Source: Eubacteriales bacterium (GTDB lineage Bacteria; Bacillota; Clostridia; Oscillospirales; CAG-272). From it: a stretch of DNA of 64,000 nucleotides. A model generated the notes under the pieces. That model saw nothing but the letters and a program-made list of their open reading frames with translations. It did no database searches and was not told the DNA's origin. The stretch covers positions 3,879-67,878 of the forward strand of contig JAZRRX010000058.1 of assembly GCA_045651165.1 (NCBI GenBank), given 5' to 3'. The position numbers and the translations under genes are program-made. Positions 1 to 64,000 of this stretch are shown here, piece by piece (position 1 is the first letter of the stretch; each line of letters starts with the position of its first letter).

Positions 1-1
1 T

Positions 2-514
2 GATGTGAAAAATCACAACACTACCTTTGAATTTACTGATGCCACGGTTGTGGGTAAAAATTCGGGAGCATCACACAGCACTTTGACACTTAACAAGGGC
101 TCACTTCATGGAATCGAAAAGGGAATGGTGGTTATCACGGGTCAGGGTGTTGTTGGTAGAGTAACCGAGGTTGGACTTAATACAAGTGAGGTGCTTTGCA
201 TTACTGATATTTCTTCTTCAGTTGGCGCACTTATTGAGCGCTCTGCTATGATAGGTATAGTTGAAGGATACTACGAAAACGAATGTCGTTTTCTTTACAC
301 CACGGGATTTGCTGATATTTCAAATATTGCAGTTGGTGACGTGGTTTTGAGTAGCGGTAGCGGAAGTATATATCCATATGGTCTTAAAATTGGTACTGTT
401 ACCGAAATTACACTTGACGATGCGAGTCGTTCGGTAATCGCGACTATAAAATCTGCGGTTGATTTTGAAAATATTAGTAGAGTTATGATAATCAAATCAT
501 TTAAGGTTGAATAG
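2..514 (+). CDS. mreC: Rod shape-determining protein MreC, C-terminal part (5' end lies outside the window)
   Basis: TLTLNKGSLHGIEKGMVVITGQGVVGRVTEVG and VLSSGSGSIYPYGLKIG match the MreC beta-barrel region; the frame is open from position 2. Confidence 0.88.
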   Translation, partial: DVKNHNTTFEFTDATVVGKNSGASHSTLTLNKGSLHGIEKGMVVITGQGVVGRVTEVGLNTSEVLCITDISSSVGALIERSAMIGIVEGYYENECRFLYTTGFADISNIAVGDVVLSSGSGSIYPYGLKIGTVTEITLDDASRSVIATIKSAVDFENISRVMIIKSFKVE

Positions 515-1175
515 AATGAAAAAATCTGATAAAAAAGAAAAAATTGCCGAGATTATTGTTGAACTCAAAAAAATATATCCAGAGGCAGTTTGTGCACTTG
601 AATTTGACGGTGAGCCGTGGAAGCTTCTCGTTATGGGACGTCTTTCGGCTCAGTGTACGGACGCGCGAGTGAATATTGTTTGCAGGGAGTTGTTTGCAAA
701 ATTTCCAACTTGTGAAAGTTTGGCATATGCGAGTTATGAAGAAATTGAAGATATTATTCGTCCCTGTGGACTTTTTAGAACAAAGGCAAAGAATATTAAG
801 GATGCTTGTTTGATGCTTCATGAGGAGTATCAAGGCAATTTGCCTTGCGATATGGACGAACTTTTAAAATTCCCAGGAGTTGGTCGCAAAATTGCCAATC
901 TTTTGCTCGGTGATATATTCCACAAACCCGCAATCGTTGCTGATACGCATATGATAAGAATTTGTGGTCGATTTGGTATGTATCCTCAAAAGTTAAAAGA
1001 CCCCCATAAAGTTGAAATTATTATGTCAGAGCTTGTTGAATCGGATGAGCAGAGTGATCTTTGTCATAGAATAGTTCAGTTTGGCAGAGATGTATGCTCG
1101 GCTCGTGCGCCTCAATGTCACAAATGTCCGATATCTCACCTTTGCGAGATGGGAAGGAAGTCACAAAATGTTTGA
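507..1175 (+). CDS. nth: Endonuclease III
   Basis: HhH motif LLKFPGVGRKIAN, LSAQCTDARVN, and 4Fe-4S motif CSARAPQCHKCPISHLC. Confidence 0.93.
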   Translation: MNRMKKSDKKEKIAEIIVELKKIYPEAVCALEFDGEPWKLLVMGRLSAQCTDARVNIVCRELFAKFPTCESLAYASYEEIEDIIRPCGLFRTKAKNIKDACLMLHEEYQGNLPCDMDELLKFPGVGRKIANLLLGDIFHKPAIVADTHMIRICGRFGMYPQKLKDPHKVEIIMSELVESDEQSDLCHRIVQFGRDVCSARAPQCHKCPISHLCEMGRKSQNV

Positions 1176-1674
1176 AAGTAATATAACCCTTATTGGAATG
1201 CCAGGGGCTGGAAAAAGCACAGTTGGTATTGTTCTTGCAAAGATGCTTTGTAAGAATTTTATTGATGCAGATCTTGTTATTCAGCATAACGAAGGTAAAA
1301 GATTACATAAGATAATAGATGAGATAGGTAATGAGAGATTTTTAAAGCTCGAAAATAGCACCTTGGCTAATATGAAGGTACATAACTCTATCATTTCAAC
1401 CGGTGGCTCTGCAATTTTTGGCAAGGAAGCAATGGCGCATTTGAAAAAGACGTCCACTGTGGTCTATCTAAAGGTGTCTTATGATATTATTGAAAAACGT
1501 CTTGGAAATCTAAAACGTCGTGGCGTTATTTTGGATGAGGGACAGACCTTGCGTGATATTTATGATATACGCACACCTCTTTATGAAAGTTATGCCGATA
1601 TCATTATCGAGTGCGACAATGAAAGCGATATTCAAGCAACTGCTATGAAGATTGCAGAATATTTTGAAAACTAA
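1168..1674 (+). CDS. aroK: Shikimate kinase
   Basis: P-loop LIGMPGAGKSTVG, IISTGGSA, R..LYESYAD; start moved to ATG 1168, which overlaps the nth stop. Confidence 0.9.
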   Translation: MFESNITLIGMPGAGKSTVGIVLAKMLCKNFIDADLVIQHNEGKRLHKIIDEIGNERFLKLENSTLANMKVHNSIISTGGSAIFGKEAMAHLKKTSTVVYLKVSYDIIEKRLGNLKRRGVILDEGQTLRDIYDIRTPLYESYADIIIECDNESDIQATAMKIAEYFEN

Positions 1675-1781
1675 AAAATGTTGTATTTTGCCATTATTTT
1701 AGTCATTTTTCACAGTGAATGAACGCTATGTTTATACTTTTTGTACAATGGGGAGAATTGAAAATAATCTCCAAAAACCCT

Positions 1782-1810
1782 TTGACAAAACAAATAAAAA
1801 AGTATATAAT
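1782..1810 (+). promoter_or_regulatory. SigA promoter for the small ORF and possibly tRNA-Leu
   Basis: TTGACA (1782-1787), 17-bp spacer, TATAAT (1805-1810). Confidence 0.8.
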
Positions 1811-1845
1811 GTATGAGTAAAAATAAAATTTGAAGGAGAATGACG

Positions 1846-2079
1846 ATGAACAAGGTAATTTGCAAGGTTACATATGATACAGAAGTAGATACTCTCGTAA
1901 AGAAGGTTACTTTTGGTTACTATGGCGATCCCGCTGGTTATGAAGAAATCCTTTTCGTAACAGCAAAGGGCAACTACTATCTCTACGGTAATGGTGGCGC
2001 TGAGTCCGTTTACCCCACAGAGAGCATCAAGAGAATGAGCAAAGCAAACGCTGAAGCTTGGCTTGCTTCTCACAACTAA
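1846..2079 (+). CDS. Small conserved hypothetical protein (77 aa)
   Basis: Consensus promoter, AGGAG RBS 7 nt before ATG 1846; YDTE...YEE.L...GNYYLYGNGG pattern. Confidence 0.8.
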   Translation: MNKVICKVTYDTEVDTLVKKVTFGYYGDPAGYEEILFVTAKGNYYLYGNGGAESVYPTESIKRMSKANAEAWLASHN

Positions 2080-2116
2080 TTGAAACACAAAAGGGGAGTT
2101 TAATGCTCCCCAATAT

Positions 2117-2200
2117 GCACCAATGGCGGAATTGGCAGACGCGCTAGACTTAGGATCTAGTGTCCCCGACGTGAAGGTTCAAGTCCTTTTTGGTGCACCA
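2117..2200 (+). tRNA. tRNA-Leu (anticodon TAG)
   Basis: Acceptor GCACCAA/TTGGTGC, D loop TGGCAGAC, anticodon arm CTAGA-CTTAGGA-TCTAG, long variable arm, GGTTCAAGTCC, encoded CCA. Confidence 0.95.
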
Positions 2201-2201
2201 T

Positions 2202-2233
2202 TCCCTCTCTATTAGAAATAGAGAGGGATTTTT
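2202..2233 (+). terminator. Intrinsic terminator after tRNA-Leu
   Basis: TCCCTCTCTAT-TAGAA-ATAGAGAGGGA followed by a T tract. Confidence 0.8.
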
Positions 2234-2318
2234 ATTGTTCTATATTTATCAAAATATATTGAAATATGTCAAATATTGTGCTAAAATAAATTTAGATATA
2301 CTTTTTTAGGAGGATAGA

Positions 2319-4301
2319 ATGATGAGAAAGATATTAAGTTTGGTTTTGGTGCTTGTTTTGATTTTATCATTATTTGCTTCTTGCAAAAACGATAATGATA
2401 ACAATATTACGAGTACAAGTACCACAACTCCTACCACAACTACTACATCTTCTACAACTACGACAGCAAAACCTACAACTACAACCAAACCTACAACTAC
2501 CACGACAACCAATAATGGTGGTGGCAACGATCCATCAGAGGATCATATTTATAACGACTTCACTGATGAAGAAAAAGAGCTTTTCAGAGAATACGTAGGT
2601 ACTTCTATTTGGTTTATTCCCAATGATGAATACTACGTTGAGGAATACACGTTTGATTATGAAGACGGCACGGGTGAGTACGGAGTTAATTTCTATACCT
2701 ATGGTAACACTCAAGAAGAATTTGACTATTATAAATCGATAATAGATTGGATGTACGACTTCGATGATTCTGCGGAAGATGAATACGGAGATACTTGGTA
2801 TTACTATACTGTAAATAATTACTATTATCTTGATATGTCATACTATTACAGTGATGGTGAATACGTAGTTGATGTGTATGTATATTATATAGATGAAATG
2901 ACTAGCTCGGGTGGTGGTACAAACACGGGCTCGGGCACAGGTTCGGGCGGATCTTCTTCAACCGATGCTAATGTTATTACCAATGCAGGCGTAGGGCTTC
3001 CCACAGGAACTAATGGTATATTCAACGTTGATTTTACAAAAGCGGACAAGGTTAAGGACGTAACAGACCAAGGTTATTATCTTGACGGCTGTCCCACAAC
3101 AGGTTCTCCTGCAGTGCTTGTAATTCCTGTACAGTTTAAAGATGTTACGGCTGCAAGCAAGGAATACACAATTTCCGCGCTTGTTAATGCCTTTTCGCAG
3201 GGTGGTGAAACTGACTACTACTCAGTTTATGACTATTACTATATTTCAAGCTACGGTCAGCTCACACTTGACATAACTGTTCTTGACTATTGGTTCACTC
3301 CTGAAAATAGTAGTAGCTATTATTATAATGCAACGTATGATTACTATGGTGATCAAGTTGCTATTGGTGACCAGTTGATTCTTGACGAAGCACTTGCATA
3401 TCTTGAGGACACTATGGACCTTTCAAAATTTGACTCTGATAATAATGGTATAATTGATTCCGTAGTTCTTATTAATACTCTTGATATTGGTGAAGAAGAT
3501 TTCTATTGGGCATATCGCTATTGGAATATCTATACTGATGATGAAGGTTATTACTATGAATATGACGGAGTTTCTGCAAACGATTATGTTTGGGCATCTT
3601 ATCAGTTCCTTTATGAGAGTTATGATGAGAATGGAGATGTTAATTATGATGATACTTCGGTAAGAAACACCTATACATTTATTCACGAGTTTTCTCATAT
3701 TCTTGGTCTTGATGACTATTATGATACATCATATTCCGATAACGCACTTCTTCTTGATGGATGCGATATGATGGATGGTATGACTGGCGACCACAATGCT
3801 TTCTCAAAGTTCAATCTTGGTTGGCTTACAACATCAAGACTTGTTGTTACAAGTGGTAGCGTAACGCTTACTCTTGAGGATTTTTCAAAGAACGGGGATA
3901 CAATCATTATTGCAAACAACTGGAACGAAAAACTCGGTGTATATCAGGAATATTATGTTCTTATGTATTACAAAAACACAGGACTTAATGGTGGGGATGA
4001 TTACGGATATTTCTCTCGCGATGGTGTTGTAGTTTATCATGTAAATGCATCTCTTTATTCTGAAGAATTTGATGGTGAAATGTATTACGATATTTATAAC
4101 AACAATACGGACTCTTCCGACCAATACGGAACAGAGGATAATCTTATTGAATTTATAAAGTCAGCTGAAGATACTTTCACATACGTTGTTGGCGACACAA
4201 TGCCTTCAGTAACTGATGATAACGGAGAAGTGCTTGGATATAGCTTTGTCATTGATGCTCTTACAAGCGAATATGCAACAATTACATTTACAGCAAAATA
4301 A
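2319..4301 (+). CDS. Lipoprotein with Thr-rich linker and M6-family (immune inhibitor A-like) metalloprotease domain
   Basis: Lipobox LFASC, poly-Thr linker, zinc motif HEFSHILGLDDYY, Met-turn CDMMD, HNAFSKFNLGW. Confidence 0.8.
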   Translation: MMRKILSLVLVLVLILSLFASCKNDNDNNITSTSTTTPTTTTTSSTTTTAKPTTTTKPTTTTTTNNGGGNDPSEDHIYNDFTDEEKELFREYVGTSIWFIPNDEYYVEEYTFDYEDGTGEYGVNFYTYGNTQEEFDYYKSIIDWMYDFDDSAEDEYGDTWYYYTVNNYYYLDMSYYYSDGEYVVDVYVYYIDEMTSSGGGTNTGSGTGSGGSSSTDANVITNAGVGLPTGTNGIFNVDFTKADKVKDVTDQGYYLDGCPTTGSPAVLVIPVQFKDVTAASKEYTISALVNAFSQGGETDYYSVYDYYYISSYGQLTLDITVLDYWFTPENSSSYYYNATYDYYGDQVAIGDQLILDEALAYLEDTMDLSKFDSDNNGIIDSVVLINTLDIGEEDFYWAYRYWNIYTDDEGYYYEYDGVSANDYVWASYQFLYESYDENGDVNYDDTSVRNTYTFIHEFSHILGLDDYYDTSYSDNALLLDGCDMMDGMTGDHNAFSKFNLGWLTTSRLVVTSGSVTLTLEDFSKNGDTIIIANNWNEKLGVYQEYYVLMYYKNTGLNGGDDYGYFSRDGVVVYHVNASLYSEEFDGEMYYDIYNNNTDSSDQYGTEDNLIEFIKSAEDTFTYVVGDTMPSVTDDNGEVLGYSFVIDALTSEYATITFTAK

Positions 4302-4306
4302 TATTA

Positions 4307-4332
4307 AAGGGCTTGGAGTTTTCCAAGCCCTT
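4307..4332. terminator. Hairpin terminator between convergent genes
   Basis: AAGGGCTTGGA-GTTT-TCCAAGCCCTT. Confidence 0.7.
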
Positions 4333-4336
4333 ATCT

Positions 4337-5170
4337 TTATCTTTTCTTGCCGAGTTCCCAAAAAGCAATAGCACCTGCTGCGCCCACGTTTAGTGAGTCC
4401 ACGTTATGATACATTGGTATTTTAACTGTATAGTCGCAATCTTCAATTGTCTTTGGAGTTAAGCCAGTACCCTCTGTACCAAGAATAATAGCAAGTTTTT
4501 CTTCTTTGTGAAGTTGTGGATTATCAATATCAATAGTATCGTTTCGCAAAGCCATAGCGAGAGTTTTGAAGCCGAGATTTTTCAAATCCTGCATTTTTGC
4601 AGGCCAATCGGCTTTTGTTTCACCAATTTTGGTCCACGGAACTTGAAATACAGTTCCCATGCTAACCCTTACTGCGCGACGGCATAATGGATCGCAACAA
4701 GTTGGAGTTACAAGAACTGCATCAATGCCAAGAGCCGCCGCTGAGCGAAATAGTGCACCGATATTGGTTGAGTCGGTTATCTCCTCGAAAACGGCAATTC
4801 TACGTGCATTTTGGCACAATTCTTCAACAGTGGAAAGGGTGGGGCGCAACATAGCGCAAAGAGCACCGCGTGTTAATTCAAATCCCGTCAGTGATGTCAA
4901 AATATCACGCGAGGCGGTATAAATCGGGGTGTTTTCGGGCAATTTTGCAATAATGTCCCCAACTGCACCGCTTTTAATAAGGCGCTCATCTGTCAAAAAT
5001 GAAACAGGGATACATCCTGAATTCATTGCAACCTCAATAACTGTGGGACTTTCGGCAATAAATATTCCTTTTTCTGGTTCTAATTTGTTTCTTAACTGTG
5101 AGCCTGTAAGACGCACATAAACGTCAAGGGCGCTATCGTTAAAATTAGTTATTTCTATGATATTTGGCAT
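4337..5170 (-). CDS. TrmH/SpoU family RNA methyltransferase
   Basis: NIGALFRSAAALG, RRAVRVSMG, ILGTEGTGL, IPMYHNVDSLNVGAA (SPOUT motifs). Confidence 0.9.
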   Translation of the reverse strand: MPNIIEITNFNDSALDVYVRLTGSQLRNKLEPEKGIFIAESPTVIEVAMNSGCIPVSFLTDERLIKSGAVGDIIAKLPENTPIYTASRDILTSLTGFELTRGALCAMLRPTLSTVEELCQNARRIAVFEEITDSTNIGALFRSAAALGIDAVLVTPTCCDPLCRRAVRVSMGTVFQVPWTKIGETKADWPAKMQDLKNLGFKTLAMALRNDTIDIDNPQLHKEEKLAIILGTEGTGLTPKTIEDCDYTVKIPMYHNVDSLNVGAAGAIAFWELGKKR

Positions 5171-5200
5171 AATAATTCCTTTGCAAATTTTCTCTATATT

Positions 5201-5229
5201 ATTGTAACTTTTTTCTGTTAAAATGTCAA
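5201..5229 (-). promoter_or_regulatory. SigA promoter for the SpoU-family gene
   Basis: Minus strand TTGACA (5229-5224), 17 bp, TACAAT (5206-5201). Confidence 0.65.
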
Positions 5230-5236
5230 TAATTTA

Positions 5237-5265
5237 TTGACAAATATATAGAATTTTGCTATAAT
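5237..5265 (+). promoter_or_regulatory. SigA promoter (extended -10) for the HTH-serine dehydratase/ddl unit
   Basis: TTGACA (5237-5242), 17 bp, TGcTATAAT (5257-5265). Confidence 0.8.
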
Positions 5266-5269
5266 TTAC

Positions 5270-5284
5270 TCAACCTAAAGTTGA
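5270..5284. promoter_or_regulatory. Candidate operator palindrome
   Basis: TCAAC-ctaaa-GTTGA between the -10 and the RBS. Confidence 0.45.
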
Positions 5285-5303
5285 TTTTAAAAGGGGATAA
5301 AAA

Positions 5304-6734
5304 ATGAGAAGTCAAGGCGAAAGAATTAAAAAGTTAAGAAAATCCAAGGGTGTTACTCAACGTGAGTTGGCAGAACGACTTGGGATTAGCGAGCAAGCAA
5401 TTTCTAAATGGGAGAAAAATCTTTCTAATCCTTCAACTAAAAATCTTTTGCAGATAGCCAAGATTTTTGGTGTATCAATAACATATTTTTATCAAGATGA
5501 AGAAACTCAAAGCAAAAAAATCACAAAAGAGGGTGGAATGGCATCTCTTCGTGAGCTTTATAAGATAGGACGTGGGCCTTCAAGTTCACATACAATAGGC
5601 CCTGAGCGCGCGTGTTTGCGTTTTAAGAGTGAACACCCTGCTGAAAGCTATAAGGCAATTCTTTATGGTTCTCTTTCAAAAACAGGCAAAGGGCACGGCA
5701 CAGATTACGTTATAAAGCAAACATTTTTGCCTCAAATTTGTGAAGTTGAATTTGACTTTGATACGGAGTGTACAGTACATCCCAACACTATGGATTTAAT
5801 TGCTATCAGCGAGGGGGAAATTGTTGCAAAACAACGTTTTTACAGTGTTGGTGGGGGAAGCATAATTGCAGATGGTGAAACTCTTGCAAAAAGTGATATG
5901 ATTTATCCTCTTGACACTTTTAAGGATATTGCGCAATATTGTCGTCAAAATGGCATTAGAATTTGGGAATATGCATTTGAGATTGAGGGCGAGGGCTTTT
6001 ATGCCCATATGGAAAAAATATGGGAAGCTATGAAACACTCAATGATAGCAGGAATGTCTGATGAAGGCATTTTGCCAGGTGGTCTTGGTGTGCACAAAAA
6101 AGCAAAACAATTATATAATAGCTATAAAGAGAATGAAAACCGTGAAACACGCGAGGACCGACTTGTTTGCGCGCTTGCATTTGCCGTTGGTGAGCAAAAT
6201 GCGGCGGGTGAAAAGATAGTTACAGCGCCCACATGTGGTGCGGCAGGCGTTCTTCCATCAGTAATGCTCTATCACAAGCATAAAAAGGGAGCAACTGATG
6301 ACGATATTATCAAGGCACTCACAACTGCTGGTGTTGTTGGTAACCTTATTAAGCACAATGCATCAATCTCAGGTGCTGAGTGTGGATGTCAAGCAGAGAT
6401 TGGTAGCGCTTGTTCTATGGCAGCAGCTGCTCTTGCAGAGCTTTATGGAATGGATATCGATAAGATTGAATATGCGGCAGAAATAGCACTTGAACACCAT
6501 TTAGGACTTACTTGCGACCCAATTTGTGGACTTGTGCAGATACCTTGCATTGAAAGAAATGCGGTTGCGGCAATGCGTGCTATAAATGCGGCAAATCTTG
6601 CTGATTTGCTTTTTGACACAAGAAAAATATCCTTTGACAAGGTCGTTATCGCTATGAAGGAAACGGGGGACGATATGTCACCTGCTTATAAAGAAACTAG
6701 CGAAGCGGGACTTGCAAAAATTGCAGTTGAGTAG
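5304..6734 (+). CDS. sdaA: XRE/Cro-C1 HTH domain fused to iron-sulfur L-serine dehydratase (single-chain type)
   Basis: aa 1-65 are an HTH (LRKSKGVTQRELAERLGISEQAISKWE); from M79 come GRGPSSSHTIGP, TGKGHGTD, TAPTCGAAG, GAECGCQAEIG and LGLTCDPICGLVQIPCIERN. Confidence 0.9.
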   Translation: MRSQGERIKKLRKSKGVTQRELAERLGISEQAISKWEKNLSNPSTKNLLQIAKIFGVSITYFYQDEETQSKKITKEGGMASLRELYKIGRGPSSSHTIGPERACLRFKSEHPAESYKAILYGSLSKTGKGHGTDYVIKQTFLPQICEVEFDFDTECTVHPNTMDLIAISEGEIVAKQRFYSVGGGSIIADGETLAKSDMIYPLDTFKDIAQYCRQNGIRIWEYAFEIEGEGFYAHMEKIWEAMKHSMIAGMSDEGILPGGLGVHKKAKQLYNSYKENENRETREDRLVCALAFAVGEQNAAGEKIVTAPTCGAAGVLPSVMLYHKHKKGATDDDIIKALTTAGVVGNLIKHNASISGAECGCQAEIGSACSMAAAALAELYGMDIDKIEYAAEIALEHHLGLTCDPICGLVQIPCIERNAVAAMRAINAANLADLLFDTRKISFDKVVIAMKETGDDMSPAYKETSEAGLAKIAVE

Positions 6735-6753
6735 TTAAGAAAGAGGTGTTTTT

Positions 6754-7758
6754 ATGAATATAGTAGTTTTGGCAGGCGGGCTCAGTATGGAGCGAGATGT
6801 GTCATTAGCATCGGGCTCACTAATTGCGAATGCTTTGCGTGAGTGTGGACAAAATGCCGTGCTTGTCGACCTTTATTACGGAATAGAAAAAGATGAAATG
6901 TGCTTTGACAATATGTCTGGCAGATACAAATACAAAATACCTGAAACAGCACCCGACCTTGAAGCATTAATTAAAGCCAACGGAGATAGACGCGATCCCG
7001 TGGGTGAAAATGTTATTGATTTTTGCAAAATGGCAGACGTTGCTTTTCTGGCACTTCACGGAGGTGTTGGTGAAAATGGTCAACTTCAGGCACTTCTTGA
7101 AATGAATGGTATTCGTTTTACGGGTAGTTCATCCATTGGTTGCATGCTTTCAATGGATAAGATTATTTCAAAGGAACTTATTTCACAGGAGGGTATTCCA
7201 ACTGCTCGTTGGCTCACAAACAAGAGTAGCCGAGAGGAGTTAAATGCGCTTGTTCCTTGCTTTGTGAAACCTGCGGATAACGGCTCAAGTGTGGGTGTTA
7301 CTAAAGTTGTTAGTGAAATTGAGCTTGACGAGGCGCTTCGTGAGGCAGAGAAGTTTTCTAAAAATATTCTTATTGAAGAGCAGGTAGTGGGCAGAGAATT
7401 CTCTGTTGGAATCCTCGACGGAAAGGCATTGCCCCCCATTGAAATTATTGCATCTGGTGATTTTTACAATTACAAGGTGAAATATCAGGCGGGATTGGCG
7501 CATGAGGAATGTCCTGCCAACATTGATTCAAAATTGACTAAAAAACTTCAAAAATACGCCGAGCGTGCACACAGAGTGCTTCGCCTTGGCTCATATTCAA
7601 GAATCGACTTTATTATGGATGAACACGGTGAATTCTTCTTCCTTGAGGCAAACGCGTTGCCCGGAATGACACCGACAAGCTTGTTGCCACAGGAAGCGGC
7701 TGCGGCAGGTATTAATTATACACAACTTTGCTTAAAGATAATTGAACTTGCAAAATAG
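6754..7758 (+). CDS. ddl: D-alanine--D-alanine ligase
   Basis: LAGGLSMERDVS, LHGGVGENG, FVKPADNGSSVG, FYNYKVKY, EANALPGMTPTSLLP. Confidence 0.92.
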   Translation: MNIVVLAGGLSMERDVSLASGSLIANALRECGQNAVLVDLYYGIEKDEMCFDNMSGRYKYKIPETAPDLEALIKANGDRRDPVGENVIDFCKMADVAFLALHGGVGENGQLQALLEMNGIRFTGSSSIGCMLSMDKIISKELISQEGIPTARWLTNKSSREELNALVPCFVKPADNGSSVGVTKVVSEIELDEALREAEKFSKNILIEEQVVGREFSVGILDGKALPPIEIIASGDFYNYKVKYQAGLAHEECPANIDSKLTKKLQKYAERAHRVLRLGSYSRIDFIMDEHGEFFFLEANALPGMTPTSLLPQEAAAAGINYTQLCLKIIELAK

Positions 7759-7759
7759 A

Positions 7760-7788
7760 AAAAACACCTGCTATATGCAGGTGTTTTT
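7760..7788. terminator. Bidirectional terminator
   Basis: AAAAACACCTGC-TATAT-GCAGGTGTTTTT. Confidence 0.8.
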
Positions 7789-8662
7789 ATTTTATCTCAT
7801 CAATTTTGAATTGAACTTTGTGATGTAGAGAAAAATCATCTTCACCATTCCACATAAGGACTGTGGGGGAGAGGGAATATAGTTCAAACTCAAGTATAGG
7901 TCGTGCACTATCAAGCCCTTTATAAATATATGGTCTTGGAGAAGAGAACAATACACTTGCACTTTCTATAGCAAGATGAGCAAGAGAAACATTGTTCAAA
8001 TCGAGCGCTGAGATATGATACAAATAAGAATAATGATAAAAGCTTGTACCGAGCAGATTTGCGTCTGCGATAGTTATTTTATTAGCAGAAGCAAGAGTTA
8101 TCCGTGCTCCCTTATCGTTAGTTTTGTTTGAAATATAATCAAAATTTTCTTTGTTAGAAAGAGAAATTATCTCTTTAATGCTATCAGGTGCTTTTTTAAT
8201 TAAACTTGCCACTTTTTCATCATCTTGAATAGATAGAATAAGTGCAAATGGGGAAATATATTCCTTTGTGTGATTATAATACTCCTCGCTCATTTCGATT
8301 ACAGTATATTCATCATTACTGATAGAAAGAGTAATAGCCAAAAACAAATCATCATTTGAAAGTGATTTCTTTGTGATTTTTAATAGCTTTTCTGCATTCT
8401 CGCAGATAATTTCTTGATTTATAGTCAATTCGTTATGTAAAAATCGCTTGTTAAAGTCAACTCTATTAGCATTAATGTAGTGGGTATGACTTATTTCACA
8501 AGCAGACATAATTGAACATAGGAAAGAAGCGACATTGCATGTCCTATTTCCAACAATCAATATAATTTTTGACTTGATATCCTTCGATATCAAGTCAAAA
8601 ATTTTGCTATTATGTTTTTGTGTGTTTTTATTAATAAAATTCTTTAGGCTTCTATATGTCAT
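7787..8662 (-). CDS. Hypothetical protein, degenerate FolC/Mur-ligase-like fold
   Basis: Colinear resemblance to FolC (IILIVG; VDFNKRF ~ VDFRERI; YTVIEM ~ VVLEV; KGLDSAR...FELYSLSPTVL ~ GL..ARWPGRFE....P.I) without the GTNGKGS P-loop. Confidence 0.55.
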   Translation of the reverse strand: MTYRSLKNFINKNTQKHNSKIFDLISKDIKSKIILIVGNRTCNVASFLCSIMSACEISHTHYINANRVDFNKRFLHNELTINQEIICENAEKLLKITKKSLSNDDLFLAITLSISNDEYTVIEMSEEYYNHTKEYISPFALILSIQDDEKVASLIKKAPDSIKEIISLSNKENFDYISNKTNDKGARITLASANKITIADANLLGTSFYHYSYLYHISALDLNNVSLAHLAIESASVLFSSPRPYIYKGLDSARPILEFELYSLSPTVLMWNGEDDFSLHHKVQFKIDEIK

Positions 8663-9834
8663 TTTCCAAGTAAAAATCTTCTTGCCGCTTCATATTCTTG
8701 TTTAGCCGCATCCGCTTTTTTGAGATTTGCAGGTGAGTTTGACTTCTTTATTGCACGAAGAAGAATATTTTTCGGTGTTTCCTCGGGGTCAATAAGCTCA
8801 AGAGCAACACATGAATAGTTGTTTGCCTCAAGTCGCTTAAGGCGGAGTGCATCGGTTGCCGCATCACAAAGCTTTTGACGAAGCATTGAATATTCCGTTA
8901 CAAAAGAAAGCTCTTTGCAGTTGATTGTGTGATTTAATTCGTGGTGGCAACAGGGAGTAGACAAAATAACCTTTGCATTTTCCTTTATTGCCTTATCAAG
9001 CACAATATCGGTTGCAATATCGCACGCGTGGAGAGAAATCACAAGGTCGGGTTTCTTTTCGCACTCATACTGAGTTATATCGGCGCAGAAAAATTTAAGA
9101 TTATCAAAGCCAATATCCGTTGCAACCTTGTTGCAATATTCAATTACGTCGGCCTTCAAATCAACGCCATACATTTTAACGTCGCGTCCCATCACGTTTT
9201 TTAGATAGTGATACACTGCAAAAGAGAGATAACTCTTTCCGCAACAGAGGTCGTAAACAACAAGTTCACCATCACTATTGAGGTTGGGATAAATATCACG
9301 AACATTTTCAACGAATTTATTTATTTGTCTATATTTCGATTGTTTTTTGTCGTGAATTCTGCCGTTTTTATCACTTACTCCAAGATATTGAAGAAAGGGG
9401 GCGTCGGGTGTGATAATATACTTTTTTTCTTGATTGTTGCCCAAAATTTCAACCTTTTGGCTGTTGCCAGAGGATATTTTTTGCATGAGATTATTTACAC
9501 CAATAAGCGTTATCTTGCCCGATTTTGATGCCTTGTATTCGCATTCACCTGCGGTTGTGATGAGATTTACTTGCATAGCAGAATCAATCAGTGCGCAAAG
9601 GGATGCTTGTGTATTTTCATCAATATATATATTTTCGTGCTTTGCCTTGTTATCTGTGTGAAAGCTCTCTGCTTGAAGGCAGAGTTTACCAGAGATATTT
9701 TTCAATGTCAAAACAGTTTTAAGTATGCTCTTATCCTTGTGCTTTGAAAAAACTACTTTTTTAAGCGCTTGATTTTCCGCAGAGCAGAGAATAGCATAGG
9801 AGAAATCTTTAATTTTTGCATCAAAATTCATCAT
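8659..9834 (-). CDS. SAM-dependent methyltransferase
   Basis: VYDLCCGKSYLSF, ISLHACDIATD, PCCHHEL, TPKNILLRA. Confidence 0.8.
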   Translation of the reverse strand: MMNFDAKIKDFSYAILCSAENQALKKVVFSKHKDKSILKTVLTLKNISGKLCLQAESFHTDNKAKHENIYIDENTQASLCALIDSAMQVNLITTAGECEYKASKSGKITLIGVNNLMQKISSGNSQKVEILGNNQEKKYIITPDAPFLQYLGVSDKNGRIHDKKQSKYRQINKFVENVRDIYPNLNSDGELVVYDLCCGKSYLSFAVYHYLKNVMGRDVKMYGVDLKADVIEYCNKVATDIGFDNLKFFCADITQYECEKKPDLVISLHACDIATDIVLDKAIKENAKVILSTPCCHHELNHTINCKELSFVTEYSMLRQKLCDAATDALRLKRLEANNYSCVALELIDPEETPKNILLRAIKKSNSPANLKKADAAKQEYEAARRFLLGK

Positions 9835-10091
9835 AATCTCGGAGGTCTCCTGTGTCTATTCATATTGAAAAGTTTTCTCATTCGTGTGGAGATTGCTTCT
9901 TTCTTTTCTGCTGTTTCTTCTGCTAAAAAAACGGGATTTAAAAAGTTTTCTCCGTCAAATTCAATATTGAAGATATCGTTGACCTTCATATCGCCCAAAA
10001 TTTCTTTGGGAATGAGATATCTTTTATCATCAAAATCAAGGCATACACCGATATTTTCTTCATATCTATCAAGAACTAATTTTAAAGTCAT
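9831..10091 (-). CDS. DUF3006-like small protein
   Basis: LVLDRYEENIGVCL...IPKEILGDMKVNDIF pattern; stop overlaps the next gene. Confidence 0.6.
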   Translation of the reverse strand: MTLKLVLDRYEENIGVCLDFDDKRYLIPKEILGDMKVNDIFNIEFDGENFLNPVFLAEETAEKKEAISTRMRKLFNMNRHRRPPRL

Positions 10092-10106
10092 AGTATTATG
10101 TCCTTT

Positions 10107-11180
10107 TTAATCAAAATATCCTTTTTTATAAAGAAGCTCAGCGATGAGTACCGCTCCGCCTGCTGCACCACGAAGTGTGTTGTGAGAAAGCCCTACGAAT
10201 TTATAATCGTAAACATGATCCTCACGAAGACGTCCAACGGTTACGCCCATTCCACCGTATATATCGCGATCGAGCTTTGCTTGTGGGCGATTGTCTTCTT
10301 CAAAATAAGTAATAAACTGCTTTGGAGCGTGTGGAAGTTCAAGTTCTTGAGGCTCACCACGGAAATTTGCCCAAGCGGACAAAATTTGCTCTTTTGTGGG
10401 GTTGTTTCTAAATTTTACAAACACGGCAGCAGTGTGTCCGTCAGTTACGGGAACTCTAATGCACTGTGTTGTAATAACGGGAGCTTTTGCTTTTACAATC
10501 TCTCCGTTTTCAATATTTCCCCAAACTTTTAGGGGTTCTTGTTCACTTTTTTCTTCCTCACCACCGATATAAGGAATGACGTTGTCAACCATTTCTTCCC
10601 ATTCGGCAAAGGTTTTTCCAGCACCCGAGATTGCCTGATAAGTTGTGGCAACTATTTCATAGGGTTCGAACTGAAGAAGGGGAGTGAGAGCGGGAACATA
10701 GGACTGAATTGAGCAATTTGGTTTTACTGCGATAAAGCCACGCTTTGTTCCAAGACGAGTTTTTTGCGCCTCAATAATTGCAAGATGCTCGGGGTTTACT
10801 TCGGGAATAACCATAGGAACATCTGGTGTAAAGCGATTAGCCGAGTTGTTTGAAACTACGGGGATTTCTGCTTTCGCATACGCTTCTTCAAGCGCCTTTA
10901 CTTCGTCCTTTTTCATATCAACTGCGCAGAAAACAAAATCAACAAGTGGTGCGATTTCGTTTATTTTTTGCGCGTCAATTATAGTAATATTTTTATATTC
11001 CTCAGGGATGGGAGTGCTCATCTTCCAACGAGAGCCAACTGCCTCTACATAGGTTTTTCCTGCACTTCTCGAAGAAGCGGCAAGAACAGTTACCTCAAAA
11101 TAGGGATGATTTTCAAGTAATGTAAGAAATCTTTGACCGACCATGCCGGTAGCACCTACGATACCAACTCTTTTTTTCAT
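10107..11180 (-). CDS. asd: Aspartate-semialdehyde dehydrogenase
   Basis: VGIVGATGMVGQRF, catalytic KPNCS, TYQAISGAG, SHNTLRGAAGGA. Confidence 0.95.
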   Translation of the reverse strand: MKKRVGIVGATGMVGQRFLTLLENHPYFEVTVLAASSRSAGKTYVEAVGSRWKMSTPIPEEYKNITIIDAQKINEIAPLVDFVFCAVDMKKDEVKALEEAYAKAEIPVVSNNSANRFTPDVPMVIPEVNPEHLAIIEAQKTRLGTKRGFIAVKPNCSIQSYVPALTPLLQFEPYEIVATTYQAISGAGKTFAEWEEMVDNVIPYIGGEEEKSEQEPLKVWGNIENGEIVKAKAPVITTQCIRVPVTDGHTAAVFVKFRNNPTKEQILSAWANFRGEPQELELPHAPKQFITYFEEDNRPQAKLDRDIYGGMGVTVGRLREDHVYDYKFVGLSHNTLRGAAGGAVLIAELLYKKGYFD

Positions 11181-11192
11181 AAGATTTATCTC

Positions 11193-12074
11193 CTAATTAC
11201 AGATTTCTTTATAAATTACGTTTTTGTGAACTCCACGATCCTTGGCGCAAGATTTAATTGCATCCATTTTTGAAAGACCGTTTGAAATATAGAAATTCAC
11301 ATGTTCTTCTATGTTCATATTTTCAAAGAAGTTTTCTTTTTGTGCTTTTTTGTTGCTTCCTTCAACTATAAGAACATACTCACCTCTTGGAGCATTATTC
11401 TCATAGTATTCGACAGCACTCTTTAGTGTTAAGCGCAGAACTTCTTCATTTTTCTTTGTGAGTTCTCGGCAAAGAGAAATTTTTCTATCTTCACCAAAGG
11501 TGTTTTTCATATCTTCAAGGGTTGCCTTAAGTTTGTGTGGAGCCTCGTGGAAAATCATTGTGCGCTTTTCGTTTTCAAGCTCCAAAAGACGCTCACGACG
11601 CTCACCCTTGTTGGCAGAGAGAAATCCTTCAAAGCAGAATCTACCGGTGGGGAGTCCTGAAAGCGTAAGTGCAACGATACCTGCGCACGCACCGGGGATT
11701 GAGGTAACAGGAATATTTTGTTCTGCACAAAGTGCCACGATATCTTCACCGGGGTCGCTTATGGCAGGAGTGCCTGCGTCAGTAATGAGCGCACAACTTT
11801 CTCCACCTTTAAGGCGGTCGGCAATAACTTGACCGCGTTCTCTCTTGTTATGTTCAAAATAAGAAACCATCGGTTTTTGTATTCCGAGATAGGAAAGAAG
11901 CTTCATTGAGTTTCTTGTGTCCTCTGCGGCTATAAAATCGACCTCGGAGAGCACTTTTATAGCACGCTCTGAAAGATCGGCAAGGTTACCGATGGGTGTT
12001 GCCACAAGATAGAGCATACCTTTTTCGATTTTATTTTTTTCATAATCCAAATTTGTGGATTTAATGCTACTCAT
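11193..12074 (-). CDS. rsmI: 16S rRNA (cytidine1402-2'-O)-methyltransferase
   Basis: LYLVATPIGNLADLSERA, AEDTR, ITDAGTPAISDPG, CRELTK, PRGEYVL; start set to the ATG after AAGGAG. Confidence 0.93.
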   Translation of the reverse strand: MSSIKSTNLDYEKNKIEKGMLYLVATPIGNLADLSERAIKVLSEVDFIAAEDTRNSMKLLSYLGIQKPMVSYFEHNKRERGQVIADRLKGGESCALITDAGTPAISDPGEDIVALCAEQNIPVTSIPGACAGIVALTLSGLPTGRFCFEGFLSANKGERRERLLELENEKRTMIFHEAPHKLKATLEDMKNTFGEDRKISLCRELTKKNEEVLRLTLKSAVEYYENNAPRGEYVLIVEGSNKKAQKENFFENMNIEEHVNFYISNGLSKMDAIKSCAKDRGVHKNVIYKEICN

Positions 12075-12140
12075 ATTGCTCCTTTCACACAAGTTGTGTT
12101 CATACATAAAATGATATTAACGAAAATAATGGGGGTAATT

Positions 12141-12707
12141 ATGGCTATTAAAATATATATAGATCAGGGACACAATCCTTCATCACCAAACGCTGGTGCG
12201 GAAGGGAATGGATTTGTTGAGCAAGACATTACCTATGAGGTAGGACTTCGTCTTGCTGACCTGTTGCGTTCAAATGGAAATTTTGACGTTAGAGTTTCAC
12301 GTCCCACACCCGAAAGTTCGCTTGGAAATACAAATGCGAGTAGTTTACGCATTCGTGTTGATGAGGCGAATGCTTTTGGTGCAGATTATTTTGTGAGTCT
12401 GCACACCAATGCCTCAACAAATTCTGCCGTTTCAGGAAGTGAAGTGCTTGTATATGACGAGCCAAGCGTTGCAAGTGAACTTGGTGAGAATATACTTATT
12501 TGGTTGAATCGAATTACAGGACTTAGAAACCGTGGTATTGTTGAGCGTCCCGGACTTTACGTCTTACGTAAAACACAGATGCCTGCAGTTCTTGTTGAAA
12601 TGGGGTTTATTTCAAATTCGGGGGATGCTAATTTGATGAATAATAGCCCCGAGCTTTTTGCAGAGGGTATTTACAATGGAATACTGCAATACACGGGGCT
12701 ACTATAA
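12141..12707 (+). CDS. N-acetylmuramoyl-L-alanine amidase (Amidase_3, catalytic domain only)
   Basis: IYIDQGHN, E.DIT, FVSLHTNA, MPAVLVEMGFISN. Confidence 0.88.
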   Translation: MAIKIYIDQGHNPSSPNAGAEGNGFVEQDITYEVGLRLADLLRSNGNFDVRVSRPTPESSLGNTNASSLRIRVDEANAFGADYFVSLHTNASTNSAVSGSEVLVYDEPSVASELGENILIWLNRITGLRNRGIVERPGLYVLRKTQMPAVLVEMGFISNSGDANLMNNSPELFAEGIYNGILQYTGLL

Positions 12708-12720
12708 CATAATCAGTTAA

Positions 12721-14748
<2,028 letters not shown>

Positions 14749-14834
14749 TCATTTTCCTACTTAATGTAAGTTTATATATGTTTTACTAACATAATATTTT
14801 ATCATATTTTTTAATAAAAGTCAATGATTTACAT

Positions 14835-14871
14835 AATAAAACTGCCCTCAAAATGGGGGCAGTTTTATTTT
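14835..14871. terminator. Terminator after murA
   Basis: AATAAAACTGCCC / GGGCAGTTTTATT inverted repeat. Confidence 0.75.
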
Positions 14872-14887
14872 ATATATTTAATATAGA

Positions 14888-16165
14888 TTAAATAAACGCA
14901 TTCTCATCAATGTAGATTTTTGAGATATCTGCACCGAGTTCACGGAGTTTACCAACGATATCGAGGTATCCGCGCTCAATGGTGAAAATATCGGTGATTT
15001 CGGTTGTGCCCTCGGCAACAAGACCAGCTATAACGATAGCTGCGCCTGCGCGCAAGTCAACGGAGCGAACGCATGCACCATGGAGCTTTTCAACTCCCTT
15101 AAATGCTGCAAATGGCTCATTAACCATAACATTTGCACCCATTTTTTCAAGCTCATAAACATATTTGAAGCGGTTTTTCCAAATAGTTTCATAAACTGTG
15201 CTTTCACCATCTGCGATAGCTAACAATGTTGAAAACTGTGGATGCATATCGGTTGGAAAACCGGGATAGGGAAGAGTTTGAATATTGGTTGGCTTTAATT
15301 TACCCGTTGAACGCACGGTGAGAGAGTCATCGTGTGTTTCAATTTCAACGCCCATTTCAATAAGCTTGGTTGAAATAATCTCCAAGTGCTTAGGAATTAC
15401 GTTTTTGATGTTAACCTCGCCACCCGTAGCCGCCACCGCGCACATATATGAGCCAGCTTCAATCATATCGGGAATGATATCATAAACGCATCCGTGGAGC
15501 TTTTTAACGCCATTTATTTTAATAATGCCCGTACCTGCACCCTTAATATCTGCACCACAGGTGTTGAGGAAGTTTGCAAGGTCAACTATATGGGGTTCGC
15601 GTGCTGCGTTTTCGATTATGGTCTGTCCCTCTGCAAGTGTTGCCGCGAGCATAAGGTTAACTGTTGCACCAACTGACACGATATCAAAGTAAATTGAGTT
15701 GCCAACAAGACCGTCAGATGCATCTGCATAGACGTAATTTTCGTCTTGAGAAACTGTAGCACCAAGAGCTTCAAATCCCTTGATATGCATATCAATCGGA
15801 CGAGTTCCAAAATTGCATCCACCGGGGAAGGCAACCTTTGATTTGTTAAATCGAGCAAGCTCTGCGCCAAGGAGATATGTTGAACCTCTCATTTTTGAAA
15901 CGAGGTCAAAAGGAGTATCTCCACCCTCAAGTTCAGTTGTATCAATTTTAACAGTTGTATCATTCAAATATTTAATTTTTGCACCCATTGCTCGAAGAAT
16001 GTCAAATGACATAGTTATATCGCTAACTTTGGGAACATTTTCAATTATACATTTATCGGAAGTGAGGATGGTAGCAAATATTATGGGAAGAGCGGCGTTT
16101 TTCATACCATTGATATAAACGTCGCCATATAACTTGCGTCCTCCATTAATGACAATTTTTTCCAT
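14888..16165 (-). CDS. murA: UDP-N-acetylglucosamine 1-carboxyvinyltransferase
   Basis: KNAALP, PGGCNFGTRP (active-site Cys present), IPDMIEAG, PYPGFPTDM, DLRAGAA; start set to the ATG after GGAGG. Confidence 0.95.
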   Translation of the reverse strand: MEKIVINGGRKLYGDVYINGMKNAALPIIFATILTSDKCIIENVPKVSDITMSFDILRAMGAKIKYLNDTTVKIDTTELEGGDTPFDLVSKMRGSTYLLGAELARFNKSKVAFPGGCNFGTRPIDMHIKGFEALGATVSQDENYVYADASDGLVGNSIYFDIVSVGATVNLMLAATLAEGQTIIENAAREPHIVDLANFLNTCGADIKGAGTGIIKINGVKKLHGCVYDIIPDMIEAGSYMCAVAATGGEVNIKNVIPKHLEIISTKLIEMGVEIETHDDSLTVRSTGKLKPTNIQTLPYPGFPTDMHPQFSTLLAIADGESTVYETIWKNRFKYVYELEKMGANVMVNEPFAAFKGVEKLHGACVRSVDLRAGAAIVIAGLVAEGTTEITDIFTIERGYLDIVGKLRELGADISKIYIDENAFI

Positions 16166-16310
16166 ATGTAATCCTCCAAAAAGATTGGCAGTTATATTCA
16201 TTATTATCTATAACAATAGTATAACATATAACTGCCAAAAATGGAATAGTTTTTTTATGATTTGATAAATATTTTATTAAATCTTAAAAGAAATTCCTTT
16301 AATATGATAT

Positions 16311-17411
16311 TCAATTTTCTATTTCTTTGTGAAAATATGCAACTGCGAGGTCTACTACAAGTCCATAACTTCGTGAACCTTCTGTTCCGTTTGCTTGAAG
16401 ATAGGCATCGTTTATTGCGCCACTTATCTCACCCACCACGTTATCCTGATATTTTTCATAAAACTTATTATATGCAATCATCTCATATATTGCGCGATTA
16501 TCAAGCTTTTGATAGGTTTCTTCCCACAATTCTTGATTTGCACTATAAAGAGCATTGAGTACATATTCGCAGAGATTCATATATCCGCAATATTTAATAT
16601 AGGGGTCGTCTGCATTGATACAAACAAGAAAGGCGATGAAATTTGCCTCGTCCTCACGGGCGATTCCTCTCTGATGTGCAAGCTCGTGTGCGATGGTGTA
16701 GGGAATAGAGTAGTCAGGTGCATTAGTGTTAACGTTTGCTTCACCTGTAAAATAGGTATAAACTCCTGAAATATGAGTGTAAGTCATAGGTTTGCTCAAA
16801 ATAATGGGCTTAACAAATGATACAAGCTTTGGAAGAAAAGTATATTCATTACTTAATTTTTTATAGGAGTCAAGTAATAAATTGTTCGTTTTGCGTATCG
16901 TATGTGGATTTATAGATGAGCTTTTTTCTTGAAATTCAACAGCTTGGAGAGAAACGTTTACTTCATCTATCAACCATTCAGCCGTTTCGGCTAACTCCTT
17001 AGCAGTAACTTCTTTTTTGTCAAGTTCGAGCTTTTGGTCAAGTGAATAGTTGTGATATCCTGTTCCAAATATGAAAACAAATCCACTAAATAAGAGGGAG
17101 AGTATTGAAAGAATTGTGATAGTAAAAATACCGACATCGTGCCATGATGCGCTATATTTTTTTATTGCAGCTCTAATAATAAAGAACAATATTACAGGGG
17201 AGAGGATAATGAATAATTCTGCCAAAGATATTGGCAATATATTCGTCATAAGAGCCAAAGTTCCGCGCAGAGCGGATGAAATATATCTATTAAAAAAATC
17301 TGCAAATGCCGTATTTATAGTGGCTATGATATAAATAACAACGGATAAAGCCGCTATGCCGAATAAAATGTAAGCGAATTTTGGCACTTTGATTTTATTG
17401 TTTTGTTCCAT
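16311..17411 (-). CDS. DUF3810-like membrane-anchored zincin-motif protein
   Basis: Three N-terminal hydrophobic helices, GVYTYFTGEANVN, AHELAHQRGIAREDEANF. Confidence 0.75.
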   Translation of the reverse strand: MEQNNKIKVPKFAYILFGIAALSVVIYIIATINTAFADFFNRYISSALRGTLALMTNILPISLAELFIILSPVILFFIIRAAIKKYSASWHDVGIFTITILSILSLLFSGFVFIFGTGYHNYSLDQKLELDKKEVTAKELAETAEWLIDEVNVSLQAVEFQEKSSSINPHTIRKTNNLLLDSYKKLSNEYTFLPKLVSFVKPIILSKPMTYTHISGVYTYFTGEANVNTNAPDYSIPYTIAHELAHQRGIAREDEANFIAFLVCINADDPYIKYCGYMNLCEYVLNALYSANQELWEETYQKLDNRAIYEMIAYNKFYEKYQDNVVGEISGAINDAYLQANGTEGSRSYGLVVDLAVAYFHKEIEN

Positions 17412-18319
17412 TATTTGATAATATCCTTTCCAAAATATTTGTCTATAATATTTCTCATATCGGTAGGGAGAGAAGCAAAGAGCTCAATGCTTTTGTGTGT
17501 TCCGGGGTGTGAGAAACAAAGCTTATAAGCGTGTAATGCATGGCGATTTATAAGTGGAGATGGTTCTCCATAAAGGTCATCTCCAAGTATTTGCGCTCCA
17601 ATATGCGAAAAATGGACGCGCAACTGATGTGTTCTTCCTGTTATTGGGGTTGCTAAAACCAAAGAAAGACCATTTTCTTTTGCCAAGACCTTATATGAGG
17701 TTATTGCTATTTTTGAATCTTCTGTTTTTTCACAAACCTCACGCAATATAATGCTTTTTTCTTTGCGGCGAATATGAGTTTCTATGATGCCTTCATCATT
17801 GTCAAGTTCTCCTTGCAAAATTGCTATGTAGCTTTTGCTGATTTCGTCATTTTTCATTTGATTTGAGAGTTTAGAGGAAGCAAGTCGATTCTTAGCAACA
17901 AGAACTATGCCACTTGTGTTTCTATCAAGTCTATTGACAGAGCGGAACACAAAGGGACGCTCTTGCAATTTAAAATAGTATGCAAGAGAATTTGCAAGCG
18001 TATCATAAAAATGTCCTTGCGACTGATGAGTTGGCATAAAGGGTGGCTTGTTGACTGCGATTATATCGTCATCTTCATACACTATATCAGGCAAAACCAA
18101 AGAGGGAACAAGCTTTTCTTCATTATTGACAACATCATCTGAATTTATAGTTAATATATCATTTTCCTTTATCTTCGCGCGAACGGTAGCGTGCTCACCA
18201 TTAATGAGTATTCCGTCTGGACGCAATTTCAAGGAGGTTATAGCGCGTTTAGAAAATCCGAGTTCTTCTGTCAATATTTCTTTTACAGTAAGACCGACAA
18301 ATTTGTTTTTAAATTGCAT
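17411..18319 (-). CDS. RluA-family pseudouridine synthase
   Basis: VNKPPFMPTH, NRLDRNTSG (catalytic Asp), TGRTHQLRVH, GDDLYG. Confidence 0.92.
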   Translation of the reverse strand: MQFKNKFVGLTVKEILTEELGFSKRAITSLKLRPDGILINGEHATVRAKIKENDILTINSDDVVNNEEKLVPSLVLPDIVYEDDDIIAVNKPPFMPTHQSQGHFYDTLANSLAYYFKLQERPFVFRSVNRLDRNTSGIVLVAKNRLASSKLSNQMKNDEISKSYIAILQGELDNDEGIIETHIRRKEKSIILREVCEKTEDSKIAITSYKVLAKENGLSLVLATPITGRTHQLRVHFSHIGAQILGDDLYGEPSPLINRHALHAYKLCFSHPGTHKSIELFASLPTDMRNIIDKYFGKDIIK

Positions 18320-18450
18320 ATTATCCTCCTTTTTAAGTGATGAATATATTATACACTATTTTTAACACAATTACAATATTTGCTTTTGATTTGCATAAAT
18401 TTTATTTGGTAACGATATAATTTATTAAGTTATTTTTTGAGAGGGAATTT

Positions 18451-19743
18451 ATGAAAAGATTTATTACTTTTTCGTTTATCGCGATGGCTTTAGTGTTTAC
18501 AGTCATTGGGGTGGTAAGAGAGCAAAAGAATGATGCAACACTTGATGTATCAAACGCTCTTTCGGTTATAGCAAAGCAAAATGATATGGCAAAATGTGCT
18601 ATGTTGAACAACAAAATAGTGTTTTCTGCAGATGATTTTGAAAGATATCTTAACACAACTGAACTAAGTTCCATTACTATTACTAGTATTCCAGAGCTCG
18701 TGGACGGTTGCTTGTGCGTGGGAGATGTTACTGTCAATGCAGGTCAAACAATTTCGCGTGAAAATTTGAGTTTGCTAAATTACAAAGCAAATAATGAGAG
18801 TGTTACACAATCGTGCTTTAAGTTCAAAGTGAATGGTGGCTCATATGAGATGACTTGTAATCTCTATTTTTTAACTCGTGAAAATGCAGCCCCCACACTT
18901 GCTTTAGAGGATGAACGTACACTTGCTGTGAGCACTCATCAAACGATAGCTGTTTATGGGAAGATTGGTGGGTATGACGCCGATGGTGATGAATTAAGAT
19001 ATGAGGTGGTTTCCTACGCTAAAAACGGCGTACTTGACTTTGACGGAAAGAGTGGAGAATATACCTATACACCCAAAGGACTCTATTTTGGTGAGGATAG
19101 CTTTGAATATGTAGCAGTTGATAAATACGGAAACTATTCATCATCAAGAAAGGTTAGTTTTACAGTTGAAAAACTGAAAGGGGACGTGGTTTTCTGCGAT
19201 ATGCAGGGGCATAGGGATCATCATGCCGCCATGACCTTGGTTGAAGATGGCATTATGAGTGGAGTTAGCATTGGAAATAACACATATTTTATGCCCGAGA
19301 AAGCTGTGAGTAGAGTGGATTTCGTTGCTATGCTTATGAATGCCATAGGTTATGGGGATATTCAAACTGTCTTGGATACGGGATTTGATGATGACGGTGA
19401 TATTCCTGCAAGTATGAAGGGATATGTAAAAAAAGCAAGAGATTTGGGGCTTATAAGTGGTTCGGTTAATGCGAATGGAGATTACCTTTTTGAACCCAAT
19501 CGCGAAATTACAAGAGCAGAAGCGGCTCTTATCGTGAGCAAATTAGTCGATGCAGAAGTGCCCACAGTGAAGCCAATTTTCCCGGATAGAAATGATATAC
19601 CAACTTGGGCACAGGATGCAATATATGTTTTGAACAATCTTGGCATTCTTAATAGTGTTGGTGGTTCTATTTCACCAAATTCAAGCATTACACGGGCACA
19701 AGTGGCAAATATGCTTTATTCACTGATGAAATATATAGATTGA
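18451..19743 (+). CDS. Exported protein with an Ig/cadherin-like domain and C-terminal S-layer homology (SLH) repeats
   Basis: N-terminal signal; DADGDELRY...YTYTPKGLYFGEDSFEY; SLH motifs FMPEKAVSRVDF, FEPNREITRAEAA, ISPNSSITRAQVA. Confidence 0.8.
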   Translation: MKRFITFSFIAMALVFTVIGVVREQKNDATLDVSNALSVIAKQNDMAKCAMLNNKIVFSADDFERYLNTTELSSITITSIPELVDGCLCVGDVTVNAGQTISRENLSLLNYKANNESVTQSCFKFKVNGGSYEMTCNLYFLTRENAAPTLALEDERTLAVSTHQTIAVYGKIGGYDADGDELRYEVVSYAKNGVLDFDGKSGEYTYTPKGLYFGEDSFEYVAVDKYGNYSSSRKVSFTVEKLKGDVVFCDMQGHRDHHAAMTLVEDGIMSGVSIGNNTYFMPEKAVSRVDFVAMLMNAIGYGDIQTVLDTGFDDDGDIPASMKGYVKKARDLGLISGSVNANGDYLFEPNREITRAEAALIVSKLVDAEVPTVKPIFPDRNDIPTWAQDAIYVLNNLGILNSVGGSISPNSSITRAQVANMLYSLMKYID

Positions 19744-19775
19744 CTTTGAGGTTAGAATTGTCGTTTGGAGATGGG

Positions 19776-19922
19776 ATGAAAAATTCAGAAAACAAATGGG
19801 AAAGAATTTTTCTTGTTCTAATTATTATGACATATTTTCTATGCTTTATAGTAAGTGATATATATGCCAACTATAATTTTGCCGAGTGGGTATTTACACA
19901 ATACAAAAAGCTTCCGTATTAA
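19776..19922 (+). CDS. Putative 48-aa single-pass membrane protein
   Basis: GGAG upstream, hydrophobic stretch IFLVLIIMTYFLCFIV, stop inside a terminator hairpin. Confidence 0.45.
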   Translation: MKNSENKWERIFLVLIIMTYFLCFIVSDIYANYNFAEWVFTQYKKLPY

Positions 19923-19934
19923 ACGGAAGCTTTT
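19906..19934. terminator. Bidirectional terminator
   Basis: AAAAGCTTCCGT-ATTAA-ACGGAAGCTTTT. Confidence 0.8.
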
Positions 19935-19939
19935 ATTTA

Positions 19940-21046
19940 TTATTTTGTTATATGTTTCAAATATGCATTGATAAATCCGTCGATATCGCCATCCATAACC
20001 GCTTGAATATTGCCGTTTTCGTGGCCTGTTCTTGTGTCTTTAGCAAGGGTGTAGGGCATAAATACATAAGATCTTATCTGTGAGCCCCACTCGATATTTG
20101 CTTTATTGCCTTGAATATCTTCAACTCTTTCAAGATTCTCTCTTATCTTGATTTCAAGGAGCTTGGATTTAAGCATTTTAAGAGCGGTTTCTTTGTTTTG
20201 AAGCTGGCTTCTTTCAGTCTGACAACCAACAACGATACCCGTGGGTTTGTGCAAAATACGGATAGCAGAGTCAGTTTTGTTAATATGCTGACCACCCGCA
20301 CCACTTGAACGGTGTGCAGTAATATCGAGGTCTTCCATGCGAAGTTCAATTGTGTTGTCATCTTCAAATTCGGGCATTACTTCGATTGATGCAAAGGATG
20401 TTTGACGTCTGCCGTTTGCGTCAAAGGGAGAAACTCTTACAAGACGGTGAACGCCGTTTTCACTCTTGAGGTAGCCGTATGCATTTTCACCTTCAACCAT
20501 AATTGTTGCACTCTTGATGCCTGCCGCATCACCATCAAGCCAGTCAAGGAGCTTAACTGTATAATCGTGTGCTTCTGCCCAACGAGTAATCATTCTATAA
20601 AGCATCTGTGCCCAGTCCTGCGCCTCAGTGCCACCAGCACCTGGGTGGAACGAAACGATTGCATTGTTGTGGTCATACTGACCTGAAAGAAGAATTTCAA
20701 TTCTCATTCTTTCTTCTTCCTTTTCAACAAATTCAAGTTCTGCCTTTACTTCCTCGGCATAACCTTCTTCGTTTTCTTCAATTGCCATATCGGCAAGTGC
20801 GATAGCATCCTCAAGACGCTGTGCAAGGCCATTGAATTCATCAAGCTTTTTCTTGCCCTGCTTGATTGATTGCAAAATCTTTGATGAATTGGTTTGATCG
20901 GACCAGAAATCAGGGTCGAGAGTTTTTTCTTCCATCTCGTTTACCTGCTTTGTGAGTTCTGCTATGCGAAGCGCATCGTGAAGCTCCGCTATGTCCTTTC
21001 TCATACCAATTAATTTATATTTGTATTCTTCAAGTTCGATAATCAT
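19940..21046 (-). CDS. prfB: Peptide chain release factor 2 (uninterrupted frame)
   Basis: SPF motif (RVSPFDA), GAGGQHIN, WGSQIRSYV; GGAG RBS before ATG 21046. Confidence 0.95.
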   Translation of the reverse strand: MIIELEEYKYKLIGMRKDIAELHDALRIAELTKQVNEMEEKTLDPDFWSDQTNSSKILQSIKQGKKKLDEFNGLAQRLEDAIALADMAIEENEEGYAEEVKAELEFVEKEEERMRIEILLSGQYDHNNAIVSFHPGAGGTEAQDWAQMLYRMITRWAEAHDYTVKLLDWLDGDAAGIKSATIMVEGENAYGYLKSENGVHRLVRVSPFDANGRRQTSFASIEVMPEFEDDNTIELRMEDLDITAHRSSGAGGQHINKTDSAIRILHKPTGIVVGCQTERSQLQNKETALKMLKSKLLEIKIRENLERVEDIQGNKANIEWGSQIRSYVFMPYTLAKDTRTGHENGNIQAVMDGDIDGFINAYLKHITK

Positions 21047-21125
21047 TGTATTTACTCCAATCATCACAAATTAATCCATTTTATATATTACCATATTATT
21101 GGCAATTTTTCAAGTGATATTTCAA

Positions 21126-21159
21126 AAAAACACTGACCGATTGCTCGGTCAGTGTTTTT
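21126..21159. terminator. Terminator after the response regulator
   Basis: AAAAACACTGACCGA-TTGC-TCGGTCAGTGTTTTT. Confidence 0.8.
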
Positions 21160-21165
21160 ATGTAA

Positions 21166-21861
21166 TTATTCAAGTATTTCGAACTTATAACCAACACCCC
21201 AAACAGTTTTAAGTACCCATTTTTCACTAACACCTTCAAGCTTTTCACGAAGGCGTTTAACGTGTACGTCAACTGTTCTTGAGTCTCCGAGATAGTCAAA
21301 TCCCCAAACCTTGTCAAGAAGTTGGTCGCGAGTGAAGACACGATTTCTATTATAGGCAAGGAAATAGAGAAGCTCCAATTCCTTTGGTGGAACGTCAACG
21401 GATTTTCCACAGAGTTTTAATTCATATTTTTGAAGACTAATTTCAATATTTTCAAACTTGATAATCTCATTATCATTCTTTGGCGCACTATGTGAACGAG
21501 TACGACGAAGTACTGCTTTAACTCTTGCAGAGAGCTCCTTGATGTCAAATGGCTTAACAACGTAATCGTCTGCGCCAAGTTCAAGGCCAAGTACTTTATC
21601 AAAAGTGTCGCTTTTGGAACTAATCATAATTATGGGCTTGTTAGACACTTCGCGAATTTCACGGCAAACCTGCCAACCATCTTTTTTAGGAAGCATAATG
21701 TCAAGCAGAACTATATCGGGGTCATAGAGTTTAAAACTATCTATTCCAGAAATTCCGTCGTTAACTGCCTTTATTTCATAACCTTCTTTTTCAAAATAAT
21801 TTTTAAGTGTTTCGCACATTGCAAGATCGTTGTCAATAACCAAAATTTTAGTATCTAACAT
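21166..21861 (-). CDS. OmpR/PhoB-family response regulator (no adjacent kinase)
   Basis: VLLDIMLPKKDG, GADDYVVKPF, RTVDVHVKRLREK, TVWGVGYK; GGAGG RBS. Confidence 0.92.
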   Translation of the reverse strand: MLDTKILVIDNDLAMCETLKNYFEKEGYEIKAVNDGISGIDSFKLYDPDIVLLDIMLPKKDGWQVCREIREVSNKPIIMISSKSDTFDKVLGLELGADDYVVKPFDIKELSARVKAVLRRTRSHSAPKNDNEIIKFENIEISLQKYELKLCGKSVDVPPKELELLYFLAYNRNRVFTRDQLLDKVWGFDYLGDSRTVDVHVKRLREKLEGVSEKWVLKTVWGVGYKFEILE

Positions 21862-22134
21862 TAATAATACCTCCGCGGGGAATTGATTTATCTAAAAGCA
21901 GTTTGTCTAATTTATAACAATATTTGTTCTGCTATTCAAAAACCAAAAATAATATTTTTATTAATTTTTTGAGCAAAATTTTACAAATGTTGACAAAAAG
22001 AGAACAAATTTTGAACCAATTGTTATGTTCATAAAAAATTATAACACAAATCGATTCAAATTGCAACAATTATTTGCAAAAAAGTGAGAAGATTGTTAAA
22101 AAATTATAAAGTTAACAATTTTTTCGTTTGAAAA

Positions 22135-22168
22135 TAAAAAATGCACCAAGCAAATTGCTTGGTGCATT
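22135..22168 (-). terminator. Terminator after fucO
   Basis: AATGCACCAAGCA-AAT-TGCTTGGTGCATT with an A tract on the + side. Confidence 0.75.
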
Positions 22169-22184
22169 ATGTATTTAATTAAAA

Positions 22185-23330
22185 TTACATGAGCTTAAGA
22201 TAAAGTTCTTTGATTTCTTCAACACTTGTTGCTCTGGGGTTACCAGGACGGCAAGCATCGTCAAATGCGGACTGTGCAAGGAAGTCAAGATCCTCGGGTT
22301 TTACGATTGCCTTAAGGTCTGTGGGGATTCCTACATCAACAGAGAGCTGCTTAACTGCTGCGATTGCTGCTGCTCTTGCTTCTTCAAGAGTCATAGCATC
22401 AACACCGCAAACGCCCATTGCCTTTGCGATATCTCTATACTTTTCACCTGTAGCAGGTGCGTTGTATTCCATAACTGTAGGAAGGATAATTGCATTAGCA
22501 ACACCGTGGGGTGTATCGTAAAGAGCGCCAAGGGGGTGAGCCATGGAGTGAACGATACCAAGACCTACGTTAGAGAAGCCCATGCCTGCGATGTACTGAC
22601 CAAGAGCCATACCTTCACGGCCTTCGGGAGTGTTGTCAACTGCACCACGAATATGCTTTGCGATAAGTTCAATAGCTTTGATGTGGAACATATCGCTCAT
22701 TTCCCAAGCGCCACCTGTGATGTAGCCTTCGATTGCGTGTGTAAGAGCGTCCATACCTGTAGCAGCTGTAAGACCGCGGGGCATAGAAGCCATCATATCG
22801 GGGTCAACTACTGCAACAACGGGGATGTCGTGAACGTCAACACAAACCATTTTTCTATTCTTTTCGGCGTCTGTAATTACATAGTTGATTGTAACTTCAG
22901 CAGCAGTACCAGCAGTTGTGGGAACTGCGATAATGGGTGTGCATTTGTTTTTTGTGGGAGCAACGCCTTCAAGAGAGCGAACGTCTGCAAATTCAGGGTT
23001 TTCGATGATGATACCGATTGCTTTTGCAGTGTCCATAGAAGAACCACCACCGATTGCAACGATACAGTCAGCGCCACTTACCTTGAATGCTTCAACGCCT
23101 GTCTGAACGTTTTCAATTGTTGGGTTGGGTTTGATGTTTGAATAGATGTCGTATGCGATTGACGCGCCATCAAGAATATCAGTTACCTTCTTTGTAACAC
23201 CAAACTTGATAAGGTCGGGGTCGGAGCATACAAATGCTTTTTTAAATCCACGAGCCTTAATTTCAGTTGCGATTTCTGCAATTACGCCTTTGCCGTGGTA
23301 GGATGTTTCGTTAAGAACAAATCTTGCCAT
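22185..23330 (-). CDS. fucO: Lactaldehyde reductase (iron-containing alcohol dehydrogenase)
   Basis: MARFVLNETSYHGKG, GGGSSMDTAK, PTTAGTAAE, DALTHAIEG, HSMAHPLGA, DACRPGNPR. Confidence 0.88.
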   Translation of the reverse strand: MARFVLNETSYHGKGVIAEIATEIKARGFKKAFVCSDPDLIKFGVTKKVTDILDGASIAYDIYSNIKPNPTIENVQTGVEAFKVSGADCIVAIGGGSSMDTAKAIGIIIENPEFADVRSLEGVAPTKNKCTPIIAVPTTAGTAAEVTINYVITDAEKNRKMVCVDVHDIPVVAVVDPDMMASMPRGLTAATGMDALTHAIEGYITGGAWEMSDMFHIKAIELIAKHIRGAVDNTPEGREGMALGQYIAGMGFSNVGLGIVHSMAHPLGALYDTPHGVANAIILPTVMEYNAPATGEKYRDIAKAMGVCGVDAMTLEEARAAAIAAVKQLSVDVGIPTDLKAIVKPEDLDFLAQSAFDDACRPGNPRATSVEEIKELYLKLM

Positions 23331-23387
23331 AATAAATCTCCTTTAAATATAAAATAGTTTGTTATTTATTTGTCAAACTTTACAAAT

Positions 23388-23416
23388 ATTATACAACAAT
23401 TTTTCTAATTTGTCAA
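23388..23416 (-). promoter_or_regulatory. SigA promoter for fucO
   Basis: Minus strand TTGACA (23416-23411), 17 bp, TATAAT (23393-23388). Confidence 0.8.
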
Positions 23417-23443
23417 TCAGTAAAATGAATAAAAATAATATTA

Positions 23444-23472
23444 TTGATTTTGTTAACAAAAGGTGATATAAT
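23444..23472 (+). promoter_or_regulatory. SigA promoter for nitroreductase-pcp, with a palindrome in the spacer
   Basis: TTGATT, 17 bp, TGaTATAAT; TTTTGTTAACAAAA at 23448-23461. Confidence 0.65.
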
Positions 23473-23500
23473 GATAAAAATGAAAATTAAGGAGAAATTT

Positions 23501-24028
23501 ATGAATACATTGGATGCTATTTTATCAAGAAAATCAACAAGAGCGTATACGGGTGAGAGAATACCACAAGAGGCTCTTGAAACTATACTTAAGGCAGCTT
23601 TTGCTTCACCCGTTGCAATGGCGCAATATGAAGCGTTGCACATCACGGTTATTGAGAGTGAGGATATGATTAAAGAAATTAATGAACTCGCTGCTAAAAT
23701 GTTTTTTGCGAAGATGGGAATTAAAAAAGATACTGATTTTGGTGCAAAAACCATGGTGATGGTTTCTATCACACCTTCAATTTTGTCACATGAAATGGAA
23801 TGCATTAATGCAGGTATTGTGGTTGAAAATATGGTGCTTGCGGCAACCGATATGGGAATTGACAGTGTTATACTTGGTGGCGCACCTGCTATTGTCTCTC
23901 AATCCCCCGACCTTATGAAAAGACTCGGTATTCCCGAAGGATTTTCACCCGTCCTTGGTGCTTTGTTTGGCTATGCCGTGGAAGAAGCACCTGCAAAGGT
24001 ACACACAATTTCAGTGAATAGAGTATAA
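23501..24028 (+). CDS. Nitroreductase family protein
   Basis: LDAILSRKSTRAY, ENMVLAATDMGIDSV, LRLGIP-like C-terminus; AAGGAG RBS. Confidence 0.85.
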   Translation: MNTLDAILSRKSTRAYTGERIPQEALETILKAAFASPVAMAQYEALHITVIESEDMIKEINELAAKMFFAKMGIKKDTDFGAKTMVMVSITPSILSHEMECINAGIVVENMVLAATDMGIDSVILGGAPAIVSQSPDLMKRLGIPEGFSPVLGALFGYAVEEAPAKVHTISVNRV

Positions 24029-24037
24029 GGTAAAACA

Positions 24038-24619
24038 ATGAGAAAGATTTTGATAACTGGATTTGAACCCTTTGGTGGTGAGCAAATAAATCCATCATGG
24101 GAGGCAGTTAATCGATTGCCAAATCAGATAAATGAATATGAAGTCACAAAACTGTGTATTCCTGTCGCGTTTTCTGATGCTGCTAAAATTGTGTTAGAAA
24201 AGGCAGATGAGATTTGCCCTGATGCTATTCTTTGTGTCGGTCAAGCAGGGGGCAGGGGTGCGATTACACCTGAACTTGTGGGAATAAATCTTCGAAACGC
24301 TTCAATTCCCGACAACAATGGTAATCTGCCGAAGGACGAACCAATTATTGAGGGTGGTGATTGTGCATTCTTTTCAACTTTGCCTGTTAGAAAAATAGCA
24401 CAGGTGATAAATGATGCAGGTATAAGCGCGCACATATCCTATTCTGCCGGTGCATACGTTTGTAACGACGTGCTTTACACCTTGTTGGCACGTTTCAATA
24501 AGAGCGAAACAAGAGTTGCTTTTATACACGTGCCATATATTAAAGAGCAGAATAAAGAGCCATCGATGAGCTTGGATGATTTGATTCGGGGACTTGTCAT
24601 TGCAATTGAAAACATTTAA
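24038..24619 (+). CDS. pcp: Pyroglutamyl-peptidase I
   Basis: ILITGFEPFGGEQINPSW, GQAGGR, SAGAYVCN, FIHVP. Confidence 0.93.
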   Translation: MRKILITGFEPFGGEQINPSWEAVNRLPNQINEYEVTKLCIPVAFSDAAKIVLEKADEICPDAILCVGQAGGRGAITPELVGINLRNASIPDNNGNLPKDEPIIEGGDCAFFSTLPVRKIAQVINDAGISAHISYSAGAYVCNDVLYTLLARFNKSETRVAFIHVPYIKEQNKEPSMSLDDLIRGLVIAIENI

Positions 24620-24621
24620 TC

Positions 24622-24652
24622 AAAAGGAACGAGCAAAAAGTTCGTTCCTTTT
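24622..24652 (+). terminator. Intrinsic terminator
   Basis: AAAAGGAACGA / TCGTTCCTTTT. Confidence 0.75.
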
Positions 24653-24811
24653 ACTTATATGAAGAAAATTTGTTGTGATAGCAAGAAAATGAAAAAGGGC
24701 TATTGAAAAAAAAGAGTCAATGTGATATAATAAAGTGTTAAATAATAAAATGGGGTAAAATTGGGGCAAATAAACCCATTTGCCTTGAAAATAAAGGAGA
24801 TTTAAAGAATT

Positions 24812-25906
24812 ATGAAATTAGGTATAGTGGGACTTCCCAACGTGGGAAAGAGTACCTTGTTTAATGCATTGACAAACGCAGGAGCAGAATCTGCAAACTA
24901 TCCATTCTGCACTATCGAGCCCAATGTTGGAATTGTTGCAGTGCCTGACTACCGTCTTGATGTTTTGGCAGAAATGTATAATCCTGAAAAATTCACACCC
25001 GCGGTTATTGAATTTGTTGATATAGCAGGTCTTGTTAAGGGAGCATCAAAGGGTGAAGGACTTGGAAACAAGTTCCTTGATAACATTCGTCAGGTTGACG
25101 CTATTGTACACGTTGTTCGTTGCTTTGAAGATGATAACATTATTCACGTTGACGGAAATATCAATCCCATTCGCGACCTTGAAACTATAAATCTTGAACT
25201 TATTTTTTCTGATATGGAGATTCTTGAACGCCGTATCGATAGAGTTAAAAAGGCGATGAAGGGTGACAAAACACTTGCCGCTACTGTTGAACTTCTTGAA
25301 AGAATTCATGCAACTCTTGAAGAGGGCAAATGCGCGCGTACAATGGATCTTGATGCAGACGAGCTTGAACTTCTTGGTGATACACAGCTTCTCACAATGA
25401 AGCCTGTTATCTACGTTGCAAACGTAAGTGAAGATGAAGCAGACCACGAGCCGACAGAAAACGCTCTTTATTGCGAGCTCAAAGAATTTGCATCTGCAGA
25501 GCATTCTGAAATCATTGCAATTTGCGCTCAGATTGAAGCGGAAATCAGCGAACTTGATGCAGAAGAAAAGAAAATGTTCCTTGAGGATATGGGTATTGCA
25601 GAAAGTGGTCTTGACCGTCTTATTAAGGCAAGCTACTCACTTTTGGGGCTTATTTCATATCTTACAGCAGGTCCTAAAGAGGTTCGCGCTTGGACAATTA
25701 CAAAGGGAATGAAAGCACCTCAGGCGGCAGGTAAAATCCATAGCGACTTTGAGCGCGGATTTATTAGAGCAGAGGTTGTTGACTTTGATGTTCTCACAAA
25801 GCTTGGCTCAATGGCAGCCGTTAAGGATGCAGGACTTCTTCGTAGTGAAGGTAAGGAATACGTTGTTAAAGACGGCGATATCGTACTCTTTAGATTTAAT
25901 GTTTAA
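24812..25906 (+). CDS. ychF: Ribosome-binding ATPase YchF
   Basis: [57 protein letters not shown]. Confidence 0.97.
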
Positions 25907-25919
25907 TTAGAAACAAAAA

Positions 25920-25946
25920 TGCCTGTTGGCATAAAGCCAACAGGCA
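25920..25946. terminator. Hairpin between convergent genes
   Basis: TGCCTGTTGGC-ATAAA-GCCAACAGGCA. Confidence 0.7.
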
Positions 25947-25961
25947 AATTAAATATTCAAA

Positions 25962-26666
25962 TTATTTTTTACCTCTTTCAAATGTAACTTCTTCGTAGAA
26001 GATAGCCATAGATGTTTCAAGGTAGGGATAAGCCCAAAATGCGCCAATTCCCACAAATGCCAAGCCAACGATAAACCAACCGATATGGCTTAATTGAAGC
26101 TTAAACAATCTCCAACGGTTGCCTTCCATAAGGCGTTCACTTTCGTCAAAGCACTGTTTCCATCTGTAATCGGGGTGATCTCTCTTAACGTGGAACACCA
26201 AAGCATAAGAATATGCAATATATATACCTGGAATAACGAAGAACAATGACCAAAGAGCAATTTGGAGAGTGTACATAATTCCAAGAATAATGTTAGCAGC
26301 AAAGTTTCTAAATCCGTAGAAGAATTTGCCAATATTGATTTTTTGATCACGTCTTACGAAATCTACGTAAACTGCTGCGATACCAACGTTAAGTGGACCT
26401 GCAATACCAAAGAAGATAAGAGCTGCGGCACCGTATACTAAAACTAAAATAAGGTATCCTAAAATTTTTGATTCGAGGTCAGCTGTAAGCGTGAGCAATA
26501 TAGTAGAAATGCTTAACGCCATACCACCCAACAATTTACCGAGTATGGTGTTGATAAGGGACATCAACATAAAAACGAAAGCGCCCTTTATCCAGTCCCA
26601 ACCAAAAATATTATCATCGAGCAAATGACGAGCTCTTGCACGAATTTGAGAATTTTTCATATTCAT
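25962..26666 (-). CDS. DUF975 family membrane protein (copy 1)
   Basis: IRARAR start, LFFVIPGIYIAYSY, SERLMEGNRWRLFKLQLS; GGAGG RBS. Confidence 0.8.
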   Translation of the reverse strand: MNMKNSQIRARARHLLDDNIFGWDWIKGAFVFMLMSLINTILGKLLGGMALSISTILLTLTADLESKILGYLILVLVYGAAALIFFGIAGPLNVGIAAVYVDFVRRDQKINIGKFFYGFRNFAANIILGIMYTLQIALWSLFFVIPGIYIAYSYALVFHVKRDHPDYRWKQCFDESERLMEGNRWRLFKLQLSHIGWFIVGLAFVGIGAFWAYPYLETSMAIFYEEVTFERGKK

Positions 26667-26769
26667 GAAATTGCCTCCAAAAAACAATTATAATACTATA
26701 GAACAATTATAATGCTTTTTTGTAGAATTGTCAAGGTGTATTTGCTATTTTTATACAAATAATTAAAAA

Positions 26770-26796
26770 TAATCTGCCAAGCTTGTTGGCAGATTA
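26770..26796. terminator. Hairpin between the DUF975 paralogs
   Basis: TAATCTGCCAA-GCTTG-TTGGCAGATTA. Confidence 0.6.
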
Positions 26797-26815
26797 AGAA
26801 AAGATACTACATCAT

Positions 26816-27418
26816 TTATGCATACATTCTGCTATTTTTTAGTTCTTGATAAAATATAGCAGTAGCTATTTGTTGATAGGTGTTTACCCATAAAAAACCT
26901 ATTCCTAAAGTAAAAAGTGAGAGGAATGCCCAACCAATAAAGCTCAAATGAAGCATAAAAAGTTTCATTTTATAGCCCCTCATCATTATTTCACTTTCCG
27001 TGAGGCATTCGCGCCAGGTATATTCGGGATTATCTGCTTTTATATAATATGCAAGTGCATAGCTATATGATTTTATGATACCTGGAATGATGAGCAAAAG
27101 CGTCCACAATGTTATAATTAGTGTGTGCATAACACCAAGAACAAGATTTGAACCAAAGTCATCGCAACCGTCAAATACTGTTGAAAATTTTATATCAACA
27201 TATCCATTTGATACTTTTAAATATGACTTATATAAACCAACATACAAAGGACCGCACAAAAGAAGTGTTCCAAGCCCTATGCAAAGATAATTTGCTGCAT
27301 TTAAAATTAAAGATACAACAACCGACATGGCAATCAACAAAATAAATTGCTTACTAAAAAGACTGTAACCAAGTGCCATGCGTGCTTTGGCACGAATCTC
27401 TGAATTTGAAATATACAT
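26816..27418 (-). CDS. DUF975 family membrane protein (copy 2)
   Basis: IRAKAR start, LLLIIPGIIKSYSY, SEIMMRGYKMKLFMLHLSFIGW. Confidence 0.82.
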   Translation of the reverse strand: MYISNSEIRAKARMALGYSLFSKQFILLIAMSVVVSLILNAANYLCIGLGTLLLCGPLYVGLYKSYLKVSNGYVDIKFSTVFDGCDDFGSNLVLGVMHTLIITLWTLLLIIPGIIKSYSYALAYYIKADNPEYTWRECLTESEIMMRGYKMKLFMLHLSFIGWAFLSLFTLGIGFLWVNTYQQIATAIFYQELKNSRMYA

Positions 27419-27514
27419 AAAATAATTCTCCCTAATTGTTTTATGATGATATGATACATTATTTTTATAAATTTGTCAATAATATTGCCTTAAATTAGAA
27501 AGGAAATTACATAT

Positions 27515-28162
27515 ATGAGAATGAGAAAGAAAAAACACGGAGCTGAAAGAATTGAGGCATGTGCTCATTTGCTTATAACTCCCAATGAGGAATTCAAAGC
27601 GGATGTGCAGTCCGTATTTGCAGAAAAAAGACCAATTCACCTTGAAATTGGATGTGGTAAGGGTAATTTTGCCGTGGGAATGAGTGCACAGCACCACGAT
27701 ATAAACTTTATTGCTATGGAGAAAATTGCAGACGTTGCCTGTCTTGCGCTCGAAAAAGCAGAGAGAGCAAAAGATGAGCGTCCCGACAATCTTCGTTTTA
27801 TCATTGGTGATGCGAAAAATCTTATTGAATATTTTCCTGAGCATAGTATCGATTGCATCTATCTTAATTTTAGTGATCCATGGCCTAAGGCTGGACATAC
27901 AAAGCGCCGTCTTACATATCATACATTTCTTGAAATTTATAAAACCTTGCTTAAAGAAGAGGGAATACTAAAACTCAAGACCGATAATGAGGGACTTTTT
28001 GACTTTTCTCTTGAAGAATTTGAGGCATTTGGACTCAAATTTGAGTTCGTAACACGCGATTTGCATAATTCTGAAAAAAATATGGGCAACGTTATGACTG
28101 AATACGAGAAGAATTTCTCTGATAAAGGTCAGCCCATCTATTCGGCACACGTTAGATTTTGA
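27515..28162 (+). CDS. trmB: tRNA (guanine46-N7)-methyltransferase
   Basis: MRMRKK, LEIGCGKG, YLNFSDPWPK, KTDN, MTEYE. Confidence 0.95.
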   Translation: MRMRKKKHGAERIEACAHLLITPNEEFKADVQSVFAEKRPIHLEIGCGKGNFAVGMSAQHHDINFIAMEKIADVACLALEKAERAKDERPDNLRFIIGDAKNLIEYFPEHSIDCIYLNFSDPWPKAGHTKRRLTYHTFLEIYKTLLKEEGILKLKTDNEGLFDFSLEEFEAFGLKFEFVTRDLHNSEKNMGNVMTEYEKNFSDKGQPIYSAHVRF

Positions 28163-28171
28163 GGAAAAAGT

Positions 28172-29092
28172 ATGAGTGAAAATAGAAAAGAGCCCAATGG
28201 CGTTTTGATAGTTAATAAACCTAAAGGAATAACCTCTCATGACGTTGTTGGCAAGATAAGAAAGTTATACGGCACTCGCAAGGTGGGGCACACGGGAACA
28301 CTTGATCCTCTTGCAACGGGTGTTTTAGTGATTTTATTAGGACGTGCTGCAAAGGCTGCAGAGTATCTTGTTGCCGATAGAAAGACATATATTGCGCGTT
28401 TGACACTCGGATTGACTACTGATACCGAGGATATCACGGGCAAGGTATTAACACAAACTAATGATATGCCGAATACTGACGAGGTTATTCGTGCTTGTGG
28501 CGAATTTGTTGGTAAAATTAAGCAAATTCCACCTATGTATAGCGCACTTAAGGTTGACGGAAAGAAACTCTATGATCTGGCACGTGAGGGGATTGAGGTT
28601 GAAAGAAAGGCGAGAGATATTGAAATTTTCCGTCTTGACGTAACTCCTACCGACAAGGCGAACGAATATGAATTGCTTGTTGAGTGCTCATCGGGTACGT
28701 ATATTAGAACACTTTGTGCCGACATTGGTGCTCGTCTTTCGTGCGGTGGTGTAATGAGTGCTTTGCATAGAGTTGTTGCCGGTGGATTTGATATTGAAAA
28801 TTCACACACACTTGAAGAGCTTGAGGGTATGGATATTGAGGCAAGATATAATCTTCTCGCACCAACAGAATCATTATTTTCTAATTTTGAGATGGTTAAA
28901 TTGCCCACATTTTACGAAAAGCTTTGCCGAAGCGGATGCGAAATTTATCAAAATAAGATAAAAACCAACATTGAAGTTGGCACACGTGTGCGTCTTTGCA
29001 CACAAAAAGGCGAATTTTTTGCTTTGGGTGAGGTTCGTGAGTACGAAAACGGCACGGCAATTAAGGCGATTAAGACGTTTAGTTTGGAATAA
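28172..29092 (+). CDS. truB: tRNA pseudouridine55 synthase
   Basis: NKPKGITSHDVV, KVGHTGTLDPLATGVL, PPMYSALK, CSSGTYIRTL. Confidence 0.96.
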   Translation: MSENRKEPNGVLIVNKPKGITSHDVVGKIRKLYGTRKVGHTGTLDPLATGVLVILLGRAAKAAEYLVADRKTYIARLTLGLTTDTEDITGKVLTQTNDMPNTDEVIRACGEFVGKIKQIPPMYSALKVDGKKLYDLAREGIEVERKARDIEIFRLDVTPTDKANEYELLVECSSGTYIRTLCADIGARLSCGGVMSALHRVVAGGFDIENSHTLEELEGMDIEARYNLLAPTESLFSNFEMVKLPTFYEKLCRSGCEIYQNKIKTNIEVGTRVRLCTQKGEFFALGEVREYENGTAIKAIKTFSLE

Positions 29093-29094
29093 AT

Positions 29095-29130
29095 AAAAAC
29101 CACGCAAGAAAAATGCTTGCGTGGTTTTTT
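29095..29130. terminator. Bidirectional terminator
   Basis: AAAAACCACGCAAG / CTTGCGTGGTTTTT. Confidence 0.8.
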
Positions 29131-29140
29131 ATTGTACAAA

Positions 29141-29461
29141 TTAAATCGATTTTAACAAATCCTCAACTTGTTTTACAGACAACACTTTGCCCATTGAAAT
29201 TACCTTTTTGTTTGCCACTATGGCGGGCATGCTCATAACACTGTATTCCATAATTTTTGCAAGGTCGGTGATGTAGTCAACTTCAAGGTTAAGTTCAAGG
29301 TTTTTTACGGCTGCTTGTACATTTGCATATTGCTGATGACAAGATTTACATCCTGTACCGAGCACTTTGATAGACGTGATTGTGTCAATTTTAATAGAAG
29401 AACAGCTTTCTGATTTTATCGCGTTATCGCAACAACAATTTTTCTTTTTGAATAATGACAT
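29141..29461 (-). CDS. Small thioredoxin-like redox-active disulfide protein
   Basis: IKVLGTGCKSC, YSVMSMPAIV; N-terminal CCC. Confidence 0.8.
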   Translation of the reverse strand: MSLFKKKNCCCDNAIKSESCSSIKIDTITSIKVLGTGCKSCHQQYANVQAAVKNLELNLEVDYITDLAKIMEYSVMSMPAIVANKKVISMGKVLSVKQVEDLLKSI

Positions 29462-29477
29462 TTTATTTTACCTCCGT

Positions 29478-30482
29478 TTAAATAATTAAGGGTTGAATTA
29501 AATTAAAGAAATATCCTACAAGGATAATTCCTACAGTACAAATTGTGATGAAAGTTATGATTAGCTTAGGTTTTACCGTCTTGCGAAGCATAATTATGGA
29601 TGGTAACGAAAGGGTAGTAACCCCCATCATAAATGAGAGTACAACTCCGAGAAGAGCACCCTTTGAAAGTAGCGCCTCGGCAATCGGTATAGTGCCAAAT
29701 ATGTCGGCATACATTGGCATCCCTGCAATAGTAGCGAGGATAACACCCAAGGGGTTGTTGTTACCTAGTGCGCTAACTATCCATTCTTCTGGTATCCAAT
29801 TATGAATAACTGCACCGATACCTACACCAACGAGAACGTATGGCAATACCTTTTTAGCGGTGGATAGCACCTGCTCCCAAGCGTATTTGATACGGTTTTT
29901 GAAGCGGAGCTTTTCTTGCTCGACTTCAAGGTTCTTTGCATTTTTTATAAAATTCTCCACTTGATTTTCAAGGTGGAGATTTTCTATCAGCGTACCGCCG
30001 AGTACGGCAATCACAAGACCGAATAGCACGTAAAGTACGGCAACCTGCCATCCGAAAATGCTAATTAGAAGCACAAGGCTGCCGAGATCTACCATCGGAG
30101 AGGAAATAAGGAAAGAGAACGTAACGCCAAGCGAAAGCCCCGAACTCGTGAATCCGATGAATAGCGGAATAGACGAGCAAGAGCAGAACGGTGTGACCGT
30201 GCCGAGCAAAGCACCGATGATGTTCGCACCAATGCCGTGAAATCTTCCAAGTATCTTTTTCGTTCTTTCGGGTGGGAAATAACTTTGGATATACGATATG
30301 ACGAAGATCAAAAATCCAAGAAGGACGAATATCTTGATCACATCGTAAATGAAGAACTGAATACTGCCGCCAATACGGCTTGTTATGTCCAAGCCGCAAA
30401 GAGAAAGAAGCTCTCCGATCAGCTCATTCAACCATTTCATGCCGAGAATTTGGTTCTGTATGAAATCCCATACTTGTTGCAT
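29478..30482 (-). CDS. ArsP/DUF318-type permease
   Basis: TPFCSCSSIP, FLISSPMVD, PMYADIFGTIP; multiple hydrophobic helices; GGAGG RBS. Confidence 0.82.
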   Translation of the reverse strand: MQQVWDFIQNQILGMKWLNELIGELLSLCGLDITSRIGGSIQFFIYDVIKIFVLLGFLIFVISYIQSYFPPERTKKILGRFHGIGANIIGALLGTVTPFCSCSSIPLFIGFTSSGLSLGVTFSFLISSPMVDLGSLVLLISIFGWQVAVLYVLFGLVIAVLGGTLIENLHLENQVENFIKNAKNLEVEQEKLRFKNRIKYAWEQVLSTAKKVLPYVLVGVGIGAVIHNWIPEEWIVSALGNNNPLGVILATIAGMPMYADIFGTIPIAEALLSKGALLGVVLSFMMGVTTLSLPSIIMLRKTVKPKLIITFITICTVGIILVGYFFNLIQPLII

Positions 30483-30503
30483 AATGTACCTCCAATTACA
30501 TTT

Positions 30504-30529
30504 ATATATCTATATGTATCAATGTGTTG
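30504..30529. repeat. 26-bp repeat, copy 1 (likely ArsR operator upstream of the permease)
   Basis: ATATATCTATATGTATCAATGTGTTG; 23/26 identical to the reverse complement of 30916-30941. Confidence 0.7.
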
Positions 30530-30577
30530 CTTTTGTTTATAGGTCAGCACGTAACGCACTGACCTTATAAGCCAATA

Positions 30578-30898
30578 TTATTTCTTACAACTATCGCATT
30601 TCTTATAGCAAGCCTTGTCGGGAGATAGGGTGTATCTTTCAATCAACGCTCTGACCTGTGCCGAGCCTTCTGCGGAAAGCGAATAGTGCATCCATTTACC
30701 TTCCTTGCAGGAATCGACGAGTCCTGCCTCACACAGTATACGCATATGGTGAGAAAGAGTTGACTGTCCGATCTTAAGTTCTTCAAGGAGAGCACAACCG
30801 CACTTCTCGCCACTCATCAGAAGCTCCATAATCTCAAGACGATTATCGTCTGCAAGAGCCTTGAACATCTTTATTCCCTCGTTGTGCTTGAATGCCAT
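30578..30898 (-). CDS. ArsR/SmtB-family transcriptional repressor
   Basis: FKALADDNRLEI, EKCGCAL, QSTLSHHMRILCEAGLV, GKWMHYSL; AAGGAGG RBS. Confidence 0.9.
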   Translation of the reverse strand: MAFKHNEGIKMFKALADDNRLEIMELLMSGEKCGCALLEELKIGQSTLSHHMRILCEAGLVDSCKEGKWMHYSLSAEGSAQVRALIERYTLSPDKACYKKCDSCKK

Positions 30899-30915
30899 TT
30901 TGCTATTCCTCCTTA

Positions 30916-30941
30916 CAACACATTGATAAGTGTAGATATAT
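30916..30941. repeat. 26-bp repeat, copy 2 (likely ArsR operator upstream of the regulator)
   Basis: CAACACATTGATAAGTGTAGATATAT, inverted relative to copy 1 and lying next to the RBS. Confidence 0.7.
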
Positions 30942-30991
30942 TTTAACACACACTTTGACGTTTGTCAATATGTTTGGAAAATTTTAAATGG

Positions 30992-32401
30992 CTATTTTTT
31001 TACCCTAAAAATCATTCTTTTTAGCGCTTTTGCATTGAAGGGAATTAGGGGATAGAGATATGAGTAATCATCATTTAAGGTTTTGTTGGAGACAAGGAGC
31101 AATATGCAGAGCAAAATGCCACCGACAAATCCCCAAAAGTTGAAAAACCAAGTCAGAACGAGCAAAATCAGGCGCAAAAATTTGAAAGCATAACCGAGTT
31201 CGTAGTTTCTTTGCGAAAAATTGGCAATCGCAACAAATGCGCCGTAAACAACTACTTCGGGAATGAGCCAACCGATTTGGATTGAAAAATCACCCAAAAT
31301 GAGTCCTCCAATAACGGATAGAGAATTGGAAAGCATGCCCGGTGTGTTCATCGAGGCAAGTCGCAATCCGTCAATTATAAATTCCGCAAGTAATAGTTGC
31401 GCAAGAATCGGTAAGCGCCCGTGGTCTTTTGGTAAGACGAATTCAAGCCACGTTGGAACTGCTTCGGGATTGTGGATGGCTATCAACCAAAGTGGCATAA
31501 AGATAAGTGTCATAAAGAAAATGATATATCGCAAAACGCGAAGATAGCTTCCCGTGAGTGGTGGGAAATAGAAATCATTTGTGTCTTGCATAAAGTCGAA
31601 AAGTCGAGCGGGCAAAATCATTACCTCGGGGGAATTGTCGCAGATGATAAGCACGTTACCCTCCATCAGTTGAGCCGCTGCGGCATCGGGACGCTCGGTT
31701 GTTCGCACCTTGGGGAAGGGATTATACCACCTACTTTGTATAAGGCACTCAATAAGAGATTGCATACCCATAGTCAATGCTTCAACTTTTATATTGGATA
31801 TTTTCTTTTTTAAATTATTCACATAATTCAAATCAGCTTTATCCTCAATGTAGCACATAACCACGTCTGTTTTTGAGCGTGTGCCGACAGTCATATAGGA
31901 CATTTTCAACTTTGGATCACGAATTCTTCTTCTGATGAGTGCGGTATTAAATATTAGTGTTTCAACAAATCCATCTCGTGCACCCTTAATTACTCGGTCA
32001 TTTTCGGGCTCTGCAGTTTCTCTTGCAGGATAGGTACGCGCGTCAATAATGATTCCTCGATTCAAAAATGCAGAGCCAATCATTACAGTCGCACCTGAAA
32101 GCATCATTTGAACCATAGAATCAAGGTCATCTGTAACGTCTGCCTCAACATAGGGAATATTGTGAAATAAAAAGTCCTGAGCACTTCTATCCGTGCGCTC
32201 ACCAAGTGATTTTAAAGACAAAAAATGCACCATCATCTTTTGCATAACGGCATCTTTGACAAATCCGTCAATGAAATATAGAGTTAACTCGTCCTCTCCA
32301 ATAATTAGAGTTTTTTTGAGTATATCAAAATTGTCATTTACTGAAAAAATCGCATCAAGAGTGGCAACATTTTCGTAATAATTGGTTGATAATTTTCTCA
32401 T
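30992..32401 (-). CDS. Spore germination protein, GerA/SpoVAF family
   Basis: GARDGFVETLIFNTALIRRR, TERPDAAAAQLMEGNVLIICDNSP, LSVIGGLILG. Confidence 0.88.
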   Translation of the reverse strand: MRKLSTNYYENVATLDAIFSVNDNFDILKKTLIIGEDELTLYFIDGFVKDAVMQKMMVHFLSLKSLGERTDRSAQDFLFHNIPYVEADVTDDLDSMVQMMLSGATVMIGSAFLNRGIIIDARTYPARETAEPENDRVIKGARDGFVETLIFNTALIRRRIRDPKLKMSYMTVGTRSKTDVVMCYIEDKADLNYVNNLKKKISNIKVEALTMGMQSLIECLIQSRWYNPFPKVRTTERPDAAAAQLMEGNVLIICDNSPEVMILPARLFDFMQDTNDFYFPPLTGSYLRVLRYIIFFMTLIFMPLWLIAIHNPEAVPTWLEFVLPKDHGRLPILAQLLLAEFIIDGLRLASMNTPGMLSNSLSVIGGLILGDFSIQIGWLIPEVVVYGAFVAIANFSQRNYELGYAFKFLRLILLVLTWFFNFWGFVGGILLCILLLVSNKTLNDDYSYLYPLIPFNAKALKRMIFRVKK

Positions 32402-32464
32402 AATAAGACCTTTCGCTTTTATTATGATTATTATTGACACGATTTTGGACGAGTATAATGACAA

Positions 32465-32688
32465 GTTTCAAATTTTGATTTATAGAGATGTTAGTTTTAT
32501 TGAACAACGGACGTACACGGTGCGCCCCTACGGTGTTTGTGCGTCAAATATCGCAAATTAGTAGCCATTTCGTTTACAATTTGGCTATTATATGGCTTTA
32601 AAAATTACTAATCTCTTTGTAGGGGCGCACCGTGTGCGTCCGCTTCATAGGCAAACTAACTTTTAAACTTCTCGACAAATCCCAATTT
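32465..32688 (+). mobile_element. Non-autonomous element copy A: conserved outer termini enclosing a GTAG-REP doublet
   Basis: Left GTTTCAAATTTTGATTT, right AAATCCCAATTT; REPs 32508-32531 and 32619-32642 (23/24 inverted); about 95% identical to 63464-63687. Confidence 0.8.
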
Positions 32689-32704
32689 ATATTTATCATC
32701 AAAC

Positions 32705-32733
32705 AAAAAGCCCACACGAAACTGTGTGGGCTT
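32705..32733 (-). terminator. Terminator of the pot operon
   Basis: AAGCCCACAC-GAAACT-GTGTGGGCTT with an A tract. Confidence 0.7.
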
Positions 32734-32737
32734 GAGT

Positions 32738-34105
32738 TTATTTAGCTGATTGTTTTGCTTTTTTGCGCTCTCTATCTCTATCGCGATAGAACTTTGAACG
32801 CTTTTTCTTAATGTATGTGGTGTAAATGGCAAATCCCAATACTCCAACAATTATAACAAAGCTTGTTATGTGAATCCATGCTTCAGTTGAATTTTCTGTC
32901 TTCAAAGATTCCCAAAGCTCATTTACGTGCTTTTGAATATCGACGTTTTCATCTTTATAGTAGTCTTCATAAGCAAGGTCATAGGGATAAATTTCCTTAT
33001 AATCTTCTTTAGTTGTACCATAAAGAATTTCATAAGCATCGATAATGCAATTATCTTCGTCATCGTAAATGCTATAGTTGTAATCGAGCATTTCTTGATA
33101 GTATTCGCTATTTTGTACCGCTTTGTTTGGAGATGCGTAACCGATGTAAAGTGCATTTGCAGTTGCCGCCTCTTCACTTATCATATAGTTGATATATTCG
33201 TGTGCAATTTCGGGATGCTTTGATGTCACCGGAATACACATTGCGTCAACGAAATAGTTTGTGCCTTCACTTGGGTAGTAGAAACGAAGGTCGTTGTTAT
33301 CCGCTGCCATTGTCAAGAAGTCACCTGCAAAATAGGAGGCAATATAAGCGGATGCACTCTTCATTTTATTGAAGATTTCATCGTTTACGTAACCTTGAAG
33401 AATGGGCTTTTGTTCTTTTAAAAGTTCAAGAGCAGCAGTCCAATCTGCAGGATTTGACGAGTTAATATCAATTCCTAATTTAAACATTGCAGTTGCAAAT
33501 GCATCGCGGGGGTTATTAAACTGAAGGATTTTTCCTGAATATTTTTTATTCCAAAGAAGATCCCAGCTTTCATTTTCAACATCTTCGTTCTTAACAAATT
33601 CAGAGTTATAGATGACACCAACCATACCATAGGTATAAGGCACACTGTACTTGTTCTCTTGGTCATAAGGAAGATTCTTGAAATCGTCACTAATGTTGCT
33701 GTAATTAGTCAAAATTTCATAATTAAGAGGCAAAAGCATATCATTGCCAATCATTTTTTGAATCATATAGTCTGAAGGAATGACAATGTCATAAGCCACA
33801 GCACTATTTGAAAGCTTTGCGTACATATCTTCGTTTGTAGCGTATGTAGAGTAATTAACTTTTACATAGACTTGATATTTATCTGCAAGATTTTCATTGA
33901 AATACTTTTCAAATTCCGCATTTACGTCGATAAGACCACACTCTTCATCATATTCGTCTGAAATGTATTCGCCCCAGTTATAAACGTTGAGGCTGATTGT
34001 TTCATACTTTTTGTTGCTGTTGTTTTCAACGCCTTCGGGTTCATCACAAGAGCAGAGAAGAAGGGCAAATGCCAATACAATAAGGAATAAAAATTTAATT
34101 TTCAT
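32738..34105 (-). CDS. potD: Spermidine/putrescine ABC transporter substrate-binding protein with an extra C-terminal TM helix
   Basis: LNVYNWGEYI, YDIVIPSDYMIQKM, PYTYGMVG, EGTNYFVDAMCIP; lipobox LLCSC. Confidence 0.85.
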   Translation of the reverse strand: MKIKFLFLIVLAFALLLCSCDEPEGVENNSNKKYETISLNVYNWGEYISDEYDEECGLIDVNAEFEKYFNENLADKYQVYVKVNYSTYATNEDMYAKLSNSAVAYDIVIPSDYMIQKMIGNDMLLPLNYEILTNYSNISDDFKNLPYDQENKYSVPYTYGMVGVIYNSEFVKNEDVENESWDLLWNKKYSGKILQFNNPRDAFATAMFKLGIDINSSNPADWTAALELLKEQKPILQGYVNDEIFNKMKSASAYIASYFAGDFLTMAADNNDLRFYYPSEGTNYFVDAMCIPVTSKHPEIAHEYINYMISEEAATANALYIGYASPNKAVQNSEYYQEMLDYNYSIYDDEDNCIIDAYEILYGTTKEDYKEIYPYDLAYEDYYKDENVDIQKHVNELWESLKTENSTEAWIHITSFVIIVGVLGFAIYTTYIKKKRSKFYRDRDRERKKAKQSAK

Positions 34106-34929
34106 TACTTTCTACCCCCTTTTCTCGCGCGATTTTCCGTTTTCTTGAAGCTCTTGATATTCGAAAGGATAAGAAGTGTAAATACAGTTACGATAATGAG
34201 TGTTGAAAGAGCATACATATCTGGTTTAACTGTCTTCTTAGTCATCGAATAGATGTGAAGAGGAAGTGTTTGGAAATTAGAGGGACTGACGAAATACGAA
34301 ATAACGAAGTCGTCAAGGGAAAGTGTGAATGCCATAACGGAACCCGAAATTACACCGGGCATAATGTTGGGGAGCTTAACCTTAAAGAATGCCTGCATAG
34401 GAGTACATCCAAGGTCGAGAGCTGCCTCTGAAAGAGAATTTCCAAGTTCATTGATACGAGGAAGAACGTTTAAAATTACATATGGCAAGCAAAAAGTAAC
34501 GTGTGCGATAAGCATTGCGAAGAAGCCGATGCTATCGTAATCCGCTATCTTGAAAATAGCAACCACTGCCGCAAAGAAGAGCATGAATGAAACACCGGTT
34601 ACGATATCGGGATTCATCATTGGTACATTGGTAACGCTATTTACCACTTTTTTGAACCATTTGCTTCTCATTTTATATATACCTTCAGCCGCTGCAGTGC
34701 CAATCACTGTGGAGATAAGCGCTGATGATATCGCAAGAATCAATGTGTTACGAAGGGCAATAAACGCATCTTCATCTTTAAAGAGCTTTAAGTACCAATC
34801 AAAACTGAATCCTGTGAAGTTTGCGGTGCTCTCACTTGCATTGAATGAGAAGAAAATGAGAGTGAGAATTGGTATATAGAGTATTGCAAAGATAATGCAA
34901 AGGTATATTCTTGATGCGTATTTTTTCAT
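34105..34929 (-). CDS. potC: Spermidine/putrescine ABC transporter permease
   Basis: LYIPIL, PDIVTG, EAALDLG, AFTLSLDDFVIS. Confidence 0.9.
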   Translation of the reverse strand: MKKYASRIYLCIIFAILYIPILTLIFFSFNASESTANFTGFSFDWYLKLFKDEDAFIALRNTLILAISSALISTVIGTAAAEGIYKMRSKWFKKVVNSVTNVPMMNPDIVTGVSFMLFFAAVVAIFKIADYDSIGFFAMLIAHVTFCLPYVILNVLPRINELGNSLSEAALDLGCTPMQAFFKVKLPNIMPGVISGSVMAFTLSLDDFVISYFVSPSNFQTLPLHIYSMTKKTVKPDMYALSTLIIVTVFTLLILSNIKSFKKTENRARKGGRK

Positions 34930-35738
34930 GGAATGATACCTCCTTCACTATCCTCGGTGAAATAGTTCATAACACCAAGTGAAATAAGGATGAGTACCAT
35001 CATTACAAGTGAGATTGCTGCTCCCACATTATATGAGCCGGTTACAAACTGACGCTCAATTGTGTCACCGATAAGTTCAAATGTACCTCCACCGAGCTTT
35101 TGGGAAATATAGAAGGTGGAAATTGAAGGTACGAATACCATTGTTACACCCGAGATAATGCCCGAAAGTGAGAGGGGGAGAATTACCTTTGTTAAGGTTG
35201 TGAAGGTGTTGCAACCAAGGTCGCTTGCAACCTCCCACATATTTTTGTCTATCTTTGATACACAAGTATAAATGGGAAGGACCATGTAGGGAAGGAAGTC
35301 ATATACCATACCGAATATAACTGCACCCTTTGTTCCTACAATATGTAAGTTAGTATTGAGTAGCGTGTTTAAAAATCCACCATCGTCAAGAATAGCCATT
35401 ATGGAGTAAGTTCTTATAAGAAGGTTTGTCCACATGGGGAGCATAAGAAGCATAATGTAAATCTTCTGATGCTTGGGGTTGCTTCTTGCGATTATGTATG
35501 CCAATGGATAGCCGATAAGAAGGCAGATAAATGTCGCTATTACTGAAAGCTCTATTGAAAGTCCGAATATTGAAACGTAATCTTTAAGTGACTTCACATT
35601 TTCAAGGGTAAATGCACCCTCAGGATCAGTGAAAGCATAAGCGATAACGATTATCAATGGAAGAACAATAAATAGTACTGCCCAAACAATATGGGGGAAC
35701 GCCGCAATAGAGCTCATAAATGACTTTTTATTTTTCAT
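34926..35738 (-). CDS. potB: Spermidine/putrescine ABC transporter permease
   Basis: LPMWTNLLIRTY, LPYMVLPIY, EVASDLG, VFVPSISTF. Confidence 0.9.
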   Translation of the reverse strand: MKNKKSFMSSIAAFPHIVWAVLFIVLPLIIVIAYAFTDPEGAFTLENVKSLKDYVSIFGLSIELSVIATFICLLIGYPLAYIIARSNPKHQKIYIMLLMLPMWTNLLIRTYSIMAILDDGGFLNTLLNTNLHIVGTKGAVIFGMVYDFLPYMVLPIYTCVSKIDKNMWEVASDLGCNTFTTLTKVILPLSLSGIISGVTMVFVPSISTFYISQKLGGGTFELIGDTIERQFVTGSYNVGAAISLVMMVLILISLGVMNYFTEDSEGGIIP

Positions 35739-35811
35739 TATTTATGACCATAACCTCAAAGAGGTTTCCTTTGTTTCGGAATTGCAGTTTTGAGTTAACA
35801 ATTAAACTCAA

Positions 35812-36978
35812 TTAAAATTCTTCAGCTGCTTCTGCATCAGAAAGCATATCAAGTTCATCAGAGAAGGAGGAGTAGTCGCCAAACATACCAGAATATTTAG
35901 ATTTCTTCATAATATGTATAGCATCTGGTTCGATATAAAGACCAATGAATTGTTCGGGAGCAACATAGTCAGTTGACTGAATCATCCACTTAAAGCCTTT
36001 AATGTCCACGATTATCTCATAGTGAACGCCCTTAAAGGTAACTGCTGAAACTTGACCTGTGAGCATACCCTTTTCGGGTTCAACAACGTCAACGTCCTCA
36101 GGACGAACAACAACGTCAACCTGCTCATTCTTTTCAAATCCCTTGTCAAGACAACTGAATGTATGTCCTGCAAAGCGAACATTGTAGTCAGAGAGCATAA
36201 CGCCGTCAATAATGTTCGATTCGCCGATAAAGTCAGCAACAAAAGCGTTTTTGGGTTCGTTGTAGATATCTGTGGGAGTACCTATCTGCTGAATTTCACC
36301 ATCTGCCATAACAACTATTGTGTCTGACATTGAAAGTGCTTCTTCTTGGTCATGAGTAACGTAAATGAACGTAATGCCGATGCTCTGTTGAATATTTTTA
36401 AGTTCAACCTGCATATCCTTACGGAGCTTTAAGTCAAGCGCGCCCAAGGGTTCATCCAAAAGAAGAACACGGGGGTGAGAAATAAGCGCACGGGCAATCG
36501 CAACTCTCTGTTGCTGACCACCTGACATTGTGCTAACGCTTTTGTTTTCAAAGCCTGAAAGCGCAACCATTTTAAGCATTTCGGTTACTTTTTCTCTTAT
36601 TTCATCTTCAGGTAATTTTTTAAGTCTTAAGGGGAACGCGATATTTTCATATACGTTCAAATGTGGGAAAAGCGCGTATTTTTGGAACACGGTGTTGATG
36701 TGTCTTTTGTTTGGGGGGAGGTCGTTGATTTCCTTGCCTTCAAAAAGCACTTTGCCCTCATCTGGGGTTTCAAAACCGCCAATAATACGAAGAGTTGTAG
36801 TCTTGCCACATCCTGACGGGCCAAGGAGAGTTACAAACTCTTTGTCTCTTATATAAAGGTTGATGTCGTGAAGGACTGTTTCACCATCATACTGTTTGGA
36901 TATGTTCTTCAAATCAACCACTTTGGTGTCGGTATAAGTTACCTTTGGTTTAATAATATTGCCGTTATTTTCTTTCAT
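35812..36978 (-). CDS. potA: Spermidine/putrescine ABC transporter ATP-binding protein
   Basis: [44 protein letters not shown]. Confidence 0.93.
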
Positions 36979-37054
36979 TCCGCATAATACTCCTAACACA
37001 AAAATATTTTGGGGAATGGGGAGTGTAAGCACACTCTTATCCATCATAGCAAAT

Positions 37055-37083
37055 ATTGTAGCAGATATGAAGAAAAAATGCAA
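37055..37083 (-). promoter_or_regulatory. SigA-type promoter for potABCD
   Basis: Minus strand TTGCAT, 17 bp, TGcTACAAT. Confidence 0.55.
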
Positions 37084-37195
37084 TAGGTTTGAGAAAAAAA
37101 GTCGAAAAAAATCGGCAAAAATCAAGAAAAATTATGATTATCCGTTGGCAACTTGAATGAAATCAAAAAAACACCATTATTACTCGTTTAATCTC

Positions 37196-37810
37196 TTAAA
37201 TTCTCTCGAAATCTCTTATTTTGATGTTAAAAATGAAGCATTTTGCGAAGAAAATAAGGCAAAAAATGAACATAGGAACTCCATTTGATATTTTGAGCAT
37301 CATATATACCGAAAGTAACCATAAAGAAAGCAGAGTTGAAAATGACGTGATGCGAAGAATTTTATCCGCCGTATCGAGTGAAAAAAGAAGACAGAGAGTA
37401 CATTTTAAAATTCTTCCACCGTCAAGAGATGTAAGCGGAATTAGGTTGAAAATAGACAGGCAAAGGGAGAGAATTGAAAAGGGAAAGAGAAAGCTTTGGC
37501 AGAAGGGGATAGTCAGATTGCTCAATGCAATTTTATAGGTAAATGCAAATCCTACAAAGCCCACCAAGGGGCCACCGAGTGCAAATATCAATTCGTCCAC
37601 ATATGAGGGATCTTTTTCAGTTTTTATTCGACCTCCAAATAGGGATAATTCAAAACTTTTTATCTTTATTTTTAATATTTTTGCGCACAAAATATGGCCA
37701 ATTTCGTGCAAGAGGACGGCGCAGATAAGTGGAACAATAAACGGTGTGTTTGAAAGCATTAAAAATATAATCCAAATAATACTGAACGGTGATATTTTTA
37801 TTTTTTTCAT
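37196..37810 (-). CDS. Site-2 (M50) intramembrane protease, SpoIVFB-like
   Basis: LHEIGH, ALGGP, FNLIPLTSLDGGRIL; GGAG RBS. Confidence 0.85.
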   Translation of the reverse strand: MKKIKISPFSIIWIIFLMLSNTPFIVPLICAVLLHEIGHILCAKILKIKIKSFELSLFGGRIKTEKDPSYVDELIFALGGPLVGFVGFAFTYKIALSNLTIPFCQSFLFPFSILSLCLSIFNLIPLTSLDGGRILKCTLCLLFSLDTADKILRITSFSTLLSLWLLSVYMMLKISNGVPMFIFCLIFFAKCFIFNIKIRDFERI

Positions 37811-37976
37811 ATAGTCTCCTTGTTGAATTTATTAAAAGATTAGTTTTGTAAAATGGGGAACTCATTCATAAATTCCAAATTATCAAAACACTATCGTAGA
37901 TATAATAATTCTATTTAGAAAACCCCAAACATATATTTGTAATGAAAATATTTTCGGTAAATATTTTTAAAAACTA

Positions 37977-38005
37977 TTGACAATTTGAAATAAAAGTAAT
38001 ATAAT
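37977..38005 (+). promoter_or_regulatory. SigA promoter for the tRNA
   Basis: TTGACA, 17 bp, TATAAT. Confidence 0.85.
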
Positions 38006-38022
38006 AATTAAGTCGCGTAAGC

Positions 38023-38099
38023 GGGCCATTAGCTCAGTTGGTTAGAGCTACCGGCTCATAACCGGTCGGTCTTAGGTTCGAGTCCTAAATGGCCCACCA
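38023..38099 (+). tRNA. tRNA with CAT anticodon, most likely tRNA-Ile2 (lysidine-modified)
   Basis: Acceptor GGGCCAT/ATGGCCC, TAGCTCAGTTGGTTAGAGC, ACCGG-CTCATAA-CCGGT, GGTTCGAGTCC, CCA; G1-C72 pair argues against fMet; resembles Firmicutes Ile2. Confidence 0.9.
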
Positions 38100-38100
38100 G

Positions 38101-38133
38101 AAAAAAGCACTTGCATTTTGCAGGTGCTTTTTT
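38101..38133 (+). terminator. Terminator after the tRNA
   Basis: AAAAAAGCACTTGCA / TGCAGGTGCTTTTTT. Confidence 0.8.
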
Positions 38134-38256
38134 CATTTGTATAAATTTAATGTTTTAATGGTGTCAAAAATAGCTATTTGTGTTCGAATTTGTTGACAAA
38201 AGCGCGAAAATTGGCTATAATAGTTTATAATGATGTTTTGCCGGGGAGATAAATAT

Positions 38257-38712
38257 ATGAAGTGGTTACTTGACTTATTAAGAAATCCGTATTTAATTAC
38301 TGTGCTTGTGGCATTTTTTGCATCACAGACGATAAAATTGTTTACACACGCTATTGTATATAAAAAATTTGATATAAAACGATGGTTTGGTGACGGCGGT
38401 ATGCCAAGCTCACACACAGCCACCGTTTCATCAATGGCATTTTTTACGGGTATGACTTGCGGATTTGCAAGCTTTGAATTTGGCATTTCAATGCTTTTGT
38501 GTATGATTGTTTGCCGAGATGCCGTTGGTGTAAGAAACGAAACGGGTAAACAAGCCGTAATACTTAATGAACTTAAAAAGTTGATTGAAGGCAAAGAAGC
38601 TTCTCAAATCAAATTGAAGGAATTCGTTGGACATAATCCTATTCAGGTGTTATTTGGCGTTATTCTTGGATTTCTTGTTGCTTGCTTTATGCATTTGGTG
38701 GTGTTTGTATGA
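38257..38712 (+). CDS. Divergent PAP2 family (DUF212) membrane protein
   Basis: GGMPSSHTA, RDAVGVRNETGKQA, LKEFVGHNPIQV. Confidence 0.88.
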   Translation: MKWLLDLLRNPYLITVLVAFFASQTIKLFTHAIVYKKFDIKRWFGDGGMPSSHTATVSSMAFFTGMTCGFASFEFGISMLLCMIVCRDAVGVRNETGKQAVILNELKKLIEGKEASQIKLKEFVGHNPIQVLFGVILGFLVACFMHLVVFV

Positions 38713-39431
38713 CTAAAAGAACAAAGATTATTTTAATTTCATTGGCAATTATTCTCTTGCTTTCTCTTGTGTGTGGATTATTATATTTCTTTTTAGAATA
38801 TTTACCCGAAAAGAAAAGAAAAGAGGAGCTTATCCGTGCGGCGCAGGAGTATTACAATCAAAAGCTTTTGCTCTATGCGGAAGAAAATAAAGCATATTCT
38901 GATTATGAGGTGGATATTGCATTTATCGGTGACAGCTTGACTGACGGATATGATGTTGAAAAATATTATCCAGAATATAAAGTTGAAAATCGTGGAATTG
39001 GTGGCGATACCACGCACGGACTTTTGGCTCGACTTGACGTTTCTGTTTATCAACTTAAGCCGAAAGTTATAGTAATGCTTATTGGTGCAAACAATTTTGA
39101 TACTATGCTTGATGATTATGAGCAGATAATTATAGGCATTAAAGAAAATTTGCCTGAAACGAAGCTCGTTATTTGCTCGTTGACATCAATGGGTGGAGAA
39201 CTTTGGGGAAAGAACAATCACAAGGCCATATTAAATAACGTTCAAATAAAGGCTTATGCCGAAAAACACGAATGTCCTTACATTGATCTTTATACTGCTT
39301 TATTAAATATCGAAACAAATGAGATATACGAGCATTATACGACTGACGGTGGACATTTGACTGTGGCAGGATACGAAGTTTTCACATCTTGCGTTAAGCC
39401 TGTTGTTGATGAAATATTGAAAAACAAATGA
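38709..39431 (+). CDS. Membrane-anchored SGNH/GDSL hydrolase
   Basis: FIGDSLT, NRGIGGDTT, LIGAN, DGGHLT; ATGA overlap with the upstream gene. Confidence 0.85.
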   Translation: MTKRTKIILISLAIILLLSLVCGLLYFFLEYLPEKKRKEELIRAAQEYYNQKLLLYAEENKAYSDYEVDIAFIGDSLTDGYDVEKYYPEYKVENRGIGGDTTHGLLARLDVSVYQLKPKVIVMLIGANNFDTMLDDYEQIIIGIKENLPETKLVICSLTSMGGELWGKNNHKAILNNVQIKAYAEKHECPYIDLYTALLNIETNEIYEHYTTDGGHLTVAGYEVFTSCVKPVVDEILKNK

Positions 39432-39535
39432 ACAAAATTTATCACAATTTATCTAGTGATGTTGATTGACAAATTTGATAATATGTGGTAGAATATATGG
39501 GTGTAAATTGCAAACAATATTATTGAGGTGCACAT

Positions 39536-39877
39536 ATGAAAAAAATCATTTTAATCGTTTCTGTTGTGCTTGTTTTGGCTCTCTTGGTGTCATGTTATAT
39601 TACCGAGGAGGAGCAGAATATGGAAGGCGCTAAAATGACTGCTGTGATTAAAAACATTGCAGATAAAATTGAGGTTGAGGTAATTGAGGGTGATTACAAC
39701 GTATCTGGAATATATTGGGTAAATATTTCGTCCGATACGGTGTTTACAGATGAAAACAACGTTCGTTTATCTCTTTCTGATTTGAATGTTGGAGATATTA
39801 TAGAAATCACCTATAGTGGTCAGGTGGCTTTGAGCTACCCACCACAAATATCTGCAAGAAAAATTCAAATTAAATAA
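39536..39877 (+). CDS. Small lipoprotein (DUF3221/YobA-like OB-fold candidate)
   Basis: Lipobox LLVSC, GDIIEITYSGQVALSYPPQISARKI; TTGACA-17-TAGAAT promoter upstream. Confidence 0.65.
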   Translation: MKKIILIVSVVLVLALLVSCYITEEEQNMEGAKMTAVIKNIADKIEVEVIEGDYNVSGIYWVNISSDTVFTDENNVRLSLSDLNVGDIIEITYSGQVALSYPPQISARKIQIK

Positions 39878-39909
39878 AAAAATACGGAGCAATTTGCTCC
39901 GTATTTTTT
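39876..39909. terminator. Bidirectional terminator
   Basis: AAAAAATACGGAGCA-ATT-TGCTCCGTATTTTTT. Confidence 0.8.
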
Positions 39910-39910
39910 A

Positions 39911-40717
39911 TTACCAGTCATATTTTTCGTCAATAATTTCGTCGATATATTCTTCTTCGTATTCTTCGTAATATTCGTCAATATCTTTGAGCTTTTCTCT
40001 AAGTGGCTTTCTTCTTCTTCTCTCATCGAGAATTTCGGGAAGATACCAATAAACGATATAGCCGAAAAGCAACGGCAATACCAAAATCATATACCAATAT
40101 GGTGATGGGATGATAGCATAGAAGAAATTCAAAATTTCAGAAGTGGGTGCGAGTGTTGACATATAGTTTGCACCATCACTAACTGACCAACCATTCATAG
40201 AATTTATAACCAAATTTAATATGTGTACTACTGTGAACACGAAAATTGTTAAAAGTATAATCGATTTTGCAATTTTTGTATATCTATGAACAAGTTCTAA
40301 TTCGAAAAGCAAAATCGGAATGCCTGCGCTAAGCACGTGCATCATAAAATAAGTTATAAATTCAACAGAGAATACCTTAATATCTGCCATGGCTGTATTG
40401 AATACCAAGGCAATAATTGAGCCTGACGACCAAATGAGAAGGAGGTTACAAATTCTTTTGCCTCTTGTAAGAACAGCAAAGGGGAGAATAAGTGTGCTCA
40501 TCGCCCAGAAACTCAAGGGGAGGTTTTTAAAGATATCCGCACCGCTTGAGATTAATCCGTAAACAACGTAACCCGCGCCGAATAAGGATAATGTGAACAA
40601 AGACAAAATCTGTATACTTCTCGTTTTTCTTCTGAGAATGAAATATATTATTATATTGATAGCAACTGCAAGCGCGAGCGTTATCAAATGTACTGTACCA
40701 AATGAGCCCCAAGTCAT
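39911..40717 (-). CDS. YwaF-like integral membrane protein with an acidic C-terminal tail
   Basis: FGTVHLITL, NLPLSF, ANYMSTL..P; about six TM helices; GGAGG RBS. Confidence 0.6.
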   Translation of the reverse strand: MTWGSFGTVHLITLALAVAINIIIYFILRRKTRSIQILSLFTLSLFGAGYVVYGLISSGADIFKNLPLSFWAMSTLILPFAVLTRGKRICNLLLIWSSGSIIALVFNTAMADIKVFSVEFITYFMMHVLSAGIPILLFELELVHRYTKIAKSIILLTIFVFTVVHILNLVINSMNGWSVSDGANYMSTLAPTSEILNFFYAIIPSPYWYMILVLPLLFGYIVYWYLPEILDERRRRKPLREKLKDIDEYYEEYEEEYIDEIIDEKYDW

Positions 40718-40940
40718 ACTAAACCCTCCTTAAGAATACTATATACTCAACAAAATAATACATATTAAGCATACAAAAATATGATAGCATAAAAAAGTGA
40801 TTTTGTCAATATCGATAAAAAATTTATTAAATAATAACGAAAAAATATGACTAAAGTGTCAAAAAGTGTGCAAAATTACATTTTGAGGGGTGCGAGTGCT
40901 AAAAATCAATTGTAATTGAGAAAAAAATCTTAAAAAACTC

Positions 40941-40969
40941 TTGACAAAGTCATAGAAAAGTGGTAAATT
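40941..40969 (+). promoter_or_regulatory. SigA promoter of the dnaK operon
   Basis: TTGACA, 17 bp, TGgTAAATT. Confidence 0.75.
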
Positions 40970-40980
40970 AGTATCAGAAA

Positions 40981-41007
40981 TTAGCACTTGACACACAGGA
41001 GTGCTAA
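40981..41007 (+). promoter_or_regulatory. CIRCE element (HrcA operator)
   Basis: TTAGCACTT-N9-GAGTGCTAA, one mismatch to the consensus, directly upstream of hrcA. Confidence 0.92.
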
Positions 41008-41031
41008 AAATTTAGAAAGTGAGGAAGTAAA

Positions 41032-42117
41032 ATGAGCCAATTTGACAGGGAATTAAGCGAAAGAAAAAAACAAATACTTAAAGCGGTCGTTGAAGCTCAC
41101 ATTGCCGCGGGTGAACCGGTCGGTTCAAAATTTCTCGTGCAGAGCAATTCACTTTCTTGCTCATCTGCCACGATAAGAAATGAAATGGCAGAGCTTGAGG
41201 AGATGGGTTACCTTGAACAACCCCACACATCGGCAGGACGTGTTCCAAGTGAGCTAGGTTACAGATTTTACGTTGACTCACTTCTTCAGCACTACGCGAT
41301 GACAAATAAGGAGATTGACCAAATTAATTCCTTATTAAAAATAAAGATGGGTGAGCTTGATAAAATTCTTGAGGTGGCGTCAAAGGTTGCATCAAACATT
41401 ACCAATTACACGGGTATTGCGATAAAACCCAAGCAAAGCTCAATAAAAATTTTGAAATATGAGATAGTTGGCATCGACAAGCATCAGTTTGCTATCGTTA
41501 TGATACTTTCAACGGGTGCTATAAAAACAAAGAAGGTTAAAATACCGATTGAGGTTGATGAGTTTTCACTCTCCCACCTCTCGGGCGCACTTAATGCTTA
41601 TCTTACAGGACTTTGTGCAGATGAAATTACTCTTACGTCCGTTATGAATCTTGAAAGGGCAATGGGAGATAATTCGATTTTGGTTAATGCCACAATCAAG
41701 GCAATATACGATACTATGAGTTCATTTGATGGTGGTGAACTTCACTATAGTGGACTCAATCATCTTTTGCAGTATCCCGAATATTCTGATGTGAATAAAT
41801 TCGGTGAAATAATAAATACATTTGAAGAGAAGGATCAGTTACTTGAACTTGTTTCAGGAAGCAATGCGGACGATATCAACGTGCTTATCGGCTCTGAAAA
41901 CAGTGTTAAGGTTATGAGCGACTCTGCCATCGTATTTAAGCAAATTAAAAAGGACGGAAAAACAATCGGTGCTATCGGAGTTGTGGGTCCAAGACGAATG
42001 GACTATGCAAGAGTTTTGGCAACTCTCAACGAACTTAGTGAAAACATTACCGACCTTATAGAAGATAGAAGATTATTAGGAGAAAACGGAGGAGATAGCG
42101 GTGCAGGAAGAAATTAA
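41032..42117 (+). CDS. hrcA: Heat-inducible transcription repressor
   Basis: EPVGSK, SSATIRNEMAELEEMGYLEQPHTSAGRVPS, GVVGPRRMDY. Confidence 0.96.
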   Translation: MSQFDRELSERKKQILKAVVEAHIAAGEPVGSKFLVQSNSLSCSSATIRNEMAELEEMGYLEQPHTSAGRVPSELGYRFYVDSLLQHYAMTNKEIDQINSLLKIKMGELDKILEVASKVASNITNYTGIAIKPKQSSIKILKYEIVGIDKHQFAIVMILSTGAIKTKKVKIPIEVDEFSLSHLSGALNAYLTGLCADEITLTSVMNLERAMGDNSILVNATIKAIYDTMSSFDGGELHYSGLNHLLQYPEYSDVNKFGEIINTFEEKDQLLELVSGSNADDINVLIGSENSVKVMSDSAIVFKQIKKDGKTIGAIGVVGPRRMDYARVLATLNELSENITDLIEDRRLLGENGGDSGAGRN

Positions 42118-42649
42118 GGATACTGAAACAGTTGAAGAAACTGTAGAAGTTGAAGAAACAAAAAAAGAAAAGAAGAAAAACAAAAAGGCAGAGGCAGAAA
42201 TTGCCGATCTTAAGGAAATTATACTCTCTAAAGAGCAAGAAATTGCAGAACTTAACGACAAGTATATGCGTCTTTATGCAGAATACGATAACTTCCGTCG
42301 CAGAAGCGCGAAGGAAAGAGAAAGCATCTATTTCGATGCAAAGAGTGATACACTTAAGAATATTCTCCCCATTCTTGATAATATGGAGAGAGCAACTGCT
42401 TTTACCGAAGCAGACAAGATTCTTGAGGGAATGAATTTAATTCTTAAAAGCTTTAACGAAAATTTCTCTAAAATGGACGTTAAAGAAATTGAAGCTCTTG
42501 GAAAAACATTTGACCCCAACGTTCACTATGCAGTTATGCATATAGAAGATGAAAGCTATGGAGAAAACGAAGTAGTTGAAGTTCTTCAAAAGGGTTATAT
42601 CTGTGGTGATAAGGTCATAAGATACGCAATGGTAAAGGTTGCAAACTAA
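42101..42649 (+). CDS. grpE: Nucleotide exchange factor GrpE (GTG start)
   Basis: AEYDNFRRR, LPILDNMERA, FDPNVHYAV, QKGY...IRYAMVKV. Confidence 0.95.
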   Translation: MQEEIKDTETVEETVEVEETKKEKKKNKKAEAEIADLKEIILSKEQEIAELNDKYMRLYAEYDNFRRRSAKERESIYFDAKSDTLKNILPILDNMERATAFTEADKILEGMNLILKSFNENFSKMDVKEIEALGKTFDPNVHYAVMHIEDESYGENEVVEVLQKGYICGDKVIRYAMVKVAN

Positions 42650-42693
42650 ATTAGTTAAAAATTTTATTTATTATATTTGGAGGAAAAATTATT

Positions 42694-44526
42694 ATGGGAA
42701 AAATTATTGGTATTGACTTAGGAACAACAAACTCTTGTGTTGCAGTTTTTGAGGGTGGTGAGCCCGTTGTTATCCCTAATCCCGAGGGAGCAAGAACTAC
42801 ACCTTCTGTTGTAGCATTTACAAAAACAGGTGAAAGAATTATCGGTCAGGTTGCAAAGCGTCAGGCTATTACAAACCCCGAAAAGACAATTATGAGTATT
42901 AAGCGCCATATGGGTAGCGATTACAAAGTGAATATTGACGGCAAGTCATACACTCCTCAGGAAATCTCTGCTATGACACTTCAGAAGCTCAAAGCAGACG
43001 CTGAGGCATATCTTGGTGCGCCCGTAACTGAAGCGGTTATCACAGTTCCTGCATACTTTAGTGATGCTCAGCGTCAGGCTACAAAGGACGCAGGTAAGAT
43101 TGCAGGTCTTGAAGTTAAGAGAATTATCAACGAGCCCACAGCAGCTGCTTTGGCTTATGGTATTGATAAAGAGAACGACCAGAAGGTTATGGTATTCGAC
43201 CTTGGTGGTGGTACATTCGACGTATCCATTCTTGAAATTTCTGACGGTGTATTCGAAGTTCTTGCAACAAACGGTGACACAATGCTCGGTGGTGACGACT
43301 TTGACCAGCGCCTTATTGAATGGATGGTTAAGAAGTTCCAGACAGAAAACGGTGTTGACCTCAGAAGTGATAAGATGGTAATGCAGCGTCTTAAGGAAGC
43401 TGCTGAAAAGGCAAAGATTGAGCTTTCAGGTATGACAAGCACAAATATCAACTTGCCCTTCATCACAGCTACAGCTGCAGGCCCTCTCCACTTTGACGCA
43501 ACTCTTACAAGAGCTGAATTCGATAGAATTACAAGCGACCTTGTAGATAGATCCATTGTGCCCACAAAGAAGGCACTTGCTGACGCAGGTCTTTCTGTAA
43601 GCCAGATTGACAAGGTACTCCTTGTTGGTGGTTCAACAAGAATTCCCGCAGTTCAGGAAGCAGTTAAGAAGCTTATCGGCAAAGAGCCATTCAAGGGAAT
43701 CAACCCCGACGAATGCGTAGCTGTTGGTGCTGCTATTCAAGCAGGTGTACTTGGTGGTGACGTAAAAGACCTTCTTCTTCTCGACGTTACACCTCTTTCA
43801 CTTGGTATCGAAACACTCGGTGGTGTATTCAATAGAATTATTGATAGAAACACAACAATTCCTGTAAAGAAGAGCCAGATTTATTCAACTGCTGCTGACG
43901 GTCAGACATCGGTTGAAATTCACATTCTTCAGGGTGAACGCGAAATGGCTGCTGGTAACACAACTCTTGGTAGATTCCACCTTGACGGAATTCCTGCAGC
44001 TCCCAGAGGAGTTCCTCAGATTGAGGTTACATTCGACATTGACGCTAACGGTATCGTTAACGTAAGCGCATGTGATAAGGGTACAGGCAAGCAGACAAAT
44101 ATTACAATCACTTCTTCAACAAATATGAGTCAGGAAGATATCGATAGAGCAGTTCGTGATGCTGAAAGATTTGCAGAAGAAGATAAAAAGCAGAAGGAAG
44201 CAGTTGACGTGAAGAACCACGCTGATACACTTATTTTCCAGAGTGAAAAGACACTTGCAGAAATCGGTGATAAGCTCCCTGAGTCCGACCTTGCAGACGT
44301 TAAAGCAGGTATTGAAAAGCTTAAAGAAACTGTTAAGAGCAACGATACTGAGGCAATTAAGAGAGATACAGAAGCACTTCAACAGGCATTCTATGCTGTG
44401 TCTGAAAAGCTTTATAAACAGTCCGGCGCACAGGGTAACCCCGGTGCTGACTTTGGTGGCGCACAGGGTGATGCTGACAACGGCACGTACTATGACGCAG
44501 GTTTTGAAGATAAGACAAATCAGTAA
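42694..44526 (+). CDS. dnaK: Chaperone DnaK
   Basis: [40 protein letters not shown]. Confidence 0.98.
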
Positions 44527-44545
44527 AATCAATTAAATTTAGGCA

Positions 44546-44571
44546 AGGAAAGGGCAAAAACGCCCTTTCCT
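44546..44571 (+). other. Intercistronic hairpin dnaK-dnaJ (attenuating or mRNA-stabilising)
   Basis: AGGAAAGGGC-AAAAAC-GCCCTTTCCT with no U tract. Confidence 0.55.
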
Positions 44572-44597
44572 ATGTCCGTTTATAAAGAGAGATAAAA

Positions 44598-45746
44598 ATG
44601 GCAGATAAGAGAGATTATTATGAGGTCTTGGGGCTTAATAAGGGCGCTGACGAGGCTTCAATAAAAAAAGCATATAGAACTCTTGCAAAGAAATATCATC
44701 CCGATATGAATCCCGGAAATGCCGAGGCAGAGCAGAAGTTCAAAGAGGTTAATGAGGCATATAGCGTGCTTTCTGACTCCGAGAAAAAGGCTCAATATGA
44801 CCAATTCGGCCACGCGGCATTCGAACAGGGTGGTGGAGGATACGGTGGATACGGCGGATTCTCTGATTTCGGAGATATTGGTGATATCTTTAGTAGTTTC
44901 TTTGGTGGAGGATTTGGTGGTGGCTTTGGTGGTTCGTCATCAAGCAGAAGAAACGCTCCTCAAAGAGGTGAAGATATTGGTGTTCACATTACTCTAACAT
45001 TTGAAGAAGCGGCTTTTGGCGTAAAGAAGGATATTTCCTATAAGAGAATACAAAAATGCGATGAATGTCATGGTTCGGGTGCTTCAAAGGGAACACAGGC
45101 AGAAACCTGCTCACATTGTAACGGTACAGGTCAAAGACGCGTTATGCAGAGAATGGGTGGAATGCAGTTCCAGACAACTGTTACTTGTGATTCTTGTCGC
45201 GGAACGGGTAAGATTATCAAAAATCCTTGCTCCAACTGTAGTGGAACGGGTTATGTTCGCATTATGAAGACACTTTCAGTTGACATTCCTGCGGGAATTG
45301 ACAACGGAGAGAGAATTGCGCTTCGTGGCCAAGGTTCTGACGGCAGAAATGGTGGCCCTGCAGGAGATTTGATAATTACTGTTAGCATCAAGCCCCATAA
45401 GATATTCAAGCGCGAAAGATACAATGTTTATTGTGATGTGCCGATTACTGTTGCAGAAGCAACTCTTGGCGCAGAGATTACAATTCCTTTGCTCGATGGT
45501 GAGCAGAAATATGAAATTCCAGATGGCACACAACCAGGGACTCAGTTCACTCTCAAGGGAAAGGGAATACAGTACCTTAATTATCCCAATCGTAAGGGTG
45601 ATTTGATATTTACTACTGTTGTTGAGATTCCTAAAGGACTCTCTCAAAAGCAGAAAGACCACATGCGCGCATTTGCCGATTCTTGTGGTGAGAACAATTA
45701 CAAAAAGAGAACTAACTTCTTTAAAAATATTTTTGACAAAAAATAA
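44598..45746 (+). CDS. dnaJ: Chaperone DnaJ
   Basis: HPD motif, G/F-rich region, four CxxCxGxG repeats. Confidence 0.98.
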
Positions 45747-45761
45747 GGAACGGAGAATATT

Positions 45762-46721
45762 ATGACAGATCCCGATTACATCTGTGGTGAAACTACCGAA
45801 ATACAGGATTGGACACAAATTAAGGTTACTGTAAAACTTGAGGAGCTTGATACTGCAATGGCAGTTATGAGCGTGCTTGATAATAATCTTATGGTTGAGG
45901 ACTATTCCGATATCGACCTTAAGACATGCTATGGCGACCTTATTGACGAGAGTATACTTAACGCGGACAAGACCGTGGCATCTGTTTCACTCTTTTTGCC
46001 CGCAGATCAAAACTATAATATGGCAATTTCTTTCATTCGCGAACGACTTGAGAGTGAGGGAGTTACTCCTAAAATTGAAATCGTTGGCGTAAATGTTGAG
46101 GACTGGGCAAATTCTTGGAAGAAGTATTATACCACGCTCCATATTGGAAAGAGAACAGTTATTGTTCCTATGTGGGAAGAATATGAGGCAAAAGAAAATG
46201 AAATCGTTGTTAAAATGGACCCAGGTATGGCATTTGGCACGGGCTCACATGAAACAACACGTCTTGTTATCGAATTGCTTGAAAAGTACACAAAACAGGG
46301 AGTTAGAATGCTTGACGTTGGTTGTGGAAGCGGTATTCTTGCAATTTGCGCATCAAAGCTTGGCGCAGGTGAGTGCAAGGCATATGATATCGACCCCATT
46401 GCAGTTAAGGTTGCTAACGAGAACATAGCCGAAAGTGGTCAAGAGAATATTACTTGTGAGGTTTCTGACCTTTTAAAGCAGGTTGACCTTGACGGTGGCA
46501 AATATGATCTCATTTGTGCTAACATCGTTGCCGACATCATTATAAGAATGACACCCGACATCGGTAGATTTATGAAGGACGATTGTGTTCTTCTTTGCTC
46601 GGGCATTATTCGTGAAAGAGCAGATGATGTTATATCAAAGCTTAATGAATATGCGCTTAAAGTCGTTGAAAGAATTGACGATAACGGCTGGTGCGCCCTC
46701 GCTGTTATGAAGAACAAATAA
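45762..46721 (+). CDS. prmA: Ribosomal protein L11 methyltransferase
   Basis: DPGMAFGTGSHETT, LDVGCGSGILA, ANIVADII. Confidence 0.95.
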   Translation: MTDPDYICGETTEIQDWTQIKVTVKLEELDTAMAVMSVLDNNLMVEDYSDIDLKTCYGDLIDESILNADKTVASVSLFLPADQNYNMAISFIRERLESEGVTPKIEIVGVNVEDWANSWKKYYTTLHIGKRTVIVPMWEEYEAKENEIVVKMDPGMAFGTGSHETTRLVIELLEKYTKQGVRMLDVGCGSGILAICASKLGAGECKAYDIDPIAVKVANENIAESGQENITCEVSDLLKQVDLDGGKYDLICANIVADIIIRMTPDIGRFMKDDCVLLCSGIIRERADDVISKLNEYALKVVERIDDNGWCALAVMKNK

Positions 46722-46728
46722 AGCAAAT

Positions 46729-46758
46729 AAAAAAGAGGAGCCGGAGCTCCTCTTTTTT
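46729..46758. terminator. Bidirectional terminator
   Basis: AAAAAAGAGGAGC-CGGA-GCTCCTCTTTTTT. Confidence 0.82.
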
Positions 46759-47914
46759 ATTTATCGCACAACTCATCTGCCATTTTGCTAAGTTGCGAGA
46801 TGTTTTCATTATTTGGGGTAGAACGAATGGTGCATAATGTGTTAAGGTAGTTGATGTTTTTGCACTCGGAGAGCATATTTTTCATTACTCTTTGCGCAGT
46901 GGGTGCCCAACTTCCGTTTTCGATGAATCCCACTGTGCGATTTTGAAAGTTTCTCTCTCTTAAATGGTATAAAAAATGTCGCATATATGGAAAAACACCC
47001 GAATTATACGTCGTTGTTGCCAATACAAGTTTACTATATCTAAATGCGCTTGCGACCGCCTCTGACCACTCGACGCGTGATAGGTCTAGTGTGATAACCT
47101 TGTTGCATCCTCTTGCCCGAAGCATTTCATAGAGCATCATAACGGCTTTCTTTGTATTGCCGTAAATTGAGGTGTAGGCAATAACTATGCCGTCCTCCTC
47201 GGGTGCATAGCTCGACCAAATTCGATATTTGTCGATATAGTGGTCGATATTTTCATCAAGCACGAAGCCGTGGAGTGGGCAAATCGTTGAAATTTCGAAT
47301 TTTGTTGCCCTTGAGAGCGCATTTTGAACCTGAACACCGTATTTTCCAACGATGCCGAAGTAATATCTCCTTGCTTCGTCGTCCCATACATCATCCAAAT
47401 CAAGTGCTCCGAATTTACCGAACGCATCGGCAGAGAAGAGAATTTTTTCATAGCTTTCGTAAGTAAATATAACCTCTGGCCAATGTACCATTGGAGCAAA
47501 AATAAATGTCAAGTTGTGTTTACCGAGGGAGAGGGCTGAACCATTTTCAATTAGCATCTTTTTGCCGTTGTCAATGCCACAAAAAAAGTTGTCCATTATG
47601 GCAAAAGCCTTGGGACTTGCCACAAGCTTGGCATTGGGATATGCTTTTATAAAGCTGTCAATATTGGCAGAGTGGTCGGGTTCCATATGTTGAACAATGA
47701 GATAATCTGGTGTCCTGCCCTCAAGTGCCTTTTCAAGATTTTCTAACCATTCGTGTGTAAAATTTGCATCAACTGTATCAAAAACGGCTATCTTTTCGTC
47801 AAGAATGACATAGGAATTATAGCTAATTCCGTTTGGCACTGCATATTGACCTTCAAAAAGGTCGATTTTGTGGTCATTTACGCCAACATATTTGATGCTT
47901 TCAGTTATTTTCAT
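46757..47914 (-). CDS. fprA: FprA-type flavodiiron protein
   Basis: QHMEPDHS, HWPE, SADAFG, CPLHG, flavodoxin YTSIYGNTKK; AAGGAG RBS. Confidence 0.88.
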   Translation of the reverse strand: MKITESIKYVGVNDHKIDLFEGQYAVPNGISYNSYVILDEKIAVFDTVDANFTHEWLENLEKALEGRTPDYLIVQHMEPDHSANIDSFIKAYPNAKLVASPKAFAIMDNFFCGIDNGKKMLIENGSALSLGKHNLTFIFAPMVHWPEVIFTYESYEKILFSADAFGKFGALDLDDVWDDEARRYYFGIVGKYGVQVQNALSRATKFEISTICPLHGFVLDENIDHYIDKYRIWSSYAPEEDGIVIAYTSIYGNTKKAVMMLYEMLRARGCNKVITLDLSRVEWSEAVASAFRYSKLVLATTTYNSGVFPYMRHFLYHLRERNFQNRTVGFIENGSWAPTAQRVMKNMLSECKNINYLNTLCTIRSTPNNENISQLSKMADELCDK

Positions 47915-47982
47915 ATTTTCTCCTTTAGAAATATAGGAGGCATTTTTTATCAAAATACCCCCTAAAGTGTATTCAATTATAA

Positions 47983-49185
47983 TTATTTTATCCCAAAAAT
48001 TTCAAGATATTCCTCATAGCAAAGTCCTGTTTGATACATAATTGATGCGACATCAAGTCCAACAAAGCGGTAATGCCATGATTCGTACATATATCCTGTG
48101 ATATTTTCTTTATCCTCTGGATAACGAAGCACAAAACCGTATTTCCAAGCATTTTCTTTAAGCCAAGAGAATGCTTCAGTGGTTTCGAAAATATCGTCAA
48201 CTGCGCCACCGATTGATTTAGTTGAAAAGTCAACGCAAAGTCCTGTTCTATGCTCACTAAATTCGGCTTTTGCTGAGTATTTATTGGCATTAGCCGTGGC
48301 TTGTTCGCGAGAAAGTCCTTTTTCCATTTCTCTTTCAATATACAAATTAAAGAGCATATCTTGATATGAATGAGTGCGATATGCACTTTGAACATGTACG
48401 TCGGTGATGCCATTTTCGTTCATATCGTTTATCATAGCTTCAAGAGCCTGAAGAGCGACATTGTGAAGCTTTATTTTCATATCCTTTCGGCTATATGCCT
48501 CGGGAATAACAACAAGATACGAGGGTTCAAACTCCTCGTCAATGGGATTTTGCTTGTTCAAAAGAGTATATATATATTCATTCTTTGAATTGATGTATTC
48601 AACATATTGTGATATATCAGTTGCATATTCAATTTTAGGATTTTTCTCGATTATATACATATTTTCTGTGCTTTTTGTTACACTTGCAGATTTGTTATCG
48701 GCACTCATTTGAATTCCAAAAAACGAGTCAAGCACAGTTGACAAGGGAATCAAACAATATCCGTTTTTGATTTGTGCCTTTGCAGGCATTTCCTTTTTTA
48801 TGCCGTTGATTGTGGCAATTTTGCTTTCGTTTTCAATGGTGATATAAGTATTATTCACCTTGAAAGTTGCCATGTAATTGGCTTCTTCTTTGGCAATGCC
48901 ACAGTAATTGGCAAGAGCATTCAAATCAATTAGCTGAATATCTCCGTCAAAGCACAAGTCGGTGTTTATACTTTGCTCGTAGTCGCCATATACATAGATA
49001 TATTTACCCTTGCCGGAAGTTTCAATAAGAGCCGACGAGAACAAGAGAATTGATGCCAAAAGCAATGCCGCAAGCGCAGATATTATTAACTTTCTTCTTT
49101 GTGTTTTTTCTATTTGGCTTATCTGTTTATAAAATCCATTACGAATTTTGCTAAAAGCAGATGTTTGTTTATGTTTTTGTTCCAT
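47983..49185 (-). CDS. D-alanyl-D-alanine carboxypeptidase (M15B, VanY-like) with an N-terminal anchor and stalk domain
   Basis: SAYR, SEHRTGLCVD, YGFVLRYP, YESWHYRFVG; N-terminal TM helix. Confidence 0.85.
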   Translation of the reverse strand: MEQKHKQTSAFSKIRNGFYKQISQIEKTQRRKLIISALAALLLASILLFSSALIETSGKGKYIYVYGDYEQSINTDLCFDGDIQLIDLNALANYCGIAKEEANYMATFKVNNTYITIENESKIATINGIKKEMPAKAQIKNGYCLIPLSTVLDSFFGIQMSADNKSASVTKSTENMYIIEKNPKIEYATDISQYVEYINSKNEYIYTLLNKQNPIDEEFEPSYLVVIPEAYSRKDMKIKLHNVALQALEAMINDMNENGITDVHVQSAYRTHSYQDMLFNLYIEREMEKGLSREQATANANKYSAKAEFSEHRTGLCVDFSTKSIGGAVDDIFETTEAFSWLKENAWKYGFVLRYPEDKENITGYMYESWHYRFVGLDVASIMYQTGLCYEEYLEIFGIK

Positions 49186-49194
49186 AGTATTCCT

Positions 49195-49746
49195 TTATTT
49201 TGTTTCAATCATCATAAAATAGGGGGATGTTGCTGAGTTTACAATCTGAACCTTGGTACAGCACACCTTAAAACGAGAGAGAGTTGAGAGATATTCAGTA
49301 ATCTCCTTGCCCTCGGCATCGCCCTCGGGATGTCCCGGGTAAACCGCGATAAGAAGGATTGCATCTTTGCCGAGAAGGTCGATTGCCGCCTCAATTGCGG
49401 GGAGCGTGGTTGCTCTCATTGTGGTGATTGACTTATCCCCACCTGGCAAATAGCCAAGGTTGAACATTCCTGCCTTGATGGACTCTTTAACGTAATTTTT
49501 TACGTTGTGATGTGAGTCGTGAATGAGAGTGTAGTTATTGGGACAACCTGCGCTCTCGAGATTTTTACGAGTGGATTCAACGGCACTTGCCTGAATGTCA
49601 AAGGCATAAACTCTGCCTCTCTCTCCGACTGTTTTGGATAAAAATTCAGTATCGTGACCATTACCCATTGTGAAGTCAACGGCGACGTCACCTTCTTTTA
49701 AATGTTCAAGTATGAATTTTTTATGTAAATCAAGAAGTTCTATCAT
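49195..49746 (-). CDS. Class I SAM methyltransferase (YtqB/MnmM-like)
   Basis: VDFTMGNGHDT, AFDIQ, MFNLGYLPGGDK, YPGHPEG. Confidence 0.82.
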   Translation of the reverse strand: MIELLDLHKKFILEHLKEGDVAVDFTMGNGHDTEFLSKTVGERGRVYAFDIQASAVESTRKNLESAGCPNNYTLIHDSHHNVKNYVKESIKAGMFNLGYLPGGDKSITTMRATTLPAIEAAIDLLGKDAILLIAVYPGHPEGDAEGKEITEYLSTLSRFKVCCTKVQIVNSATSPYFMMIETK

Positions 49747-49860
49747 TATTATTGACGTATCCTTTACAAAATTATTGCAAATTGAAAAATTATGTGCTAC
49801 AATAATTATATAATATTTTATTGATTAAAGCAAGATATTTTTTGCAGAATTGGAAGAAAA

Positions 49861-50757
49861 ATGAGTAAATTTTTTAAATGTATAAAAACTGAATATGAAG
49901 GTGAGTTGCCTTTTGTTCGAGTAAGATATGATGGCGTGTATAACCTTGCCCAAACGCTTGATTGTGGTCAGTGTTTTAGATGGGAAAAGTTAGGGAACGA
50001 TGAGTGGCTTGGAGTCGCTTTAGGACGCCTAATTTCCGTTAAACAAGAGGGTGAAGAACTTGTGATATATAATTGCACTAAAGAGGATTTTGAAGGCATC
50101 TTAGCGCATTATTTTGCGCTCGATGAGGACTACGAAGCCATTGACAATGAGCTTTTGGCTAATTGTCAAAATCCCACTTTTGTTAAGGCACTTGAATGTG
50201 GAAAGGGTATTAGAATTTTGCATCAGGATGCTTGGGAAAGTGTTTGTTCGTTCATAATTTCACAGAATAATAACATTCCAAGAATTAAGAAGATAATTGA
50301 TGCGCTCTCGTTTGCCCTTGGTAAGCAGATTGACGCGACTAATATGGAAAATCACGGCGCAAAGGGCAGGGAGTTTTACTCTTTTCCAACTGCAGAAGCA
50401 ATTTTGGAAGCAGGAGAAGAGTTTATTTTCTCACTCAAGACGGGATTTCGCGCAAAATACATAATTGACGCGGCGGGGAAGTGGTGTGATGGAACGATAA
50501 ATGAGGAAGAATTGAAGCAAATTGAAGCACTTGAAGAAGCGCTTGCATACCTTTGCAGAGTAAAGGGAATTGGCTTAAAGGTGGCTTCGTGTGCGCTTCT
50601 TTTCGGCTTTGAAAGACACGACCCATTTCCCGTGGACGTGTGGATGAAGCGCGTGCTTGATAAATATTTTGAAAAGGATTTTAATCCATCAACCTTCGGT
50701 AAATACGCAGGTGTGGCACAGCAATATTTATTCGATTACGAGAGGAATAATGGATAG
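49861..50757 (+). CDS. 8-oxoguanine DNA glycosylase (Ogg-type)
   Basis: TLDCGQCFRW, FIISQNNNIPRI, KGIGLKVASC, FPVDVWMKR, YAGVAQQYLF. Confidence 0.9.
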   Translation: MSKFFKCIKTEYEGELPFVRVRYDGVYNLAQTLDCGQCFRWEKLGNDEWLGVALGRLISVKQEGEELVIYNCTKEDFEGILAHYFALDEDYEAIDNELLANCQNPTFVKALECGKGIRILHQDAWESVCSFIISQNNNIPRIKKIIDALSFALGKQIDATNMENHGAKGREFYSFPTAEAILEAGEEFIFSLKTGFRAKYIIDAAGKWCDGTINEEELKQIEALEEALAYLCRVKGIGLKVASCALLFGFERHDPFPVDVWMKRVLDKYFEKDFNPSTFGKYAGVAQQYLFDYERNNG

Positions 50758-50766
50758 AAAATAGAT

Positions 50767-50927
50767 AAATTGGGATTTAGCTGGGATTTATGATTTTTAA
50801 AACGTAGGGCGGGGGCTTGCTCCCACCGTCCAAAAAGTTAGTAAAATTAAGGGCGGCGGGAGCAAGCCCCCGCCCTACGATGTTTGTGTGATAATTTTAA
50901 TCTTCTCGACAAATCAAAATTTGAAAC
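50767..50927 (-). mobile_element. Non-autonomous element copy B (inverted), with a different REP doublet
   Basis: AAATTGGGATTT at 50767 and AAATCAAAATTTGAAAC at 50911-50927 (reverse complements of the A/D ends); REPs 50804-50828 and 50854-50878 (24/25 inverted). Confidence 0.75.
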
Positions 50928-50995
50928 AAAAGATAGAAAACGTTACACTTTTTTGAAAATTTATTGACTTATATTAATGAAAGGAAGTGAATTTT

Positions 50996-52621
50996 ATGAA
51001 AAAAAGATTTGTTTTACTAATTACTCTTGCTTTAATATTGGTTGTGGCTTGTGTAATGATATTTGTAATATTTAAGCACGAGCATATCGTTGATGACAAA
51101 TGGTCGTACAACGAAGAATTGCATTGGAAAAACATTACTTGCACTTGGGATACGTGCAAATTTGATATTGTAACCGAAGAGCATTGTGATAATGATGGCA
51201 ACTTATTCTGCGATGTTTGTGGATTTGAGATGTCAGTGCCTGCTTGGGATATCAAATGGATATATAGTGCAACTCATCACTGGTGGTATCCTACATTTGA
51301 AGGTGGAATTGCACTTGGTGTCGTTTATGGATATGGGGAACACGTAAATATTGATGAGGATATGAAATGTGATGTTTGTGGATATGATTTTTCCACAAAT
51401 GTTACGCCTCTTGGAGTGTTTTTTAGCACCTTGCCCGGCGTTGAGTGGCTTGGAACACTTAAAGCAGATGAGGTTGCTGAAATAAAAATGATAGAAGAAA
51501 ACAGTGGAGTTGCGCCCGGTAGCTTGAAATGTATTTCAAATTCAACAAATCCATCTGCCATAGCAAGACTTTTGAGTGAATTCCGCTCGCTTGGGGTAAT
51601 TAATTTCAAGGGCGACCATCCATTTGTACCGGGCGGTCAGATATTGACCGTTGAATTCGTTTTGAAGGACGGCACTAAAAAATCATTTTCGTTTAATAAT
51701 GAGATTTATTCCGATAGCAATGGCAATCATTATTTTACTATGGGTGAAATTCCCACATTTCACGACGTGCCTGAATACACAATGCATTACGGATTTGTTT
51801 CCTACACGGATAAGTGTGAGATTTGGTATGAAGGTGATGATTTTGAACCATATTTTCTTTGTAATATCCCTATAGACAAACTTGAATTTGTAAGCTTGGA
51901 ATACGAGTTGCCTGCAGTGGTTTCTGAATATCCCTATTTTATCAAAACTGAATTTGGAACTTTAGAATTTTATAGTAACGATATATTCTTCATTGTTGGA
52001 GAAGGTCAATATTATGAACTTGTCGGCAAAAATCTTGACGAATTGATTATGGAGGCAACGGTTGGTTATTCCGTTACGATGAATGACGAGGATTGGTTGT
52101 ACGAGGATTTACAGTCGAGATACAAAGCAGGTGAAACTGTTTCAGTTAAAATCGGAATTGCCTATGATGTGGGATATATGTTTTTCGTGAATGGTGAGAG
52201 AATAATGCCTGAAGAACATGTTGGCAATCCGTATTGGGAATTTGTCTTTACAATGCCCGAAAGTGATGTTGTAATAGATTTTAAAACCTATAAAGGATTT
52301 TTGCCCGAAAACTATGATGCTTTGTATGAAGCGTTTTGGACGAATAATTTGGATGCGGAATACGTTCACATAAGACATTATTACGGTGAATTTGATAGCG
52401 GTGCAATAGTTGCTATGATTGATTCGGGCTTTTATATGCAAGTTATTGGTAAGGATATAGTTACAGGAGTAACTATACATTATTCTGATAGTAATCGCAT
52501 TACCGTTTTGTACGAGGGGAAATTTTATTCCTTGCTTGAGGCATATCAAAAAGGATATCTAACTGCTGAGGATATTCAGACGATTGCTGATTTACATCAT
52601 AATCAAATAATTCCAGAATAA
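50996..52621 (+). CDS. Exported hypothetical protein with Cys/His-rich repeats and a divergent InlB-B-repeat-like domain
   Basis: N-terminal TM/signal; two W..N..HW...EH...D..CDVCG(F/Y) units; YKAGETVSV...FTMPESDVVI. Confidence 0.7.
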   Translation: MKKRFVLLITLALILVVACVMIFVIFKHEHIVDDKWSYNEELHWKNITCTWDTCKFDIVTEEHCDNDGNLFCDVCGFEMSVPAWDIKWIYSATHHWWYPTFEGGIALGVVYGYGEHVNIDEDMKCDVCGYDFSTNVTPLGVFFSTLPGVEWLGTLKADEVAEIKMIEENSGVAPGSLKCISNSTNPSAIARLLSEFRSLGVINFKGDHPFVPGGQILTVEFVLKDGTKKSFSFNNEIYSDSNGNHYFTMGEIPTFHDVPEYTMHYGFVSYTDKCEIWYEGDDFEPYFLCNIPIDKLEFVSLEYELPAVVSEYPYFIKTEFGTLEFYSNDIFFIVGEGQYYELVGKNLDELIMEATVGYSVTMNDEDWLYEDLQSRYKAGETVSVKIGIAYDVGYMFFVNGERIMPEEHVGNPYWEFVFTMPESDVVIDFKTYKGFLPENYDALYEAFWTNNLDAEYVHIRHYYGEFDSGAIVAMIDSGFYMQVIGKDIVTGVTIHYSDSNRITVLYEGKFYSLLEAYQKGYLTAEDIQTIADLHHNQIIPE

Positions 52622-52622
52622 T

Positions 52623-52646
52623 AAAAGGCGGAATTTTCCGCCTTTT
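52623..52646 (+). terminator. Intrinsic terminator
   Basis: AAAAGGCGGAA-TT-TTCCGCCTTTT. Confidence 0.8.
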
Positions 52647-52680
52647 TCTTTATTTATTTCTTATATATTATATGTTCCTT

Positions 52681-52762
52681 ATGCACGAGGTGCACCCACC
52701 CTCTGCACACAAAATACTCCCCTCTATGCACGAGATGCATACACCCCCTGCACCAAATGCAT
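52681..52762. repeat. TGCA-rich direct repeats (28-bp unit, 45-bp period)
   Basis: 52681-52708 vs 52726-52753 match at 24/28; seven TGCA tetramers in about 80 bp. Confidence 0.7.
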
Positions 52763-52808
52763 AGGAAATAAATAAAACTATATCCAATAGAACTAAATCC
52801 AATATAAC

Positions 52809-52840
52809 TTATCCACCTTAACTACGGTAGGGGTGGATAA
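52809..52840. repeat. Palindrome with DnaA-box-like arms
   Basis: TTATCCACC ... GGTGGATAA with an inner CTAC-G-GTAG; each arm is 8/9 to TTATCCACA. Confidence 0.6.
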
Positions 52841-52847
52841 AGATAAA

Positions 52848-53009
52848 TTCAAATTTTGATTTATCGGGGAGTTAGTTTAGTTGAATAGCGGACGCGCAAT
52901 GCGCGCCCCTACACTATACTGGATTTAAATTCGATAATGTAGGGGCGGTCACTGGCCGCCCGTTTCCGAAGGAAAACTAACTTTTTATCTCTCCCATAAA
53001 CCCCAATTT
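52848..53009 (+). mobile_element. Non-autonomous element copy C with two non-identical REPs
   Basis: TTCAAATTTTGATTT left end, AAACCCCAATTT right end; REPs 52889-52912 and 52939-52962. Confidence 0.75.
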
Positions 53010-53040
53010 AGAGAGACATACAAACTTGTAGCGCACTAAC

Positions 53041-53075
53041 AAAAACAAAAACAGGACACGGTCATCGTGTCCTGT
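53041..53075 (-). terminator. Terminator of rplJL
   Basis: ACAGGACACG-GTCAT-CGTGTCCTGT with an A tract on the + side. Confidence 0.78.
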
Positions 53076-53114
53076 ATTGTACAGCAAGTAAAAAAGTTCT
53101 CTGTAGAAACTAAA

Positions 53115-53486
53115 TTATTTAATTTCAACTGTTGCGCCTGCAGCAACAAGAGCTTCTTTGATTTTTTCAGCTTCGTCCTTAGAAACGCCTTCCTTAAGTG
53201 TCTTGGGAGCGCCTTCAACGAGGTCCTTAGCGTCCTTAAGGCCGAGACCTGTAAGTTCACGAACAACCTTGATAACGTCGAGCTTCTTAGCACCGAAGGA
53301 TGCAAGAACTACATCAAATTCTGTCTTTTCTTCAACTGCAGCAGCGGGAGCAGCAACACCAACAGCAGCAACGGGAGCAGCGGATACGCCGAATTCCTCT
53401 TCAACTGCCTTTACGAGTTCGTTCAACTCAAGAATAGTCAAACCTTTAATTGTTTCAACAATAGCTGTAATCTTTTCGTTAGCCAT
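53115..53486 (-). CDS. rplL: 50S ribosomal protein L7/L12
   Basis: [40 protein letters not shown]; GGAGG RBS. Confidence 0.98.
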
Positions 53487-53567
53487 TTTTAAATCCTCCA
53501 AAATTCAATAAAAAATTTCTTTTGTTTATTTATGCGATTTTTTTACGCAATGAGTTTTGTTTGCAGA

Positions 53568-54104
53568 TTATTCTGCAGCGGGAGCTTCTTCTGCGGGAGC
53601 AGGAGCAGCTTCTCCGTCCTTGTCGATAATTGCCTGGATTGCATATGCAAAGCCGTAAAGAGGGCTCTGTACGCTTCCGAGGAACTTCGCGATAAGTGTT
53701 TCTCTTGAGGGGATGTCAGCGAGTTCGTTAACTGTAGCTTCGTTAACAACAACACCGTCAACATAACCAGCAAGGATCTGGAATGACTTAACCTTATCGG
53801 AGTACTTCTTAAGAATCTTTGCAGGTGCAACTGCATCTTCCTTAGAAATAGCGATAGCTGTCATACCAGTAAGGTACTGCTTCATTTCGCCGTAACCTGC
53901 TTCTTCACAAGCTCTGCCTGTAAGGGAGTTCTTAACTACCTTATAGTCAACGCCTGCTTCACGGAGCTCTTTACGCATAGCTGTATCAGCATCAACTGTG
54001 ATACCCTGGTAATTTACAAGAACACCGGAAACAGATTCTTTAATCTGAGCAGAAAGTTCAGCAACAACTTGTTGCTTCTTTTCAAGTATTACTTTACTTG
54101 GCAT
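53568..54104 (-). CDS. rplJ: 50S ribosomal protein L10
   Basis: KQQVVAEL, YKVVKNSL, LADIPSRETLIAK; start at ATG 54104 after AGGAGG. Confidence 0.96.
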   Translation of the reverse strand: MPSKVILEKKQQVVAELSAQIKESVSGVLVNYQGITVDADTAMRKELREAGVDYKVVKNSLTGRACEEAGYGEMKQYLTGMTAIAISKEDAVAPAKILKKYSDKVKSFQILAGYVDGVVVNEATVNELADIPSRETLIAKFLGSVQSPLYGFAYAIQAIIDKDGEAAPAPAEEAPAAE

Positions 54105-54139
54105 TGTACTTTCCTCCTGTAATAATAAACGAATATAAT

Positions 54140-54262
54140 AAAAAAATCCTTCCGAAAGGCATAGCACCCCAAGGAAAGACACACAATAATACATTATTAA
54201 AGTATAAAATCTTCCTCGGCAGGAGAGCTTAGCGCCTTTACTGGAACCTGCTGTCTTTGGAT
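54140..54262 (-). ncRNA. L10 leader (autogenous rplJL control)
   Basis: Minus strand AAGACAGCAGG...CCTGCCGAGG kink-turn-type pairing, followed by a hairpin and T tract, upstream of rplJ. Confidence 0.85.
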
Positions 54263-54271
54263 AACACAAGT

Positions 54272-54299
54272 ATTATACCACTTTTTTCTGATTTGTCAA
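54272..54299 (-). promoter_or_regulatory. SigA promoter for rplJL
   Basis: Minus strand TTGACA, 16 bp, TGgTATAAT. Confidence 0.75.
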
Positions 54300-54366
54300 T
54301 AGTTTTTTTGAAAATTTTTTAACTTTTTTCAGAGTTTGATTTTGATATGGATTTTGAGTTTATTTC

Positions 54367-54399
54367 AATAAAAGCCCCGAATTTTTCGAGGCTTTTATT
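54367..54399 (-). terminator. Terminator after the aspartokinase-GNAT unit
   Basis: AATAAAAGCC...GGCTTTTATT imperfect stem. Confidence 0.6.
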
Positions 54400-54849
54400 T
54401 TATATTTTCTTTTTGTAAACTCTTGTATCTTCACCCTCGACATCTTTGGCTTCAGTGAAAAATTCGTATCCGTATTTTTCATAGAGCCCTATGTGGTTGG
54501 TCGAGATGTAAACATCGGTTGCGCCGTCCTGCTTTGCAAGTTTTTCGGCAAAGGTGAGCAAATTCCCCGACAAACGCTTGCCACGATATTCGGGAAAGGT
54601 ATACACAAATCCAATCCAAGGTGTTAAATCAGTCGGTTGAACGTCATCGAATTTAGCCAAAGTGCAAAACGAGATGAGGTTTTCACCCTCTGTGAGCATC
54701 AAAACCCTTGAATTTTCACCAACGAGGTCGAAAAGCTTATTTTCTTTTACAAGATAAGCAAGATAAGGACCTGCTCCCCAATCGCATTTTTCCATTTGCG
54801 AGAGCCAATGCTCCTTGTTTTCCACCCTGAAAAGCTCTAAAACTTCCAT
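54400..54849 (-). CDS. GNAT family N-acetyltransferase
   Basis: PWIGFVYTFPEYRGKRLSG, GLYEKYGY. Confidence 0.85.
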   Translation of the reverse strand: MEVLELFRVENKEHWLSQMEKCDWGAGPYLAYLVKENKLFDLVGENSRVLMLTEGENLISFCTLAKFDDVQPTDLTPWIGFVYTFPEYRGKRLSGNLLTFAEKLAKQDGATDVYISTNHIGLYEKYGYEFFTEAKDVEGEDTRVYKKKI

Positions 54850-56166
54850 TTATTTAACGAACTCCTTGTAGATTGCATCAATTGTTTTTTCGTAATCACT
54901 TTCATAAACTGCAATTACTATGTTAAGCTCACTTGCACCCTGGTCAATCATTCTAACGTTGACGCCTGCGCTTGAAATTGCAGAGAAAATGCGGGCAGCA
55001 GTACCTTTTGTTTCCTTCATTCCGCGACCAACGACTGCAACGAGTGCAAGACCTGTGTCAACTGTGATATTGTCTGCCTCAGTTATTCTGTGGAGCTCGG
55101 GTATAAATTCATCAATTTTAGCATTCAATTCCTCACTGCTTACAACGTGACTCATGGAGTCAATTCCTGACGCCAAGTGCTCGGTGTGTATTTCATATTG
55201 GTCAAGACATCTGAAAACTCTTGCGGCAAAGCCAAATTCACCACCCATGTGGTTCTTTTCGATGTTTACAACTGAAAATCCCTTCTTACCTGCAATACCT
55301 GTGATAACGTAATTGCTGTCGCGCTCAGTTGCGAGAGGAACAATTATCGTTCCTTTATCCTCGGGGTGATTGGTGTTTCTAATGTTAATCGGAATGCCTT
55401 CTTTTTGAACGGGAAAAATGGAGTCCTCGTGGAGCACGGTCGCGCCATTATAAGAAAGCTCGCGAAGTTCACGATATGTGATAGTAGATATAGGAAGAGG
55501 ATTCTTTATAATTCTTGGGTCTGCCATAAGGAAGCCCGAAACGTCAGTCCAGTTTTCATACAAATCGGCATTTGACGCGCGCGCTACGATTGAACCTGTA
55601 ATGTCAGAGCCACCACGAGAGAAGGTCTTTATTGTTCCGTTGGGCATTGAACCATAGAAACCGGGAATTACGGCATATTGGTGCTTTGCGAGTTCCTCTT
55701 TCATTGCTTGGTTGGTCTTTTCTTCGTCAAATTCACTGTTTTCTTTGAAGAAAATAACGTTTTCTGCATCAATAAAGTCAAAACCGAGATATTTTGCCAG
55801 TATCAAACTGTTGAGATATTCACCACGGCTTGCGGCATAGTCGCGACCCGAACGAGCCATCATAGCATTTTTTATGTATTCAAGCTCACCTGTGATGTCA
55901 AAGTCAATGCCAAGTCCACTTATTATTTCTGTGTATCTTTTAACTATCTGACGGTAATAGTCCGTTATATCCTCGCGATTGCGAATCATATTATAGCAGT
56001 TATAGAGCATGTCGGTAACTTTTTCGTCATTACCTGAACGCTTTCCAGGAGCCGATGCTACAACATAACGACGAGAGGGATCTGCCTTAATTATTTCTGC
56101 AACGCGAATAAAATGTTCGGCGTCTGCTAATGATGTTCCACCGAATTTTACAACCTTTAATTGCAT
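54850..56166 (-). CDS. Aspartate kinase
   Basis: VVKFGGTSLA, SAPGKR, SRGGSDITG, WTDVSG, C-terminal ACT domains. Confidence 0.93.
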   Translation of the reverse strand: MQLKVVKFGGTSLADAEHFIRVAEIIKADPSRRYVVASAPGKRSGNDEKVTDMLYNCYNMIRNREDITDYYRQIVKRYTEIISGLGIDFDITGELEYIKNAMMARSGRDYAASRGEYLNSLILAKYLGFDFIDAENVIFFKENSEFDEEKTNQAMKEELAKHQYAVIPGFYGSMPNGTIKTFSRGGSDITGSIVARASNADLYENWTDVSGFLMADPRIIKNPLPISTITYRELRELSYNGATVLHEDSIFPVQKEGIPINIRNTNHPEDKGTIIVPLATERDSNYVITGIAGKKGFSVVNIEKNHMGGEFGFAARVFRCLDQYEIHTEHLASGIDSMSHVVSSEELNAKIDEFIPELHRITEADNITVDTGLALVAVVGRGMKETKGTAARIFSAISSAGVNVRMIDQGASELNIVIAVYESDYEKTIDAIYKEFVK

Positions 56167-56298
56167 CGTTTAGTTCCTTTCGAAATTACTTGATTTTAGT
56201 AATATGTTATGTAAAAAGAATGTAATTTGTCAAATTCAAAGCTATTGTATCATAAAAAATACAATAAGTAAATAGAAAAAATAAATTTTGCACACACT

Positions 56299-56331
56299 TT
56301 GACAATATTTGCTTGTGTTTGGAGATATAAT
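56299..56331 (+). promoter_or_regulatory. spoIIG-type SigA promoter with an over-long spacer
   Basis: TTGACA (56299-56304), 21 bp, TATAAT (56326-56331); TTTGACA is 6/7 to the Spo0A box TTCGNCA. Confidence 0.7.
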
Positions 56332-56380
56332 GAGTAAGCTAAGTTCATAAATTAGGGTTTGTTTAGAAATTGGAGAAAAA

Positions 56381-57241
56381 ATGGTAGTTTACGGTGATTT
56401 GCTTTTTCTTATCAATTTTAGCATGGATTTTTTGTGCTTTTACATATCGTGTTTGCTATTGCATCAGAAATTGCCATTGTTTCGCATGTGCTTGTCAAGT
56501 TTTATGGGTGGCGTGTATTCCGTGATAGCATTATTTATTCCGATTAAAGGGATTAAAGCAACGGCAATTGACATATTGGTGCTCGTTTTGATGTGTTTGA
56601 CAGTTTATTTAAGAAAGAATGTAAAAGTTGGAAAGATACTGAAGGGTATTTTTCTATACTTTTTTGTGTCAGCACTCTTGGGTGGACTTATGACCTCACT
56701 TTTTTCTATGTTCAATCGAATAGAACTTTTGGCAAAGAATACAGGGCTCGAAGAGGGAATTGACGTATGGATTTTTGCCCTGCTTGCGATAGCAGGTTCG
56801 ATTTTCACTTTAAAGGGTGGAAAAATATTTAGAAGTTCTTCCTCCAAGCGCACAGCATCTCTTGTGATAGAAAGTGATATAGGACAAAAAGAATTGCACG
56901 CTTTAGTAGATAGTGGGAATCTTGCCATAGACCCCATAAGTGGCAAGTCGGTAATTTTTGTTAGTGTAGAAAAATGCAAGAATATTGTCGATAATGCTTT
57001 GTATGACTTTGTAAAAAATAATAGAAATATAGATGATATTCCAATAACGATTTTGTCGAAAATACGAATGATACCAACGCGTGCCGTGTCTGGAGAAACG
57101 CTTTTACCTGCCGTAAGATTTAAAAATGTCAGCATAAAATGTGGCAAGAATAAAAAAGATATTGACGTTTACATAGGCCTTGTAAATGGTGAAAAGTTGG
57201 GGGAATATGACGCGATAATATCGGACGAAACTATTGCATAA
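56381..57241 (+). CDS. spoIIGA: Sigma-E processing aspartic peptidase
   Basis: VYGDLLFLINFSMD, five TM helices, catalytic LVDSGNL..DP; position upstream of sigE. Confidence 0.92.
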   Translation: MVVYGDLLFLINFSMDFLCFYISCLLLHQKLPLFRMCLSSFMGGVYSVIALFIPIKGIKATAIDILVLVLMCLTVYLRKNVKVGKILKGIFLYFFVSALLGGLMTSLFSMFNRIELLAKNTGLEEGIDVWIFALLAIAGSIFTLKGGKIFRSSSSKRTASLVIESDIGQKELHALVDSGNLAIDPISGKSVIFVSVEKCKNIVDNALYDFVKNNRNIDDIPITILSKIRMIPTRAVSGETLLPAVRFKNVSIKCGKNKKDIDVYIGLVNGEKLGEYDAIISDETIA

Positions 57242-57313
57242 AATTCAAAATACATTAATAATACATAAAAAATATTTCAAAATAATAATATAAAAATTTA
57301 AATGGAGAATCTT

Positions 57314-58087
57314 ATGGCAAAGAAAAATAAATTCATATTATTCAACAGAGGGATTTTTTGTTGCATTGGTGATTGCTTTAAAAAAATAATATTCAAAATC
57401 AAACTACTTATAGCAAAAATTCTTTCGCGTGGCGCGGTAAAAGGGGTATATTACGTCAATGGTCCGGATGTTTTGCCAGCTCCACTTTCGAAAGAGGAAG
57501 AAACAAAATATCTTGAAGAGCTACCCTATAATGACCGTGCGCGTGATATTCTTATTGAACACAATCTGCGCCTTGTTGTTTATATAGCTAAAAAATTTGA
57601 AAGCACGGGAATTTGCATTGAGGACTTGGTTTCGATTGGCACAATAGGTCTTATAAAGGGCATAAACACATTTCGCGCAGATAAAAACATCAAGCTTGCC
57701 ACCTATGCCTCGCGTTGTATTGAAAACGAGATACTTATGTACATAAGAAAGACATCACAGAGTAAGTGCGAGGTGTCAATTGACGAGCCACTCAACGTCG
57801 ATTGGGATGGAAACGAGCTTTTGCTATCCGACGTGCTTGGCAACGAGGAGGACAACGTTGCATACGAGCTTGAAAAGGAGGAGGAGCGCAGAATAATACG
57901 CGAAGCGGTTGAGCGTCTTGATGAGCGCGAGCGCCTGATAATTGAGATGCGATTTGGACTTTTTGGAAGAAAAGAAATGACACAAAAGGATGTGGCACAA
58001 GAGCTTGGAATATCGCAAAGTTACATATCACGTCTTGAAAAAAAGATAATTTCTCAACTTAGAGAAGAAATAGAAAATAAAATTTGA
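57314..58087 (+). CDS. sigE: Sporulation sigma factor sigma-E (pro-form)
   Basis: [66 protein letters not shown]; GGAG RBS before ATG 57314. Confidence 0.93.
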
Positions 58088-58180
58088 AAAAATTTAAAAA
58101 AACTATTGCAAAATGGAGTTAATTGTGTTATAATCATATGCAATGTGAATAATTTTGCTAAAAAGTGAGGTGTAAATAAA

Positions 58181-58390
58181 ATGAAGACAGGTATCCATCC
58201 TAAGTATGAAGAAGTAACAATTAAGTGTGCTTGTGGTGAAACAGTTACAACAAAGTCCACAAAGGGCGGAGATGTAAGCGTTGAAATTTGCTCTAAGTGT
58301 CATCCTTTCTTTACTGGTAAGCAGAAATTCGTTGATGCTGGCGGTAGAGTTGATAAATTCAAGAAGAGATTGCAGGCTAGCGCAAAATAA
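58181..58390 (+). CDS. rpmE: 50S ribosomal protein L31 (zinc-binding type)
   Basis: [29 protein letters not shown]. Confidence 0.97.
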
Positions 58391-58417
58391 TTTTAAATTA
58401 GTACATTTCGCAACTAC

Positions 58418-58450
58418 GGGCAAGCTATGTGTTTTTGCACATACTTGCCC
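58418..58450 (+). terminator. Hairpin after rpmE
   Basis: GGGCAAG-c-TATGTG / CACATA-CTTGCCC; weak U tract. Confidence 0.5.
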
Positions 58451-58474
58451 TTATTGTGTTTTTGAGGTGGTTTT

Positions 58475-59269
58475 ATGGCAAAAAAGTCCTTACCTATTGC
58501 GGTTTTTGACTCAGGAATTGGCGGTGTAAGTGTTTTAAAAGAGCTTATACGCTTACTTCCAAATGAAAATTTCATATATTTTGGCGATACCGCAAATGCG
58601 CCCTATGGTACAAAGAGCGCAGAGAAGGTAAGAGAAATGACTTTTTCCGTCTATGAGAGCCTCAAGGCAGAGGGAATAAAGGCTTTCGTTATCGCGTGCA
58701 ATACGGCAACAAGTGTTGCGGTGGCATCTTTACGCGAAAAATATCCCGAGGATATAATTATTGGGGTTGAGCCCGCCCTAAAACCTGCCGTTAAATGTTG
58801 TGAGCGCCCAACGGTTGCAGTGCTTGCCACTCCTTTAACATTAAAGGAAGAAAAATTTGCCCATTTGCTTGAAAAATTCGGTACGGATGCGCGCGTAATT
58901 CCTTTTGCGTGCCCGGGCCTTGTTGAGTTTGTTGAGCGTGGAGAGATAGGTGGCAATGCCTTGCATACATTTCTTGAGGAGTTACTTTCCCCTTTAAAAG
59001 AGGAAAAACTTGATGCCGTAGTGCTCGGATGTACACATTATCCATTTGTTAAAGCAGAAATAACCTCGGTGTTGGAAAAAAACGTGCAAATTTTTGACGG
59101 AAGCGAGGGTACTGCGCGTGAAACACGTCGTCGTCTTGAAGAAGCAGAACTTTTGTCTGAAACTGACCACAAAGGAAGCGTAATTTTTGTTGATTCATCA
59201 TATCCTAACGAAAGAGATTCAAGTAAATCCTTGCTTGTGAAATTTGGAGGTGAATATATATGCAGTTGA
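58475..59269 (+). CDS. murI: Glutamate racemase
   Basis: FDSGIGG, DTANAPYG, VIACNTA, VLGCTHYP. Confidence 0.96.
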   Translation: MAKKSLPIAVFDSGIGGVSVLKELIRLLPNENFIYFGDTANAPYGTKSAEKVREMTFSVYESLKAEGIKAFVIACNTATSVAVASLREKYPEDIIIGVEPALKPAVKCCERPTVAVLATPLTLKEEKFAHLLEKFGTDARVIPFACPGLVEFVERGEIGGNALHTFLEELLSPLKEEKLDAVVLGCTHYPFVKAEITSVLEKNVQIFDGSEGTARETRRRLEEAELLSETDHKGSVIFVDSSYPNERDSSKSLLVKFGGEYICS

Positions 59270-60576
59270 ATTTTAATGATGCCAAGGAACACATTTCAAA
59301 GGCTGTTCTTGTTGGCATAGTTACAAGAGATACAAACAGTGAAGAGGTTGAAAAGGAGCTTGACGAGTTGGCTCGTCTTCTTGACACCGCGGGTGGCGAG
59401 GAGGTTGCTCGTCTTGTGCAGAACAAGGAAACTCCAGATCCTAGAACAGTAATTGGTAGTGGTAAGATTTGGGAACTTTCCGAACTTTGCCGAAATAATG
59501 GAGTGAAGCTCGTTGTCTTTGATGCGGAGCTTTCACCCTCGCAAATTAGAAATATTGAGGACGATTTGGGTGACGATATTAGCGTTATTGACCGTTCGAT
59601 GCTTATTTTGGACATTTTTGCTCTCCACGCTACTACGGGTGAGGGAAAATTGCAGGTGGAACTTGCACAGTTGCGCTATACTGCACCCCGTCTTATTGGT
59701 AAGGGAACTCAGCTTTCCCGTCTTGGTGGTGGTATTGGTACACGAGGCCCAGGTGAAAGTAAACTTGAAAGCGATAGACGTCATATGAAGCGCCGTATTG
59801 TTGCGCTTGAAAGTGAACTTGAAGAGCTTGAAAAGAACAGAATGACTATGCGTGCAAGCCGTGACAAGAGCCAAATTCCTCAAATTGCGATTGTTGGCTA
59901 CACAAATGCAGGCAAGTCAACCTTGCTTAACACACTTACTGACGCGGGCATTTTGGCAGAGAACAAGCTCTTTGCAACACTTGACCCGACTACAAGAAAA
60001 TTGAAATTGCCCTGTGGTGAGACGGTTTTGCTAACCGACACCGTTGGATTTATAAGAAAATTGCCCCACCACCTTGTAAAAGCGTTTAAATCAACGCTTG
60101 ATGAGGCGGTTTATGCCGATATTTTGATGATTGTGATTGATGCGCACGACGACGAGGCAAAAGCACAGCTTGAGGTTACTGAAACCCTTCTTGCCGAGCT
60201 TGGTGCGGCAGGAAAGCCAACAATCTACGTTTATAATAAGTGTGACCTCGGTGTTTCCTCCGAGTTGCCTTCATACGTCGCTAATAACGAAGATCCCAAC
60301 CACATTGTTTGTGCAATTTCTGCCAAGAGTGGACAGGGAATTGACACTTTGCTCCAAAAGGTAGAGGATATTATCCATCAGGGTAAGAGTAAAGTTACAT
60401 TTGTTATCCCTAACTCCGAGCAGGGCGCACTCAATATTCTTTATAAAAACGCAACAGTTGAGAGCGTTGACTACGGATATGAGGGTGTAACTGTTATCGC
60501 AACAGTTGATCAAAAAGTCCGCGGAATGCTCAAAAAGTACGATATAAACAAACCCCAAGAGGTTGAGGAGTTTTAA
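59260..60576 (+). CDS. hflX: Ribosome-rescue GTPase HflX
   Basis: IGSGK, GIGTRGPGESKLE, VGYTNAGKS, LFATLDPT, DTVGFI, NKCD. Confidence 0.96.
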   Translation: MQLNFNDAKEHISKAVLVGIVTRDTNSEEVEKELDELARLLDTAGGEEVARLVQNKETPDPRTVIGSGKIWELSELCRNNGVKLVVFDAELSPSQIRNIEDDLGDDISVIDRSMLILDIFALHATTGEGKLQVELAQLRYTAPRLIGKGTQLSRLGGGIGTRGPGESKLESDRRHMKRRIVALESELEELEKNRMTMRASRDKSQIPQIAIVGYTNAGKSTLLNTLTDAGILAENKLFATLDPTTRKLKLPCGETVLLTDTVGFIRKLPHHLVKAFKSTLDEAVYADILMIVIDAHDDEAKAQLEVTETLLAELGAAGKPTIYVYNKCDLGVSSELPSYVANNEDPNHIVCAISAKSGQGIDTLLQKVEDIIHQGKSKVTFVIPNSEQGALNILYKNATVESVDYGYEGVTVIATVDQKVRGMLKKYDINKPQEVEEF

Positions 60577-60599
60577 ATTTTTTGAAAGGAGCTAAAGTT

Positions 60600-61229
60600 A
60601 TGTCAGAAGAAAAAGTATATATAACGATAAAGGGCAGGGCTGAGGCTCGTTTTGAGGAGAAAAAGTCGGTGTTCATTGGATATGCTTCTCATGTTGAGAG
60701 TGAGGAGGAGGCACTTGCCTTCATTAAGGAAATCAAGGAAAAGCACCGTGATGCCACTCACAATTGCTATGGCTACGTTATGAAGGGTGGAATTTTGTGC
60801 CGCTACAGTGATGACGGTGAGCCACAGGGAACTGCAGGCAAGCCCATTCTTGATATGCTTAAGAAAAGTGGAGTTGACGATGTTTGCGTTGTTGTTACTC
60901 GTTATTTCGGGGGCACGTTGCTCGGCACGGGTGGACTTGTACACGCATATTCCCAGGGTGCAAAGATGGCTGTTGAGTCGGCAGGAGTTGCTCGATTTGA
61001 AAATTACGTTGTTTTGACTGTATCTTGCACATATTCTGACTATCAAAGAATCGGACTTGAGCTTGAAAGAATTGATGCAATCATCGATTCAACGGACTAT
61101 TCGGATAATGTTGCCGTGACGTTTGCCGTAAAAGAGAAATTTGCAGACGAAATTGCAAGAAAAATTTCCGAAATTAGCGCGGGCAAGAGCATAGCAACCA
61201 AACTTTGCGAAAGATTTGATGCGAAATGA
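60600..61229 (+). CDS. yigZ: YigZ/IMPACT family protein
   Basis: EEKKSVF, HRDATHNC, DDGEPQGTAG, VTRYFGGTLLGTGGL. Confidence 0.92.
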   Translation: MSEEKVYITIKGRAEARFEEKKSVFIGYASHVESEEEALAFIKEIKEKHRDATHNCYGYVMKGGILCRYSDDGEPQGTAGKPILDMLKKSGVDDVCVVVTRYFGGTLLGTGGLVHAYSQGAKMAVESAGVARFENYVVLTVSCTYSDYQRIGLELERIDAIIDSTDYSDNVAVTFAVKEKFADEIARKISEISAGKSIATKLCERFDAK

Positions 61230-61263
61230 TATAAGGTGGGAGTTGTTCCCACCTTATATCATT
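61225..61263 (+). terminator. Long hairpin overlapping the yigZ stop
   Basis: Perfect 17-bp stem AATGATATAAGGTGGGA / TCCCACCTTATATCATT. Confidence 0.7.
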
Positions 61264-61364
61264 TGTGCAAAAAACAAAATCCTCGAAATCTATTGAAATG
61301 CATAAAAATTTGTGATAAAATTAAACCAATAAACGCCGACGGGCTTACGTGAAAGTGGAAAGTT

Positions 61365-63266
61365 ATGAAAAAGAAAGTCTTAATTTGTATTATCGTTTGC
61401 ATGATAATGCTTGTTAGTGTGGTTTTGGGTGTTATGCTTATCCCACCCGCTAATAATACAACAGTTGCTACCACTAAGCATTTGGAGGATAATCTTATTG
61501 AAATACAAACGTGGTATAACGATAAAATGTCTTTGGTAAATCAAAATTTAATAAATTATGCTTCTTCCGTTTCTGGCATATCCAATATTAACGTAACGAG
61601 TAGTAAATTTAGATTTGGAGAAGATTTTGGTTTTTATGAGTGCCATTATACAATAATATTTAGTTGTATAGTAGAAGGGGTATCTTGCAATGGAGAAGCA
61701 AGAGCGTTTTTGAAATATAAGGATACCAATATTTCGTGGTTTCATTTTGAAATATATAGAGTTTCAGATTATAAAACTATTGTAGAATATTATGATGATA
61801 GTTATGATAAAATTATTGAAGATTACTATAAATCATTAGTAGATCCAGCCTATACTTCGCAAGGAAACCATACTACAACCTCAACTACAACCACTCAAAC
61901 GACAATAACTACCACTACAAGTAGTAATGGTAATGTCACGGAGCCTAATCCGGACGAAAACCATCAGAATGAAACAAACAATGTGACATGGGATGATTGT
62001 CCTATAGACATAACAGGTGGTATTTCCGGGTCTTCATATTCGGAAATTATTAAAATAAAAGTAAATAACATTTCTTCTAAAGATATTGACTCCGCAAAAC
62101 TTATGTTTGTGTTTACTCATACCAATTATGACAATTCACAGCAACAAATCACGGGATTCTTTACTTTAGATACAATTTGGGCAAGTGATAGCATAAGTCA
62201 AAACATATCTGGAGAAAACTACAATTTTTTGAGAACTTCAATCTATCCCGTGTGTATTTATTTCAAGGATGGAACAGTATGGGGATCATCTGGTGCTACA
62301 TACGAGGAGATAATTGGAAATTCGCTTGCTTTTGAAATAAAGCATTTTGCATTAGATGATGAGAACCATCAGGATTCTAACACAAATAACGATTCTAACT
62401 CATCTAACAATCAAAACAACATTGAAGATTTGAGTTATATTGTAAATAGTGTTTGTGATAATTATAACAGTGGAGAAACTGCTTATGGTGGCAAAGTATA
62501 TGCTACTATTAATAGTTCGACTTCTATTACAATAACTCATAATATTCCGAACACTCTATCTTTTGATGAGCAATCTAATGTTGAGGAAATGGAAGACATT
62601 CTTGCACGCCTATTTTCTGAAATATTAAATGAAGAATTTCCAGAGTATATAATGGTATATGTAGAAACATCGGTTACTTATACCTCTACTCCAAATATCA
62701 ATACTGATTCATCTGATAAGGTAAATAATATCAGTGAATTACAATCATTAGTGGAAGAATTATGCTTGGAGTATAATAGCGATTTTACTTACTATAATGG
62801 CAATATTTCAGTAATAGTGAATTCAGGCACGTCAATTACGATACAACATATTATAATGGATAATATTGATCCGGATGATGAAGGTGTGGTAGCGTGGTTA
62901 GAGGAAGGCTTGATTGTTTATTTTGAAGAGGCTTTTGAAGCTGAGGGCTTCCCTCAAAAAATTGAAGTTACGGTGAAATCTGAATATACTATTGCAGAAA
63001 AACCGCAATGGATATCAGCAGAGGAACTTTACATATATTATAATTTATCGGTTTACTGGGCAGGGGCAGAAATATGGATTTGGGAAAGTGATAATTATGG
63101 AACTGCTACGTCATCATATACATTGACAGGTTCACCAGAAAGTGTTTTTATAGAAAATCAAGTTTATGATTGTGTTTATATGGAAAATATTATTTCAGTA
63201 AAATATCTTAATGGGATTTTGTTTGGGTATGATGATTTAATTAAAGCGGGCATTATTTCTGAATAA
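61365..63266 (+). CDS. AT-rich multidomain exported hypothetical protein
   Basis: N-terminal TM helix, Thr-rich linker, YFKDGTVW beta-sandwich-like domain, tandem about 100-aa duplicated domain; TTGAAA-17-TAAAAT promoter upstream. Confidence 0.72.
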   Translation: MKKKVLICIIVCMIMLVSVVLGVMLIPPANNTTVATTKHLEDNLIEIQTWYNDKMSLVNQNLINYASSVSGISNINVTSSKFRFGEDFGFYECHYTIIFSCIVEGVSCNGEARAFLKYKDTNISWFHFEIYRVSDYKTIVEYYDDSYDKIIEDYYKSLVDPAYTSQGNHTTTSTTTTQTTITTTTSSNGNVTEPNPDENHQNETNNVTWDDCPIDITGGISGSSYSEIIKIKVNNISSKDIDSAKLMFVFTHTNYDNSQQQITGFFTLDTIWASDSISQNISGENYNFLRTSIYPVCIYFKDGTVWGSSGATYEEIIGNSLAFEIKHFALDDENHQDSNTNNDSNSSNNQNNIEDLSYIVNSVCDNYNSGETAYGGKVYATINSSTSITITHNIPNTLSFDEQSNVEEMEDILARLFSEILNEEFPEYIMVYVETSVTYTSTPNINTDSSDKVNNISELQSLVEELCLEYNSDFTYYNGNISVIVNSGTSITIQHIIMDNIDPDDEGVVAWLEEGLIVYFEEAFEAEGFPQKIEVTVKSEYTIAEKPQWISAEELYIYYNLSVYWAGAEIWIWESDNYGTATSSYTLTGSPESVFIENQVYDCVYMENIISVKYLNGILFGYDDLIKAGIISE

Positions 63267-63286
63267 ATATTGTTAAAGATATTTTT

Positions 63287-63310
63287 GGAGCGCTTCGGCG
63301 CTCCTTTTTT
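63287..63310 (+). terminator. Intrinsic terminator
   Basis: GGAGCGC-TTCG-GCGCTCC followed by T6. Confidence 0.88.
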
Positions 63311-63322
63311 GTGGTTGGTATT

Positions 63323-63460
63323 TGAACGGACGCACGCGTTATTAGGACTCCTTCCACCACTTCGTGGTCCCCCTCCCTTAAAGATGGAGGCTTAGGTTAG
63401 TTTGGGTTGGGATAGGTTATTGGTTATATTTGGCTTTTGTAGGGGAGGATATTATCCTCC
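63323..63460. repeat. Mosaic of REP-like hairpins
   Basis: Truncated CGGACGCAC half-REP, CCAC-TTC-GTGG and CCTCC/GGAGG hairpins, solo GTAGGGGAGGATATTATCCTCC at 63439-63460. Confidence 0.6.
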
Positions 63461-63463
63461 TGT

Positions 63464-63687
63464 GTTTCAAATTTTGATTTGTGGGGATGTTAGTTTTATT
63501 GAACAACGGACGCACACGGTGCGCCCCTACGGTGTTTGTGCGTCAAATATCGCAAATTAGTATCCATTTCGTTTACAATTTGGCTATTATATGGCTTTAA
63601 AAATTACTAATGTCTTTGTAGGGGCGCACTGTGTGCGTCCGCTTCATAGGCAAACTAACTTTTAAACTTCCCGCTAAATCCCAATTT
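63464..63687 (+). mobile_element. Non-autonomous element copy D
   Basis: 10 mismatches to copy A over 220 bp; REPs 63507-63530 and 63618-63641. Confidence 0.8.
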
Positions 63688-63831
63688 GTCGCTATTTTAA
63701 GTATATTTTTTAAAAAATTAATAAAAAATAATAAAAAAAGCTAAAAAGTTCAAAATAAAAAAAGTATTTTGGACTTTTTTTGCGTATATTAATATATGTT
63801 AGAAGATTTCGCCGAGAAAGGAGGGCGCGTT

Positions 63832-64000
63832 ATGTTGATTCCAAGAGAAATAATTGAAGAAATTGTTGCAAGGACTGATATTAACGATATTATAGGTTCG
63901 TATGTTAGTTTGAAGCGCGCGGGCTCGAATATGAATGGGCTTTGTCCTTTCCATAGTGAGCGCACTCCGTCATTTACAGTGTTTTCAAAATCAAACAGTT
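63832..64000 (+). CDS. dnaG: DNA primase, N-terminal zinc-binding domain (runs off the window)
   Basis: MLIPREIIEEIVARTDINDIIGSYVSLKRAGSNMNGLCPFHSERTPSFTV; AAGGAGG RBS. Confidence 0.95.
   Translation, partial: MLIPREIIEEIVARTDINDIIGSYVSLKRAGSNMNGLCPFHSERTPSFTVFSKSNS

Follow-up and report, generated by a model that had tools for sequence, protein, structure and literature searches.

The gene sda, found in a 64,000-nt stretch of DNA from an Eubacteriales bacterium of the gut (hereafter the window), encodes a well-supported candidate for a trigger enzyme, and candidates of the same build are widespread. An XRE-type helix-turn-helix (HTH) head, a short linker and an apparently intact Fe-S L-serine dehydratase (L-SD) are joined in one chain, and the promoter of the gene carries a palindrome which accompanies fused genes of this kind. 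The reading that we consider probable is that a dimeric enzyme-repressor occupies this palindrome and limits initiation at the sda-ddl operon, which would amount to autoregulation through the site.

The features on which this reading is based are listed in Table 1. In agreement with the original prediction, the ATG-initiated 476-aa frame has a good ribosome-binding site and consists of an XRE HTH, a linker and the dehydratase. Pfam searches with the protein gave HTH_3 at aa 8-62 (6.9e-20, 71.3 bits against a cut-off of 23), SDH_beta from aa 81 (3.7e-23) and then SDH_alpha at aa 230-471 (7.5e-77). In the AF2 model (pLDDT 82.9), HTH and enzyme form independent domains with a low-confidence linker between them; low confidence was confined to two cluster-binding loops, the C-terminal tail and linker residues 66-75. 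The HTH, which had been described as complete over aa 1-65, has five modelled helices (4-14, 19-26, 30-37, 45-55 and 59-62), and the linker (aa 66-78, DEETQSKKITKEGG) is charged as had been claimed. The four predicted motifs were all found (GPSSSHT at aa 91-97, GCQAE at 361-365, TCDP at 403-406 and PCIERN at 414-419), and ddl starts 19 nt past the sda stop, which is the spacing originally given. At the level of sequence, one polypeptide holds both a competent-looking active site and a nucleic-acid-binding module.

Table 1 Coordinates of the features of the sda-ddl locus, counted from the first letter of the window
Feature	Position	Strand	Basis or remark
SpoU_methylase ORF	4337..5170	-	Pfam
Promoter of the gene for a SpoU-type methyltransferase, divergent from that of sda: TTGACA 5229->5224, 17 bp, TACAAT 5206->5201	5201..5229	-	11/12 consensus
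Degenerate symmetric operator copy TCAAT-AATTT-ATTGA	5226..5240	.	Inside back-to-back -35 boxes
sda-ddl promoter TTGACA-17-TATAAT with extended-10 TG	5237..5265	+	12/12 consensus matches
Candidate operator TCAAC-ctaaa-GTTGA	5270..5284	.	4 nt downstream of -10
Ribosome-binding site AGGGGA	5292..5297	+	6 nt ahead of ATG
sda, 476-aa ORF	5304..6734	+	ATG start
XRE/Cro-C1 HTH domain, aa 1-65	5304..5498	+	Pfam, AF2, Foldseek
Charged flexible linker, aa 66-78	5499..5537	+	AF2 pLDDT <50 for aa 66-75; high dN
Fe-S L-SD portion, aa 79-476, with the beta domain ahead of the alpha domain; stop codon included	5538..6734	+	Pfam, NCBIfam, alignment to 4RQO
ddl, housekeeping D-Ala-D-Ala ligase, second gene of the operon	6754..7758	+	Pfam, family models
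Bidirectional intrinsic terminator, 12-bp stem, T-runs on both strands	7760..7788	.	Directly after ddl

The C-terminal 398 aa are apparently an intact single-chain [4Fe-4S] L-serine dehydratase. The protein scored 401 bits with the NCBIfam model TIGR00720 (sda_mono, the equivalog of single-chain L-serine ammonia-lyases; cut-off 345.1), and the best solved relative was the Legionella pneumophila type-2 L-serine dehydratase (LpLSD, 4RQO; 2.6e-76, 36% identity), with an alignment that begins at aa 80, directly after Met79. Comparison of the AF2 model with 4RQO by Foldseek gave a TM of 0.67-0.72. Cys362, Cys404 and Cys415 align with the three [4Fe-4S] cluster cysteines of 4RQO, and His131 (in GKGHGTD) aligns with His61 of LpLSD. 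It has been reported that His61 is the catalytic base of LpLSD, the alanine mutant of which is inactive, and the cysteine ligands of this enzyme are also known (PMC12647591). The three cluster cysteines, His131, the segment G91-T97 and about 140 more positions were invariant in 58 family members (>=61% identity). Relative to LpLSD, about 60 aa are missing from the beta domain, and a C-terminal cysteine like LpLSD Cys458, the "tail-in-mouth" fourth ligand, is absent, as the protein ends in ...GLAKIAVE and has no cysteine beyond Cys415. A C-terminal cysteine ligand is a trait of the solved type-2 enzyme and not of the whole superfamily. Since this type-2 hallmark is missing, the fused enzyme's own regulation probably differs from that of the only solved homologue.

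The source genome (1.6 Mb, 95% complete) contains one other SDH_alpha-like gene, which encodes a 428-aa CyuA/cysteine-desulfidase-like protein; the fusion therefore appears to be the only L-serine dehydratase of the cell. In the other fused genomes of the GTDB family the fusion is likewise the only L-SD homologue. These facts bear on whether the dehydratase domain still works, because it might only sense a ligand or serve dimerisation, with no serine turnover. Such a fate is known for BzdR, an XRE HTH joined to an enzyme fold that turned into a pure regulator and had to lose its activity (PMC3602430), and the shortened beta domain and the missing C-terminal cysteine would agree with it. We nevertheless regard a retired enzyme as very improbable: the cluster cysteines, His131, GPSSSHT and the further invariant positions have been kept, the score lies above an equivalog cut-off, the low dN of the enzyme part is what a working enzyme would show, the window's genome and other fused genomes have no second L-SD, and the usual L-SD of the family is an unfused orthologue with the same shortened build. 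The preferred reading thus takes the fused protein to be an active enzyme.

Met79 is invariant and coincides with the start codon of the unfused orthologues. An internal start at this position, which would yield a free enzyme, was considered and rejected: an SD-like GAGGGTGGA precedes Met79 in the window, but over 32 fused loci the SD pairing energy ahead of Met79 was no better than that ahead of other ATGs (-2.56 vs -2.51 kcal/mol, p = 0.69).

The fusion itself is not an artefact. The best 120 protein clusters (95-61% identity) were nearly all of the same length and carried HTH_3, SDH_beta and SDH_alpha. Among species-representative genomes an in-frame fusion was present in 23 MAGs from ruminant and other gut samples, and 47 fused DNA loci collected from independent MAGs, which belong to about 11 families, were all in frame. 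No relative had a stop at the junction, neither among the 120 best clusters nor at the loci (47/47 open). Because the clusters agree in length and domains and the independent loci are open, the fusion is neither a product of chance nor of assembly, and an assembly or read-through artefact as its source is excluded. NCBI names the fused proteins only "L-serine ammonia-lyase", and all named members come from MAGs; the regulatory half therefore goes unlabelled in annotation pipelines.

In a sample of the GTDB family, an L-SD homologue was found in 65 of 121 genomes and was fused in 7 of them, spread over 5 genera. The remaining homologues are about 400 aa long and begin exactly at the position of Met79. 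The narrow, genus-level distribution suggested by this survey (7/121) was overturned at the level of the class, where a junction-spanning match within a 477-532-aa open frame was used as the criterion and the fusion was detected in 28 of 400 genomes (~7%), in about 11 families. The architecture is thus widespread in the Clostridia and not a local oddity. The same HTH-linker-GM-enzyme layout was seen in all 20 loci examined from this sample. In a maximum-likelihood tree of the enzyme domain, the fused sequences (34/34) fell into one clade (SH-aLRT 94) in which 6 unfused sequences were nested, with the other unfused sequences basal; a smaller tree was rooted differently from this one. The topology fits one old gain of the HTH and about 5 losses, 6 changes in total. 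A split HTH gene upstream of unfused orthologues was looked for in loci L025 and L028 and none was found.

The head of the protein has the properties of a DNA-binding domain. By Foldseek, it superposes on P22 c2 and SinR, both in complex with DNA, with an rmsd of about 1.1 A. The recognition helix reads SEQAISKWE (aa 29-37), in which S29, A32, S34, K35, W36 and E37 vary little or not at all within the family. In the window's genus-level clade (19 species compared), dN was 0.074 in the HTH, 0.078 in the enzyme and 0.248 in the linker, the last value being three times that of the flanking domains; synonymous sites were saturated in this comparison (dS ~1.4-1.9). These values suggest that the HTH is as constrained as the enzyme and that the linker acts as a tether. 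Neutral evolution of the HTH was not seen, and the purifying selection on it equals that on the enzyme.

Upstream of the gene, an alignment of the 19 species revealed invariant columns only in the -35 box, TG-n-TAnAAT, TCAAC and GTTGA, while variation was seen in the leader, in the spacer of the promoter, in the palindrome's 5-nt centre and in the 4 nt that precede the palindrome. Because of its small distance from the -10 box, the candidate operator should overlap the transcription start. Its half-sites are 10 bp apart from centre to centre, which is the classical spacing for an XRE dimer. With a consensus promoter and an operator over the start site, the repressor reading appears well founded for the genus of the window. 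The degenerate operator copy shared with the divergent promoter is centred 44 bp upstream of the operator centre; locus L011 has TCAATAATTTGTTGA at the same place, and elements of this type were found only in loci with the SpoU gene upstream. It is possibly an auxiliary site, or just a by-product of the two -35 hexamers. A hairpin in the 5' leader RNA was also considered and was rejected as weak and no better than shuffled sequence. RNA runs containing the sequence of the locus were searched for and none was found.

The palindrome follows the fusion far beyond this genus. TCAAC-N5-GTTGA with at most one mismatch was present within 300 nt upstream of 40 of the 47 fused genes (exact in 32) and upstream of none of the 18 unfused orthologues; it was not recognisable at 7/47 fused loci. 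The number of such sites in this genome, 92 per 1.6 Mb, gives an expectation of about 0.017 per 300 nt. The presence of the palindrome also follows the recognition helix. The 43 fused loci with Ala at helix position 32 (S[DNE][RQ]A[VI]SKWE) include 40 with the palindrome, and the four independent variants with Thr at this position (L049, L075, L079 and L085) include none, their best matches having 2-4 mismatches. On the tree, L075, L079 and L085 each group with lineages that have Ala and the palindrome; L049 stands alone. An altered palindrome in the Ala-to-Thr variants was sought, and the candidate in L085 (TTAAC-N5-GTTAA, ~225 nt upstream of the gene) was not convincing. Two loci with Thr at the first position of the recognition helix share a TCTAC left half-site. 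The original prediction that the protein regulates its own transcript has thereby gained a phylogenetically footprinted palindrome found with fused genes only.

The palindrome could in principle be an RNA hairpin, be left over from a terminator, or serve another factor as its site, in which case the HTH would have a different target or a role other than DNA binding. In several other families it is extended by complementary CACAC/GTGTG arms followed by a T-run, which resembles an intrinsic terminator, and a T-run follows it in this genus too. As RNA, however, the window's copy would form only a 5-bp stem of -3.2 kcal/mol, no better than shuffles (z 0.57), and the transcript should begin inside the left arm. 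Its arms never show compensatory changes: where one arm is degenerate (GTAGA, GTGGA), the other has no matching change. The palindrome keeps a set distance from the promoter (4 nt here and either 29-30 or 20-21 bp in other families), and it is missing from 18/18 unfused orthologues and 4/4 lineages with an altered helix. A palindrome unconnected with the HTH is therefore scarcely credible, and we continue to take it as the candidate operator of the fused protein.

The range of targets seems to be narrow. There are 9 exact palindromes in this genome, and the only intergenic ones lie in the gene's own promoter and in the 9-nt gap between thiI and rsmG; a search for further promoter-associated copies in this genome found none. 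Four other fused genomes have 1-3 exact palindromes each, and the extended form TCAACY...RGTTGA occurs in them only as own-promoter copies. A larger regulon was rejected for this reason, as the other exact palindromes are neither promoter-associated here nor of the extended form in the four other genomes. The fused protein looks like a single-target autoregulator.

In the genus of the window this target includes ddl, which is the only Ddl gene in the genome and adjoins sda (14-45 nt apart) in 19/19 species, even where the flanks are rearranged. Co-transcription of ddl, which had been proposed from its position, is supported by this conserved adjacency, by the terminator that directly follows ddl and by the lack of any terminator between sda and ddl in the window. 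Since an essential, sole ddl lies in the operon, repression of sda-ddl cannot be tight. A role of the ligase as a Van-type D-Ala-D-Ser enzyme was considered and rejected, since it passes the housekeeping Ddl models and stays far under the Van cut-offs. When Escherichia coli has too much serine, it wrongly builds serine into peptidoglycan where alanine belongs, and cells unable to deaminate serine elongate or lyse (PMC7002108). Because excess serine harms peptidoglycan synthesis in this way, a functional link between sda and ddl is plausible. Distant fused loci have unrelated neighbour genes, which suggests that what fused genes have in common is autoregulation, and that ddl was captured in this genus only.

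A second promoter layout was found in most other families. There, 29-30 bp separate the palindrome from a conserved 11-mer (CTTTATAGTTG) located downstream of it, and three loci have a separation of 20-21 bp, which is one helical turn shorter. Within the 11-mer, TTTATA constitutes a weak -35 hexamer 17 bp from TATAAT, and GTTGR, which falls within the promoter spacer, looks like a half-site. Exact in 14 loci, the 11-mer had at most one mismatch in 18, and the best match upstream of any unfused gene had at least 3 mismatches. The palindrome centre is thus near -73 or -63 of a weak-35 promoter, a placement which would suit activation of the class-I type, or a loop to the half-site proximal to the promoter. 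Three loci (L050, L070 and L086) have a palindrome that overlaps the -35 box or directly adjoins it. Because the -73/-63 position fits activation or looping and not simple occlusion, the sign of regulation may differ among lineages. The putative protein-operator pair is conserved and the placement of the operator is not.

For the window, the following mechanism is proposed. The C-terminal 398 aa would convert serine to pyruvate and NH3 and dimerise like the Legionella homologue. It is known that LpLSD forms a dimer (PMC12647591), and the enzyme body could thus supply the dimerisation that XRE heads need. The dimer would carry two XRE heads on 13-aa tethers, and with two tethered HTHs it could occupy both half-sites of TCAAC-N5-GTTGA. 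Because the palindrome lies so close to the -10 box of a promoter with perfect consensus, binding should block initiation, and the protein would in this way act as repressor of the two-gene operon to which its gene belongs. For the fused protein we infer that it dimerises, that it binds DNA and that this binding is negative in effect. The most speculative step is that L-serine in the active site, or loss of the O2-labile cluster, alters the geometry of the HTHs so that DNA is released; the enzyme would then be induced upon a rise of serine or upon its own inactivation. In this genus, the coupling to ddl would tie serine detoxification to the synthesis of peptidoglycan precursors. Three points make it plausible that serine or the state of the cluster modulates DNA binding: only about 12 residues lie between the entry of the tether into the enzyme and the GPSSSHT loop of the active site; the fusion has persisted for long although a separate repressor could serve; and the known DNA-binding enzymes of such kind are all effector-responsive.

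The last step could be dispensed with if repression depended on protein concentration alone, as a negative feedback blind to any effector that buffers L-SD and Ddl made from a very strong promoter. All the operator evidence would fit this equally well. The flexible linker, an AF2 model without docking of the HTH on the enzyme, and the single target per genome agree with it, and the essential ddl in the operon favours steady expression. On the other hand, a separate small repressor would suffice for such a purpose, and the retention of the fusion in about 11 families, with a tether that enters so near the active-site loop, suggests coupling to catalysis; PutA, BirA and NadR are all effector-responsive. 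A feedback of this simple kind is hence rather unlikely, and an enzyme-repressor that may respond to serine or to its cluster is preferred.

Taken over the class, the fused proteins may form a widespread and unrecognised group of enzyme-repressors in Clostridia, in which a Fe-S L-SD reads substrate occupancy or cluster integrity and switches its own promoter, as a repressor here and as an activator or loop-former elsewhere, with the sole ddl captured here. This broader picture is tentative, and we offer it as a working proposal and not as an expectation. If it is true, the capture of the sole ddl would link serine detoxification directly to the supply of peptidoglycan precursors in this genus. 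In this family a metabolic enzyme may carry a domain for binding its own operator, in a form compact enough to be tested and with a defined 15-bp candidate site; the family also offers natural specificity variants, HTH-loss variants and two promoter architectures for comparison. It could show how substrate turnover or Fe-S integrity becomes transcription in strict anaerobes without a separate sensor, and how serine toxicity connects to cell-wall synthesis. A full-text search of the accessible literature found no paper on an HTH-serine dehydratase fusion and none in which a Fe-S dehydratase is described as a DNA-binding trigger enzyme. To our knowledge, only a few enzymes also act as transcription factors, and every one of them, such as PutA, BirA and NadR, has taught something; none is known to be a Fe-S dehydratase, and none of these three is known to have a phage-type XRE head while keeping catalysis.

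Compared with the enzyme class to which LpLSD (4RQO) and SdaA, SdaB and TdcG of E. coli belong, the fused L-SD is alike in its single chain, the order of beta before alpha domain and the retained catalytic residues. It differs from LpLSD by having an XRE HTH and a linker in front of the enzyme, and by lacking the cysteine with which the C-terminus of LpLSD plugs the active site. With P22 c2, the 434 repressor and SinR it shares the five-helix HTH and, in its candidate operator, a palindrome whose half-sites are spaced by one helical turn, and with P22 c2 also the recognition helix SxxAISxWE. Unlike in the phage-type XRE repressors, the dimerisation or sensor module would here be a 398-aa metabolic enzyme and not a small C-terminal domain. 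Aconitase/IRP1 and CitB of Bacillus subtilis are Fe-S enzymes that bind nucleic acid upon loss of the cluster, namely RNA through the enzyme body. The read-out of the cluster state as regulation is a possible logic that the fused L-SD might share with them, whereas its dedicated, appended DNA-binding domain sets it apart.

PutA combines an RHH domain with proline dehydrogenase/P5CDH, BirA a wHTH with biotin ligase, and NadR an HTH with NMNAT/RNK. Like these and the archaeal RbkR (PMC5397151), the fused L-SD has an enzyme and a predicted DNA-binding domain in one chain, an arrangement which in the known cases acts on genes of the own pathway and usually on the own gene; unlike them, it has the XRE fold and an O2-labile Fe-S enzyme. 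The same layout is seen in BzdR of Azoarcus, where an XRE HTH at the N-terminus is followed by a linker and then by a shikimate-kinase-like domain derived from an enzyme. BzdR represses a catabolic promoter, and its kinase domain senses benzoyl-CoA and has no catalytic activity left (PMC3602430), whereas the fused L-SD keeps every known catalytic and cluster residue and appears to be the only L-SD of its cell.

The fusion junction of the helix-turn-helix (HTH)-L-serine dehydratase gene sda lies at Met79, the ancestral start methionine (codon at 5538-5540), which together with the preceding glycine is invariant or nearly so across all fused proteins. No Shine-Dalgarno sequence before Met79 was conserved among the fused loci compared. 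One fused homologue (L048, G071:C1) carries an extra N-terminal extension with FAKDTA-like repeats ahead of the HTH, and no recognisable palindrome was found upstream of its gene. In another family, genome G229 encodes two fused HTH-L-serine dehydratase paralogues (C30:250916 and C29:61257).

The candidate operator, the palindrome TCAAC-N5-GTTGA, has a symmetric degenerate copy between sda and the divergent SpoU gene, 44 bp away from centre to centre. Besides the sda promoter, the sole intergenic exact copy in the whole genome is at C40:3766-3780, where it takes up the 9 nt that separate a ThiI-like gene (405 aa) from an RsmG-like gene (259 aa), and this occurrence is probably due to chance.

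The upstream lipoprotein-like ORF, whose position is kept in many relatives, has long linkers of poly-Thr/Ser and a region rich in Tyr and Asp, and it carries the zinc-protease motif HEFSH. The two overlapping ORFs beyond ddl are probably coupled, and no NCBIfam match was found for either of them. Elsewhere in the genome, the second SDH_alpha-family member is a putative L-cysteine desulfidase, and its gene adjoins a large ORF resembling M16-type peptidases.

Features in the window, its genome and the compared loci
Feature	Location	Strand	Remark
Secreted lipoprotein-like ORF, 660 aa	2319-4301	+	
TGTCAATAATTTATTGACA	5224-5242		two back-to-back -35 boxes of divergent SpoU and sda promoters
TCAAT-N5-ATTGA	5226-5240		symmetric degenerate operator copy inside TGTCAATAATTTATTGACA
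ORF, 291 aa	7787-8662	-	overlaps next ORF; convergent with ddl
ORF, 391 aa	8659-9834	-	overlaps previous ORF; convergent with ddl
CyuA/YhaM-like protein, 428 aa	L002 1483-2769 (own genome, C39)	-	second SDH_alpha-family member
Bipartite promoter	5' of fused gene in L021-L023, L047, L067-L069, L071, L073, L074, L076-L078, L080, L082, L084		other families

At five loci (L068, L069, L078, L082 and L084) the palindrome is extended by complementary arms, which vary by locus (CACAC/GTGTG, or a single G/C), and is followed by a T-run. The lengthened palindrome may therefore have a second role, serving as a terminator or an insulator that guards against transcription running on from the gene upstream. 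The bipartite promoter of the other families has a conserved order, in which TCAAC-N5-GTTGA is followed after 29-30 bp (or 20-21 bp) by CTTTATAGTTG, which comprises a weak -35 box (TTTATA) and a GTTGR half-site within the promoter spacer, and then by TATAAT. Since the centre of the palindrome is thus located at about -73 or -63, the fused protein may act at these promoters by activation or looping instead of occlusion.

Follow-up and report, generated by a model that had tools for sequence, protein, structure and literature searches.

Small palindromic repeats with fixed, unlike ends and replaced interiors in an uncultured genus of Clostridia

In a 64,000-nt stretch of contig JAZRRX010000058.1 (assembly GCA_045651165.1; hereafter the window), four small repeats share their ends and differ in the GTAG hairpins that lie between them, and the question raised by this locus is what the repeated unit is and how one pair of ends comes to hold different interiors. 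A first-pass annotation of the window had proposed two machineries, one moving an outer shell and one exchanging its REP cargo. The repeats belong to a family of small non-coding palindromic elements (150-570 bp) hosted by an uncultured rumen/gut genus of Clostridia. We find that the shells stay at their loci through speciation while their interiors are replaced, and we see ordinary exchange between copies as the best explanation, at about even confidence.

Four elements and the ends that define them

All four elements were located where the first-pass annotation had placed them, and each holds two GTAG hairpins in inverted orientation, which is the REPIN-type arrangement. Element A (32467..32688, plus strand, 222 bp, class 1) begins 18 nt beyond the potD terminator. 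It comprises the left end L15 (TTCAAATTTTGATTT, 15 nt, 32467..32481, plus strand), the scaffold GTTAGTTTTATTGAACAA, an inward type-1 REP doublet with its left hairpin at 32508..32531 (minus strand, which carries the GTAG) and its right hairpin at 32619..32642 (plus strand, GTAGGGGCGCACCGTGTGCGTCCG), an 87-nt AT-rich spacer and the right end R12 (AAATCCCAATTT, 12 nt, 32677..32688, plus strand), and it folds as a single end-to-end hairpin (z -7.7). Element D (63466..63687, plus strand, 222 bp), also of class 1, is 95.5% identical to A (10/222 positions differ), with L15 at 63466-63480, REPs at 63507-63530 and 63618-63641 and R12 at 63676-63687. Element C (52848..53009, plus strand, 162 bp, class 3) holds two unlike inward REP hairpins (52889-52912 and 52939-52962) between L15 at 52848-52862 and R12 at 52998-53009 (AAACCCCAATTT), and element B (50767..50925, minus strand, 159 bp, class 2) holds an outward type-2 doublet (50804-50828 and 50854-50878) between R12 at 50767-50778 and L15 at 50911-50925. 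As the earlier reading had it, GTAG is directed inward in A, C and D, whereas in B it points outward.

A genome-wide scan for the ends makes these four elements members of a family of about 80 in the 1.6-Mb genome, with 44-47 complete elements and about 24 left and 36 right halves, the halves being elements cut off by contig ends. The counts are estimates, because all of the genomes are fragmented metagenome assemblies broken inside these repeats; about 60 contig ends of this 68-contig assembly lie inside shell elements, and the repeats thus fragment the rumen/gut genome assemblies of the genus. Within the genus the family is present in 19 of 23 species, and elsewhere it is nearly absent: the exact left end has 5-112 copies in each of the 19 genomes, none in a basal four-species clade and 0-1 in 18 outgroup genomes, and the 24-mer was found in just one when 400 further genomes from the order were considered. 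Collections of plasmids, phages and viruses gave no match. In the window, Rfam at gathering score returned two tRNAs and the L10 leader only, and membership in a known RNA family was rejected, the long cargo classes giving sub-threshold Rfam noise only.

The left end reads TTCAAATTTTGATTT, and the right end reads AAAYCCCAATTT and then usually continues A-T-C (A, T and C in 36, 31 and 22 of 44); the base ahead of TTC that is shared by A, B and D, first taken as conserved, is not conserved genome-wide. Both ends were observed four times in the window, compared to 0.18 (left) and 0.08 (right) copies expected by chance, and 0/100 shuffles reached four copies for either of them. The copies share sequence up to the two ends and the flanks diverge exactly there, so that the copied unit is the 15-nt left end through the 12-nt right end. 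Logan contigs from public metagenome runs set the repeat boundaries at 32466/7 and 32688-90 with a depth excess of 25-70 times; empty alleles were also sought in these runs and given up, as the contigs break at the element and provide boundaries and depth only.

Aligned with the right end's reverse complement, the left end agrees in 10 of 12 positions (AAATT[TT/GG]GATTT), and a degenerate RTCGGGGAG follows next inside on both arms. This makes the shell an imperfect terminal inverted repeat in which a fixed TT-versus-GG difference separates the two end types. The asymmetry described earlier was real in that the ends are unlike, but overstated in that they form an inverted repeat, and CTTCTCGACAAATC, present in both A and B as had been seen, is this inner repeat at the right end of A and the left end of B. 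The polarity claimed for the window extends to the genome: all 38 unambiguous pairs are one TT-type and one GG-type end, and none of the 38 clear pairs in the genome has two ends of the same type. As the first reading had also noted, target-site duplication is not evident (k = 2-5, all offsets, 44 elements, p > 0.16); the left flank is merely T-rich, and the TTC is inseparable from the element. Divergence within cargo classes is 3.5% for the ends, 27% for the inner 9+9 nt and 16% for the cargo (Wilcoxon p = 4e-4). Near-invariant ends thus adjoin a hypervariable 9-nt zone on their inner side, and the interior is built of modules. Covarying base pairs linking the two inner 9-nt repeats were ruled out: own pairs were no more complementary than cross pairs (p = 0.77), indicating that this zone is not kept by pairing. 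Read from the sequence, the left end contains a perfect small palindrome, TCAAA-T-TTTGA, which is missing from the right end.

Interiors and their replacement at orthologous sites

One shell family holds at least ten unrelated interiors (cargo classes). About half of the elements genome-wide hold unrelated palindromes instead of a GTAG hairpin, and these include classes with 6-15 copies and elements of 350 and 520 bp. The notion of interchangeable REP cargo stands insofar as interiors are replaced and classes 1, 3 and 6 combine one common sub-terminal scaffold with different REP hairpins, but the shell is not a REP-specific carrier. Some interiors are inverted relative to the shell (C64-37190, C34-3839), and mosaic elements are joined at GACGCGCAAT and CCGTTnCAAAAA..AAGTAAC (C49+3256 and C22-3822), the joints being 10-20-nt microhomologies. 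This genome has no empty shells; six short forms of 43-62 nt across the 23 genus genomes look like internal deletions. Four solo left ends were found, each followed directly by right-flank-like sequence, and no solo right ends.

The inverted GTAG-footed, GC-rich intergenic hairpin doublets and the cognate RAYT genes in the genome resemble the REPIN/RAYT system (Bertels & Rainey 2011, PMC3116915). In contrast to REPINs, what is copied here is the doublet together with 40-70 nt to either side, with fixed unlike termini, the same termini also bound non-REP interiors, hardly any REP doublet in the genome lies outside a shell, and the doublet itself is not the replicated unit. GTAG REPs have been listed for Proteobacteria, Cyanobacteria, Chloroflexi and PVC, with Clostridia not listed (Di Nocera 2013, PMC3733652).

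Nine sites are filled in both this genome and its nearest sister species, and insertion point and orientation are the same in all nine (by chance, (1/2)^9 = 0.002 for orientation). Seven carry unrelated cargo, one has the same scaffold with type-4 in place of type-1 REP hairpins, and one has related cargo. The potD site of A is occupied in about ten species, with a different cargo in each. In the sister species, the shell at the site of B agrees in point and orientation but encloses a type-4 REP doublet; at the site of D there is a shell end, again in the same place and direction, and the cargo is different; the site of C is empty. Established shells stay at their locus across speciation, and it is the interior that is replaced. 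The flanks beside the end are homologous within the G010/G009/G002 clade; the PotD tree is too poorly resolved for proof that the potD site goes back to one ancestral insertion. At three sites that are occupied here the sister species has neither an element nor a left end, and therefore new sites gain both ends. The attempt to obtain a nucleotide-exact target from the sister-species empty sites was given up, and the ends cannot be fixed to the nucleotide in this way, because the intergenic flanks are too diverged.

Conserved terminal modules around a variable middle recall BOX and ERIC: the pneumococcal BOX is built as boxA-boxB(n)-boxC, and ERIC may carry internal inserts. Composites of REP-like and unrelated hairpins are also known from Pseudomonas, in which repeats combine a degenerate GTAG unit with an unrelated stem-loop (Di Nocera 2013, PMC3733652). 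The present family differs from all of these in its number of unrelated interiors, the strict pairing of two unlike ends and the replacement of interiors documented at orthologous loci.

RAYT genes and the search for a shell enzyme

It holds true that the window is without a catalyst; three RAYT genes lie elsewhere in the genome, at C6:15304-15798, C37:54972-55484 and C12:1880-2401. All three belong to subclass 2.4, with the motifs NHIH, IWQ and YIHENP, and score 57-62 bits with NCBIfam REP_Tyr_transpos, under its cut-off of 80. TnpA_REP subclass 2.4 (RAYT group 4) has the motifs NHIH, WQ and YIxENP; its REPs are long, canonical and footed by three G-C pairs, and the tnpA_REP gene itself contains in-frame REP insertions (Quentin et al. 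2018, PMC6006769). Motifs, long REPs and in-frame REPs all apply to the three RAYTs here; what differs is that the genomic REP copies lie inside a second, shell-bounded repeat and that the shell does not flank the RAYT genes. Each of the three carries a cognate REP pair within its coding sequence, of types 5, 5 and 4, which are the commonest cargo hairpins, and the RAYT types of the sister species (4 and 6) correspond to REPs found among its own cargos. The HUH motif has an in-frame GTAG pair on its two sides in all inspected homologues and, by a strict test, in 43/80 wider homologues. Six REP types are present in the genome and four are without a cognate RAYT there, among them type 1 of A and D, type 2 of B and type 3 of C; other species have RAYTs that match types 2 and 3.

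A RAYT gene bounded by the shell ends, suggested earlier as something to look for, was found at none of 30 RAYT loci, and RAYTs were the only transposase-like genes found. Self-BLAST showed no insertion sequence with shell ends (no repeat > 600 bp with these ends), and no autonomous element with such ends was found in plasmids, phages, viral contigs or 38 metagenome contigs, the assemblies being incomplete. TnpB is absent from this genome and present in 4/23 genus genomes; a TnpB/IS605 origin was ruled out, since shell-rich genomes are without it. The idea that the class-5 arms are decayed RAYT coding sequence, the shell then being the ends of an ancestral RAYT transposon, was unsupported: local alignments of class-5 arms and interior against RAYT genes were not better than shuffles (mostly p > 0.05), the sole low value being one arm in one copy (p = 0.007). 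The co-occurrence of RAYTs and shells was rejected as a sign of dependence, because the four shell-less species form one clade and their co-absence is a single event. The RAYTs are probably not what acts on the shell ends, since about half of the elements that multiply lack a GTAG hairpin.

How interiors may be exchanged

Our preferred explanation, which we hold with roughly even confidence, is that of a shell-defined, non-autonomous and genus-specific palindromic family, in effect a MITE/REPIN hybrid, in which interiors are exchanged between copies and REP doublets are RAYT-linked passengers. Interiors would be swapped through recombination or replication template switching, with the conserved ends and internal microhomologies as joints, and hairpin extrusion of the long palindromes may promote the exchange. 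The GTAG-REP doublets would be one kind of passenger and would be supplied and kept matched by the subclass-2.4 RAYT genes, whose own coding sequence contains the same hairpin pairs. For whole shells to reach new sites, a trans-acting enzyme recognising two unlike ends would be needed. Judging by the mosaics at microhomologies, the exchange could be the work of ordinary recombination or template switching, and the two machineries first proposed were not shown. Several points weigh against this explanation, among them that the perfect homology of 12-15 bp per end is short for RecA-type gene conversion, that the search found no enzyme able to act on the ends, and that the PotD tree is poorly resolved.

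It is possible, if rather doubtful, that a dedicated cut-and-rejoin system, built on RAYT or on another enzyme, works at the ends instead, with resident shells as slots whose whole interiors are swapped precisely after GATTT and AATTT. If so, the chromosome would offer a 'cassette platform' to non-coding hairpin modules, with solo left ends as slots that have been emptied and the hypervariable 9 nt as joint scars.

A single machinery, in which the elements are extended REPINs handled by RAYT, a single-strand HUH Y1 nuclease, seems unlikely to us. RAYT would cut after the left end (GATTT) and the right end (AATTT), and the interior plus right end would leave as a single-stranded circle and reinsert beside the retained left end, so that cargo is replaced while site and orientation stay fixed. 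Unlike ends, lack of target duplication and hairpin-rich substrates fit such IS200/IS605-type chemistry and are shared with PATEs, which are IS200/IS605-derived, as is a Y1 HUH enzyme in the genome; ATTT precedes both putative cut sites, one of the solo left ends in this genome is a full element in the sister species, the RAYTs are the only transposase-like genes found, and the shell-less species are the clade mostly without RAYTs. However, slippage between the 7-nt direct repeat ATTTATC can also give solo left ends, new sites acquire the left end as well, RAYT homologues in other genera occur without any shell, and four of the six REP types lack a cognate RAYT. In contrast to PATEs, no TnpA or TnpB is bounded by the ends. 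A conserved target tetranucleotide could not be told apart from the left end, and orientation relative to neighbouring genes shows no clear bias, terminators adjoining left and right ends 12 versus 14 times in this genome. The many GTAG-free elements also argue against it, since E. coli RAYT requires the GTAG hairpin (Ton-Hoang 2012, PMC3333891; Corneloup 2021, PMC8266576).

Cassette exchange by a tyrosine or serine recombinase, with the ends as core sites comparable to attC or dif-module ends, would account for the precise bounds beside a hypervariable zone and for the inverted interiors, and the left-end palindrome would suit a dimeric DNA-binding protein and explain the polarity. We nevertheless consider it very unlikely, as the elements have no linked recombinase gene and are single and dispersed rather than in arrays, the order is GTTAG then CTAAC instead of the attC signature RYYYAAC...GTTRRRY, and the microhomology joints point to non-site-specific recombination. 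Quite improbable, too, is a classical MITE superfamily with a DDE transposase encoded elsewhere or lost from incomplete assemblies, which would turn differing cargo at shared sites into repeated independent hot-spot insertions past terminators: it fits small non-coding elements with terminal inverted repeats (12 + 9 bp), the position of 23/43 elements within about 40 nt of a terminator, and metagenome relatives, among which are other variants of the right end and one element that is fully symmetric, both of its ends being left-type, but not the missing target duplication and autonomous copy, the uniformly heterotypic pairs, the homologous flanks or the constant orientation at shared sites despite random orientation relative to terminators.

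The genus is a natural experiment in which sister species have the same shell at the same loci with different hairpin modules, REP types follow the resident RAYT repertoire, and GTAG and GTAG-free elements have one end pair. How REPs and REPINs are copied, and why several REP types coexist and turn over, has been an open question for forty years. To our knowledge, RAYT activity has been shown only in vitro, for the E. coli RAYT. In this genus three questions become separable and testable, namely what defines the ends, what moves the whole element and what swaps the interior, and it is the fixed ends together with the replaced interiors that make the spread and exchange of such repeats testable.

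The shell and its ends

The four elements of the first-pass annotation, A (32467-32688, forward strand), B (50767-50925, reverse strand), C (52848-53009, forward strand) and D (63466-63687, forward strand), were confirmed in place, as was the direction of their GTAG hairpins, which face outward in B and inward in the other three. The left motif (TTCAAATTTTGATTT) occurs four times in the window against 0.18 copies expected by chance and the right motif (AAAYCCCAATTT) four times against 0.08, and neither reached four copies in any of 100 shuffles of the window. Over 222 positions, A and D show 10 differences. The outer shell, meaning these two fixed ends, had been called asymmetric; the two end types are indeed distinct, but the left motif and the reverse complement of the right one are identical at 10 of 12 positions (common form AAATT[TT/GG]GATTT). 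As a degenerate RTCGGGGAG also lies on the inner side of both ends, the shell is an imperfect terminal inverted repeat. In folding, A forms a single end-to-end hairpin (-45.7 kcal/mol, z -7.7) and B gives a z of -7.5.

It is the shell that defines the unit, and its polarity is strict: all 38 unambiguous pairs in this genome join one TT-type and one GG-type end. Within cargo classes divergence is lowest at the ends (3.5%) and highest in the 9+9 nt next to them (27%), with the cargo intermediate (16%; p = 4e-4), and the hypervariable 9+9-nt zone shows no left-right covariation (p = 0.77). Target-site duplications, of which the annotation saw no evidence in the four elements, are absent from the family throughout this genome. 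The three bases after the right end tend to be A (36/44 elements), T (31/44) and C (22/44), and the left flank is T-rich and nothing more. A lone GTAG-footed hairpin (GTAGGGGAGGATATTATCCTCCT, 63439-63461), unlike the cargo REPs, lies 4 nt beyond the left end of D. On metagenome contigs we observed a family relative with two left-type ends (TTCAAATTTTGATTTGTCGGGGAG ... CTCCCCTATAAATCAAAATTTGAA; locus L232, JAEIGA010947877.1, 591-835) and right-end variants (AAACTGCAATTT, AAATTGCAATTT), and the TT/GG asymmetry is therefore lineage-specific.

The host assembly (1.6 Mb, 38% G+C, 68 contigs, the window lying on C58) holds 44-47 complete elements, along with about 24 left and 36 right halves truncated by contig ends, which together give about 80 elements and place most contig breaks inside them. 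Sizes cluster at 148-167, 209-255, 324-357 and 480-574 bp. An intrinsic terminator lies at most about 40 nt away from 23 of 43 elements, adjoining left ends 12 times and right ends 14 times, without preference.

Fixed shells and changing interiors at orthologous sites

Resident shells persist through speciation and their interiors turn over. In the potD-gerA spacer, where A resides, about 10 species of the genus carry a shell, its right end always adjoining the potD terminator and its interior different in every species, and nine species have the spacer without an element; the history of this site was read on a single-gene tree, which fits one gain or several. In the well-supported clade of genomes G010, G009 and G002 the flank abutting the end is homologous and the cargos differ. 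Comparison with G018, the nearest species (its PotD is 94% identical), gives nine sites that are occupied in both genomes, namely those of A, B and D plus six more; insertion point and orientation agree at every one. Seven of these hold unrelated cargo, one holds related cargo, and one has kept the scaffold and spacer of class 1 (the A/D type) with type-4 REP hairpins replacing type 1. At least three more sites are occupied here and empty in G018, where they lack a left end too, so that colonisation of a new site brings both ends. At one further site all that is left in G018 is a relic of about 55 bp. Between B and C lies an accessory exported-protein gene (50987-52621) with poor conservation across the genus (identity 51% at most), and G018 has a different lipoprotein-like gene in its place. 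As G018 has an element at the B site but none at the C site, B and C do not move as one unit.

Four solo 15-nt left ends were found in this genome (C36, rc 33728; C37, rc 40167; C60:3576-3590; C62:1845-1859), each directly followed by right-flank-like sequence that starts with ATC, ATA or GTT and includes a terminator on the reverse strand; no solo right end was found in this genome. At the C60 site, one of the seven with unrelated cargo, G018 has a full 480-bp element. The direct repeat ATTTATC (7 nt) has one copy across the left end's inner edge and the other across the right end's outer edge, so that deletion by slippage could occur.

Cargo and the RAYT repertoire

The cargo had been described as interchangeable GTAG-REP doublets. 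Interiors do vary, but REP doublets are not the sole cargo. Six types of GTAG-REP, facing inward or outward, occur beside several unrelated GTAG-free palindromic interiors, for example classes of 350, 217-241 and 480-560 bp. The halves cut at contig ends belong mostly to the long GTAG-free classes, and therefore roughly half of all elements lack a GTAG hairpin. Interiors reversed relative to the shell (C64-37190, C34-3839; contig, strand and position) were also seen, as were mosaics with class junctions at microhomologies of 10-20 nt (C49+3256, C22-3822). As a third nesting layer, a palindrome of about 77 nt (TAGCGAAGCGGCACGAGGG...CAACACAGTGTGTTG...GCCGCAGCGAGACC) is inserted in the loop of type-4/5 REP hairpins or within another hairpin in several elements (C38+1405, C62-9863, C50+8293, C49-3617, C22-3822, C41-33600) and in the sister species (G018, C48/C75).

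The window encodes no catalyst, as first noted, and three RAYT-like genes lie outside it (C6:15304-15798, C37:54972-55484, C12:1880-2401). Their motifs (NHIH, WQ, YIHENP) fit TnpA_REP subclass 2.4, and they share with it the in-frame REPs inside the gene described by Quentin et al. 2018 (PMC6006769). In every RAYT homologue inspected (including loci L039-L068 and L108-L187) the HUH motif is flanked by an in-frame, outward-facing pair of the gene's cognate GTAG-REP hairpin, encoding for example VGTGVLDCP ... GQSGTPVPT, with GTAGG and CCTAC as the codons of the invariant residues VG and PT; a strict test recovers the pair in 43 of the 80 homologues taken from named genomes, among them Gemmiger formicilis and Ruminococcus flavefaciens. 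The REP cargo is linked to the RAYT repertoire. Of the GTAGGG hairpins in the genome, nearly all are no more than about 170 bp from a shell end, apart mainly from the six inside RAYT genes. The three RAYTs here embed types 5, 5 and 4, type 5 being the commonest cargo hairpin, and RAYTs of other species embed types 2, 3 and 6; the embedded hairpin varies among paralogues and agrees with genomic REP types. This correspondence and the paired layout go beyond Quentin et al. 2018. None of the RAYT loci has shell ends at its borders. In two RAYT genes, from two other species, the REP-HUH-REP segment is missing precisely: the loss is in frame in one (G002:C44, L097 ~2563-2841), and the other is a pseudogene (G007:C162, L103 ~2090-2391). 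Such losses could reflect REP-bounded excision or palindrome-stimulated deletion.

Origin and distribution of the family

Exchange of interiors by inter-copy recombination or template switching is favoured, because the mosaics are joined through microhomologies and there is no sign of a dedicated enzyme. If RAYT alone handled the elements, the unlike ends, the missing target duplication and the solo left ends would be accounted for, but such a model does not easily accommodate the half of the family that lacks GTAG, or the genera in which RAYTs occur without a shell. Site-specific cassette exchange and a classical MITE model are less probable.

Of the 23 species in the genus, 19 carry the exact left end (5-112 copies each) and the other four, which lack it, form one basal clade; 18 outgroup genomes have 0-1 copies. 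The 24-mer that includes the inner repeat was found in one genome among 400 others from the order, and there was no match in the plasmids, phages and viral contigs searched. Further variants occur in rumen and gut metagenome contigs. The organisms that carry the family are uncultured Clostridia of the ruminant gut. The literature searched contained no account of GTAG REPs or REPINs in Clostridia, or of a comparable shell. The family resembles MITEs, REPINs and modular repeats, and what distinguishes it from these known kinds is the documented replacement of interiors at fixed, polarised shells.
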